Shown here piece after piece: positions 1 to 64,000 of a stretch of 64,000 nucleotides of DNA. The notes under the pieces were generated by a model. The model worked only from the letters and a program-made list of their open reading frames with translations. It searched no databases and was not told where the DNA came from. The translations under genes were made by a program, and so were the position numbers. The DNA comes from Marsupella aquatica (lineage: Eukaryota > Plantae > Marchantiophyta), in contig OZ316892.1 of assembly GCA_973895155.1 (NCBI GenBank), forward strand, positions 24,947,233 to 25,011,232. Reading direction: 5' to 3'. Within the stretch, counting starts at the first letter, position 1. Every line of letters begins with the position of its first letter.

Positions 1-2760
1 GAGCACATTGGAGGGGCCCCAGAAGGAGAGACCGGACCCACCACCAGAAGGTAAAACGCCCAACCAAACTATTGGTTATTGCTGCTTGAATAAATCACCC
101 CAAAAGAATGCAATACTCCGTAGCACGATAGAAATGTCCTTTCTCCAAACTGAGGGGCCTTAGCTTCATGAATATGTCTAGCTCCCCGCAAATCTCCTTA
201 GCACGATGGAATCTTCCCACCACCAACTGCCCCCAACATCCGAAGGCCGGCCAATAGGATGGAAGAGAAGGCCAACTCCAAGACAGATCCAAAGAAGACA
301 GCCAATCTTTATGCAGCGAAGGACGATCATAGAGAAAGCACGGGAAGTCCGAATCCGGAGCTAAGACAAAAATGTACTATCTAAATTGGAAAGAGGCCAC
401 CACGCACAGCAAAGAGATCCTAAGAGTCACGATGAAAACTAACATATCAGAAAGGCCCCTAAACACTCTAATGTTCCGGTTTTTCCAGATGAGCCAAAAG
501 GTCTCAAATATAACAAATAAGCAAGCAGCGGGGAGAATGGCCTAGAGCCAGGTCTAGAGTGTTGAGGAAGGAAAGGCCTCCCGAAGATGAGACAAGGCTG
601 GGACCCGCTCATAGAACCATGCGATTCTGTTCCATGCTGCAGAAGCATTAGAGTAGGAGAAAAATAAGTGTTGGAAATCTTCAATGTGATCCCTGCAAAA
701 GGGGCAGCGGCGCGCCATCTCCTCTCCCACACTGGAGAGCTCTCCTGCCGGTAAAGATATATGCAGCAATAACTCTCCAAATAAAGATTTTCTCTCTATG
801 GAATAAATCTGATCTCCAGATCCTTCGCCAGCAACGCTGCCAAACCACCACAGAATCAGACAATCCCCACCGATTGTTAAATGATGTGGAGTCACAAGAA
901 GAGTCATCCAAATAAGAATATGCCAAAGACCTGCTCAAAAGACAAAGATCCCGAAGAGATCTATGACCCTGCCAACACTAATGCGATGCATCAAAAGAAC
1001 AGGAAATAGAGGGCCAAGGACCACTCTGGAGCACCCAAATAGTGATTCCAAGGAAATTGATGTAAGTGGAATGCACCCCATGTATCCTGGATAGACGGAC
1101 CAAAAAATCCACCCATACACTGGAAACCCAATCCCATAAGTCGAAGGCAGAGCAAATATTCAAGCGTTTGCACGCAGATAAAATAAAGTGGAGAGAAGAG
1201 AGTGAGAAGCCATTGGAACAGAATGTCAAGAACAGTAGCTCCTCAATTTCCCACCTAGCCATAAAGTCAAGAGAGCCAGCACTCCATAGAACCTTACCCC
1301 AAATGTTTGCCCAAGCCAACCAGATACCTACAGTGTAATTCATTCCACGAAAAGAAGACGGGGAGGAGAAGAAGAATCTATCCATAACCATGTATCCAGA
1401 ATGCCGTAGGAGAACAGATTCTCTCCAGGCAGCCGACCAAAGGTTCTTAGAGAAAAGGATGGACCACTGTAAGTTGGGATACGTGAGTAAACGAACGGCC
1501 CATCTAGCTAGCCAACAGAGCAGAAGCCTGAAACGAAACATTCTTAAAACCAATTCAAGGCCTCCATCCTGCTTTCGGCCGCTCATGCCGTCCCAGGAGA
1601 CAAGGGGGTTCTTCCTTCCACCGTCCTTGTTGAACCCCCAAAGGAAGTCCTTGCAAATCTTCTGAATCCTATCTGATAGACCCCTGGCAAAATGAGTGTA
1701 CATCATGTGGTACACCGTCATTGATAAAAGTACCTGCTAAGTAATCAACAATACTTACCTGTGAAGGAAAAATTCTTATTGGACCAAGTAGCAAGACCTT
1801 GATTAAGTGTCTTTAAGCAGAAATCTTGGAACTGCAGATTAGTCTTTATACCATGATTGTACCTTGCCTATCAGCGCGCTGCATAAGTGGTTGAGTTGAA
1901 AGTGCATAAATGAGCCGGGCTAGGGGACATCCCTGTCGAACACCTCGCCGAAGCATAATCGGTTCAGTGAATTGTCTATTCACATGGACCTTAGCCAAGG
2001 CCTGATTCATAAGGCCCATAATGATCCGGACCAGCCTTTCACCCAGCCCAGATGTCCCTAATATAACTATGATCTACACGATCGAAAGCCTTAGAGAAAT
2101 CCATTTTATTAGTACTTAACCAATCCCATGCCAACTAGCCATGCCATCGAGACATTGTCCAATATTTCTCTCCCTGGTAAAACCCTGTTTGTTGTACGCT
2201 GACCATCCTAGGCAGGAACCTGCACAATCTCATTGCTATCAGCTTAGCAATAATCTTATAAGAAATGTTCAGGAGAGTAATTGGTCTCCAGTCTTATAAT
2301 CTAGATTTGTCCAATGCTTTTGGTGTTGATTATTGCTCTTAGTCTTGTGACTCTAGAGCTAACCACAGTTAGGCTAACTCAGGTTAGGACTTAGCTTAGA
2401 GAGTAATTGGTCTCCAGTCTTATAATCTTGATTTGTCCAATGCTTTTGGTGTTGATTATAATTGCTCTTAGTCTTGTGAGTCTAGAGCTAACCACAGTTA
2501 GGCTAACTCAGGTTAGGACTTAGCTTAGGTTAGCAGTGATGCATGCTGTATATAACCAGGGCTGATGACCTCTATAGTGAGTCCATCTATCCCGGGGGCA
2601 TTATTTTGCTTGATCTGGTTTGCTGCTGAATAGAGCTCATCAAAAGAAGGGACCGAGTCTAAGATAAGCGATTCTGCCTGAGATATCCGAGAGGAAGAAA
2701 AATGAAGAATTGTGAACATGTTATTGTTGAGGAGGATGAAGGTGAGAACATGGAGATGCA
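1..2760 (-). pseudogene. Degenerate L1-like non-LTR retrotransposon ORF2 (RT + zf-RVT) remnant
   Basis: Minus-strand fragments read APGIDGLT, WRPITLLNISYKIIAKLIA, QTGF..GREILDNV, MDFSKAFDRV, KICKDFLWG..VSW, and CPFC..IEDFQHLFF..W. Many stops and frameshifts. Confidence 0.85.
2274..2528. repeat. Tandem duplication, ~126-bp unit x2
   Basis: AGAGTAATTGGTCTCCAGTCTTATAATCT...GGACTTAGCTTAG starts at 2274 and again at 2400. Confidence 0.9.
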
Positions 2761-3170
2761 AGGGGCAACCTGTGTATATAAACATTTTTAATTAATCTAT
2801 GGACCCCTTTAATTTTTAGGATTCTAAAGTATTTTGAACTTATTTTGGCAGCCCCCTTATGAATTTTAATGTTTATGATTTATTAGAGATGAAATGAAAC
2901 ATTACACCACTTGAACATTCTCATGAATGAGATAAATAATTCTGATTGTGTCTTAGGTTCCCCTCATGTCTTTCTTTCCTAAGTTTATGGTTTTTATTGG
3001 AATGAATGTCATTCATTGAATTAAGTGCACACATAGTAGCATCCTTGATTGTACTTTTCATTGGTCACTGTGCAACAATCCTTCTAATTATGTTCTCATA
3101 TTTTATTTCCTTTCAAATCACTACAAGACAAAAACTCAAGCATGTTCTAGGATGAGCATGCTATAGCTAT
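2760..3170 (+). repeat. Dispersed ~400-bp repeat, copy 1 (diverged homolog at 40617-41060)
   Basis: Shared colinear blocks AGGGGCA, TTTTGAACTTATTTTGGCAGCCCCCTT, TTCCTA.GTTTATGGTTTTTATTG, ATCACTACAAGACAAAAA, AGGATGAGCATGCTATA. Confidence 0.75.
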
Positions 3171-3581
3171 ACTATATCCCTGATCTTTGGATAGTGTTTT
3201 ATGTTTATATTTTTTATTTTATGAGAGTAAAATATAATCATTGCACCCTTGTAGAGTTGTAGTCCCCATGGGAGAGTAGAAAGTACAATCTATAATTACA
3301 ATTCATAATTGTACTCTCAAGTATTGGTTCTTGTTCTCACTTAGACTATTGCAATGTCATTATGTGTACCTTGGCCACGTAATTAATAATCAAACACTTA
3401 TAAAAAATCACCCAAAAGACCTAACTGTTGTTATTCATTCCCATCCCAAATGCATTTAGTAACTGGATGAAGGACTAAAATGAGTGGGATTCAATATTAT
3501 AGATATATATATATTAATTTCTTCTACAATGATGTCTTATGTGCACACAATTATTGACTTAATGAACTCTTTAAAGCACCA

Positions 3582-3769
3582 AAATTATGACAAGGAAAAC
3601 CACAAAGGGCATTATTATTTGTGAAGAGCATAACTTCTATATAACAGTGGAAATTATGACAAGGAAATCCACAAAGGGCATTATTATTTGTGAAGAGCAT
3701 AACTTTTACACAACAGTGGAAATTATGACAAGGAAAACCACAAAGGGCATTATTATTTGTGAAGAGCAT
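3582..3769. repeat. 69-bp minisatellite, ~2.7 copies
   Basis: ATGACAAGGAAA.CCACAAAGGGCATTATTATTTGTGAAGAGCAT at 3587, 3656, 3725. Confidence 0.95.
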
Positions 3770-4418
3770 CTCTCCATATTCTTTTATACAAAAATATATG
3801 GTTATCAAAATCATAACGGGAGAAATCACAAACGGCATTAAGAGTGTGGAGAGCTCATTTTTTAATGGTTGTTTTTGTAGATTCTTCCTAGATATTTTGC
3901 ATGGGATGGAATGAATATATTAGAGGGGTTACGCTCCCTTGCATGTGGTGGAAATAAATGAAAGCAGATAGACCCCAACCCATCTAATTACAGTACCGCT
4001 ATACCTAAATGCGGACGACATCGGCGGTCAAGACTCCCTCTCATCCCTCACATCCACGGTCCCTCTGAGCTCCCACTAACCCTGACAGAGGCCAAGGTAA
4101 CCGGGGTTCAGACCTCTCGCTCATCGGTCACAAGGGACATCAATTCTCGTTGATGTTTTCCTCTCGTCGGGATTCTCGTGAACTGAATTCATGATTCTAT
4201 ATTCACACGACAGGACGGCGGATGAGAATTGATGAGAAACAATTCCGCTTTTGATACGTACGCGTTGCATTATTTCTGAGGTGCAGTGAGTGAGGGATCA
4301 CTTGAGATACTACAGAAACGCTGTGAGCACTTTGAATGGAACAGAGAGGATGCAAATGTGTCAATGTTCACATCTCCATACTTACCATCCCCTTTAAGAA
4401 TCAACTGTTCGTAGCAGC

Positions 4419-4480
4419 CAAACAAAGCCAAACAAAACAAAACAAAACAAAACAAAACAAAACAACAAAAAACAAAACAA
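4419..4480. repeat. (AAAAC)n microsatellite
   Basis: Direct inspection. Confidence 0.9.
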
Positions 4481-5883
4481 GAGAAGTCACAGTTTGAGAT
4501 GCTGAACGATTGTCCAGTATGTTGATCGTTAAATCGTGGTGACGAGGAGTGCGCTCTATTCTGAATCGCAGGAGCCTGAGCGAACTTTGCAGATGCCCAA
4601 GATGGACAGAAGCAAAATCGACAAAGAGAGGATCGTGTTCCTGTCTCTTCAAATCCGATCATCATTCTGACTCTTGCACTCTTTCGAATTCTCATACTAA
4701 GAAACTTTAGATCCGAGTCCGAGTACCAGGAGCTATCACCTCGTGGAGGGAACCCAAGACCCATTCAATTGGTATCGATTGCATTACCAAGTTGCATAGT
4801 CAGGTCGGTCTTAATCTGTGATCTAGACAAGATTTTAGATGGTCAAGAAAAGTCGGCTGTGAAGATCAGGAGTCACAGACTGGGCGATCGCCGTGTGACA
4901 CAATATGGTGATGAGTCAATGAGATGAAAGAGGGGATGAAGTGAGCTCGCTGATATCTAAAGCTAGTCAACCTCTTCGCCGCGAGCATTGATTGGAAGGT
5001 AATTTCGGCCTCTAGAAAAAGAGTGCTCGTACATGGATTGTAATGTAACTCTTTGATGTGAGGTAGATGATGGTGCAGGTTAAAGTGATGGGGACGAGTC
5101 GTACTGGTGAAGAAGAAGACAAAAGCGCTAGGAGCTTTTTCATAGTCTCTGTTGTAGATACGTAACTTTTGAGTGAATGATGCAAATAATTCAGTACTGT
5201 TTGGATGAGTACCGTATTTTGTGGATTGTGGTTAGGACCTCTAGGTCCTCACGAAAGACAGATAGGCATCATTCTTTTGGAACTCTTTTCACGGCCGTCT
5301 TACTGGGTTGATTGCAGCTTGCATGCAAGAGGAGCAGACTTTGGAGGTTCTGCCCGTCCAGTGACTAGAATTTCTTGAAACACAGGACAGTCTCTGGCAA
5401 GTGATTTCCGACGGAGAATTTACACTGGTACAGCAGCATTCCTGGTGATTGCACTGATGTAGATGCCGGACCGGATTGATGGGGCGTAAAGAAAATGGAG
5501 ATCGGTGTACAGGTAAAGAATGCTGTCTCAGCTAGCTACTGCCAATTTTCCATAACTGCAAGGATTTTTCCCACTTGCTGTGTTTGTTTTGATTAGTTTA
5601 GAGCAACTCCGCCATTTACTGAGAATGGCCTAGCTGGCGCACGGAAGTGCTGCGGAGATAACGAAAAACAGGGACAATGAAATGCGTCGTGGATTGGTGC
5701 AGAGCATGAATTGCTCGCCCACCGTAGCGCCTCACCGTGTCTTGATCACGACAGGCGTAATCACGAGCGTGGTACTGTGGCGAGTCGGGATCGTGGGGAT
5801 TGTGGGTAGTATGGGGGACCATGCAATTGCATAGGTTTGAGGGCATGGCCTGATTCTGGCTGGACCTGATCGGCGAGAGGAAC

Positions 5884-6910
5884 ATGGCCTCTCAACTTTC
5901 TAGAGCTCCTCTGTTGGATGAACGAGACGCTCAGGCCGTCCAAGCTGCTGCGGTGATGTCGCAAGGAGTGTCGCCAAGCTCCAGGTACAAATTCCAGTTG
6001 GGAGCAAAGATGGACTCCACGACTTCTCGTTTCCCTTCGAGCCCACCCAACGCCATATCTCACAAATATTGGGAGTCGAAGCAACCTTTGCAGCCCCCGG
6101 AAGCTCGAGCTTTGGCTTTTCTCAGGAAACTAGATCGAGAGTGCTGCAAATTGACTTTCCCGGAAGACATAACGTTTTTGGTGGACGGAAATGAGCAGAT
6201 ACATGGGCATCGCTTCATTCTGGTGAGACTTCTCAACTAGTAGAGGTTTTTACTTTTGCTCCCAAATTGCATACCACCCATAGCATACCCGTTGAAGCTG
6301 GTTATCGGTTTCTAGCGTGGCATTGTTTGGAAATTATTCTGCAACTTGGCGTTTGATGAACGAAAGGGTCTTTCTTCTCTTGAAATCTTCATTTCTGGGC
6401 TTAATGAAAGCTGAATTTGCTTGGCAGGCGAGCAAGTCGCCGGTCTTCCGCAAGATGTTTGAATCGCAAATGAAAGAAACTCGGACAGGAGAGATTCAGA
6501 TTCTGGATGCATCAGCTCCAGTGATTCGTGGAATGGTGGATTTCTGTTACACAGCAGAGATCAACTTTGGGGAGCAAGTGTTTCCCGATGAAGTGCTGAA
6601 AGTGGCCCACAAATATGACCTCCCAGAACTTAAATGTGAAGCTGAGTGCGAGTTGTTGAAAAGGCTTACAGAAGCGAATCTCGTCGAAGCGCTGGAACTT
6701 TCCTGTACATATCAAGCCGAAATTGTCAAGCAGAGGTGTATAGATTATCTCGCTCATTCGATTCGAGTGAATTCTCTCAATTTGTGTTCCCTTCTAAGGA
6801 TTTCGTACAAATACGATGTCGTGCCTCTCAAAGTACGGGCACTTGAATTTTTCAGACAGAACTTTGAAAGCCTCAAGTTTGTTGTCATGGACGATCTTCT
6901 TTCAGAATGA
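5884..6910 (+). CDS. BTB/POZ domain protein (SPOP/BPM-like BTB followed by BACK-like helices), 2 exons: 5884-6222 and 6428-6910, ~273 aa
   Basis: Splicing at the GT-AG intron 6223-6427 (CTG|GTGAGA ... TTGGCAG|GCG) gives in-frame DITFLV..QIHGHRFILASKSPVFRKMFESQMKE..EIQILD..GMVDFCYT..VLKVAHKYDLPELKCEAE, a canonical BTB. No internal stops. Confidence 0.9.
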
Positions 6911-7035
6911 TCTCAACAACGGTGGAACACATTCTGAAGGTCGTTTGTAGCTCCTCGCATCAACAGAGATCTTTAGCAGGTACTTGGGAACCTTCTCAAG
7001 CACATTGGCCAATTCCGGAGTCCCCACTATATGTA

Positions 7036-7114
7036 CTTCTCTTCTCTTCTCTTCTCTTCTCTTCTCTTCTCTTCTCTTCTCTTCTCTTCTCTTCTCTTCT
7101 CTTCTCTTCTCTTC
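7036..7114. repeat. (CTTCT)n microsatellite, ~15 copies
   Basis: Direct inspection; lies just 3' of the BTB gene. Confidence 0.95.
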
Positions 7115-7626
7115 GTTCCTCTTTTTTCTCTCCTTTCTTTGGATTGTAGAAATACTCATTTGCTTTACCCAAGTACATTATGGAATTTAAAGAGAAAAAT
7201 ATAACTTTGAGAGATTGGGACATTTATCTGTGTCCCGTGATCCAAAATGTGCTGTTTCTATCCACATAAGACATTGCCGTATGCTACCTTCGCGCTGTAT
7301 GACATCTGAGCGTTAAGGATTGGGATGTTCATTTCCTCGTCTGAAAATTACAAGAACGATTTTTCTGTCCTTCAGAATCACAATGTTTAGATGATGTGGT
7401 CATATCATTCTCTCGTGTTGTTGTAAATGCTTCACTCCTTGTGACTATCTATTGTTGAAGGATTCAGCAAATTCGTCAAGTAAAACTTGTGTGTTGAGCA
7501 GATCAAACGGGTGACATTCTATCACCACCAGGTTTGCTGACTGTTATCTGTATTAATATGGGATGTCTACTTCGGGAATTATCAGCTGTTTCCAAAAAGG
7601 ATGAGGCGTTTCCAAAAAGGATGAGG

Positions 7627-7970
7627 CGATTCATACTACTTAATGAACTAAGCAACATTGTTGTGGAAGCATTTTCGGGGTCTCCGGGATGTACATTGGG
7701 ACCCCTGAAATACAGAAGGTAGGAAGACATGGCAGGGCATGCTTTTGACATCACAGGCAGATGATTGGACATGCTTGTTCATATTGTGGGTAAAACGATT
7801 CATACTACTTAATGAACTAAGCGGACGCAACATTGTTGTGGAAGCATTTTCGGGGTCTCCGGGTGTACATGGGGACCCCTGAAATACAGAAGGTAGGAAG
7901 ACATAGCAGGGCATGCTTTTGACATCGCAGGCAGATGATTGGACATGCTTGTTCATATTGTGGGTAAAAC
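7627..7970. repeat. Tandem duplication, ~169-bp unit x2
   Basis: CGATTCATACTACTTAATGAACTAAGC...TATTGTGGGTAAAAC starts at 7627 and 7796. Confidence 0.9.
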
Positions 7971-9879
7971 TGAAGGAAAATTTGTTTCCTGAATGGTGCA
8001 TAGTAGTGTTTCACATTGTAACGACTCTTGTTCAGTCGTAGAAATCAGTATGAATACTGTAGTTTGGTGTGATAGATTGTCTCCTGATTGATCCAGGTCG
8101 ATTTTGATCGTTGTTAAATACCCTCACATTTAGAATCTGGATAGTGTGGATCCCCTCTGCACGACTCCGCAGTCAAGGGAATGAAGTTCTTGTTGCTATA
8201 AAATCTAGGTCACCCAACTCGGTATGGACATGATTGCCATGATTGGTTGTCATGTCCATCCTGCTGTCCATCCTAGCCAATAAATCCGTCTCTGAAGCTG
8301 TTTTGCTTGCAAGGGTCTGTCTCATTACGTTTGTGTGAGTTTCCACACTCGCATCAAACAACAAGGGCGTCACATGATTTATAAGACACTGTACTCCCAA
8401 GTCAGGCCCAGTCGTCATTCTCTGAACAAAGTCGATGTCAACAGGGGTCAGGTCCTTGAAAACTTGAACAGCTTTGAGTTTGGCTCGGGCCAGTTCCGTG
8501 GTCCAGTAGACCTTCACTTGTGACAACATCTGAACGAATTGGGCTTGGATGGATCCTGGGAGCTAGAACAGATAGCGTTTGTTCCTAACTTCGGTCCATG
8601 GAACGGACCTCGATTGTAAGTGAACCTGAGTCAGGCCCAAGAAAATAGTAAACTTAGTCTAGAATTGCAGCTGAGTTGTGGTCATCCCTTCTCCCGGGCT
8701 CTAGATACAACTTAGTTGTGGTGACTATAGCGGTGTGTTTGTTTCTTGGCCAAAGAAACGTGCATCACAGGTGTGCTGTATTCTAGTGGATTGAGATCAT
8801 CGGGATCTAATCATTTTTATCAGAGTTTTCCAAGCTGGGCATAGCAATATAGCATATTCAGGTGGCGGCACTCACATATCATGTGAGATTTCAATTCTTG
8901 AAATGGATATCTTACTGAATTGAGAATATCCCGTAATTTCAACCTACAAGAATGTAAGCCAAGGATCAGTACCCCCAACTGACATCTCTGAGGGAGCGTG
9001 CAAGAAGCGACACGAAAAAAAACTGAAGCAAGGTTGGAACTGGTGTCAGTTTTATGAGAAATAGTCAATTGCGTGTCAATTATGGACAGGGGCTAGCTTT
9101 GATATCATCATTGACAGTGTAACCAGAAGATCAGTTTCATCATTTAGTTTCTAAGATCTGAGTACCTGTAATTTGAAACAACTAAATGTTCACATGGAGG
9201 AGATGTGCATTCTCACATGGACACAAACGCTTATGTGAAGGGCTTTGTATTTGAGTTCCTAGCAATCAGTTTCTGCAGGGATCAGGTAGGGCCTTCTGTT
9301 TGAGCCAGTTCCAATTAATTATGTCAAGGGCTGGTTTGCCTCTTTGGATTGAAGGAAAAAATCAAACATTACAAGCCAATTCTATTTGTTAGACAAGACC
9401 CAGATATTCTATTACATACTTAGGGTCTTTTATTCAAGGAAAAATCACAGTGGACACATTTGCCACAGTACTAGGAGACCGAGGTGTAAATCCATTCCCC
9501 TGCCCTTGCCCACACCCATGGTAACCTTAATTGCAAGTGGATCTATTAGGGCGTCTCAAACTTTGCAAACCATGGAACTTTTACGTGCCTGAATACCCCC
9601 CGGTCAGGACTGCAACCTAAAAAAGTGCGGTGACCAAAAACAGTGACCCTCAGTAACTTGGTAGGTTAGGTGACTGTTACCGTGTCTGAAACTAGGCCAG
9701 GTCACCCTTACCCGGTGCTAAACCCTTATGTAAGGCATCTAGGGTACGCTGATAGTGATGTTGGGGGAGCATGAAAACATTGGGGAAAGCATCCAATGCT
9801 GGAGCTTCAAACAGAGGTTTTGTGAAAGCTACTAGAGTGATCGGGATAACTAGTATACCAATCAGATAACATCCATCCC

Positions 9880-10226
9880 CCTGCTAGAACCCTTCTTTGA
9901 GTGATGGTGTGGATGCATGGCACTGGTGCGGATTACAAACAACGTGTTGTGAGACCCGTGGACATTCTTGCTCCACTGCTGCAGTACGAATGGAAGGATG
10001 GCCATCCATTCCTGGAAACCAATACTGCCGATCTAAGGGAACTTCAGGGGCCACTTCCAGGTACCTTTCACAAGGTAGTGAATAAGTGGGCAACTAGGCT
10101 GCAGTGGAACCCCAATCACAGCTCATTGTGGGCCGACGTCTGGTTACCGTTCCGGGCAGCCAATGAGAATTGCTTTCTGTGGCAACTGATTTACAAAATA
10201 CCTGCCATGCAGCACTGGAGATTTCC
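9880..10226 (+). pseudogene. L1-like non-LTR retrotransposon fragment (zf-RVT region)
   Basis: LWADVWLPFRAANENCFLWQLIYKIPAM resembles the W..+W...K..FLW.+ zf-RVT pattern. Confidence 0.55.
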
Positions 10227-10266
10227 GGTCGTGATGGGAATGGTGCATGTTTAAATCCTATGATCC
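10227..10266 (+). pseudogene. 5' piece of the PIF/Harbinger transposase interrupted by the Gypsy element
   Basis: GRDGNGACLNPMI(P) joins in frame to MWGVSCGSIVNY at 39405 once one ATCC TSD is removed. Confidence 0.75.
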
Positions 10267-10595
10267 TGTCACACCATTCTAGGTAGTGTTAGAGTGTATC
10301 GTACTATCTAGATCTGTATGTTTGGTATGTGTGCTATATGAGCCGATACGGTTCCGTTAGGTTTGTGTGAGAGGGTACTTTTCACTTGTGAGGCATTGAA
10401 AGGTCATCTTTCAATGTTGAGCCTTAGAGAGAGAGGAGCTTGAGTGGCTATGGTGGCTGTGAGCTCCGCTTGTGTAACGTGGATTCCTTGAGTAGTGCAA
10501 GGTGCGTTGGCTTAACATACGTGTGTGATCGGATCGGTGCGGGATCGATGGGGTATTGTTGACCGGGATCGTTGTGCCGATTGTTGAGGAGATTA
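10267..10595 (+). repeat. Terminal repeat A1 (329 bp)
   Basis: Colinear with A2 (38952-39280), roughly a dozen substitutions by eye. Confidence 0.95.
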
Positions 10596-10606
10596 CATTG
10601 AAAGAT
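10596..10606 (+). promoter_or_regulatory. Putative self-priming primer-binding site CATTGAAAGAT
   Basis: Starts immediately after A1 homology ends and is the exact reverse complement of ATCTTTCAATG at 10406-10416 inside A1. No TGG-type tRNA PBS is present. Confidence 0.7.
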
Positions 10607-11323
10607 CATGAGCTTCAAACTCTGTTGTGCGGACAGAAGCTCAGTCTGAGTTTGTCGTTGACGGTGACGGTTCGTGGTAGCTCGAATCAATTGGATTTGT
10701 GTTTGACCCACGGATCTTGAATCGTTGGTTCTATTGTTTGAGTACACCCATCTCGGGGCTATTCCCAACTGCGAGCGCTTAACTGGCAAGTTCTCATCCC
10801 ATCTTGTGTACACACAAGCTTTCACAACTTGTTGTTTAGATTCAAGGGCCAGGGGGCTTTATACACTTTCCGGTTTGCTTAGAGCCTTGTTTCGGGCCAA
10901 ATCAAAGGCTCTTTAAAGGTTTTTGATAGTTCTGAGTTCATCTAAATACACAGATTGAACCAATTCTGCATGGTTTCTCATCTATAACATTGGAACATCA
11001 TGAAACCTATTATGAAGGCCTTCATTGAACATTATGAATATTTGTTTGATCAATGTGTGATCACTCCTGGTGTGGAGAGTTAGTGTTTGACTATTCTTGT
11101 TGATTGAATCCTCTCCACACTTGTTTCCTGTTTATGCGCCATGTTGGTTCAGTATGGGCGCTTGATTCCATAGGAGTGATCCGAGTTTGCAACCGGACAT
11201 TCTAGTGTGTTGTGTATTTCTCTCCTGGTGATGTTGGAGTGATGCCCAACACACCATGGTGAGTGCTTGTGGTGCTGACAGGGACAGATTGCCCTTAGGG
11301 TTAGCACATAGATTAGGTTAGGG

Positions 11324-12708
11324 TTGGTCACCACGGATTCTTCTGGTGCTGCTGGGTTACCCGATGGACGACGGACCGGTTTTACTCGGAGTGGGGCGCA
11401 GTTTTGGCCAGCGGCATTGGTAGCAGTCAACAGTGCAGCTTTAGACAGTGATTCCGATGAGGACTCAGTGACCAGTTCTCCTCGTCATCAAGTGGTTGCA
11501 CCTTTGTTGTGGGATATGGACGAGATGTACGGGGCTACAAAGGGCCCACAACGATACTCTGGTGCAGTTGGCACAATTGATCTGGATGACTTCATCCAGG
11601 AGTTTGATACGTGGTGCGATATGCAGACATTGCGTAACGCCACGTTGTTTACCCCTTTCATGGCATGGAAGGGATTATTTCAACATTTGGAGAGGCCACC
11701 CATGGATGACTACCATGAGTTTTGGAAGACTCATTTGGTTGAGATTGAGGCATGGAGGCAGCATTGGTCGCCTAATTACGTGTCCATCACCTATGGCACT
11801 AGTGCGGCTGCCCAACCCATTGCCATAGTTGCTGCTTCTTCTAGCAGCACTAGCCAGAGTGGCACACCATCCACCAGTAGCACTCCAGTAGCATCCACCG
11901 CTACTCCTATCGGTGTGATTATGATAGGAACTGGAGTTGCGCCAGCATTTAACCCTGTGATGGAATTCTTTGAGGTACTGAAGCAGAACTATCAGGGTGT
12001 GAGAACTGATAAGTTGAAGGGTCTCCAGGAGTTCCAGCGCAAGACTGGAGAGAGTCTACGTGAGGCATACACTCGTATGCGCAGATTGATCACTATCACC
12101 AAGGGAGTGACAGAGGCTCATGCAGTCCAGTTTTGGTATGCAATTCTGGACAGAGAATTGCGACGTAGAGTGAGAGATGTCACTTTGCTTAGGGATGCAG
12201 ATCACTCTACTTAGGGATGCAGATCCCACATTAGCAGTTGTTTTTACACTTTCTGAGCGCATTGAGCTCAATATGGTGAATGAGAAGGTGATGACTTCCG
12301 GATTTGCCAAGGAAGCACCAAAGGCTGCATCTACATCCACACCACAACCTACTGCACGGAAGAGCTATAGGGAGAAGCCTACTGCACGAGAGTCTACCAG
12401 CCAGAGACCTGTGCCCTCTCATGCTAGACAGCAGTCAGGATGTTGGACCTGTGGTGGGGATCATGCACAAAGATATTGCCCAGATCATAGAGGATCAGGG
12501 GGAGCATCAGCGCCTGATCAGCGACAGTGTGATCACTGTGGAGCTCCTGGACACACCAAGGATAGGTGTTTCTCACTCCATCCTGAGTTACGGAGAGGAG
12601 GATCCTGTACACATGATCAGGGAAGAGGAGGAGGAGGTAGAGGCGGTGGATGTGGTCGTGGCATGCCACATGCAGGGAGACAGGGAGGTGACGATGCCCC
12701 TGCTGTAA
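11324..12708 (+). pseudogene. gag, 5' part (capsid-like region and two zinc knuckles)
   Basis: FQRKTGESLREAYTRM (major-homology-like), CWTCGGDHAQRYC and CDHCGAPGHTKDRC. Frameshifted by a 22-bp tandem duplication at 12181-12224 and cut by the solo LTR at 12709. Confidence 0.85.
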
Positions 12709-15206
12709 TGTGAAAGGGCCCAAAACCGGGTGTACTTAGTGATGACTTATAATTGCATATATAAGTAGAAAGACAAGTAGGTGTAGTAAAAGTGTTTGGA
12801 TTTTCAAATTTTTTATTTTTGTTAGTTCTAATAAATGGATGCGACAACCGGAGGCCGGAGTTGAGAGGGGTGTCGGGCAGTGATGTATGACAAGGGAACC
12901 ATTGAGGGGGTACAAGGAGGCCACAAGGCAACCCGAGGACTTGGAGCCAAGGTGTGGGCACCTTGGAGGGGTGGGGGCTGGTCGGAGGCTCCACATAAGG
13001 CGCAAAACAGGAAGAATGACCAAAATATAGAAAACATTGAAACTTAAAACAGACGTTGTTGCGCTAGTACTATTCCAAACATTGTCATATTTGGATTCAT
13101 TTTGAAGCCCTCAATGAGCCCCATGTGAAACTGAGGTTCTCTAGTTGATTTTAGGTCTATATCAAACAGTGACATCTCGAGGGACCTCAACGCCTGTAAA
13201 ACAATAAACTAGGCAATCTTGGAGTAGTGATGGTGGGAGGGCCCTTAGAAGGAAGGGGTTCTCACACTTGTGTTCCCCTTCACCCTTTGTGTGGTCCTCA
13301 CATGGTTTTTGTTCTCTTTCCCTTCCCCACTCCGTAGAGGGGCACTCTGTAGAAGAACACATCCGTAGAAGGGGCCCTCACACTTTCTTCCTTCCTTTCT
13401 TTCTCTATTCTCACTTGTGGGGTTTCCACCCATACCTAAACCCTAAACCCTTTCCCTCTTGTACTTGCTTTGAACGTGTGTACACACCCTGGTTGTACAA
13501 ACATCAGATTTTCGACCATCTCAAAATCATGAGTCTATGGGCTTGTTGGAAATAGCTCGCCGAGCTGAATCCAACAATGTGTCACACGGCCGAAACGGAG
13601 CTAAGACGGGGAAGATACGACAAATCGCATTTTTTTAGAATACGAGGGTTTTGAGGCCGTACGGACGTCTGTACGGAAGGAGGTCCCGGCTTTGCAAGGG
13701 AAGGAGGAGGTAGTAGCACATACGGGGAAACCGTGACCCGTGTTTTGCAAAGCCGGGGGAAACGTGTTGTACGGACGAAACGAAGGGAGACGGTGCCCCG
13801 TAAAAACTTAAACGATCATATTTTGGCCGTTTGACATCCGTTTTGTGCACCGTTTATGGAGCCATGATCAGGAAGAGGAGGGCTCCTCAGATATGTTTTC
13901 AGGAATAAATTCTGAGAAAATTTCAGTTTCGACAATTATAGGGGCCCCCTCCTTTTACAACAAACCGGTGGTGGCGAACAGGAGGATCGGGGCTCAAGCC
14001 AAGGCACCGTGAGTGAGGAGGAGGAGGACTGATGAGGAGACCAACTCACGGGGCTCAAGCCAAGGCACCGTGAGTGAGGAGGAGGAGGACTAGGGTAGCC
14101 GTACGGACCTATCGTACGACCTCTGGATTTTGAAACTTTTTGGAAGGGTGCACTCACGGGCTTGTTGGAAAGAGCTCGCGGAGCTGATTCCAACAAGAGG
14201 CAGCGCTCCTCAAACGGAGCCAGGATGAGTAAGTTAGGGCCCGGCGAAGTTGGTAAGTAAGTGATACTGAAACGGCCATAACTTGGTCATTTGGCGTCCG
14301 TTTCAAGAGCGGTTTTGTGATTCATGATCAGGGGGAGTAGGGCTACCCAGGGGTGAGCTCAGAGGTGCAATCGGAGTGGCACCTAGTTTCGGCAATTATG
14401 GGGTCCCTTGCATTTTTTGCGGTTCACGAAGTGATGTTGGGGTGCCGTCGAAGGCACCGTCGGTCCCATTGTTAGATTAGGGTTTTAGGAGCATGTGTGT
14501 GCCGCATGCTTTAGGATTAGGGATTTTCTTGTGTGAAAGTTTATGCAGGGTTTTAGCGGCGCCGCTAGGGTGGCCGCCACCATGGTGATCCCGTGAGGGG
14601 TGCTTTGGTGTGTTTTTTTTAGTATTTAGGGGGAGAGCCTCGTAGTGAGGGGGGGAACTCAGTCTAGTGTTTGCTTAGGGAAGTTAGCTCATAGCTAGAA
14701 GAAGGAATCAAGCCAGAGTAGTGAGGTAGAGGTGTAGCACTTGCCCCAATGAGGCAGTAGTTGGGCAGACGGCAGGAGGTCGGGTTGTCCTTGCAATGTG
14801 TTACGACGTTTTGCCAAAAGATATGGATTTGGTTTGATTCCTCAAGTTTTGGTGTGATGTTACCTTTTCTGGTTGACGATTGTGTTCTTTCCCCAAGAAG
14901 CGTCTAAGGAATCCTTGCACGGTTTGGTCAACCATGTGAGTAGGAGGGGTGGTGACAGCACTCCACCAACGACCAGTAGGAGTGTGTGTGTGGCGTAGTC
15001 CATGGGACTTGATCAAAAGTAGAGTGGCTAGTCGGTAGACTTGATCAAAAATTACATTTCCGAGAGCGGAAATAAACATATTCATCCTACATGCAATAGA
15101 ATTCTAATAGCATCCCTCCACATTCCCATCATACGATAACAAACAATTTTAGTATGAGTAAATACGTATTTAATTGTCGTGTAAATCATTTGATAAGCAG
15201 GTGACA
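12709..15206. mobile_element. Solo LTR (~2.5 kb) inserted in gag
   Basis: TG...CA ends and 5-bp TSD TGTAA (12704-12708, 15207-15211). Removal restores in-frame DAPAV-TIDPKDAKIAQLEQQ. No coding domains inside. Confidence 0.9.
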
Positions 15207-15211
15207 TGTAA

Positions 15212-15479
15212 CCATAGATCCAAAGGATGCTAAGATTGCTCAATTGGAGCAACAGCTAGCTGCCATGGCTAGTTCCCAAGTGAGATCTACTTCTGGTGAT
15301 GGGGCATCTACATCCTATGGACCTTCCACATCCCATGGTCCTTCCACATCTTATGGAGTTGATGGAGACCTTACCACCATGGGATTCATGTGTGGCACTG
15401 CACATATTGATGCATCAGCAGCTTTGACACGTGGGGCAGCCAAAGCTCTTGAGCCCCAAGGAGTAGTTAGATCCACAAA
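15212..15479 (+). pseudogene. gag-pol continuation between the two nested inserts
   Basis: IDPKDAKIAQLEQQLAAMASSQ...VVRST is in frame with the pieces on both sides. Confidence 0.8.
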
Positions 15480-16526
15480 CACTAGTAGAAAACAATGTAT
15501 TTTATGACGGAAACAATGACTATTAATCAAGTCTTTTTAACAAAATAATGACACAATCGTTCTCGTCTTTCCAGACGCGTCACAACGGACATTTTGGTCA
15601 CGGTCCTTCTGGACATATGACACTAAAAACATGTGGTCATTTCATACTATCCTAAATGACGGTTTTTATGATATGGTCATAAATGCTGAACGGTCCAAAA
15701 TGACGACACAAATCACCATCGACGGTCAATTGTTGTTGACCGTCGACGGTCCCCGTACCCAATCACACAACAACACGTGGCAATCAAAAAACAAATAACA
15801 TTGGTCATTTTGGACTTGTCCAAAATGACGTACATTATATAACAAATCAAATAGTGACACATGGTTCAAAGAGGATTCACCATTTGGCAATATATTTGGG
15901 TCATTTTGGACGTGTCCAAAATGACTATGATATAAACAAGTCATATTAAGACACGTGGTTCAATTAGGAGGAGACACATAAAGATACCCATTAGTCATTA
16001 ATGACATAAAGTGAGTCATAGTGGACTTGTTTATAATGACCATGAGAGCGGTCATTGTATATGTCATTCTTTGAATCATTTAGTCTATGTCTTTAATGAC
16101 CAGAGTTGAGTCATATTGGTCACAAAGATAGTTGTGGATAATGACCATTACATCAGTCATTCTAGCCAGTCATTTAGGTGAAGTATTCAATGATTTGGAG
16201 AAATTCAAATTTAAGTGATCATGATAGATAAAACTTCATGTCATTCAAAAATCATACATTACAAAGCCATTCAATAGATTTGCTGAATGAAAACCTAAAG
16301 AAACATTCCATATATATCACAAATCCAATTGACATTCATACAAGATACCTTCATAAGTCTCACACTAACTATTGAACTCAATGCAAATTTATGAAACAAA
16401 ATTACATTGGCATCAATAATATTAGATTGTCAATTGTTACAACCTGACATACCAATCACTCTGCATGTTTATAGAAAAACAGAGTTGATTCTATCATGTC
16501 TAGTGTTTCTTGACAGAGTGCTATTT

Positions 16527-19330
16527 CTATTGCTTTTTAAGCAATCTAGAGTTCCATAGGGCATTCATCCCTTTCACATCAGATAATTTGGACTGTTTCT
16601 CCCCTGCATTGGCAAATGGCAATGCCACATCTACAAACACTTCAATCACACGCACTCGCAAGAAAGGGCTTTCAAAATCTGCACAATGAAACTTATCTTC
16701 TCCTGACAGCCCTGTCACCTCACCTTCTGCCACTATCATGGAATTGTCCACAATGCTCTTCATCTTCACCAAATCTCCTCTTGCAAACTGTGAACAACAC
16801 ATTTTGTTAAAAATGCAATAAACAGAAATTGAAAGATAGAAGAACACTCAAATCAAACACACATTTAAATTTGCAATGGGATTAGGAGACTGCATTGGTT
16901 TCTTTTGTGCAGGTGATGCATTTGCTGAAGATCCTTTCTTCCTTTTCTTCTGAGTGTCATCATGCTCACTTGGAACAGGAGTTTCTTTTGGCAACTCAGA
17001 TGATTCTGGGGTTACATCTAGTGTCAACTGAGTCGACTTATCCTCTGGCAACTGAAAGGCATCTGAAATGGCTTCTTTGGGCAACTTAGATGGCAAAAGG
17101 TTCACTTCCAATTCAGTTTGCTTCACAGTACTGTTAGCTGTGTCAGTTGGTCTTCCCTGCGACACAGGAGGCTCCCCTAAAGATGCTGTCATAAAACACA
17201 CACAAGAGAAATGCATAAACAAACATGTATACACCAGCAACATATAATCACACTAGAACATGCAAGAACATTATAAACATACAATGACATATATACACCA
17301 CAATAATTACATTGAATGGACAGTGAATAGATGATAGAGAATTTTACCTCCATTATCACCTGAAAAAGTAAGAGATCGTTTTCTACTACCTTCTTTGGTA
17401 GTTGTAGTCAACTTACTATGACTAGGAACAAATGTTGGAACTTGTGCATTACTGGAGTGATGTGCCATCCATATAGTCATCATGTTTGTCAACTCCTTCA
17501 CAGTGCCTTTCAACTCATCGACATCCAATTTGACAGCCCCAATGGCAGTGATATCTTCTTTTGAATGTGGGGTCTGTAAATGAACCACAAACCAACACAA
17601 CATTCTCATTGTCAAACTAACAAACGACACAACACTCTATCAAATGGAAAATGATGTACAAATCAGATTGGAATGGCAATACTCACAGCTGATCCATGTC
17701 TGTATCCTTGCCCCAGTAAGCTAGCACTTTTACCCTCCCCACTTGCCAATGACGGGCTCACCTTTGCTCCCAAAAAACTACCAGTCTGACCTTGTGCACT
17801 TGCCAATGATGGGCTCATTGTCACCTTTGGCAATGAACCCTGACTACCAAGGTTTTCTTTCAGGTCAGATATACCTGGGCTTGATCCTCTCTTCTGCGTC
17901 TGTTCAAACACACAATGAATGAGAAACTCAGAGTCTGTTTTCATCAAGATTCACAAACAAGACATAATTGATAGTGAAAATGATATAGACAGTTTACCAT
18001 TCTCTTTGCTGCTGCAGCATGCCCTCCTCTACCAAAGTGACTGGTATCTTGCACTCGTGCTCTTTTATCAGTCATTTGTTTACTCAAAGATATCAATGTT
18101 GGACTGGTGAAATGAGATACCAAAGCTGCCCATTTCTTTGGATCAACACCAGATGGCCCAGGTTTGGTTGGATCCTCATTGCAAACTTTCTTCCAGTAAA
18201 CATGCATTTTATGGCGCTCTCTCTTCAATATGCCACGACAATGACTCTGGAATTTGTTGTCAATAAATTCCCCACCCACATACTCCCACTTAGCTGCCAT
18301 GTTCTTCCACACACTGGTTATATGAACTCATGGATGTTCAGTCCATTTTGGCTTTGATACATCAAAGATTCTTAGTACATTGCCACGAAGTTCCTCCAGC
18401 CAGTACTGTTTGTTGAGATTAGAATCATCAATATCATTGTCATAAATCTGCATTTCACATGCAATGTCAATTCATAACTCTGGAATTTATGCATAGTCCA
18501 GGTTTTATACACACAATAACAGAGAGGATCTATGTCTAAATCTACATTCAAAAAAAGTACAATACTCACTTTAATGTGTTTGGGCAAATCTCCCTGATTC
18601 CTTCGTACTTTGGCAGCATTATCAAACATCTTCTTAGCATGCCTTTGTTCCTTGCGCATCTCAGAGGCCCCGCCTGCAATGCACACACATGCTTTCACTC
18701 ATAAAATATGTACATTGAAAAGTTGAGCAAATGCACTTGCATATGCATGACGAGCAGATTTGTATTACCTGAAGATCCTCTGGAATGTAGTACGTCAGAT
18801 TGACCTGATCTGCCTTCAGATGCTGATGGAACCACTAAACAAACACACACCACCAAGCACTTCAATGAATTTTAGAAAAATGTAGAATATCAACTTCCAA
18901 ACACACTGAAAAGGTATATCAGTACAATCCACTCACTTTCATATAACAGTCCAGTGTCTGGGTCTTTCCAACATCTCACCAGCCCACCTCCACCAGGCCC
19001 AGTCTTCTTAGGACCACGATTTTGTTTCTGTACCTACATCATGGACAACGTAGGCATATTAACAAATACTTTGAAACAAGGACAAGGATTTAGGGTTTAG
19101 GATGATGAAGTTCAAGCATTACCTGCTGTTCACTCTCAGGTTCTGACCCTCCAATGTTAGAATCCTCAGTGTCATACCCAGCACTGGCATAGCCATCATC
19201 ACCAGACTCTGCCATGTTCACCTTGGTAACTTGTGATAGTCTAGAGCTCCTCCTCTTTGGCAATGTTCCAGTTGAAGTACCTTTCACCAATGCAGGCTTT
19301 TCTCTCTGTCGTTGTACATGTGTGGTTGGG
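16527..19330 (-). pseudogene. CACTA TnpA-like multi-exon gene (exon boundaries approximate)
   Basis: Exon-sized ORFs with KRERHKMHVYW..PSGVDPKKWAALVSHF..SKQMTDKRA..HFGRGG (Ptta/En-Spm-like) and a C-terminal LVKMKS..IVAEGEV..RVIEVFVDVALP..ALW (Tnp1-like). Confidence 0.7.
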
Positions 19331-19919
19331 CCTCTAAGGAACAAAACAATCATCAACATACACCAAATGCAGATCAAACATACATGCAAGCAGAATCTAC
19401 AACACAGTAATAATGGTACTTATGTACAGGTTCCATACTAGTACGAGACCAATCTGGAATATGAAAACAGAACATGAACCTGACAACTCCATATATCTAC
19501 TGAATCAAATTTGCAACAGACATTTTAACACACACATCAGCATGCAGTCTGGCCCCAGTCCTAGATCACGCATAATGCTGACATTATGCTCTATGTTTTG
19601 CTTTCGGGCCTCCTCATAAGCATTCACAGGATGTGACAACCCTTGCAATCGTCCTTTCACAGGCTGCATTCACCAACTGCACAAATGGGCAAAACATTAG
19701 TCTGATTTCATATATAGTCCATACATGTAGTCCATCTATGGACTTCACACACCTAAAACCTATTCACTGCTTAGGCCTACCCTTTCTTGCAGATCCCTCT
19801 ACATCTTTGCCTCGTTTGGGACCAGTACTTGGTCCTGGATTTGCTCTAGTCCTACAGGCTTTAGCCAATTCAATGTGTAATTTGGCATTGTTTTCCATTG
19901 TAGCATGGAAATCAACATC

Positions 19920-22900
19920 TGTGTAATCACCTAACACCCTTGTGGACCTGGATTCTTTGTGGAGGATTGTTCTCCATGCTATCCCCTTCTCATTGGGGTG
20001 GAAGAAAACCTACTCCACTTGCTTTGGGAAAACGTAATCATTTTCTTGGACACACCTAGTTCTCTTTGGAAATTCACCTGCCAAAGACCAGACTCAGAAT
20101 ACCTCATACTGGCAGAGGATTTAGGAGTCCATGATGGATCTGCCCATTTCCCTTTGAAAAGAATCACCTCTTTCCTCAAGCTGCCGTAATTCAGTACTAA
20201 GATATCTATCAAGGCCCCTACATACTATACAGATTCTTCTCTAGTTGCGCCAGACCTGTCCACTCGCTTCTCAGTGAATGTCGAAGCCATCCCAGAATCA
20301 AAAGTGTTGAATGCACCAGAATCACAATCACTCAAACACCCCAAGGATGGAATAGTCCTCTAGTGATGCCCATAGGCTCTGCATGCCCTATACAGTCGTG
20401 CCTTCAAACTAGGTGGTGTGGAGTATGCAGATAGTAATGACCGCTCAGACTCTATCTCAAAATTATGGGTATTGACTAATGTTTGAAACCATTCCCTGAA
20501 AGGTGGCAGTTCTTGGCAGTCAAGGGGAAATTCCACGGGTTTTCTTCGATTGGCAGGCTTCCTCATCCATTCCTTCCGGAAATCCACTCTTCGTTTGGTA
20601 ACAGTCTCATTGGTAGCATCATATCTCCTACATGGCAACAACAACACTCAAGACATTAGTGCACAATCCACCATGAATATACAAACACAATGGGGCAGCA
20701 TAATTATGATCCATATGGTACAGGGTTTACATACCTGTACCATGGAGCCACTGTCTCTTCATTCTCCAATATATAATGATGCATGGCCATCATTTCAGAC
20801 CAATTCAAAGTTATCTCCTTTGCAGCCCCTTCCAAGACAATGCCTGCAACGCCAGCATCCTCCTCCAACTCCCAGGTTTGTTTTCCCTCTCCCTTAGCAT
20901 CAATCATGTATTTAGAAAGGAATCCCAAAGACTCATCTAATACATAGCCTTCAGCCATAGAAGCCTCTGGACGTGCCTTGTTTCATACATAACCCTTCAA
21001 TACCTTCAGGTTCCTCTCTATTGGGTACATCCATCTGCCTGTAACTGGGCCACACAAGTCTAATTCCTCCACTAGGTGAATCATTAAATGGGTCATGACA
21101 TCAAAGAAGCTTGGTGGAAAAATGGATTTCCACAATGCAGAGAGTGAATGCAACATCCATCATCAAATTCTCATACATTGAAGGGTCCCACACCTTCGTA
21201 CAGATCTGGCGATAGATATTGCTCATCCCAGCTATGGCCAAGTGAACCCCTTCATCAAGTAATCCCATTGTTGCCAGAGGGAGAATCTGTTGCATGAGTT
21301 GGTGGAAATCATGTGATTTCAACCCAGAGAGTTTCTTGGATTTTGTAACACACTTTGCCAAAGAACTTGAAAAACTAGTGGGCCCTTTCAAGGTCAATAA
21401 CACCTCCAAGAACCTTGTTCTTTCCTTCTTGCTCAGGCAATATGGGGCTGGGGGCATCAACAATTTGTCATCGTTACGCTTGGGAGCTGGATTGGGTACA
21501 AGCCATAGGTGTTGGCGCACTTGTAAGAGCTTCAGGTCTTCTCGAACAGAAGGAGTGTCCTTGGTCCCAATGATAGTTTGCACAATGTTGTGTGCAAGAT
21601 TCTTCTCACAGTGCATGGGATCTAGACAATGGTTAATGAGTAGTTTCTGCAGTGGACACACAATTCAGAAATTAGGGCATTGAATACAACAATTACAAAA
21701 TCTGGGCTACAAGAAGTAAACACATTTCAAAGTCATATGAAGAGATTGCAGAAATTCATTGTAGTAGTATGGAGTCTTATGTTCCAATAGGGCAACTTGT
21801 ACAGACCAGTAGCCCTCTTCACTCCATGCACCTTTATGGGGCAGCTCTCATCCTCAACCTTGGTTCCTCCCTTCAAATATTCTGTTGTCTCGTCTCCCCA
21901 CTTCTTTCTATCAGAGCTTGACATTCTACACGGTGCAGGTCGGCTCTCAATTGGACCATCAAAGTATTGTGCACTGTCTGGTCTACGAAAAAGATGCCTT
22001 GCTGCTAACCATCGACGGTGGCCACTGTACTCTAATTTCTGCAAGTGCTTAGAACCACGTGCCACACATTTTGGCCCACAGATGACACATCCTTTGTATC
22101 CAACATGTTGTTGTCCAGATATTAAACCATATGCAAGGTAATCATTGATTGTCCACAATAGCACAGCCCTTAGGTTGAAGTGTTGAGACAATCCTGGGCG
22201 TGGCAATTTGTCAAAGTAGGGCACTCCTTTCGTCCACAACAGCTCCAGCTCCTCATAGAATGGGCCCAATATTATGTCCAGCTGTTCCTCTGTTACTGAA
22301 TCAGGTCCTGGAATCAGCATAGCTAGCATGACAAAGAACTTCTTGGTGGTAAGCCAAGGAGGTAAATTGTAATTCAACAGCAAGATTGGCCAGGTAGACC
22401 AAGCTGTGGAATTATTCCCAAAGAGATTCACCCCATCAAGTGCCAACCCAAATCGCACATTCCTTGGTTCAGCTGCAAATTTCTTATCAATATTTGTATC
22501 CACATGCTTCCAAGCCTTGGAATCTGCTGCGCGCCGAACCATGTTGTCTGTGCTTCTATTCTCATGATGCCAAGTCATGAGTTTAGATGTACCAGCAGTG
22601 GCATACAATCTCTTCAACCTGGGAATTATAGGGAAATACCGCACCGCCTTCCTTGCCTGTAATGAATTCCCCACTCTCTTCATCTTCGGCTGCTGACACA
22701 CTGAACAGTTTTCTAACTTGGCAGACTCACCCCTAAAGAGCATGCAACCTTTCTCATAGACAGGGATTCTCTCATAATCCAAGCCAAGCTTTCTCAATAG
22801 CTGCTTTGCAGCATATAAGTTCTTGGGCAGATTATGCTCTGCAGGCATACCATGCTCCCCCATCAAAGCCAACAATGCATTCACTCCTTTGTTTGAGAAT

Positions 22901-23640
22901 CCATGGCCATGACAGATGTTCAATAGAAGCAACATGAATGACACAACATCTATTTTGCTGCCTGGGAACAAAGGTTGCATTGCTTCATCTAAAGATAACT
23001 GTGCAGGATCAGTCTCCACTAGAGTTTGGGAGGTTTCAAGGGGCTGTATAGGATGGGCACCTCCTTCACTCTCATCATCCCCAAGTACAGAATCCAAGTC
23101 AAAATGGTCCTGATCATCTAGTTCATGCTCAGGGGATTCTTCATTGTTTCTCAGCAACGTTTCTTCAAGTAGAGCCCTGACATGTTCTTCAACATGACCT
23201 ATAGTTGGATGTTCTTGAACATCCACAGTTGGATACTCTGGAACATCTGGAAACAAATGTTCTTCAACATCTACAGTTAGCTGTTGTGCACAGGTTGCCT
23301 GCTGAAGGTTAGCTAACCTCAATGCCTCAGGGCCATGTTGTGACATGTAGTCAGCACCCCACTCTTCATCAGAAGAGTCCTGTCCCTCTCCCACCCACAC
23401 TCGATATGCAGGGTACCGACCATGTTTAATAAGGTGCAGTCTAGCAGTATTCCGATTAGTCCTATAATTCCCTTTGCAGTTCACACAAGGGCAGTACATC
23501 TTATGGTCCCCACTCTTGTGGCAGGCCTTCTGTTCTCGAACCCACAAAGCATCATCACGATGTTGTACTCTAGCTGGATGGAAGAGCGGCAACTTTGGAG
23601 TTCTACCCACACCTAACCTATTCTGTGGCAATTGTGCCAT
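19920..23640 (-). pseudogene. CACTA TnpD (Tnp2-family) transposase, decayed
   Basis: MYCPCVNC; RYFPIIPRLKRLY; FAAEPRNVRFGLALDG; STWPILLLNYNLPPW; LLWTIND; DPMHCEKN; GLKSHDFH; THLMIHLVEE..CGPV..RWMYPIER; EASMAEGY. Has a frameshift near 21120, an in-frame stop (GYV*NK) and an intron donor apparently mutated to ATAAG at 21780. Confidence 0.92.
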
Positions 23641-24229
23641 GCTAGCTTGATTGAAATTATATTCAAACTCTGATTTTCAAACTCAATTAGTGTGACATGC
23701 ATACAAAATTGGGCCTACCGTCACAGTTGTACAACTGATGCCAACCACTGTCCAATTGCTCAAACCCATAGAGCCTAGTTTCTCAAATCCACTGTAGTGG
23801 GGCACCTTCTCCTTCTTGCATACAAATAGAGCATCACAGACAGTGTCATCAGAATGATACTATGAACGTAAATCTCTGTGCCTTCATCATTTCCAGTATT
23901 TATGAATGTGAGCGGACAGGTATGGAATGAGTGACGTTTGTGACACTAGTGAAAAATTTACAAGTGAAGTTTAGACATCAACAGTGACAGGTCTCACATT
24001 CAAAGCACATGCATGAAAATCGGAATCCTACCCTGGTTCCAGATAGTAAAGTTGATTTCTCAAAATTAATTGCCTCAATCCGCAATGCACTGTCGTAGAG
24101 TGTGTATACATGAGGAGTTCATCAAACTGCATATAAATAGTCCACATGTTTTAGCACTCTGAAAATTGTTTAAGTCCATGTGAAACCATCAAAACATCTA
24201 TCTCAAGTTTGTGTTCTATCCAGCCTCAA

Positions 24230-24895
24230 TCAAATCCAAGAAATGTGGCTCCTGGCAGGAGTGCCTAGTGTAGGATCAATGTCATGGTCAGGACAGTAAA
24301 ACATCCCCTTCTTGGGCTGCCCATGCGCTGAGTGATCCCAAATTGTTCGATCATGGGCAAATCCCCTCTGCTGGATAAATTGCGGGCAGTCCTTGTGCCA
24401 TGCCTTAGGACACCTCATGCACTAAACCAAAAAGCCATTAGCCCCATCATTGGGCCCCTGTCCACAAGTGTGACAAATATGGAGTCCACATGATGTTGTG
24501 CCAGGAACCAAACACTGCCGACAATAAAACCGGGCACAGAGAGGGTCTGGACATTTTCTTACCTCTTCACCAATTTTTCCAGACACATGGCACTTAAAGC
24601 AAGAATGTTCCTCATTCTTGCAGTCAACACAAAGCCATTCTCCAACATGGCCATCAGCCAGGGATATAGTTGGGCATAGCCATTGCTGACCCAAAGGACA
24701 GGAAACATTCTTATGGAAATGTCGGTGGCAAGGCCCATCACAAACAATGAGATCCCCTCCCTCATCACAAATCGCACATACATGTGGGCTATTTTGGTTA
24801 ATCTCAATGTCTGAATATAAGGACAATTGAGGTGCTTGAGAGGATTCACCTCTGCAACGATTCATGGCCTTCTGCTTATTGCAAGCCATGGTCCT
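24230..24895 (-). pseudogene. EDM2/NSD-like clustered PHD-finger protein carried by the CACTA (one premature stop at 24422-24424)
   Basis: CAICDEGGDLIVCDGPCHRHFH..C..WLCVDC..HSCFKC..VRKC..CARFYC..CGLHICHTC..LV*CMRCPKAWHKDC..FYCPDH.ID..LGTP; the two ORFs are in the same frame. Confidence 0.8.
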
Positions 24896-27800
24896 GCACA
24901 CTCAGACCCTACATCAGATTGTGAAACAAGAAGGAATAACAGGGTTCAGCATGACACAAAAGAATGAGGGTGCAGCATAAAATATGACATGTAACCACAA
25001 GGGTGCAGCATAAACCAATGCTTTATGGATGGCAAAGCACTAGGACTGAGTAGCGCAAATAACCTTGGCCTATGATTGGAAGCAATCACAAATATTGCAA
25101 CCTGTATGCCTTTGCCTGCTGTCCAGCAGTGCTCACTCACCTTGCCTTTTTAAAATCTGTAAGGGCAACACAAAACAAATAGCAGTTGAGTTTCAGCAAA
25201 GCCATTGGTTCTCAAGTTTTAAAATGGACAGACTTGTTTCATTGCCTGCCTTGTGCGCAGCAGGCTAAGACCGATCAGGGCAAATTTATATATTCAAGTA
25301 GTGAGAGCTACAAATTTAAATTTGCTGGGACAGTTTTCCAGTTCTGGATCCTGCTGCGCTTTATATACAGCAACAACCTGAATTCGTTTTTTATAGACCA
25401 GCTTTTGACCACGGCTACGACTTCAAAACAATCACACAATCAAATCATGACAAATGATAAATGCAGCAACTAGCATAGGAGAAAACTTTTGGCATCAGCC
25501 CCATAAACACCAAATGTTGCCAATGCTAACACGATGAAATACTGGAAGAGATAGAAAAAGATACAGCAGCATTTGAGGCAATAATTGCCAGACGACAAAA
25601 AGACAACACAATAACTTATCAAAACTGAACACAGCAGACACAAAAAATTGATGCTAAGGAGGAACTACAGGAGACATACACAAAGTGGGCGCAGTTACAT
25701 CCATAGGATGGCATTCACCATGGGTTGGTTGGCTACATTTAATCACGAGCACATTTTACCAGACAGAGGCCCAGGTCCCTGTTTACTCTTCTCGTACGAT
25801 GGCATTATGTTCCACAGGTCCCTGAAGTGCTCATTAGTGATCTATGAGGTATAATCATCTCTCTTGCTTGGACTGTAGGCAATATATTGATTGGAATGAT
25901 GACTGCGTTGCTAAGGAAGGGAGATCCTCAGACCACAGCAGAAGTTTAATGTTCCACTATAACAAAATCAGTCAGCAGGCAAATTGTCTCTTGGCAATCA
26001 AAAATCAATAGCAGACAGAAAGGAACACGGTCATTTGGAGACTGTAAGCTTTATTTTCTTTTTGCAATTATAAGCTTGAATGAGGTGTATGGTGTTCAAT
26101 TGTTCTGTAGGGCAGTCCTCGCTTGCCACGAATAGTTTTTAAGATTGATTACATTCAATCTATCTGGATCCTTTAAGACAACACATATATTGCAGGCACA
26201 TGTAAAGCTCCATGAACATTGAGACAAGGTCGGAAAGAGGGTCCAGGTTGTGATTAAGACAAAAGAAATAGAGAGAAACCCCAACTCCAACCATCGCATG
26301 ATCACACATGCGCTTACCCTTAAAGCCCGAACTTGCTCCCACAAATGTAAGTCCTTAGTTCCTCCCACCACCGTCCGACAATGGCTGTTGCATTGCAAAG
26401 ACAGTGCAACGAAGCTCCCACTTCCAACAATGGACAGCTACCGCAGCTCCTCAGCTCCCACAGCTCCTCAGCTCCCGCAGCTCCTCAACTCCCGTAACTC
26501 CTCCACTATGGAACCTCCTATAGTTGATTGCCGATTGCAGCTCGTCCTCACCCGCTCCTCACCACTCCTCCCACTCCTCAATCACCAGTAGCTTGTTGCC
26601 GATTGCAGGTTGTCACGGATTGCCTTGAGCCCTTGAACTCCCGCAGCTCCTCCCTGACGGCAGCTCAGTGATAATCTTAGCTGCGCAACCCAAGCCTTGA
26701 GCACGCCTCATACCTCATCTGACCAAGCTACCAAGGCACAATGCAGCCAGGAGCGATGGCTATGTAATCCGCGTGAGGAGGCCCTCGACGCTGCACAACC
26801 CTCACCAATGTGCCAAGCACCCTGAAGCAGAGAGCGCTCAGTAACGTGGTGTGCCAAGAAAGCCAAACATTGAACGTCAAGTCTTGACGGAAGCATAGAG
26901 GGGAGGGAGCAGGCGCATGTGCAAGTAGAAGGAACAAACAACGGATGTGCTCATGATGATAACCTAGGCACTCGGGACCGCGCGCAAAACTCCCCTACGT
27001 TGAACTCCCCACCTCCCAGCAACGAGACCTCACCTCTGCTCAGCTCACCTTTGGGAAAAAATCAAGCTACAACCGGAAATGTAGCAGCAAATGTGGAGCA
27101 GACAAACGACACAGCACAAAATATGGCAAGCAAAGGATCACAATAGCGTATTGGAGCATTACCTGCGACTTCCGCCGTGAACTTGCAAGCAGCAGCTTGC
27201 GCTCTGTTGCCCCCCACACACTGAAAAAAGCGCAGGCTCCCAGGGCAGGCTCATAGTGAAAAGAGTCGCAGCCCCAATCGAAGCTCCTCCCCAACCACCC
27301 TTCTTCGACCGCGCAGCACACTTCTCCGCCAACTTGCAGCACAATGAACATAAATGGCAACTAAAAAACCCTTGCAGCCCGAATGGGTCGGAGCTCCACG
27401 GAGGCTTGCAATGTGCACACAAAGGCGCTCCAAGAAATGAGCACATTCAACAAATGACTCTCGATGTTTTTTCAGGAAAGAGGGCTCCTGCAAATACGGG
27501 AAAACACCTGTGCGAGAGAAAGCATACCGTTGGATTGGCCTCGTCCGCTTCGTTCAAATGACCCAAAACATACACCCTTTTTCTTGCTCCTTACTTCACA
27601 CAAGAAGTGAAGTCCACCCCCCCCCCCCCCCCCATAAGGCCCTAGGGAAGGCAAGGTTAAATATAATTTCAGGCTCCCCCAAAAGGCCAACACACTTACC
27701 AAACCCCATAAGGCCAAGGCACTTACCAACATGAATGACTTAACATCAATGGTCCCTTGCAAGTGCCAAGATGAGTAAAGTGTCCCTATCTATACACCAA

Positions 27801-28099
27801 TTTGGGCACTTTCCTTGAAACAAAACGGTTAAGAATGTTAAGGACCAATGTTATATAATAAAAAGGACCAATGTTATATAAGAATGTTAAGGACCAATGT
27901 TATATATAAAAAAGGACGCCCATGATATAAAAGGTCCATTTGGACCAAGGGAAAACCTATTTGGACCCTAAACCCATAACCCACCCCTCATTTAAACAAA
28001 TTAATCCTTCATGGGAGGTGAGGATGTTGTGCATTACACTAGTGTAATTAACTATGCAACGGCCATGTTTTTTGGGTGATAGGTTATGTCCGGAGTCAT

Positions 28100-31000
28100 A
28101 TATGCTGCATCAATGACCTCCAATATGACAAGATTAATGGCTTCCAATATGACCGCATGAATGACCCTAAACTTTTAGTCATTGAGATTGACGCACCATT
28201 TAACTCACAAATGACTCAATGAGCTCCCTTGTAACTCCAAGGAGAACCCCCCCAATATGCTTTGAAATGACCACATTTCCTGTCATTTGGTACTTTTGAC
28301 CTCTAGTATGACAGCCAAGATGACCCTAATTTGAGGTGTTTTCATTAAGGACACACCATTGTTCCAAAATGACCCAATGAAGATTTCACTACCTCTAGGA
28401 GTGCCCCCTTACAATTCCTTTGCAATTTAATAGAAAATACCCTAAATCCAAATATCGGCAAAAACATGACATACATATATAGAAGGACAATAGCCTTCCA
28501 CTAGTATTGCACTATATACCTCTTGGAGAGACAAAAACAATATTTCTTTGCCTTTGTATAGGATGGTATGCGTGATGGTGACACTTTTGGCAAATCACTC
28601 CAAAGTTGTATGACTTGGGAGTGATTTTCCCAAAGTTCCATCATGCCTTAACAATACGCAAAAACACGACATCAAAGTGCTAATAGTGCAACTAGTGGTT
28701 GGAGAATAGTAAATATAGTATTTGGCACCTAGTGGAGGGGTTGCGAGCTCTATGTGGGGCCACATGGCACTCTAGGGCCCACCTTCAGCCCTTAGCCCCA
28801 AATTGGTCATTTATGCTTGTCTTCAATGACTGCACTAGGGACACCTCAAATGACCACAAATCCAGTCATTTGACTTATGTGACAGTCCATATGACATATG
28901 TAATGACCCTATTTGTGGTCATTGGAACTTATGACACAACTTTGTGCAAAAATGACCCAATGAAGGTCAATGACCCAATGAAGAATTCCTATACCTTTAA
29001 CCAGCACACACACCATAGAGGGAAGCACCACTACCACGCCCATTCCATTGGTGTTGCACTACCTCTTGGAGGAACAAACAAATGGCTCCATTTGCCTTTG
29101 GAACATAACATATTCATCCATGATGATGCTTTTGGAAAATCACTCCAATGTTGTATGACTTGGGAGTGATTTCCCCAAGGTTGCATCATCCCTTAAGTAA
29201 TTGCGAAAACATGGCTCCAAAGTGCTCATGGTGCAACTAGTGGTTGGAGAATAGTAAGTATAGTGTCCCGCACCTATTGGAAAGGTTGCCAGCTCCATGT
29301 AGGGCCCCATGGCAGTCTAGGGCCCACTTGCAGCCCTTATCCCCAAACTGGTCATTTAGGTTGGTCCATAATGATACCACGAGGGACCTCTGTAATGACA
29401 AGGTATGCAATCATTAGATCCAAATGACTGCCAATATGACTGCCAAAATGACCCATATGGTAGTCATTGGCTTTAATGACACACCATTCCTCCAAAATGA
29501 CCCAGTGAAGATTACACTACCTATCGGAGTGGCCCCTGGCAAATCCTTAGCAATTTAATAGAATATTCCTCACCCAAACGCCAGCACAAACATGACATAG
29601 TTCAATCGAAGGACAACAACCTTCCACTGGTTTTGCGCTTACTCTTAGAGAACAAGAAATCAACTATTATTTAACTTTGAATGTGGTGGTATACATCCAT
29701 GGTGACACTTTTGGCAAATCACTCCAAAGCCGTATGCCTTGGGAGTGATTTCCCCAAGGTTCCATCATGATTTAACAAAATGCAAAAACATGGCTCCAAA
29801 GTGTTCATGGTGCAACTAGTGGTTGGAGAATAGTGGGTATAGTACCCCGCACCTAGTGGAGAGGTTGCCACCTTCATGTAGGGCCCCATGGCACACTAGG
29901 GCCACCTTAAGCTCCTAGACTCAAAATGGTCATTTCTGATGGTCCATAATGACACCATGAGGGACCTCTATAATGACCCCATATGCAGTCATTGTGCACA
30001 AATGACTTCCAAAATGACTGCAAAATGACCCTTACTGCAGTCTTTGGCATTAATGACACACTATTCCTCCAAAATGACCCAATGAAGATTACAACACCTA
30101 CTCACAATGCCCCGACACTATTCATATGCAAAATGGAGTATTCCCCATCCAAACACTGGCACCAACATGACACAATTATATCACAGGATGACAACCTTCC
30201 ATTGGTGTTGCACTACTTCTTGGAGAGACAAAAAAGGGCTTCATTTGCCTTCGGCACCGATGGTATGCATCCATGGAGACACTTTTAGCAAATCACTCCA
30301 AAGTCGTATGACTTGGGAGTGATTTCCCCAAAGGTGCATCATGCCTTAAGTAAACGCAAAAACATGTGTCCAAAGTGTTCATGGCACAACTAGTGGTTGG
30401 ACAATGATGAGTATAGTGTCCCGCACCTAGTAGAGGGGTTCTCAGCTCTATGTGGGGCCCCATGGCACTCTAGGGCCCACCTCCAGCCCCTAGCCCCAAA
30501 CTGGTCATTTGTGCTTCTACTTAATGACTGCACAAGGGACCCCTCAAATGACCACAAATCCAGTCATTTGACTTATGTGACAGCCCATATGACAGATTTA
30601 ATGACCCTACTTGTAGATATTGGTATTTATGACACCAATTTTTTCAGAAATGACTCAATGAAGATTACACTACCTCCTTGAGTGCCCCGTCACTATTCAT
30701 TTGCAAAATAGAATATTCCCCATCCAAGCACCGGCACAAACATGACACGATTACATGGAAGGACAACCGCCTTGCACTACTTCTTGCAGAGACAAAAAAA
30801 ATGGCTTCATTTCTTTTTAGATAGGATGGTATGCATCAATGGTGACACTTTTGGCAAATCACTCCAAAGTCGTATGACTTGGGAGTGATTTCCCCAAGAT
30901 TATATCATCCCTTAAGTAAACACAAAAACATGGCTCCAAACTGCTAATGGTGCAACTAGTGGTTGGAGAATAGTAAATATAGTATTTGACACCTAGTGGA

Positions 31001-32340
31001 GGGGTTGCGAGCTCTATGTGGGGCCACATGGCACTCTAGGGCCCACCTCCAGCCCTTAGCTCCAAATTGGTCATTCATGCTTGTCTTCAATGACTGCACT
31101 AGAGACCCCTCAAATGACAACAAGTCCAGTCATTTGAATTATATGACATCCCATATGACCATTTCAATGACCCTACTTGAGGTCATTGGCACTTATGACA
31201 TGACTTTGTTAAAAAATGACCCAATGAAGGTCCTAGTACTGCCAAAGAGAGCCCGCTGTACATTCCTTGCAAAAATGGAATATTCGTATACCTTTAAACA
31301 TCAGGCACATCATAGAGGGAAGCACCACTGCCATGCCCATTCCATTGGTGTTGCGCTACGTCTTGCTGAGACAAAAAGGGCTTCATTTGCGTTTGGAACG
31401 ATGGTATGCATCCATGGTGATACTTTTGGCAAATCACTCCAAAGTCGTATGACTTGGGAGTGATTTCCCCAAAGGTGCATCGTGCCTTAAGTAAACGCAA
31501 AAACATGTGTCCAAAGTGTTTATGTCGCAACTAGTGGTTGGACAATGATGAGTATAGTGTCCCGCACCTAGTAGAGGGGTTCGCAGCTCTATGTGGGGCC
31601 CCATGGCACTCTAGGGCCCACCTCCAGCCCCTAGCCCCAAACTGGTCATTTGTGCTTTTGCTTACTGACTACACAAGGGACCCCCCAAATGACCACAACT
31701 GCAGTCATTAGATTTATATGACTGCCCATATGACAGATTTAATGACCCTACTTGTAGTCATCGGCATTTATGACGGTCCATTGCTCACATATGACCCAAT
31801 AAAGGCCCTAGTACCTCCAAAGAGAGCCCGCTTTAGATTCCTTGCAGGTTGGAATATTCCTCTTCCCTAAACCCGCACCCACACCATACAGAGAAGCACG
31901 ACTCCCCTGCCCATTCCATTGGTGCAGCACTACCTCTTGGAGAACCCAAAAACAACTTTTATTTGCCTTTGGATGTGATGGTATGCATCCATGGTGACAC
32001 TTTTGGCAAATCACTCCAAAGTCGTACGACTTGGGAGTGATTTCCCCAAAGGTGCATCATGCCTTAAGTAAACGCAAAAACATGTGTTCAAATTGCTAAT
32101 GCCGCAACTAGTGGTTGGACAATGATGAGTATAGTATCCCGCACCAAGTGGAGGGGTTCTCACCTCTATGTAGGGCCCATGACACACTCGGGCCCACCTT
32201 AAGCTCGTAGACCAAAAATGGTCATTTATGCTGGTCCATAATGACACCATGAGGGATGTCTTGAATGACAACTTATATAGTCATTTGGTCAAAATGACCT
32301 CTAATATGACGACTGACATTACCCTTATTGTAGTCATTGG
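28100..32340. repeat. Tandem satellite, ~575-bp unit, about 7 copies, inside the CACTA subterminal region
   Basis: GACACTTTTGGCAAATCACTCCAAAG-like marker near 28577, 29121, 29701, 30276, 30841, 31416 and 31994. Confidence 0.92.
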
Positions 32341-32438
32341 CATTCTTCAATGACTCTACAATTATGACCGGTGTCTGGAATGACTATTGAGTATTTTAAT
32401 CTTGATATCTCTTGGGTTCTTTAATGACTCTATAAGTA

Positions 32439-32777
32439 GTCATTTATGCAATAAGTCCATAATGACTGTATGTTATTGTAAACATTGATATATCATGATT
32501 TTTAGATTGACCTTATATTTAGTCATTTATGCGACAAGTCCATAATGACTGTATGTTATTGTAAACATTGATATATCATGATTTTTAGATTGACCTTATA
32601 TTTAGTCATTTATGCGACAAGTCCATAATGACAGTATGTTATTGTAAACATTGATATATCCTAATTTCAAGATTGACCCTAGATTTAATCATTTATGAGA
32701 GAAGTCCATAATGACGGTATGTTGTTGTAAACACTGATATATTCTTATTTTCAAATTGACCCTAGATTTTGTCATTT
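32439..32777. repeat. 83-bp tandem repeat x4 (CACTA subterminal)
   Basis: GTCATTTATGC...AAGTCCATAATGAC.GTATGTT units at 32439, 32522, 32605 and 32688. Confidence 0.92.
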
Positions 32778-33166
32778 AACACTGTTGGTTAAAATGACGG
32801 AAATACATTTTTGTCATTTATCACCGTTATCCAAAATGACCCAAATAGATTTTTGGTCATTTCATTCATTGTCCAAAGTGACTATAATGGTGCTAAACAT
32901 TGATTTATCATTGTTGTTATTTATTGGGTCATTTAGGACATGTGTCTAAATTGACCATTTTAGGAAAATTGTGTCATTTTGGTCGCAGCTGTCATTACAG
33001 ACATACAAAATGACACAAAAGTTATCATTTTGTCATTTCAGTCTATTGGTCATTGTGGACAGTCATTCTCTAGTCATTCTTTTTGTGTCATTAGAAATTT
33101 TGGTCATTGATTCATTTCCGTCATTGGGTGATTGATCATAAAGGGCCCTATTTTCTTCTAGTGAAA

Positions 33167-33989
33167 GGGGGGATGCACGTCGGTAGACAAAGCTTCCTCA
33201 GTCTTTTACATGTCAGAGACAGTTGAGACTGCCTCTATGAACCCGGTTCAGACAAACCCTGATGTGGGTAAGTCGGCAGAATCAGGTAGTGATGCAGGAG
33301 GGATGACAGGTACCTTGATGGGGGCGGCTACTGCCATGGTACGCACCCCATTATTTTCAGCGACAAACATGCTGAACCTAGGAGTTGGTTCTGCATAAGT
33401 GTTCAGATTGGCAGCTACTCTCTGTGAGGACACTCCAGTGGTTGCTTCCCATGCAGAAGCAGCTTGCAGTGTTGAAGCAGTGAAGACCATGCCACCTATT
33501 GCTACTAGTGAGACATGGCATGCAGCAGCAGCAAGGTTGGTGGATTTACCAGCACGCCCTGCATTTGAGAGGACTAGGTTTAAACCTAGTGTTGTGTCAT
33601 TGGATAATCAAAGTGGTATCTTCCAATTAGTTGGGCCTTCTAGGGCAGTATACCAGCCAAAGAGAGTGTTACTGGATACTGGTGCTCAGCCCTTGATGTT
33701 GGGTAAGTCTACCATACGTGGATTGGGATTGCGTCCAGAGGATTTGGAGGATTGTCCCTTTCCCATTCAGACTTCATTGGGGGGACCTACACCTACACAT
33801 CACATTACTAGGAGACCTCTTGATTTGAGGATTCAGGAAGGTCATACCACAGATAGCTCACAGATACAGGCGCGAGCTATTCTGACTAAGGTAGAGTCAT
33901 ATGATGTGTTGGTGGGATGTACAGTGCTCTACCCCATGGGATTTATTCTTGATTTTTGGGAGGAATCAGTGTCATATAGACCTGATTGA
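33167..33989 (+). pseudogene. Gypsy aspartic protease region
   Basis: VLLDTGAQP catalytic motif and YDVLVG; in-frame stops at 33396 and 33987. Confidence 0.85.
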
Positions 33990-34374
33990 CAGTCAGGAGA
34001 TGCTCGATTGAGCAAATTGCCAGTGAAATTTAGTGGACCTATGGAAGGCCCTAAATCCACACCATTGTCTTTGGCAGTATTAGTGGTCTAATTGCTGGAC
34101 CTAATGATTTGATTGAGGGTAATGCGCATGCAGCAGATGTTCCACCATTGGAGGAGTCTCATGAGGAGCACATCATGCAAGAATTACCTGTTGGCAGTGT
34201 TGTGCCACCAGTGTGGGGCACTGCACAGGCCTTGCCATAGGCAGCTGCATGATTGGTACATGATGCATGGCGTCATGCTTTTACATCACAGTCAGGACCA
34301 GAGCAGTCTCTTGCAGATGGACCTGTGACTCTTTCACCATTGGATACCACTCCTATTGCTTGGCAATATCCACT

Positions 34375-35330
34375 GGAGGGTATTTGTTTGTTGGATCTTT
34401 TTGGTGGGATTAGCACTAAATTGGCTGCTGTTCTTCAGGCAGGAATTCTTGTGCGTCGTTATTTGTATGTGGAGACAGATGAGACAACACGGAGGGTCTC
34501 ATTGCGACATGTGGCTATGTTGGTGGATAGATATCCACAGTTGCTGCCAATGGATGCTGTTCGTGGTTATCAGCATGCACTACCTGCTGATATTTCATTG
34601 CTGGGGGCGGATCATCTGCATTGTGTTGGCCCCATTGATTTGGTGATTGCTGGTTGGCCATGTTAGGGCCAATCTAGAGCTAGAGTTGGGCATGGACTTC
34701 ATGATCCATGCTCTGTATTGTTTTGGGAGATGTTACGGGTGTTGCGTTATCTCCAGCTACATCAGACAGTCTCCAACATACATTTTGGAGAATGTGCCAT
34801 TGTTAGGTGATGATCGTAGTTGGATTGTTGCCAGTGTTCACCAGGTGAGGTCTTGGATTGGACCTACTGTGTTATTGGATGCTGCACGTGTGGGTTCTCG
34901 TGCACATCGTCCACGCTTGTGGTGGACCAATTTGATCCCATGTGAGGTGTTGAAGCGCGCATTTGATAACATTCCACGCTCACCAGCCTTAGTGGTGGAT
35001 GATATTTTGGATCCAGGGCGTCGTGCACAGGGTGTGACCCAACCTGATAGACCTCCATTGGCAGTGGTCAATGCAATTGGGCGCCCACATTGTGCATTAC
35101 CCACTCTTGTAAGCCACTCTGCTTCATATGCATTCAGAGCAGGTGGCCCTGGACTTGTGTGGGACACAGCTCTCCAACAATTAGTGGAGCCTACTGTTGA
35201 TGAGAGAGAGCGTGCTATGGGATTTTTGACTGACACCACTGCAGTTGCCTCTATGTCAGAGGGTTTGCGGCGCCAGGTTCTTGGTCAAGCAATGGATCTG
35301 AATTGTTTGACTTGGATTATCAGCTTGGGA
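34375..35330 (+). pseudogene. C5-cytosine DNA methyltransferase domain (DNMT3-like) within the Gypsy pol polyprotein
   Basis: Motif I LLDLFGGIS, II YLYVE, III DI, IV DLVIAGWPC*G (CAG>TAG), GLHDPCSVLFWE, VI YILENV, VIII AHRPRLWWTN, IX ERERAMGF, X RRQVLGQAM. One frameshift near 34770. Confidence 0.9.
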
Positions 35331-35558
35331 GTAGCTGAACAGTTGTGGATGCACTCTGCTAGAATTACTGATTGTCCCTTGGTGAGCTTGCGATCCACTG
35401 AGATAGTACTGACCACAGTTGGGGGCGAGCAGACCTATGGACCTATGGCAGGATTGGCCAAGGCTGGACAGATTGTTGAGCAAGAAGGGACTGCTCAATC
35501 TACTGCTAAATAGCAATCATCGGCTATCTCTTCTACCCTACAAAGAGATATTAGGGAT

Positions 35559-38460
35559 TTGGTGGAGAGTTGGGAACCACAGCTTGGCCCTAAGTTGACA
35601 GCGGAGGAGAGACGTTGCATGCATCGATTCCTAAAGAGTTACTGGAATTGTTTTGCATTTAGCATGAAAGATTTGGGGACATTAAAGGATCCTGGTATTC
35701 AGATTGAATTGGCTAGTGATGCGCCAATCTTTCGTAGGCCATACCGTTACAATGACATGGAGAGAACTCTGATTCAAAGCAGAACTCAAGATTTGTTGGA
35801 GGCTGGATTGGTGGAGATTTCATATGGGGAGTGTGCATCTGCCATAGTGATGCCAACCAAGAAGGATGTGCATGGCAATTACACAGATAGGCGCATGTGT
35901 GGTGATTACAGACCCATTAATCGCCAAACAAAATCTGATAGATATGCCATGCCCACACCTGAGGAGATCTTTGATGCTGTGGGGCATGCAAAGGTTTTCA
36001 GTTCATTGGATCTGAGGGCAGGGTACCATCAGCTTCCAATTAGGCATGCTGACAGGTCCAAGACAGCATTCTAGGGGATTGATTTTTATGGCAAAGATTG
36101 TTTGTATCAGTGGTTATTCTTACCATTTGGGTTGAAGAATGCACCAGTTGAGTTCCAGAGAGTCATGGATCGAATCCTTGCAGGTTTGGATTTTGTCAGA
36201 TGTTATATTGATGATATTTTGGTCTATTCTTCTACCGTGGAAGAACATCAGCAGCACTTGCAGATTGTGTTGGAGAGATTGAGAGCACATGGGTTGAAGC
36301 TCCATCCTAGCAAGTGTAAGTTCTTCCAAGACCAGATTGAGTATTTGGACCACACTATATACCCAGGGGGATTGGGTGTACAGCAGACTAAAGTGGAGGC
36401 CATTACACAGATTCCTTGTCCTACTGAAGTGAGTAGAGTTCGTGCATTCTTGGGATTGGCGAGCTACTACAGGAGGTATGTTAAAGGATTTAGCCAGCTT
36501 GCTAAACCTTTGACCATACTCACTAAGTTGGATCAAGAATGGATTTGGGGTGATGACTAGGAGCATGCCTTTCAGGAGTTGAAACAAAGGTTGGCATCAT
36601 CCCCTATTTTGAGAAGACCCATTTCAGGCAGACCATTTCAACTACACACTGATTGGAGTGGAGTAGGACTTGGAGCAGTGCTGACTCAAAAGGATGATGA
36701 GGGGAATGAGTTTGTTGTGGCTTAAGCCAGTAGATCAAACAATTCAACAGAGGCTAAGTATAGCTCGTATGAGGGAGAGTGTTTGGCAGCAGTGTGGGCT
36801 GTTGCACACTTTCGTTGCTACTTGTTTGGTAACCCCTTCACCTTGATCACTGATCATCAACCTCTTAAGTGGTTAATGGAGTCTGACAACCTTATAGGGA
36901 AGCTTGCACGATGGGCATTGTTGTTACAGGAGTATGATTTCCAGGTGGTGCATAGGCTTGGAAAAGTGAACTTGGATGCAGATGGATTAAGCCGCAATCC
37001 ATGTACCAATCAGCAGGATGAGACTGGAGCCAGATGGCATGATGAGTCAGATAAGAAGATGGTGCCAGGATGGCATGCATCTGCCTTTCTTTGTTGGGTG
37101 CCAGCATACAGTGGATCTATGGACTCTACCTCATTGGATGGAGTGGATGATGAGTCTTCAGATGTGGATGTTGGTGAGGTAACTTCTGGACAACAAGATA
37201 TTCACAATGATGTGAGAGTGTTGCAATATTTGCGCAGTGGTTCTATTGTTGGCAGTGTTGATGCCAAAGAACGTGACAGGGTTCTACAGAGAGCCAAGAG
37301 GTTTTGATGGGAGGGAAACCATCTTTTGAGAGTACTGCATGATGGTAGGGTGTTGGTGGTACCAAAATCATCACAACGAGTACATTTGGTGCGACATGCA
37401 CACGAGGAGTTGGGTCACTTTGGTGTGAAGCGCACTTATAGCTTGCTGCAGACACAGTATTGGTGGCATGGTATGCACACTCATGTCCAGCAGTTGATAG
37501 CTAAGTGTGTGGTATGTGATAGAGTGAGAGCATCATTTAATGCTCCCACTCCCCAATTGCACCCGTTGCCGATCATGGGTTTGGGATATCGTTGGAGTTT
37601 GGATTTTGCTGGTCCATTACCTCTTACCCAACGTCATAATCGGTATGTTTTGGTCATGGTGGAGCACTTCTCCAAGTGGATTGAGCTAGTGGTGTTGCCC
37701 GATAAAGCTAGTGGAGGAGTTGCTGCTATATTTTTGGATCGTGTACTCAGTCATTTTGGAGCACCAACTGAGGTGTTGACTGATCAGGGAACTGAGTTCC
37801 GTGGAGAGTTTGAGAGTTTGTGTGAACAAGCTCTGCTTGATCATCGTACTACCTCTCGTGATCATCCTGAGGCAGATGGATTACCTGAGAGAGTTGTGCA
37901 AATTGTGAAGAGAGGATTGCGTAAGTATGGCTTGCAGGTTGATCATTTGGGAGATTGGGATCTTCAGCTACCTTGGTTAGCTATGGGCTACCATTTCAGT
38001 CGGCAAGCATCACTTGCATCCTTCTCACCTTACTTTTTGCTCTATGGTAGATAGCCAGATTTGCCAGCAGCTATTCGTCGTGATGCTGCACCAGTTGTGA
38101 ACTTGGATGATCCTGATGTTTGGGTCAAGGTGTGTTCAGAGAGAGCACGGGTATTTCAGAGAGTGATGGCCATGGCTTTTGACAACCTTGCCATTGCCCA
38201 ACATCGTGATACTTTGAGGTATGCCACTATTTGTGGAGGAGGTTACCGTGCAAGCATTCGATGATTTCATCCTGGTGATTATGTTTATTTGCAGCAGACA
38301 ACACCCACAACACTTGATGTGACCGCAGGCCGGACAATCTTACGTGTGCGTGAAGTGTTGCCTTCTGGTGTCCTGATGTTGGAGGGACGCGATGGTATGG
38401 TTTGGAAGGATCATGTGCGCAACTGTGCACCATGTCACCTTCCCAACATTGATGGTACAG
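35559..38460 (+). pseudogene. Gypsy RT - RNase H - DDE integrase
   Basis: RMCGDYRPIN, LDLRAGYHQ, PFGLKNAP, YIDD; TDWS..GLGAVL, TDHQPLKW, DADGLSR; HEELGH..CVVCD, SLDFAG, TDQGTEF, ERVV. Several in-frame stops. Confidence 0.95.
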
Positions 38461-38489
38461 TAGATCCAAGCTTGGCACATGTTTGTGCT

Positions 38490-38639
38490 GGCTTGAAATG
38501 TATGTTGTGTGGATCTGCTCAGGGAGCAGCTACTATGTTGATTTGTGATAAGTGTTCTAGAGGATGGCACATGTCATGTTTGACACCACCATTGCAGGTG
38601 ATTCCTAGTGGATCATGGTTGTGTCCTCAATGTCGGTGA
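38490..38639 (+). pseudogene. PHD finger at the integrase C-terminus
   Basis: CMLC...MLICDKC.RGWHMSCLTPPL..IPSGSWLCPQC, a C4HC3 pattern in frame with the integrase tail. Confidence 0.92.
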
Positions 38640-38799
38640 AGCCGACTAGTTATCATTTGTGTTCTCTTGGCAGATATGGATTGCAGGTAGGTGATCGATG
38701 GGGCTCACTTGCACCCGGCCTCCTGATCTTCACACCTAAAAAGGTGTATATCAACCTTGTAGAACTCATGGCTAGCTAGAGTTAGGGGACCTTACTCCC

Positions 38800-38812
38800 A
38801 GCTAGGGGGCGA
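38800..38812 (+). promoter_or_regulatory. Polypurine tract-like sequence
   Basis: AGCTAGGGGGCGA lies immediately before repeat B1. Confidence 0.6.
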
Positions 38813-38949
38813 TTGTGGGTTTTGGACATGTGTGGACATGAGTTCCACTTGTATTCCATTCTCTTGTGTTTGTGATGTGGCAGTGTGACTATGTTTGGAT
38901 GTATGTGACAAGCGATGTATGTTGTGTAGCGATGTGTATGCGCACGGCA
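38813..38949 (+). repeat. Repeat B1
   Basis: TTGTGGGTTTTGGAC...GCGCACGGCA; matches B2 apart from a 17-bp indel and a few substitutions. Confidence 0.93.
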
Positions 38950-38951
38950 AC

Positions 38952-39280
38952 TGTCACACCATTCTAGGTAGTGTTAGAGTGTATCATACTATCTAAATTT
39001 GTATGTTTGGTATGTGTGCTATATGAGCCGATAAGGTTCTATTAGGTTTGTGTGAGAGGGTACTTCTCACTTGTGAGGCATTGAAAGGTCATCTTTCAAT
39101 GTTGAGCCTTGGAGAGAGAGGAGCTTGAGTGGCTATGGTGGCTGTGAGCTCCGCTTGTGTAACGTGGATTCCTTGAGTAGTGCAAGGTGCAATGGCTTGA
39201 CATACGTGTGTGATCGGATCGGTGCGGGATCGATGGGGTATTGTTGACCGGGATCGTTATGCCGATTGTTGAGGAGATTA
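38952..39280 (+). repeat. Repeat A2
   Basis: TGTCACACC...GAGGAGATTA; copy of A1. Confidence 0.95.
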
Positions 39281-39400
39281 TTGTGGGTTTTGGACATGTG
39301 TGGACATGAGTTCCACTTGTATTCCATTCTCTTGTGTTTGTGATGTGGCAGTGTGACTATGTTTGGATGTATGTGACGAGCGATGTGTATGCGCACGACA
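39281..39400 (+). repeat. Repeat B2 (right terminus)
   Basis: TTGTGGGTTTTGGAC...GCGCACGACA followed by TSD ATCC. Confidence 0.93.
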
Positions 39401-39404
39401 ATCC

Positions 39405-40427
39405 CGATGTGGGGTGTTAGTTGTGGTTCAATTGTCAACTATTCGCGATCTAAACGTTGTTTTCTGGCATTGGAGAGTGTTTTAAGAGACTATGTCCACT
39501 GGCCTATCAAAAGGGAATGTGAAGCAAATTCAAAGGCTTTTGGAAAATTGGGATTTCCAGGTTGTATTGGTCTCATTGAAGGAACCCTTTGCCCTCTAGC
39601 ACATTGGCCTGCCCAACATGGTGAGTGTTACTATGACCGGAAAAGCCAATATTCCATAAATGTCCAAGTTCGTTACAACCACTGTAGGAAAATTATGTTC
39701 ATGTTTGCAGGTACATGAATTTCTTTCATTCAATTATTCTATGGAATTCAACAACAAGCTTTCTCACTAACACAGGAATCGTGTCCCTTGCATTCACATA
39801 TACTAAGTATTAGTGTTCATGCTTGAATAGGAATGTCTGGATCCTGCTCAGACCTTATATGTGTGTGGAAGTCTCCAATGTTTCATTTTTTGACTGATGT
39901 TAGACCAGACACACTCTTTGATGTAGAGCAGTGCATTTTAGGTGATTTGGGTTACAAAGCCCTTCCACACATGATTTCTGCATTTAAGAGTACTGACACC
40001 TCACTAGAGAAAGAAAACTTCAATACCTATGGCAAAATGCAGGGTCACCAATGAGCAATGCATAGGTGTTCTCAAGAGCAGATGGCATTCCTTAAAGGAA
40101 GGTCACATTCAATTGAATCAAACAAAGGACAGCCTTTGGATGGTAAGGTGGATTAGTTTGTGTGCAAAATTTCACAACTATGTTATTGACACGCAGGATT
40201 CATGGACACTTGAGGATATAGCCCAGCAGAGGGAGCAAGATGGCAATCTAGAAGGTGATTTTTATCCAAAGCCCAACGTTGCTGGACCTGCTGATGAGTT
40301 GCGGGATCCAAGGAGAGTTTCAAGACGTGATTTGGTACAAGCTGGAAATATACTGCTTGTTCAATTCATGGACAAAGCATTGGAGCACTATCAACAGCCT
40401 GGGAGATTCTTGCATCAAGAAGCTTAG
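39405..40427 (+). pseudogene. PIF/Harbinger (HARBI1-like, DDE_Tnp_4) transposase remnant with intron 39711-39830
   Basis: GFPGCIGLIEGT (first catalytic D>E), YYDRKSQYSINVQV, spliced AGMSGSCSD, LGDLGY, ENFN, RVTNEQCIGVLKSRWHSL. Frameshift near 40030. Confidence 0.88.
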
Positions 40428-40616
40428 GCCCCCACAAATCTAGTGTAGGCAGAACCCGGGCAGAATCAATCAGTTTGGGCACAATGAAATTGAATCCACA
40501 GTTTGTTTGATCAGTAGCAAGGAAATTTTTGAAACTGCTATATGGTGAATGCACATTTCAGATTTTGTCTTATTCAAATTTTTGTGTCATGTATTTTCAT
40601 TTCAATCTGCCTTATC

Positions 40617-41060
40617 AAGGGGCAGCCTTTGTATTCTATACATTTTTTGTTAATTTTTAGACCCCTTTAGTTTTAGATATTCTAGAGTGTTTTGAACTTA
40701 TTTTGGCAGCCCCCTTTCACAGTATGTGTTTTCTTAGAGATGAAACCAAAGGCTCCACCACCACGAGTGAGAGAAATGATGTTGAAGAACATGAATGCAT
40801 AGCCTCTTAAGTTCTCCTCATGTTTTTCTTTCCTAGGTTTATGGTTTTTATTGAAAGGAGTGTCATTCATAAGGCACCCTGAGTTAAGTGCACACATCGT
40901 AGCATTGTTTGACTGACTGTACCTTTTCTTGGTCACTGTGATTTTCTTGGCAGACACTTTACTTATATAAGAGCACTTCTATGCTCTCATATTTTATTTA
41001 CTTTCAGATCACTACAAGACAAAAAATAAAACATGTTCCAGGATGAGCATGCTATATAGC
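40617..41060 (+). repeat. Dispersed ~400-bp repeat, copy 2 (homolog of 2760-3170)
   Basis: Same conserved blocks as copy 1. Confidence 0.75.
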
Positions 41061-42846
41061 AAGTTCTTTTGAATGGCTTCAGAGTTTCATGAGGATTATG
41101 TGTACTTCAGTAAGATAGCACCATCCCGTATGAGCATTGAAATTTATTTTATAATGAAGCTCTTATTCTACTTAGAGTTTTTTGTAATGTCAGCTTCTGT
41201 CATGAGGAATAAACACAAAGTTTGTGATCATTGGTAAGATCTTGTTCCGATGTGATCATCCATATCAATATATTTTGTATAAAACTATATAGCCAGGTAC
41301 ATGAACTCTTATCCTGGCTTGTATCATGTGGCCGCTCATAAATTCTGCCTAAATCAAAATATTTGTAAAACTAAAAAAACTCAACTTGGGTCACAGTGGA
41401 GCCAGTTGAAGCAACTTTTTCAGCCAAGATCAGAGACTTCTCTCAAACATCTCAGGTGCTACAAGGACATCGAGCGCAAGGATTGGTTAACATCCCTGAG
41501 AGGGAGTTGCAAAGTTGATCGAAAGTGCTGAATTATGGTGACAACACAAAAGGAGAAGCAAGTGGCGCCAACAAGGGCGCCAAGAAGAAGGTGGCTGTCA
41601 GGAAGAAAGTAAGCAGCAAATAAGCTCCTTTAGCTGCAAGTTGTGAAGTCATGCAACATGTTGGGCTCTCACCTCCTCACAATCTAGTAGTGGGGGGCAC
41701 CTCAAGCAGAAGAGCCAAACGGGGAGCCAAACGCCGTGTAGAAGATAGAGAAGGATAAGTCAGACAAGTTGGTGAGCAAGGTGGTGACAGCCAGTGATAA
41801 AGACAAGGACCTTGCAGTACCAGACCACATTTGATTCAATGTATGAAACCCAGAGACTAAAGTACATGTGATGGCACAAGTTAAATAATCCTGCCTAAAT
41901 CACTTTGACAATACTTGTTTGAATGTGTTTTGTGGTGCGTCCCATGGCTCCCCAAACCCAAGAAACCCCCCCGCACAAGCCGATTCCCGTAGGTTTCGTG
42001 CTCGGCGAGGCTGTTTCCGCGGCTTAGCGGCATGGGACGCTGCTAACCTCCTTCTACTGCTACTATTAACATTTTACACACATATACTGGACAGATCCTT
42101 CATCGGGTCATGAGATACGCAGTCGGCCTAATCTAGGCCTTCTCTTGTCTTTCCCTCCTGTTGGTTAGGTATATTTGGATTCCGCCGTCGGAATGATCCC
42201 CAATTGGTTTGGTTAAGCCGCTAAGACCTCTCTCAGCTCGACACATCCAACTCTCACTCCCTTGCTTACTTCCCTTCTACTTGTTGATGTGGGCACTCTT
42301 CACACAAGTTAATGCAACACACAAATAGCAAAATGACTCCTTCTGACTGAGTTATACCATGCACTTGCAATACAAACAGTACATCTCATACACAAGCTCT
42401 GCGAACTAAGCCGTGAGGCCAACTCTATTCAGTTCTTAGGTATGAGGAAATATGAATATACACAAGGGTCACTGTATAACTAACTGAGAGCTTCTCTTAC
42501 TACTTGATCCCAGCCCTGCTGGTGCAACTAAAAACTTGCTAAAGAAGAGGCCCTGAACTCCCCGCAGCCCAGGTACTTATCCTGGTTGTGGATCCGCCTG
42601 ATTCCTTGCAGCGTAAGCCTAATCTACCTACTATAATCTACCTAAATGTAATCTACCTATGTACAGCGAGGTAGGAGCACAAGTGTCGTCCTCACCCGTG
42701 GATCCGAAATCCCACTAATCTAAGTGTCAGGGCCATCTCCTGGTCCTGATCCTAAGTCTAAACTTGGAGATCAGCACCTGCCCTGCCCACTCACGCCTCC
42801 TACCTCCATGTCCGCCCTCCCTAAAAGGGACAGCGCCCTTACACCG

Positions 42847-44304
42847 TCACGACACCGATGGCTGGTCCTCAATGGACGCCCCCAACGCTTCCTCTGCAAC
42901 CACTGCCGTTGGTCCGTCTTCTGACAGATTACCTGCCCCTGACCGAGTCAACTCTTCATCAGCCTGACTGGGTCCATCCTCGGCTTCAGCCTCAGCATCG
43001 GTCATGGCCTCCGATATGGCTACGGCCTCCGATACGGCTACGGCCTTCGATACGGCTACGGCCTTCCCGACATGTTCTAGTGGAGGATCCGGTACCTCGG
43101 CAGCATTACTGGTTCTCCCGGCCTCGGCCTTGCCATCTCCACTTCCTAGGACTGGTGGATCCACCGCTGTGCCGATGCCGGAGGTTGGTGCTGGGTTTAT
43201 CTTCTCGGTCACAACGGCTTGAGAAGCCGTATAACTCCCAGACTTAGAAGGTTTCCGCTTCTTCTTCTTCCCTATTTCGACAGCCGGTTCCTTCCCCTTG
43301 CCACTTACCTCCGACACCGGGGTGAGTATTTCGGCTTGTCCTTCGGCCAATACTACCCCTAGTAATTGGGTTCCCCCAATTGGAGTTGGACCTGATGAAG
43401 CCAAGCATTTAAATACTGCGGCTTGTGTCTTCAGCCGCTCCGTTTGGTTGTCGGCCCGCCGCTGTAGGTTCTCCATCTTCCTCGTGATTTCCTCCAACTC
43501 CTCCTGGGTCTCGTCCAAGTCCTTGCACGCCTCCTCCAGCTCCTTATTGGCTTCCTCCAATTCTTTCTTTAAGGTAGCCCTCTCCTCCTGGGTTGCTCTT
43601 AGCTCCTTGTCGAGCTCTGCTACGACCACAGACTCCATCTTATTCATCTTGGCATAAGTCTGGTCGAGTTGGTCGTCCTTTTCACGCAGGTCGGCCTTGA
43701 AGTTGGCCGCTAGGGACGCAAGCTCCTGCTGTAGCGCAATAATCCCTTGATAGGATTTCCCTAACTCTGCTTCCTTTTGCTCAAGGGCTCCGCGGATATC
43801 TTTGAGCTCTCCTTTCAATGCCCTCTCCCTTCTCTGGTTCTCCGCCATGGCCCGATTGTTGGTTGCTAAGTGGGCCTCCTTTGCATCCCTTAGCTCCCGC
43901 TTCCATTTCTCTCTTTCCTTGACTGCGCTGGCCAACTCTCCTTGGGTTCGAGTCAGTTTATCTTTGATAATCTGATTGTTAGACTGAGCGGTATCCAACT
44001 GCCCCTGCATGATGTTTAGCTCATGCCGCTTAATCCGTAGCTCATCTTGGGCTTTCTTGGCCACCTGTAGGACTTCCACCTTGGCTTCCTTCTCCCTAAG
44101 CTGCCAGATGACCTCGTCCTTCTTGCTTCTCTCCAAAGCCACCGCTTCTTCTAATCGGTGCTTTTCCAACATCTCCCTATGGAAAAAGGGTCCCTGCTCC
44201 AACTCCTCCCCAAAGATGCTGAGCGCCAGGTCCCCACATATCTCCCCGTACTCCATGGCTCTATCCTTAGCATAGGTGGAGTAACTAGAAGTCATCGGCA
44301 TCAA
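42847..44304 (-). CDS. Coiled-coil protein ORF inside LTR Y (function unknown)
   Basis: 485-aa open frame with long heptad-rich E/K/L helices and a KKKKRK basic patch. Confidence 0.55.
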   Translation of the reverse strand: MMPMTSSYSTYAKDRAMEYGEICGDLALSIFGEELEQGPFFHREMLEKHRLEEAVALERSKKDEVIWQLREKEAKVEVLQVAKKAQDELRIKRHELNIMQGQLDTAQSNNQIIKDKLTRTQGELASAVKEREKWKRELRDAKEAHLATNNRAMAENQRRERALKGELKDIRGALEQKEAELGKSYQGIIALQQELASLAANFKADLREKDDQLDQTYAKMNKMESVVVAELDKELRATQEERATLKKELEEANKELEEACKDLDETQEELEEITRKMENLQRRADNQTERLKTQAAVFKCLASSGPTPIGGTQLLGVVLAEGQAEILTPVSEVSGKGKEPAVEIGKKKKRKPSKSGSYTASQAVVTEKINPAPTSGIGTAVDPPVLGSGDGKAEAGRTSNAAEVPDPPLEHVGKAVAVSKAVAVSEAVAISEAMTDAEAEAEDGPSQADEELTRSGAGNLSEDGPTAVVAEEALGASIEDQPSVS

Positions 44305-44547
44305 CCACCGCGGCCTCTGCTCCCAAGCCGCCTTGCGGATTTCTTCTATGGTGGCATGAGGGTTGTTTCTTTTTTTGGCAAGCCGCCTGATGTCCTCCGG
44401 CCAATCTCCTCCTGGTAAATCCTTCTCCCTAGCCAGGGCTGCTTTCTCTTCCTCCCTAAGTCGCTCCTGAAATTCTTGTGTCGTCTGCTTTATGCCGTCA
44501 AAGCTCGGGGGAGCACCCTCTGGTGGGGGAGACTCGGGGCTACTTTG

Positions 44548-46438
44548 CTAGGTGGGGTCCCCTCGAACTACTCTTGGAAGCATGGGGATAAATCGGCCAC
44601 AGTTCCTTACTCCTGGAATATGATGATCCAACCCATAGCCGGAGTACTCATTGCTGTAGTCCTCCACCGCCTCCTCCACTACTTGGACTCCCGGCTTCTC
44701 CCCTTGTTCCCCTGGTCCAGTCGTGAAAACGGCCTTACAGATCATGGGCTCTGGTTCCTCTGGTTTCCAGGCTGTCGTCTCCCTCTGCTCTCCGCGGGAA
44801 GGAGCCTTAGGCTGCTCTACCTCTGATTCGGGGCTTGAGGCTCCCACATACATTCGCACTCCTGGCTTGTGTTCTGGCCTCCTTCTCTCCTTGGCTCTGG
44901 TAAAGGGGTCTTCCCTTCTGAGTCGGTTTAGGCCGACCTCTGGGGCAGCGTCTTGTATCGTTGCCATTGCCATTGCCGGAACCGTTCTCTTTTCCTTCTC
45001 CAGCAATTTCAACAGATTTTGCATGCCTGGTTGCTGCATCGGCAAGTCTTCTTTCCTTGGTCGAAATACCTGCTCGATCGTCGGACTGTCGGGCTGGTTG
45101 GGCTTCTCTGGTGCGCCTCTGCTCCAGAACCTTCTCCGGTGCCCTTGCCGATAGGGGAAGTACTGGGGCAAAGATTTGACTTCTGGCATACCGGCACAAC
45201 AACGGCATGTGATAGCCAAGCCGGGACACGCTTCCCACGCCGATCACCTGCTGTTCCTCCTTCAAGATCTTCTTTAGTTGGTTGAGGAGGCACCCGTTGT
45301 AATCCCGGCTTGGGTCTGGCCTTTCTGCCAGGTAGACCTGAGCCTTGCCGATCTCTGCCCTCGGCAAGTTACAGTGCATGGTCACCCACAAGAAATCGAT
45401 CATCTCTCCGATGTGCAGGTTGGTGCAGGTGTTCCGAAAGAAGCCATTCTTCGTTGATGGTCCTGGGAACGACCGGAACTCCTTGTCAGGTAAGGTCTTC
45501 CTGGTATCAACCTTGGTCTTATTACCCATCGGCAAGCCAAACACCTCAGCAATCACCCGGGGAGTGAGATAGAAATCCTTTCCATACACCCTCGTGGAAT
45601 TGGTCTCGGGTTCCCATGATCCCACGAATTCTAATAAGTCTGAGTCCGGCACCTCCGGCTTAAGCCATGGTAATCTTACGAAGGCTTCCAAGCCGGATCC
45701 GACCATGAAGCCCTGGTACTTCTTGGTCTGCATGGCCGTAAAGCATGCATCCTCCTCCCGTGCAAAGTGTAATTGCACTTCCTCCGGTAGGGTCACCGCC
45801 CAGCCTTTCCAGGTGTCATCATTTGTTGGAATGGCATTGATGGGATCGACCTCTTCCTCTTCGGCTTCTCCCCTTGTCCTGCTCTGCTGCTCTACTGGCT
45901 TCCTAGGTGCCGCCGACCTCGTTCTTTTTGCCGGGGTGGCCTCTTCGTTGTTGTTTCCTTTCCTCTTCATCTCGGCTGCCGTGGATGTTTCTCCTAGCAA
46001 GGTTGCCTTCGTCCACCCCTCCGTGTTACCCTTCAACTCCCAGTGTAGGTCGTTGCAGCGATTGATGGCTTCCCGGATGCCGACGATTCTGTTTTCGCAA
46101 AATAGAAGGTCGTCGAGCTGATTGGCAGTAGGAGTCCACAAGAACTCGGCCTTGATAAGTTCTCCTCCTAAGAAATCCGTCTTTTGCAGTTCCCAGAGTT
46201 GAGCGAGCTCCTGCCATTCTTGAGCTGCTCTCTCCGATTCTTCGTCCTCGTAAGTCCTGACGTACTCACCTGCCCGTTCGAACAGGCATCCCCAAAAATG
46301 TGCCATTTGATTGACGTTGCTCATACCCTCCTTGAGTCGATCGTTGGTATCTGTTCCCACCCCGAGTGCTTGCCTAAGCAACTGACAGCATTTGGCCTCC
46401 CGTAGTCGTCTCCCAGTTCGTTCTTGCAAATGAGCCAC
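44548..46438 (-). pseudogene. Accessory ORF inside LTR Y, resembling the plant retrotransposon accessory (Athila ORF1 / Transposase_32-like) domain
   Basis: GLEAFVRLPW..LLEFVGSW..TRVYGKDFYLTPRVIAEVFGLP pattern; overlapping ORFs suggest a frameshift near 45250. Confidence 0.55.
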
Positions 46439-47386
46439 TATTCCTCGCGAGCGGTCCTTACCCCTCTCTTCCTCTGGTCTTCCCTCCCGTTGGTCACTCC
46501 TAGCCGCCGATGCTTAGTGTGAGATAAGGATGTTTGTAAAAGAAGGGTTAACTAACCATCAATTTTAGAATTTTTACGTTTAAGATCTCAAATGAGGCTG
46601 AAGAGGGACCTGAAGACTACTTTGAAGTGTTATGAGACTTTCAAGCCCATATGAGGTCAACCCGGATTGATATTAGAGAAGGAGGATCGACCCGGAACTT
46701 TTTACTATAAGCCTTGAATGAGATATAAAGCTTATATTGAGACTCTACTCAACAACAGCTATCCATTGCCAAAGTTTTTAAAACCATAAGTCAAACACAG
46801 GCACGACCACAGCAGAATCCGGATATAAGGAAGGAGAGTCGATCCGGCCTCTCACACCTCTCAAAGCCAAACATAGTAGGTTTTGAGCTCCCGAGCGCAT
46901 TAGGCTGTTTAAGCAGTAGAGTGAGGAGGCTCTACCCTTTTGGTAGAGGATCTTGGGTCCGGATTATAGGACCAATCTTGCATTGCATGATGAGAGCCTG
47001 GATATGAGGGTACTGACTGATTCATTGTGAGGGGAATGCCTACTCCACCGCTGGAAGTGAAGGCAGGAAGTTTGAGATCCTGATCGTGGATACATCGGTT
47101 GTGAGAAGGGAGGCCAGGTCGACCCGGACATCACCATTCCAGGCCCGATTGAGTCCAGCTTTTCCCCACGTTAGATGACCCTGCATTGTAGTTGATGAAA
47201 TCGTGATGCAATTCTTTCGAAACGATTTTCAGTTGATCAGAAACGTTGCGGCCAAGTCGACCTGGACATTTCTACCAGTGGTCGACACCGAAGAGATTGA
47301 ACATTCTAAAGTCGCATCATTGTAGAGCTTGCCGTAGAGGAGGCAGAACATTTACCAGAAATCAATTTTCTGCTTCCAGAAATCCT

Positions 47387-49129
47387 ATGGAGCAAGGGGC
47401 GGATCCAGCCGGAATGTCCACTTCTCACGTCTCTAAGGGGCATTCAACCTCAACATCACCTACACCTACTCCGGTTAAAGCCCCTGTGAGACGATCGAAG
47501 AGAAAGGAGGTCCCTATTGCCATGAAAATTCTGAGGCCAGCTATTCCGGACAGTGAAGCTGAGAAGGTCAAACTGAGGGAGTCTTTGCTCAGGATGGGCT
47601 GTGAGTCTCTGATGGAGCTACCCTGAAGTTATCAAAGCGAAGATATGATCAGAGAGATCCGATCCAAGGAGTGTCCGGTTGAGTTTAAGGATACCTCCAG
47701 AGGCCGACCTGAGCGATGGACTCAGATGATGATTGCAGGAGCTTTTGTATTGGAAGATGAAGGAGAAGGTCCAGTGGGGAGAGCTGTCAACCTAATCCTT
47801 CCTTACTTCAAAGGAGCCATCAACAATAAGGACGGGTTCAATGTTTCTAAGTGTTTGGATCCTGATCTGAGACGAGTCTTCAGCTTTTTGCTACCCCTGC
47901 TGTACCCTGAGAAGCCAAGAAGAGTTATTGTTGGAGTTGGCTCTACCATTGTTGCTGCTTACAAAGGAGAAAGAAAAGTCAACTGGGCTAAGCTTATCTT
48001 TGATTTGATAAGGAAGTTGGTACAAAACCTATCCAACAAGAGTCCTACTCCCCTCTCCTGCTACCTGGTACATCTATATAGCTTTGAAGGAGTTTTGTTT
48101 AGAGAGGAGAAGAAATTACTATTGGCCAAGTTCAACTTCATAAAGTATGGAGAGACAGATCCAGATATCACCCAGGCCACCTCTGATGACAGTGAGGATG
48201 AGGAACCAACAGAGACAAATCCTTGAAAGACCCGGTCTGCTGCCCGGAACCTCGACCCGGACTTTGCCGACCCGGCCTTCGTCAACCCGACTGAATTTCT
48301 GGATGCACCCGGCCATGCCTCCCTAGACACCCTAGCTGATTTCCAGATCATCTCAGACACATTCCAGAAGGTGAAGAGGAAGACCACTATGATGGAGAAG
48401 GCCATCACTGATATTTCTCAGAAGTTAGGAGTAAAACCAGGGCAGATTCTTGAGAAGATCTCCACCATGAGTGATGCCACAGATAAGAGGAAGTTGGAGA
48501 AGGAGAATGAGTTCCTCAAGCAGAAGGTATCTGAACTCAAACAACAGTTGGAAAGGAGTAAGAAGAAGAATGAGCTTGAGCATACTCTCCAACTCAATAT
48601 CACTCCATCTTTGGATCTGATTGAGCCTTTGACTAAGATAGCTTCTCTGGATCTTCTTAAGGCCCAAATTTATGATGAGTATTTGGCCAAGAACACCACA
48701 TCCATCCTTTTCTCCAAGATTAACCATTTAGTGGTAGATGTGAGTACCAAGGTGGATGATGCACTTACAGGCCTCTCAAAGACCTGTGAAGCCTTAAGGG
48801 AGATGAGTGACTTGACTACTGAGGAGCTATTAGCTGATACTGAGATTCCTCCCTTTACTACCAGATCTTTCTCTCGTAGTCCTCATGAAGGAGTCTATTC
48901 CACTGGCCTCTCATCACCCCTCAACCCTCCTGGTTTCCCCACTCCCAGTACACACTTCCACTCCCATTCTTACACTTATTCTCATGACCCAAGTGCCCAT
49001 CAGGAGAACATGGATATTGACCCGTCCATCCCTTTTACCACTGGCCAGCAGGGAGTTTTCCTTCGACCAGAACCCCTTGCCATGGCTAACCCTGAGGAGG
49101 TTCCTTCCCAAAAGCTAGGACCAGAATAG
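47387..49129 (+). pseudogene. ~580-codon accessory ORF of element X, two in-frame TGA stops
   Basis: ORFs at 47246, 47645 and 48371 share one frame; GRPERWT..DG..C.D..RVFSFLLPLLYPEKP..VNWA..TPLSCYLVHLY followed by coiled coil. Confidence 0.6.
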
Positions 49130-51483
49130 AGTTATATTTAGAGAGTTAGAGCTACATTAGTTTAGACTTAGAAATAGCTATCTAGATTAGTATATGAGTA
49201 AGTAGACTCCAGTATTTTGTTGATGTATCCATTGGAGACTCTACTCCATTTTTGACTAGGATAGTTCACTTTTATTTACATATTTCTTTAGACTTGGGTT
49301 TTGAAGAGGCATGTCTTTTCATAATCTCCACTTTTAGTACAAAAGGAGGAGAACCCAAAGTCAACCTGGAGAGAGAAAACATACATTTTGATTTCCTCAT
49401 TGCCTCTGAAGGAATCTATGTCTTTTCTTCCCTTCTTTTTACCATGGTTGAGTAAAAGGAAGAAGTGTAATGCAGTAGATTAGTTGGAAATGATGGAAAA
49501 TTTATGAATTTTGAACTTTTTCTAACTCAAAGGTGTAATATAGCTACCTTTTGTAACAATTTAGATTAACTGAATACTTTACCTGATGTTATGCTTCATC
49601 GGAGGCTATTGCCTCTATTGGACAAGGATCGCCATATAAATCCTTGCTCCTTGCATGCTACCAAGAAAGAAGACTGGACATCATTGGAGAAGCAATGCAG
49701 ACTAGAAGATTCAAGAACCGGACTCCAAAGCACTTCATAAAAAATGAGCTGTGTGCAATTACCACGATCAGCCGATCTCTGATATTTTAGTTAAATAGTT
49801 CTCATGGTCAGAAAAGTTTCATACTTTTTCAGGAGGTAGTCATTACGAAGTAGAATCATCCCTGAAAGTTTCAGCTCAAGCCGACTTATAGCTAGGAAGT
49901 TAAAAATGTTTGAATCTGCTAAGTTTTTGCTGCACCGCGATTACGTCTTTACGATTTTTCGATTTTACGAGTTTACGCTTTTACGGGTTTACGTGTATAC
50001 GTGTTTATGCCTTCAACACTTAGAATTTTTTCCGATTTTCTGTAGTTCTTTATTTCCGGTACTTTTTGGTATTTTATTGAAGTACCTAAACACCTCAGAA
50101 AAGTCTGAGATTTTACCAGCATGAAGACTATACCTAAGAGAATACTCTGGGAACGTTTCATCTCAAACTGATATTTGGTTTAGAAACTAAAATTAGGACA
50201 AAGCCACTATTCATTAGTTTTACCGTAATGTCACTTTTACATTAGTTCACATTTGCAATACCTTTTGGTTAGTTTTATATACCAGGAACCCTCATGTGAC
50301 CCTTAGATACTACTGTAACATACCTTTATTATTTTTACTTTAGTTCAAGAACCCTTGAGGCATGAAAGGGCATGTCCTTTCATTTTCTCTCTCCTTGGGT
50401 TTCTACCAGCCTATATAAAGTAGAATTTATGTCATTTGAAATGTGAAAGAATTATGTAAGCACTATGTTACAAATTTGCAGCATGACAAGGCTTCACTTT
50501 GTAGAGAGAAACTCTGTATTTGCATGAGTGATTAATACAAAAGAATTCTTTCCCCTTCCTTGTGTTTGAATGTTGGAGATCAAACCAGAGAAGTAAAACC
50601 TTGTGAAACCTTGTGAAGTGATGAAATCTTTTGAATGTATGGAGATAGATTCCTTAATTGGTGAAGGCTATACATTCCTAAGTTCTTGATGCATAAGTTT
50701 TTGGCATGACATTGCTTTTGCACGGGATGCAAAGAATGTTATTGACCAATTACCTATGACTTTAGTTTGACGATGATGATGTTCATTATTCGTGACTCGG
50801 AGTACCGACTGGATGCTGAAGTGATTGGTTATTAATCCTAACTGAGTACCTTGGAAGGAAAGGTTAAGATATGTTGACGGCATTTTAATAATCATCCTAG
50901 TAAAGTATTTCATTCCAGAAATGTTCTTACGAATTTGTCACCTTAAATCATCACAAATTAAGTGTTGTTGAGGAGTTACCTTGGTCTGTTCGAGACTCCC
51001 TCATCATACCTCAAGATTTTATTGTGTTTTGTTAATTTATTCCATTTTGTTAATCGTATTTATAATGTTAAGCAAACATTTAAATCTATGCCTTGCTGAG
51101 CATCCATAGTAAAAGGCTCACCTTTGTGTTTTCGACACCTTAGTCATTCATAAGTGTTAATTGATAGAAAACCATTCCCAACATGTTCTTCCATGGGAAC
51201 GAATACCGAGTTTTGGGCATTAAATGTTGATTTATGTCCTTAATGCAATACTACAAGAAGTTTTAGCAACCCTTGAGTTGTTGTGAAGTGTTCAATGAAT
51301 GCTAGAGTGTGCCTTAATGATATTGAAAGATCAATGAGATTTGTGATCAATACATTTGGAAGATTCACCAAAGAGGAAATTGACATTTGCATAAAACTCA
51401 AACAAGCAATCTTAAGGATTGTAGGAGAAGTAAACCAATTCGAGTATCCTAATACCGTCTTAAGCAAGACCAGAAAAGTGTCC

Positions 51484-51866
51484 ACGTTGCTCATACCCTC
51501 CTTAGGTCGATCGTCGGTATCTATTCTCTCCCCGAGTGCTTGCCTAAGCAGCTGACAGTAGTTGGCCTCCCATAGTCGTCTGCCTAGTTTGTGCTCGCAA
51601 ATGAGCCACCATCTCCTGCAAGCGCTCCTTACCCCTCTCCTCTGCCGGTCCTTCTTCCCGTTGATCCTTCCTAGCCGCCGACGCTTAACGCGCCCTAACC
51701 CTAATCGGGTTTTCACCCTCAGCCTTACCTCCGGCCTCTGGCCGGGTTCCATGGTTGCCCCTAATTGTTTATATTTTCCTTGTTTTGTCCCTATACTAAG
51801 GTGTTCCTAGGGTGCCTTCCTGCTTTACCCACTTAACCGGCCGAGTGATTCCTGTCTAGGCATCAC
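51484..51866 (-). repeat. Truncated 3' LTR (family Y) following PPT TGGGGAGCTA
   Basis: Begins TGTGATGCCTAG on the minus strand at 51866; homologous to 57896-57715 plus 46517-46314. Confidence 0.85.
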
Positions 51867-54800
51867 ATAGCTCCCCACTTAATTGTGAAGCGTCCTCGCG
51901 AACAACTTCATCTTCGTCCATATAGTATTTCTTGAGGCGGTCATAATGGATGCGAACTGGATATACCTCTCCCGTAATGTTGGCCAATTGTACGGTGCCA
52001 TTGGGAAACATCATGGTTACTCTAAAGGGTCCTAACCAGCGAGTGTAAAGCTTTCCTGGAAACCTACTATACCTATTGTCATAAAGTAGCACAAGATCAC
52101 CGGTATGAATACTAACTACTTTTAACCTTTTATCATACTGCTGCTTCATGATATTCTGTCTATATTCTACTCTCTCGGCTGAAATCATTCTCACTTCCTC
52201 TAAAGCTTCTAACCTATATTCTCGCTCCTTTAGGCTCTCCTCTGCTGAGGCTCTTTCCTCAATTGTAACTTGAAATGTCGGTATCTCAAGTTGCATGGGT
52301 ACCAGGGCTTCTTGTCCAAAGGTTAAGAAGAAGGGTGTATGACCGGTAGTGGATTTATAGGCAAGATTGTAAGCAAAAACAGCAGCAAACAATTTATCAT
52401 CCCAATCGAGTTTGTTCTGAGCTACTGTCTTGTTCAATATCTTTCCTATGATTCCGTTTGCTCGTTCTGTCAACCCGTTTGCCTTTGGATGGTAGGGAGT
52501 AGTAGGCCTATGTTTAACTAAATACTGCTCATTTAAACGACTAATTATATCATTCAAAAAATGGGTTCCTCTATCACTAACTAATTCTAGGGGTGCTCCA
52601 TACCTGGTGAAGATCTGCTCATACATGAATCTAGCCGTAGTAATTGCATCATCCTTCGTTGTTGGTCTGGCCTCTACCCATTTAGTTGCATAATCCGTAG
52701 CCAGGATTATGTACTTGTTCCGTCGAGGGTGGGTCAGTGGTTTCAGAGGTCCAATGTAATCAATACCCCACTTCTCGAATGGTGCCAGAGGTAGAATAGG
52801 GTGCAGTGGATGCCTGGTGGACGCCCTTGGTCCTCCCGCTCGTTGACAAGGATCGCATTGTTTGATAAACTGATAGACATCTTTGTGCAAGGTGGGCCAC
52901 CAGTAACCGGCATTTAATATCTTCTTAGACGTGGTTACTGGGGCAAAATGTCCTCCAGCCTCCTCTCCATGCATGGCCCGTAGGACTCGTTTTACCTCTC
53001 TCTTTTCCAAACATCTTTGAATCGTGCCGTTGATTCCATGCTTGTGCAGTATGCCTTTAATGCACTGATACTGTCTGACCTTCCGCACAAAGACTGCGGC
53101 TTGCTCTCGGCTTAATCCTGGCTGTAATCTGGAAGTGCTGAGAAATTGTAAAATCTCAGGGTACCATGTACCAGCTATTTCCACAACGAATATCTCCTCG
53201 TCGGGGAATCGATCATCGATGCAATCCGTGGCAGGTTTACCTGTGATCCTTGAAAAGAAGTCGGCATTGGCATGTAACTTTCCCGGCTTGATCCTCAGCT
53301 CATAGTCAAACTCCTGTAATAGCAAAATCCATCTTGCTACTCTGCCTGTAAGGTCCGGCTTATTGACTAGGTACTTCAAACTTTCATGATCAGTATGAAA
53401 GATTACCTTGTACCCTAGTAAATAATGCCTAAACTTTTTACAAGAATAAATGACTCCTAATGCTTCTCTTTCCATGGTAGAGTAGTTTCGTTCGGCATCG
53501 GCAAGCTGACGGCTTGCGAAGTATATGGGATGGTCCCTTCCTTTCTCATCCAACTGACTTAGTACTGAGCCAATACAGAAGCCCGAGACATCTACAAAAA
53601 CATGAAAATCTTTGTTCCAGTCCGGTGCTATCATGACTGGGGCCTCTACTAACATCTGCTTCAATTCTACCACCGCTGTGACTCGTTCGGGTGTGGGTTC
53701 GAAGTCTGCTCCTGCCTTGAGCATATTGGTTAATGGTAAAGCCAGCTTGGCAAAATCCTTGATGAACCGGCGATAGTAACCAATGCATCCCAAGAAGGAT
53801 CTTACATCCTTTATGTTCTTAGGTTGCATGATATCTAGCCATACTGCTAGCTTACCTTTGTCAATCTCAATGCCCTTCCTTGATACCTTGTGACCTAGTA
53901 GCACCCCCTCGGTTACTGCAAAAAAACATTTATCTGGGTGTAACTTGAGACCCACCTCTCTACATCTCATGAAGGTTTTCCTGAGGTATTTAGCATGTTT
54001 CGATGCCTTCCCGAATACTGCAAAGTCATCAATGAAGATTTCCATGAACTTTCTCAAGTAATCATGAAAAATGTTCACCATTAATCGTTGGAACATAGCT
54101 GGTGCGTTGCAGAGTCCAAACGGCATACGATTGAAGACATAGATCCCCCATTCCGTGATGAAGGCCGTCTTGATTTGGTCTTCCTGCCGAATCCTGATTT
54201 GGTTATAACCAGAGTATCCATCCATGAATGAATATAGTTCATGACTGGCTACCATGTCTAGTACCATATCAGTAAACGGTAAAGGAAAATGGTCTTTTAA
54301 TGTTGCTTCATTCAGCTTCCTGTAATCCTGACAAACCCGGATCTTGGGTTTACCATCGGGTCCAGCTTTCTTGGGAACTATCACAATTGAAGACACCCAG
54401 TCTAAATGCAGGACTGGAGTGATGAATCCAGCTTCCACTAGTTTGTCGATTTCTGTTTTGACCAGCAGGGAATACTTCGGGTTCATCCTTCGAATTGGTT
54501 GTCGAAATGATTTGGCTCCTAACATGAGATCAATTCGATGTTCCCCTAGTGTTGGATCTACTCCCTTTAGATCTTGGTGACTCCATGCAAACACATCCTG
54601 AAATTCAATCAATAAGTCACTGATCTCTTTCTCGAGCTCAGGTGCTAGGTTTCTCCCTAAGTTCAGTTCTCTTCCCTCTCCTAAGTCGAGCTTCCGATAT
54701 TGCCGTGCTTGGATCATATTAATCTGCTTCTTCAAATTCGGGTCCAGTTCGGCTTCCAGTCTCTCTAATCTCATACCTCCATAAACTGGGATCTCGGCTG

Positions 54801-55122
54801 GACTAGCCGAGTCGGTCCCTTCCTTGGTGTCCATAGATTGTCCCCTTACCGGTCTATTCGGTTTTGAATTAGTGGTCGGCTCCCCTTCCTGCCTTGGCTC
54901 TGGATCGTGTCTGTCCATCTCATCCACTTCTTGCTCCTGAGAGTTAGGCCGCTGTGCTCTCTCGGCTTCTAATAGGGCCTCAATTTGTTCTGCCCTCGTA
55001 ATCGGCTTGTATGCCGATCCCTTGGTATTTAATTCCTTGCCGATGATCGATGGCGTTGTGGACCCCGTCGGCTCTGCCACAACGCCTGCAGAAAATCCAC
55101 TGTCCCTGCTACTGCTCCCCAC
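51856..55122 (-). CDS. Ty3/Gypsy pol (RT - RNase H - integrase), non-chromovirus Athila/Tat-like
   Basis: 1088-aa ORF: RVCQDYRKLN, KDHFPLPF, MDGYSGYNQI, MPFGLCNAP, FIDD, TDHESLKYL, H..GGH..CDPCQ, WGIDYIGP, SDRGTHF, NGLTER, WLGPFRV. No chromodomain. Confidence 0.93.
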   Translation of the reverse strand: MGSSSRDSGFSAGVVAEPTGSTTPSIIGKELNTKGSAYKPITRAEQIEALLEAERAQRPNSQEQEVDEMDRHDPEPRQEGEPTTNSKPNRPVRGQSMDTKEGTDSASPAEIPVYGGMRLERLEAELDPNLKKQINMIQARQYRKLDLGEGRELNLGRNLAPELEKEISDLLIEFQDVFAWSHQDLKGVDPTLGEHRIDLMLGAKSFRQPIRRMNPKYSLLVKTEIDKLVEAGFITPVLHLDWVSSIVIVPKKAGPDGKPKIRVCQDYRKLNEATLKDHFPLPFTDMVLDMVASHELYSFMDGYSGYNQIRIRQEDQIKTAFITEWGIYVFNRMPFGLCNAPAMFQRLMVNIFHDYLRKFMEIFIDDFAVFGKASKHAKYLRKTFMRCREVGLKLHPDKCFFAVTEGVLLGHKVSRKGIEIDKGKLAVWLDIMQPKNIKDVRSFLGCIGYYRRFIKDFAKLALPLTNMLKAGADFEPTPERVTAVVELKQMLVEAPVMIAPDWNKDFHVFVDVSGFCIGSVLSQLDEKGRDHPIYFASRQLADAERNYSTMEREALGVIYSCKKFRHYLLGYKVIFHTDHESLKYLVNKPDLTGRVARWILLLQEFDYELRIKPGKLHANADFFSRITGKPATDCIDDRFPDEEIFVVEIAGTWYPEILQFLSTSRLQPGLSREQAAVFVRKVRQYQCIKGILHKHGINGTIQRCLEKREVKRVLRAMHGEEAGGHFAPVTTSKKILNAGYWWPTLHKDVYQFIKQCDPCQRAGGPRASTRHPLHPILPLAPFEKWGIDYIGPLKPLTHPRRNKYIILATDYATKWVEARPTTKDDAITTARFMYEQIFTRYGAPLELVSDRGTHFLNDIISRLNEQYLVKHRPTTPYHPKANGLTERANGIIGKILNKTVAQNKLDWDDKLFAAVFAYNLAYKSTTGHTPFFLTFGQEALVPMQLEIPTFQVTIEERASAEESLKEREYRLEALEEVRMISAERVEYRQNIMKQQYDKRLKVVSIHTGDLVLLYDNRYSRFPGKLYTRWLGPFRVTMMFPNGTVQLANITGEVYPVRIHYDRLKKYYMDEDEVVREDASQLSGELCDA

Positions 55123-57059
55123 TTAGCCGTTTCATCCAATTGGTCTACATCCTTTACTTCCTCCGGAATTGCAGCTAAAAAGGTGGATTCTATTGTAAAG
55201 CAGTCCTCGACCTCTTCGTCTTCTTCTTCCAAGTCACCTTCCATTGGTTCTTGCCATAATCCGCTGGGGGGTACCTCTGGTCCAAAGACACCTTCTTCGG
55301 TTAGGTTAGTGAGGCATTCTAACCAACGTACTTCATCGGCTGACTCCAGTCCACTGTCGTACCCATCTACTTCCCTTATGCTTTTCCTACGGTCATCCTT
55401 AGTGTCCCAGGATACCGTGACAGAGGGGGTCCCGAAAGTGAACTGCTTTTTACCCCAATCTTCTATTACCTCGGCTAGGTACAGCCATGGCCTACCAATC
55501 AATAGCCGGAATGACGTAGGATTTACCGGCTTCATTACTACATAGTTAATGCTAAAGAAGATACCTCCTATCTCTGTCTTGATGCCGGTTAACACTCCCG
55601 TCGGAATGACCTGATATCCATTGGCCATGTTCAACACTCTTCCAGTCATCTCCGGTGTTAGACCCCACCCTTTTGCTGTTGAATCAATCATAATACATAC
55701 CCCTGATCCTCCATCGATGGGTACCCGTAGTAATAATTCTCCTTGAATCATTAATGGTAATGCTGGGGCTCCTTGATCTTCTTCTATCATTAGTACGTCG
55801 GATCTGGTTGCTACCTTGGGTAATCTCGGCTTGCCGAGAATAGCCTTCCTTAATTGCTTCCGGAAGTACGGGCTATTTTTCAATAGTTGACCTACTGTTG
55901 CCGAGACTCTAGATTCTAGTACATCTTTAGCCAGGTCATAGGGAACAATCGGCTTCTCTTCTGGTGGTGTTTCCGTCTTGGATTCGGCCAGTTTTGCCAC
56001 GCTAGTCTCCACAGCTGTTGGGTCTTCCGAAGCAAACAATGCTTTTGCTCGTTTTACATCCTTGGCAATGGCTTCGGTATTCTCCAGGGTTTCTAATTCT
56101 CTTAGTTGTTCCTTAACACTAGCCGTAACAGAGGGGTAGAACAACTTAGGATGATCTCGATTGAAGTCGCTATCTTGTGAAGGATTGGTTTCACTGGTGG
56201 GCTCATGGCTTACCTGTATTGCCGGAGCCCTCCCTTCTCCTTCTGTTGATGTTGACGAAGAGTCGATCCTTTCCTCCGTAACCTTCCCTTTATTTTTGGC
56301 CAGCCCATCCCACCTTTCCTTCCTTCTGGTAGATCGAGTAGAGACCCGGTAGCAATCATGATCTAAATCCTCCTCTGAGAAGGTTGATAGGGCTTCGGCC
56401 TCATCATCAGATGGTACGAACTCTGCCTCGGCATCCTCTTGCCATCCTAGTTCGATGTGGTTGATTTGAACTCCTCCGGGGGTAGTACCTGGCGGTAAGA
56501 TCTTGATCGGCAAAAGCTTATGATTTGCGGCCAGGCCTGCCAACCAAGTAGGACATTGCCCTAGCATATGACCTTCCTGTCGGCATCCCATACATAGCTG
56601 AGCTGGTTGTCCATCACCCTGTTTGCGTGCATTCGGGCATTCTCTAGCAAAATGGCCAGGTTGACCACAATTATAGCACGCCGCAAATATTTGCACATTC
56701 GGCCTAGGAGGTACTGACGGGTTCTGAATAATCCGAGGATACATCTCTCCTGGATTGTTCCTTAACCCTGACCACAGAGATGCAGGTCTGTTGGATAGGT
56801 CTCGTGCTCCAGTCTCACTGATGCCGAAAACACTATCAACGGCATCTCCCAAAAAGTACTCTACTTCTCCCTGACATGGTCTGATCTCGGCCACATGCCG
56901 AACATGATTAGTATTAAGCTTAGGACACGCATCTTTATGGTGTCCGGTTTTATAACATAAGGCACACCATACAGAGCTATCCTCCTGTACTACCTTCTTC
57001 TTTGGTTTTACCTCTGCAATGATAGCCTGTTGATTTACATTGTTGTCTTCTAAATTCAA
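55029..57059 (-). pseudogene. 5'-truncated gag (three CCHC knuckles) + aspartic protease
   Basis: CALCYKTGHHKDAC, CYNCGQPGHFAREC, CMGCRQEGHMLGQC; IDGGSG catalytic motif and LLIGRPWL. Shifted relative to pol near 55100. Confidence 0.88.
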
Positions 57060-57177
57060 GAGATGGAGATGAGTTGCTACGAGAAATCAAAAAGCATAGA
57101 AAATGTTGATTTCTGAATCTTAAATTAGGTCATAATCCTTATTGAAGGAGTGGTGATGGTCAGAAATTCAATTCCCT

Positions 57178-57423
57178 CTCGGGGGGGGTCACTATATGAA
57201 GGGTCATACATCACGTGCGACGGTTTGGGTCATTTATGACCCCCCTAAGTCACTTTCTATAAAGTTGTACGGCACCAATCATGTGATGACACGTATGCAT
57301 TTTGTAATTAAACAACCCTATGTTTCCATAGAAGACTTAATAAGTCTTCCGCCAAAACCATTTAAATGGCCCTATACTTCGTCGCACATGATATGCCACT
57401 TCCATGGAAGTGACCCCCCCGAG
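57178..57423. mobile_element. 246-bp MITE with G-rich TIRs
   Basis: TIR CTCGGGGGGGGTCACT / AGTGACCCCCCCGAG and 8-bp TSD AATTCCCT (57170-57177, 57424-57431). Confidence 0.88.
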
Positions 57424-60005
57424 AATTCCCTTGCACTTTGAAAACTCCTATCTACTCTCTCTCTAGTTTCAATCTTTGTTAATTCTAGTCTTTATTATTG
57501 CACTGTGAATCCTAAGGAATACCCACTTGAGTTTGTGGTTAAACACTTATGTTAAGGAGATCATTAGAAATCTCTCCAACCTAAGAATGTTGGTGTAAAC
57601 TTCTCAAATCATGTTAATTAGGTCTTTTTGATCTTATCCACTCCTAACCGGAACGAAATCGAGTTGTTAAGGAGTAAATAGTCATTTATCTCTTTATCAC
57701 CTTGCTACACTTAGCGCGCCCTAACCCTAATCGTGTTCTCTCCCCCGACGTCCTTACTTCCAGCCTCGGCCGGGTTCCATAGTCACCCTTAATTCTTTAT
57801 ATTTTCCTTGTTTTTGTTCCTATACTAAGGTGTTTCCAAGGTACACTCTTGCTTTACCATGTAAACCGGGCTAGTGATTCCTGGCTAGGCATCACATGTT
57901 TGACTCATACTATGATGAACACAACCATTAACTAACCGCAGTGAGCATTGTCTTTTCACAATATAATGGAGTTCAATTTTGGGGGGTTAACTTAGTGTAT
58001 ATTTTTGGGTACCACATGCGATCCTAGCCTAATATAATACACCATTAATTAGTATTGGTTGTTATCGCGGGTTTTGCCATAATGCATGATTGCCCTTACA
58101 TGGCCAATGGACTCATACTAATGCTACGACTTCTCGCAAATTGAGATAAATTTGATCATAAGTTGAGAAAGAAACTATTCCAAAACAAATCTCTATTTTT
58201 AATATGAATCATCTATTTTACTTTGAGTTTTAGTTCTAAAAGGTATTTATTAGAGAATATTAATTCTTTAAATGGGAGTTTATAATGTATTCTTTTTGCC
58301 TCCTGCATTCTTTTGAAATTGGATTATTTCTATCAAGAATACATATTCTGAATCACATGGTTCCTAAAATTTTTTATAGTCAACCCCCTGAGTGTTCAAT
58401 ATGTCAATTACACCTTGGTTTGGTCAATTTCATTGGTACTTTGCTTTCTGTGATGAAATTGCTTCCATTTTGGATGTCTTAGTTTCTACTTGCATCTTTG
58501 TATTTTCCGATTGAATGTGGCATGGATGTGGCTTGTCATAAATTAGTTTCAAAATCTATCGCGAACCAGAAGTAGGATTCAAGAACCATGCAAAACATCA
58601 TGAATAGAGGTAGTGAAAAACCTCAAATCCTTCATTCAAAAATAAAGCCTTGTATTGAGATGCCTACAAGGCTGAATTGACGAGTGAGACACCCGGTGAC
58701 TGAGACAGAATGAAAAATGAAATTGGGCATGAAATGTTTCAATTGCAGGACCTCCTCCAAACTAAAATGAGTCATCTAGAGGTCAATTGGTTCATTGGAA
58801 CTCGTTGGCATTGCAGTGGGTGGACGATCTTATCTCGGGTCTTATCTAGATAAATCAACAAAAAAATGTTATTTAAGATATTACTAAAGGTGTCAATCTC
58901 CCCAAAACGAAAGTAAGTGCAGTAGCTTGTCTTGTCAAGTTTCCCTTCTAAAGAAAGATTTTTGATGTTAAGAAAAATAATTAATCGTTATCTTGGCTAA
59001 TGTTTAAAACAAGAAAAAATTGGTAATAGCCAAAACCAGGAGACACGGATTCAAAAGGCAAAAGACCCAATAAAGGGAGGGAATGGGAAAGACCCAAATG
59101 AGCCCAAGAAGAATACCAAAGAGGCCAACAAGCCCAGGAGGGCCCCACAACAACCAAAGAACAAAAAGCCCACTAATTGAGAAGTTGAGTTGACTAATAC
59201 TCTACTTGGCAAAGAACTAAAAGCCTGGTAGAGCTCCTGAGTAAACTGTCTAGCTGGGTCACAAAGTGAAGTTGTCTAAGGCTCTAAAACCAACTCGGCT
59301 CTATGGAGAATAGCTGAGGTCTGAGCTCTGTAATTAAAGTGCAACGGACATCCTCTGACTGAAGCTGGGAGGACAAAAATAGGAGGATAAGCTAGCTTAT
59401 GGCCTTTGCTTGATACAGAAAACTACACAACCCCAAAGAATTGGTCAAATCTAGAGTGGAGAGCACCAAAGACCTCTAAAGCACAAGGGTAGACAATACC
59501 CCCGAGGCAACAAACTGCTTAGACCTCCTCCTTTAGCTGGGTTGCCTTGGTTGCAACATAGTCAGGCACATGGACGGCCTAGTAAAAATCAAGTCTACCC
59601 TACCCCCCCCCCCCCCAACACACACACACACACACACAAAACAACCAGGAACACCAACTCAGGGTGGAAGGACATGTTGCTCCAAAGCAACATGGTATCC
59701 CTAGCTTATCCAAACTTCTGGCCAAAGTTGCCATCCTGCATCAACATTTTCTTGGACCCACATTTTCTGGGGCACTTGACAGGAGAAGTGATCTTAGCAA
59801 AGCAAACAAGTCAGTGGCCACATATCCCTTTACAAGACCACATAGGCACTCAAGTACTTAGGAATGCAACCAGCTGGAACTAGGCAAATCCTTACCCAAT
59901 TATAAGCATACAAGACAAGTACTTTGTGCCAAAGATTGGACCACCTGTAGGTGGAGTCCAAAGTCTAGTCTGTGGCCACGTAGGGATGTTTCAATGACAT
60001 GGGTC

Positions 60006-60195
60006 CCAAGCTGGTTAGTATATTTTAGCATCTGAAGTGGGAGTTGGAGGTGGTCCAAAGATTTTGCCTCATCATATTGCCTACCTGGTCGGACTTATGG
60101 GGGACAAAAACCAAGCTGGTTAGTATATTTTAGCATCTGAAGTGGGAGTTGGAGGTGGTCCAGAGATTTTGCCTCATCATATTGCTTGCCTGGAC
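60006..60195. repeat. Tandem duplication, 105-bp period
   Basis: CCAAGCTGGTTAGTATATTTTAGCATCTGAAGTGGGAG... at 60006 and 60111. Confidence 0.88.
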
Positions 60196-60334
60196 TTCTG
60201 GGGAAAGAGCACCTCTGCCAGTAATCACAAATCAAAATGTGATAATATAAGGTGTGCATTGATTGACTTAAATAAAATAATAAAATTTATCACACTATTG
60301 ATTGACCTAGTACACACAAAGAGCACTTTCTAAC

Positions 60335-60634
60335 AGCTTCCTCCCCCTTGCTGTGGAGCTATTTGGGCGTCTTCATCTTCAGTTTGATGGGCTTCTTCGG
60401 CAAGCTGCCCGGGATGTTCATGGCCGAATGGGTCCCACCGGACCCCCGCTTTCTATTTTGACCACGCACTTTCGCCAACGCATTTCAGTCACCTTACAGC
60501 GTGCTCAAGCTCGGGCCATCTATCGTCGATCTCTTACAGTGGGTGCTAGTGTGCCTCCGCAGCGGCTAGCTCCCCTTGAGGATGTTCCAATCCCACTTGC
60601 CGATCTAGTTTTGACTCTTGATGTGGACCATTAG
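60335..60634 (+). pseudogene. 3' fragment of an RLE-type (CRE-like) non-LTR retrotransposon
   Basis: SFLPLAVELFGRL..LL...FRQRISVTLQRAQARAI matches the F.P.A.E..G ... QR+S+.LQR..A..+ tail of restriction-like endonuclease retroelements; followed by a T-rich tract. Confidence 0.6.
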
Positions 60635-63600
60635 CTTTTTGCCACAATCGGTAGGAATGATGAGGACCTCGGTCCGCTTGGGTTAGTTTTAGTCTCTCTC
60701 TCTTTCTTGGTTTTTAGGGGTTCCCTATTGTTCATTTCTTACTTTTAGTTCCTCTTTCTTGGTGTTTAGTGGTTCCCTTTTGCTCACTTCTTTTTCGATT
60801 GGTTTTGTCCACTTGGGCCCTCTTTTGTTTGTTCATTTGTACTCTGTTTGGTCCCTTTGTATATAAAAAGTGTGTATATTTTTATTTTTATTTTTATTTA
60901 TTATTTTTTTTTTCTAAGAGTTTTTTTGGTAAATCAAATTGTTTTCCCCAAGACTTGTGGGGAAGACAGCCAATACTTATGTTGGTCATCGAATTGTTTT
61001 CCCCCAGACTTGTGGGGCAGACAGCGAAGACTTTTGTTGGGCCATCAAATCATTTCTCCCTCAAATGGGGGAGACAGCAATTTTAAAGACTTTGTTGGTG
61101 GATAAAATTATTGTCCTCCAACTTCAAACAATCATTTGCAAGGTGAGGGCGACACTTTAGTGCTTGGTATTCCCAAACTTATTGTGCATGGAAAGTGGAC
61201 AGGACCCAACTTTAAGCTTACCAGCATTTGTCCAAACATATATTTGCCCAAACGCCTACATCACATTGTCTAAACCACAATTTAGGTTAATAGTTCCCAT
61301 TTGAGGGTTGTCTTTGTGTGATTCTATTTATTGTCTAATATGGTTTAAAGACAGTAAATAAATTAGTAAGTGGGTCCATACTGAGGAGACACAAAAAAGG
61401 GGAGACACAAAAAAACACTAGCCCAAATATTTCATATTGATACAATGAAAATTAACTAATGAACTTTATCCCTGCTCATTTATAAAACTCAACCAAACTG
61501 GCCATAAATTCACTGTCATTTCCCCTGTCACTCTGATGGAAGTGTGGCTTACCTACTCTCTAGCATATCCCCAAAATTAAAAGTGTTTGGAAATAGAATA
61601 TCAAATATTACAATTAAAACTCAAATATTTATATACTCATATATGTGTATGTAGACCTGTTACCCCTAGACTGACTTTGGTCCCCAATATTTGGCTGGGG
61701 GTTCTTGGATGGCCCCACCCAGGCCGGGCCGTGCCGTATCTCATGCGCCAAACGTCCGTTGCACATGAGGCAAACTTTGTTAGCCTTAGGCCCAAGAGGA
61801 GCTCCCACTCAAGCCCTTAGAACTCACAGTACGTCCAGAGATCTGAACGGTCCACCCTGAGCCTGGTCCTTCCCATGACCCAACCAGTTTCAAGCTAGTC
61901 TAAGTCCTTAATATGCTTCACCAACTTAGCACCTTGCCCTTGCTAGTGCAACACCTTGTTACCCACTATATAGTCTCCCCATACTTAGTCCCCTCCGGAT
62001 GGCCATTCTGGAGGCTAGGACCATAGAGGAGCTTAGCATTGAAGTCAACGATGCTAGAGCTAAGTGTTAAGGTAGTCGAGTTCCGTGACTGCCTTGTACT
62101 TTGGTTAGAGTCAAGATTATTTGATAGAGTCGAGGTTGATGTTCTGTCAAGTGTTCTTCTCGATTGAGCCTTTGTTTATGTTCTGGCAACACGTTCTTTC
62201 CACAAGAGTCATGCTTGCCATGTAACAAAATCTAAGTGTTCAAGCAGAGCCTAGTACTTTTCTTAAAGAGACATGATTAATAGAGTATTAGTTGATGTTC
62301 TACCAAATGCTTCTTTTCTATGGAATAGTGGTTTATGTTATGACAACATTTATTTCCAATCAAGTCATGCCTCTTTTGTAATAGAGTTCAAGTGTTTAGA
62401 CAAAATAAGTCTAGTAGTTTGAATAAAAGTCATGATTAATTTATAGTCTTGGTTTATTTATGGCAAACTTGGGCCAGAGCGGGCAGCAACATTGGGAACT
62501 TGGGCCGGAGCGGCCAACAATAAGTGAAGAGTTTCAAAGCATAAACCCTAAGTCAATGACACAAAGTTGATCGGGCCAGAGTGGGTGACAAAATGATAAA
62601 ATATTGTTTATGTCTTAGCAAACTTGGGCCAATGCAGACAAAACATTGGGGACTAGGACAGGTAAGGCATGGAGCCCCGGGAAAATGGGAGAGCATTAAC
62701 TTGACATAGATTTAATGCCTTGTGTTGTCTTAACTATGGACTCAAATAGATAGCTTTGGGAGCAATAATTGGAGCCGAATGAGAGCCCTCATAGCTGTCG
62801 ATCCTCATTCCTGATGACAATGCACAATGGAATCACCCTTAGTTTACATATAGGGTAATGACACTTTAGTCTAGGGTTAATAATCTATAACCCTATGACC
62901 AGAAAATGAGGAAATGAGGAAATGCTCACTAGCAAGAGGTTTTATGAGCTTTGTGTGAACAGTGAACAGGTTTCCAACTAGAACCCCAACCCAAAGAGTC
63001 ATTATCATAATATACCTGCCCCCGGAACAAGATTATGGGGCAAGATTTTGAGGGCAGTGGGTTATGGAAATGGTGGCTAGTAGAAAAGGTTATTCATGAG
63101 GAATTACTATGGCTACTTTTACTTTCCTGTACATTTGATTGACGTAACATCTCGGCGCCACCTTCTAGTGTACTCTTTCTGTCTGCTCTCTGGCGTGTTT
63201 GTTCGTGGAAGGTGGGCGCGGGCCCTTGGCTATGGCGCCCGTCATGCGTTGAGTAGGAGCTTGTCCATTGGGCCGACGACGCTGATTGCAACGCACGAGG
63301 AGGTCGTGGTGACCGAAAAGTAGAGGATGATGACGCGGAATCGCTTACTGATCGACACGATCGTTCTGTTTGTCAATTTGTCTTGAAGTGCTCGGAGTGT
63401 TTAATCGAAGAGCGAGAACCGACAAGCGGAGGCCGACTTGGTACAGACTCCAGAAATCCAATACGATTTCGCAAGTGGTGCCACCGATGAATCCCCGAAA
63501 TTGGCTGAAACGGATCGTGCGATTCACTGAGGTGCATTGGCCCCGCAGCAATTTGCATCGTAGGGCGTGAAAGGTTCGCTTTCGAAAGATCGATCCTGCG

Positions 63601-64000
63601 GTTGCGTTTCAGTCGTAGGCGCGAGAGCACTGAAATAGGCGCTATTGATAGGCAGCACAATGATGTATATGAGTATATCGCGTGGCTTGAAATTTGCAAA
63701 CTAATGATTATTGCAGTACTATTGTCGTCACACGATACCGATGATTGAGGAGATCAATCGAACCAAATTACCAAAGTGACGAGGATCTTATATTCTGCTT
63801 GGAAAAACAACAGCCAGGTCGACCTAGTTAGTTTGAAAATTCAAATTTGTGGAGAGCCGGTCCGACCGAGGTCGTCCTAGAAGAACGGGCAGCCGTTAGG
63901 GGTTGATGACGATGTTGTGAACTTGTGATCCTCATAACTTCCAAAGTGACTTTGCTACATAGTTTTGTCGTTTTACGTGAAGAAAATGTCGAATTTTTTT

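Follow-up and report, generated by a model that had tools for sequence, protein, structure and literature searches.

A green-plant Gypsy lineage with split direct repeats and a conserved internal palindrome as the likely att site

Introduction

Can a retrotransposon with a DDE integrase use a circular cDNA as its normal precursor? In the textbook account, LTR elements and retroviruses integrate a linear cDNA by its ends. Circles count as by-products and are generally regarded as a dead end, and a circular-precursor model has been abandoned for retroviruses. The question is raised by an element of Marsupella aquatica (Marchantiophyta), located in a 64,000-nt stretch of contig OZ316892.1 (positions 24,947,233 to 25,011,232; the window). 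A first-pass annotation of the window described a Gypsy element with the repeat order A…B-A-B and suggested that the family may circularize its cDNA and use the integrase at an internal att site. The follow-up presented here supports this proposal, with the circle and its cleavage as the inferred part.

Structure and coding content of the window element

The element is a member of a green-plant Gypsy lineage. In the window it is present as a decayed copy of 8.9 kb once two nested insertions are subtracted, which make up about 20 kb of the 29-kb span (Table 1). Repeat alignment and flank comparison confirmed the layout that had been read at first, A1…PPT-B1-A2-B2 with flanking ATCC, so that the order is A…B-A-B within a 4-bp duplication. 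About 17 nt of B1 are missing from B2 in this copy. The flanks had been said to rejoin a Harbinger ORF, and in the rebuilt empty site a single frame indeed runs through, with 32 open codons left and 105 right of the site. Its assignment to Harbinger has weak Pfam support (DDE_Tnp_4, E=0.007 and 0.05).

Table 1. Features of the element, its nested insertions and its target in the window
Feature	Position	Strand	Basis or remark
TSD, left copy ATCC	10263..10266	+	sequence match to right copy
A1, left terminal repeat, begins TGTC (right half of palindrome)	10267..10595	+	96% identity to A2
Predicted self-primer ATCTTTCAATGT, likely transcript 5' end	10406..10417	+	12-nt perfect PBS complement
Primer-binding site (PBS) directly after A1, self-priming type	10595..10606	+	complementarity to self-primer
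gag-like region, frameshifted, zinc-knuckle-like CCHC motifs	11312..12708, resumes 15212-15479	+	ORF translation
Nested TG...CA insertion, solo-LTR-like, foreign to element	12709..15206	.	5-bp duplication TGTAA
Nested CACTA transposon, foreign to element	15480..33163	-	Transposase_21 E=2e-60; ends CACTA...TAGTG; 3-bp duplication AAA
Aspartyl protease	33399..33989	+	PF13650 E=7e-4, below cut-off; LLDTGA motif
C5 cytosine methyltransferase-like domain, stops and frameshift	34253..35513	+	match to Klebsormidium P0038
Reverse transcriptase, with stops	35514..36560	+	RVT_1 E=7e-25
RNase H and linker	36726..37307	+	PF17917 E=3e-23
Retroviral-type DDE integrase, H2C2 zinc domain and core, D-D-34-E	37308..38054	+	rve E=3e-13
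Integrase C-terminal region, PHD finger at end	38265..38639	+	PF00628 E=1e-11
Polypurine tract (PPT) AGGGGGCG	38804..38811	+	precedes B1; position common to all families
B1 (38812 possible as first base)	38813..38949	+	matches B2
Internal palindrome, predicted att site	38946..38955	.	GGCA-AC-TGTC here, GACA-GC-TGTC in relatives
A2	38952..39280	+	96% identity to A1
A2/B2 joint GAGATTATTGTGGG, predicted circle junction	39274..39287	+	PBS-defined end meets PPT-defined end
B2, right terminus, ends GACA (left half of palindrome)	39281..39400	+	matches B1
TSD, right copy ATCC	39401..39404	+	sequence match to left copy
Host target, Harbinger-like nuclease frame	39401..39718	+	continues frame 10167-10262 left of element; weak Pfam

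The placement of the PPT before B and of the PBS after A was borne out in the window copy and in the families of its relatives, where the two signals lie exactly at the start of B and the end of A in every family. The A2/B2 joint had been interpreted as the two ends defined by reverse transcription, joined exactly. The joint itself was confirmed, with the cDNA ends uncertain by 1 nt because one A at the joint can be assigned to either of them. A alone was considered as an ordinary TG...CA LTR and rejected: the CA that follows A1 is part of the pairing with the PBS, A2 lacks it, and no copy terminates at A.

The PBS is predicted to be of the self-priming type. Covarying equivalents of self-primer and PBS are found in families I, II, and IV, and the complementarity extends over 12-21 nt of family-specific sequence.

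The element encodes gag, protease, a C5-methyltransferase-like domain, reverse transcriptase, RNase H, DDE integrase, and a PHD finger, and the order gag-PR-RT-RH-INT is that of canonical Ty3/gypsy elements. Gag is named by position and motif only, because Pfam gave no match. The methyltransferase-like domain shares 43% identity over 185 aa with Klebsormidium protein P0038 (E=2e-38), and weak PF00145 matches occur in two relatives (L007 and L067). This domain and the self-priming PBS are additions to the first-pass annotation. The integrase has an HHCC domain, its best solved relative is Ty3 Gag-Pol (7q5b, E=1e-19), and its D-to-E spacer is shorter than that of Ty3 by one residue. A chromodomain was not found after the integrase, where the PHD finger takes its place.

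Split direct repeats are otherwise typical of elements with a tyrosine recombinase, and such an enzyme, either its own or supplied in trans by an element of the DIRS order, might integrate a circle. This explanation is very improbable. In agreement with the earlier assignment to DDE integrase, Pfam revealed no tyrosine recombinase in the window element, four copies scanned in 71 reading frames also gave none, and the DDE triad is conserved throughout the integrase clade. A DDE integrase leaves TG...CA ends and unrelated TSDs of 4 bp and removes a 2-nt spacer, and the ends, spacer loss, and TSDs of this lineage are of this kind.

Termini and palindrome in relatives

Family counts were drawn from metagenome loci and run contigs; no relatives were found in viral contigs. 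Among 80 metagenome loci, 51 have B last; 43 of these 3' ends are distinct, and removal of one cut by the contig end (L036) leaves 42. All 42 finish at the terminal ACA of B, a GACA-type end, followed by unrelated flank. The 3' repeat was not recognizable in L040, L042, L085, and L086, which are too short or decayed. B precedes A in none of 13 distinct intact left ends, and two complete LTRs whose ends defined by reverse transcription serve as integrated ends were seen at 0/13 left and 0/42 right ends. The 4-bp TSD is exact in seven of 12 both-ended copies, agrees in three of four bases in three, and is absent in two (L061 and L052); a 5-bp TSD was never seen among the 12. A search of the loci anchored on the integrase revealed no solo A-B unit.

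Among the matches listed for the family of the window copy (24 of 525 and 23 of 105), contig ends lie at GCACG-ACA and contig starts at TGTC, and the flanks are mixed (18, 21, and 10 contigs; agreement 0.42-0.46); beyond this listing a minority with ordinary ends may exist. B is preceded there by the PPT or by an A-like end.

The dyad noticed earlier inside the LTR proved to be a perfect and deeply conserved palindrome in relatives. The AC spacer then reported is what the window copy reads, but the family spacer is GC, so that the window carries a decayed GACA-GC-TGTC. The spacer between B1 and A2 measures 2 nt in 22/22 joints, 20 of which depart from GACAGCTGTC by G>A or C>T alone. In the 888 kb of loci, about 0.7 occurrences of the exact 10-mer are expected and 11 were counted. 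Loci with 42-69% integrase identity carry the 10-mer 3' of the integrase, mostly 50-150 nt after a G-run (L021, L081-L084, L087, and L088). The A repeats of the four families compared have no alignable sequence in common, and GACA-GC-TGTC persists across families whose LTRs are unrelated and whose integrase identity is as low as 42%.

These relatives bear on the simplest explanation of the locus, namely a one-off rearrangement, a misassembly, or a later recombination of an element with ordinary B+A LTRs. One contig of run X3 covers positions 39348-39550 without difference, while no single contig among those listed spans the whole B1-A2-B2 block of the window copy, which would suit this explanation, as would three collapsed contigs (L021, L081, and L083) that read B-A-PBS or B-A-leader continuously. 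The latter would fit repeat collapse or a circle and also an ordinary 5' LTR. However, B-A-B with palindrome-defined ends and 4-bp TSDs occurs at more than 20 independent sites in five families and in independent assemblies, and ordinary ends were not found. The A...BAB copies with TGTC/GACA-type ends and 4-bp TSDs that the first-pass annotation had suggested looking for thus recur in relatives, and the ordinary B+A LTR and the misassembly that it had named as refuting cases were not encountered. At the family level a one-off origin is already refuted, and for the locus it has almost no probability left.

Origin of B2 and of the A2/B2 joint

In family II, the distance between B1 and B2 is 0.063 within copies versus 0.119 between copies (p<1e-4); in family I the values are 0.068 and 0.084, a borderline difference (p=0.055). 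Fixed differences between B1 and B2 were not found. By these sequence distances, B2 is copied from B1. The A2/B2 joint is the modal flush join in 12/21 copies and departs from it by small indels in 9/21, of which only the departures are informative because the flush ends were set with the modal joint already known. Three copies of one subfamily (L050, L051, and L073) have three different joints, while two neighbouring copies (L065 and L069) have the same variant joint.

A…B-A-B and a second form, A…B, have similar frequencies. A...B copies are slightly more decayed in family I (p about 0.03), but not in family II. The mirror form A-B-A...B was seen in none of the 12 both-ended copies, versus six with A...B-A-B.

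The identical A1-B1-A2-B2 layout of PAT and Ngaro (PMC4157794, in the part considered here) suggests a replication mode in which the RNA extends from A1 to B2, a new B/A junction is copied from the B1/A2 joint, and integrase replaces the recombinase. B2 and the A/B joint would then be inherited. Such a mode would account for the missing A-B-A...B form, and the shared joint of L065 and L069 is in line with it. It is nevertheless improbable, given the exact position of PBS and PPT at the end of A and the start of B in every family, the three joints within one subfamily, and the fact that B2 tracks the B1 of its own copy and forms no B2-specific lineage.

Proposed integration pathway

The lineage likely integrates from end-joined, circular cDNA, in which the DDE integrase would cut the internal palindrome GACA-GC-TGTC. 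Transcription would start within A1, and the 5' end of the RNA would prime minus-strand synthesis at the PBS, as in Tf1. From the positions of PBS and PPT, reverse transcription is expected to yield a linear B-A...B-A molecule whose ends lack a usable att. Both ends would then be joined, mostly flush and sometimes with small indels, as the A2/B2 joints suggest. In the left LTR, integrase would nick each strand of the palindrome 3' of CA, which would produce 2-nt 5' overhangs as at processed retroviral ends, and insertion with a 4-bp stagger would follow, with loss of the GC spacer. The predicted product A...B-A-B would be the sole form with R at both RNA ends and therefore could be copied again. 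The same cut in one-LTR circles would yield A...B, which may instead stem from recombination between B1 and B2 or from short-read collapse. What we infer here from the observed termini, TSD length, palindrome, two forms, B1-to-B2 copying, and variable joint is the circle, its cleavage, and the order of joining and integration. A cutting bias must be assumed, because a symmetrical two-LTR circle has two palindromes and yet A-B-A...B was not seen.

The two copies without TSD (L061 and L052) speak against a circle. They might result from failed repair if the internal att were cut on linear cDNA, both halves were inserted, and host repair later joined the loose A and B ends. This sequence of events would likewise lead to A...B-A-B with a TSD and a variable joint. 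It would, however, place a chromosomal break within every insertion, yet 12/21 joints are flush and the others show small indels only, and it does not by itself yield A...B. Cutting of linear cDNA is unlikely, though a more serious contender than inheritance of B2.

Relation to known systems

As in canonical Ty3/gypsy elements, the PBS follows the 5' repeat, the PPT precedes the 3' repeat, and the TSD length is within 4-6 bp. In the accounts of Tf1/Sushi and Tcn1 considered here (PMC6317226, PMC4600332), the PBS is likewise complementary to a stretch in the 5' repeat and the domain order is that of Ty3/gypsy. Unlike these elements, which have two full LTRs, the window lineage has split repeats, an internal att, a PHD finger in place of the chromodomain, and a methyltransferase in Pol.

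HIV-1 integrase is able to cut the palindromic 2-LTR junction internally (PMC1905944), and, according to the sections drawn upon here, retroviral 2-LTR circles resemble the present case in that a CA-n-TG palindrome is cut internally and circles give rise to integrants (PMC1905944, PMC4372172). As described there, the palindrome of HIV-1 is the end-to-end junction and serves a minor reserve route. In the window lineage it lies apart from the junction and is the source of all ends seen. In IS3/IS911, IS30, and IS21, the element ends abut on a circle with a short spacer between them, and a DDE enzyme opens and inserts these ends. These are bacterial DNA transposons whose transposase builds the junction, whereas in the window lineage the abutted ends are ready-made in the LTR. 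For PAT, Ngaro, and VIPER a circular intermediate has been proposed. Their split direct repeats have the order A1-B1-A2-B2, and they encode a tyrosine recombinase (PMC4157794, in the part considered here), in contrast to the DDE integrase, PBS, PPT, and 4-bp TSDs found here.

The closest described element is KnitGypsy-Dnmt3 of Klebsormidium nitens (de Mendoza et al. 2018, PMC5890265), for which the legend of Fig. 4c gives DIRS-like repeats A-coding-B-A-B. Like the window lineage, it combines a Gypsy Pol with a cytosine methyltransferase and these repeats. A DNMT-bearing Pol from K. nitens, P0038, shares 57% identity with the element in the integrase and 43% in the methyltransferase region, and the K. 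nitens elements group with the window lineage in one integrase tree (95/91) and form an open fork in another. The claim that no such Gypsy family had been described is thus wrong for the layout. In the parts of that publication covered here, the layout is stated without a mechanism, and neither a TSD, an att site, and a mode of priming nor the A...B form is given ("target site" occurs 0 times in the main text, "TSD" and "circular" 0 times in three supplementary files). No published description of the mechanism was found, although one may exist in Repbase Reports, theses, subscription journals, or bioRxiv supplements, which lay outside the search.

Implications

Taken together, it seems probable that in this lineage the att site left the cDNA ends and became a ready-made palindrome inside the LTR, that end-joined circles are the normal route, that this arrangement is ancient within green plants, and that split direct repeats have a second origin, one that involved no tyrosine recombinase. 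With a natural lineage of high copy number that seemingly relies on a palindromic att inside the LTR, the question of a circular precursor can be tested directly on a short, defined substrate, and retroviral integrases are linked to IS3-type circle integration. DIRS-like split repeats need not imply a tyrosine recombinase, and LTR finders that require two full repeats would miss or mis-bound such elements in the genomes of bryophytes and algae. For DNA insertion, an integrase that accepts circles and has a 10-bp att could also be useful.

Structure and coding content of the element

The split terminal repeats are arranged in the order A1, coding region, B1, A2, B2, with the PBS after A1 and the PPT before B1. 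This layout, proposed in the first-pass annotation together with an ATCC TSD, is borne out, and ATCC flanks the element on both sides. The host flanks form a single continuous frame across the element, which fixes its boundaries independently; the frame is weakly Harbinger-like, so that the annotated rejoining of an ORF stands while its Harbinger label has weak backing. Nested insertions account for about 20 kb of the span, and the element proper comprises 8,944 bp.

Features of the window (positions in nt)
Feature	Position	Remarks
A1	10267-10595	96% identity with A2
A2	38952-39280	
B1	38813-38949	
B2	39281-39400	like B1 save ~17 nt absent from B2
Hairpin in A1	10394-10416	perfect, 9-bp stem; overlaps predicted self-primer
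Solo-LTR-like insertion	12709-15206	2.5 kb, nested in gag; TG...CA, TGTAA duplication
CACTA transposon	15480-33163	17.7 kb, nested
PHD-like ORF	24422-24901	in CACTA
Tandem units	28137-32344	in CACTA; 7-8 units of 575 bp with internal palindromes
83-bp repeats	32379-32816	in CACTA
C5 cytosine methyltransferase-like domain	34253-35513	between protease and RT
Integrase	37308-38054	
Second Gypsy	42847-57897	
gag-pol	51856-57086	second Gypsy; minus strand
Repeats	51681-51868/57707-57897	second Gypsy
Further repeat pair	46314-46516/51484-51687	second Gypsy
Long ORFs	42847-46513, 47627-49129	second Gypsy region; no family matches
Dispersed repeat	2759-3165, 40616-41056	71% identity; flanks Harbinger-like region
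BTB/POZ-domain ORF	6296-6910	possible host gene exon

The encoded domains are, in order, gag-like, protease, C5-methyltransferase-like, RT, RNase H, H2C2 plus rve integrase, and a PHD finger. The nearest solved relative of the integrase is Ty3 Gag-Pol. Its DDE triad is intact, and the second D and the E are separated by 34 residues in all six clade members listed (window, P0004, P0038 from Klebsormidium, P0063, L007 and L067), one residue fewer than in Ty3 and in the window's other Gypsy. A search of 71 stop-to-stop frames (cut-offs of 60-110 aa) from the window copy and the metagenome loci L007, L067 and L028 yielded no tyrosine recombinase, which upholds the annotation as a DDE-integrase Gypsy. 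Named homologues come from Calypogeia, Riccia, Klebsormidium, Closterium, Tetrabaena and Astrephomene. In integrase trees, every split-repeat family groups with liverwort and charophyte sequences, and the Klebsormidium elements are sister to these families or unresolved against them.

Integrated ends

From 396 confirmed metagenome loci with relatives, the best 80 were surveyed. B is the last repeat in 51 of these loci, representing 43 distinct sites. Without L036, which is cut by a contig end, 42 right ends remain, and all finish at the terminal ACA of B followed by unrelated flank: 20 are B-A-B, 20 B only, one is tandem (L080) and one B1-deleted (L072). Visual inspection classes L034/L035 as B-A-B, and the L023 contig ends inside A. 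L080 has two serial B-A-B 3' ends, reflecting either a copy inside another's pol or a tandem duplication. Three other families, with A repeats that can be aligned neither with each other nor with the window's A, also have B-A-B 3' ends, as does a fourth, represented by L082. Distinct intact left ends number 13, counting the window's but not L010 and L011 (5'-truncated, one site), and every one begins with TGTC or a decayed TGTC. Ordinary B+A left ends, which would have argued against the layout, were looked for, and B is upstream of A in 0 of these 13. Twelve copies have both ends, six as A...B-A-B and six as A...B, with a 4-bp TSD that is exact in seven, matches at three of four positions in three and is absent in two. 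Tabulating termini and TSDs, as the first-pass annotation had proposed, thus yields recurrent A...B-A-B copies, TGTC starts and mostly 4-bp TSDs. The split-repeat layout with palindrome-defined ends is real, programmed and lineage-wide.

Ends in the window's own family were read from contigs of four runs, belonging to two studies. Among the matches listed, contigs with mixed flanks stop after GCACG-ACA (18 and 21 contigs, agreement 0.45-0.46) or start at TGTC (10 contigs, agreement 0.42). Where B is not preceded by the PPT, the sequence before it terminates in AAGATT and resembles the A end (48, 18, 24 and 2 contigs). Beyond the matches listed, the family may include a minority of ordinary ends. 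Several run contigs skip from the middle of A to a point within B or directly ahead of it (39022-39296), suggesting copies with a shortened or diverged A2.

The internal palindrome

The B1/A2 spacer measures 2 nt in 22 of 22 joints, 20 of which depart from GACAGCTGTC solely by G>A or C>T. The exact 10-mer palindrome occurs 11 times in 888 kb versus about 0.7 expected, and integrated copies terminate in its two halves. Ten bases have been retained in LTRs whose other sequence turns over, which marks the palindrome, judged from sequence, as a functional site. Its use by the DDE integrase is common to the three leading explanations and is highly probable. The annotation had derived the ends from an internal dyad with an AC spacer, G(A/G)CA-AC-TGTC (38946-38955). 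The dyad recurs in the family, but its usual spacer is GC: run-contig depth gives nearly all A at 38947 and G in 78-87% at 38950, hence GACA-GC-TGTC as the own family's usual joint.

The palindrome also lies 3' of the integrase in L083, L084 and L088, and in L087, where the contig breaks off within it; this more distant, mostly GC-rich group (42-51% integrase identity) is known by palindrome position, not by integrated ends. In L084 the palindrome is extended to 20 bp (~1610-1635 nt), and L078 carries a two-sided variant, GGCA-GC-TGCC, ~1750-1770 nt past the integrase match. L081-L088 are eukaryotic retrotransposon contigs of the split-repeat lineage inside prokaryotic genome bins, probably through algal contamination.

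Replication and integration

The sequence after A1 is complementary to a stretch 140-180 nt inside A. The complementarity spans 12 nt for the window copy, as many as 21 for family I, and 15 and 13 for families II and IV, respectively. The pairing sequence differs from family to family, and decayed copies pair worse. The same PBS/repeat arrangement is described for Tf1-type self-priming (PMC4600332, PMC6317226). Like the window's A1, the A repeats of families I and III contain short hairpins. The PPT directly adjoins B in every family; with the PBS after A, standard LTR replication would therefore yield B-A...B-A. B2 is closer to B1 of its own copy than to that of others (family II, p<1e-4; family I, p=0.055), and no fixed B1/B2 differences were found. 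Of 21 copies, 12 have the modal flush join at A2/B2 and nine have lost a few bases there, retain additional PPT bases or carry an insertion, a pattern to be expected if end joining forms the joint afresh each time. Both observations agree with a predicted B-A...B-A product.

The best reading, which is reasonably probable on this sequence evidence, is that, after self-primed reverse transcription, the A end of the cDNA would be joined to its B end. Integrase would then cut the palindrome after CA on each strand, and this staggered cut would leave 2-nt 5' overhangs, as retroviral 3' processing does. Strand transfer with a 4-bp stagger would complete insertion, and one-LTR circles would produce A...B. 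HIV-1 integrase is described as able to cut a palindromic junction internally (PMC1905944; see also PMC4372172). The main rival, in which integrase would act at the same att site on linear DNA before the loose ends are joined, is rather unlikely; the sequence itself fits either order of events. A PAT-like templated route is quite improbable.

The mirror product A-B-A...B is absent from the 12 both-ended copies, versus six A...B-A-B; under equal palindrome use, the authors' arithmetic gives this a probability of ~0.02-0.03, so one palindrome must be favoured. Speculatively, this preference may arise because the left LTR turns double-stranded earlier, or from a cis element beside A1. Also counting against the best reading are the two both-ended copies without a TSD and an unbroken B-A-leader in L021, L081 and L083, the latter most simply explained by repeat collapse. 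L081 has a 127-nt terminal overlap, either a collapsed repeat or a true circle.

Relation to known elements

The element shares its proteins with Ty3/gypsy but lacks two full LTRs, and it lacks the recombinase that defines PAT and Ngaro. REXdb is described as built from two-LTR elements, so split-repeat elements would be excluded. DIRS-like repeats with Gypsy domains are stated for KnitGypsy-Dnmt3 of Klebsormidium nitens, a Gypsy with a cytosine methyltransferase (de Mendoza et al. 2018, PMC5890265, Fig. 4c legend); no mechanism was found in passages of the article or by term search of its supplements, nor the name in other literature searched. No account of an internal att site or circle integration in a Gypsy lineage was found in literature other than Repbase, theses and subscription papers. 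The layout has thus been noted in print once, which qualifies the annotated claim that no described Gypsy family behaves this way, whereas no published mechanism was found. The C5 methyltransferase-like domain now extends the Gypsy-DNMT3 architecture to Marsupella aquatica.
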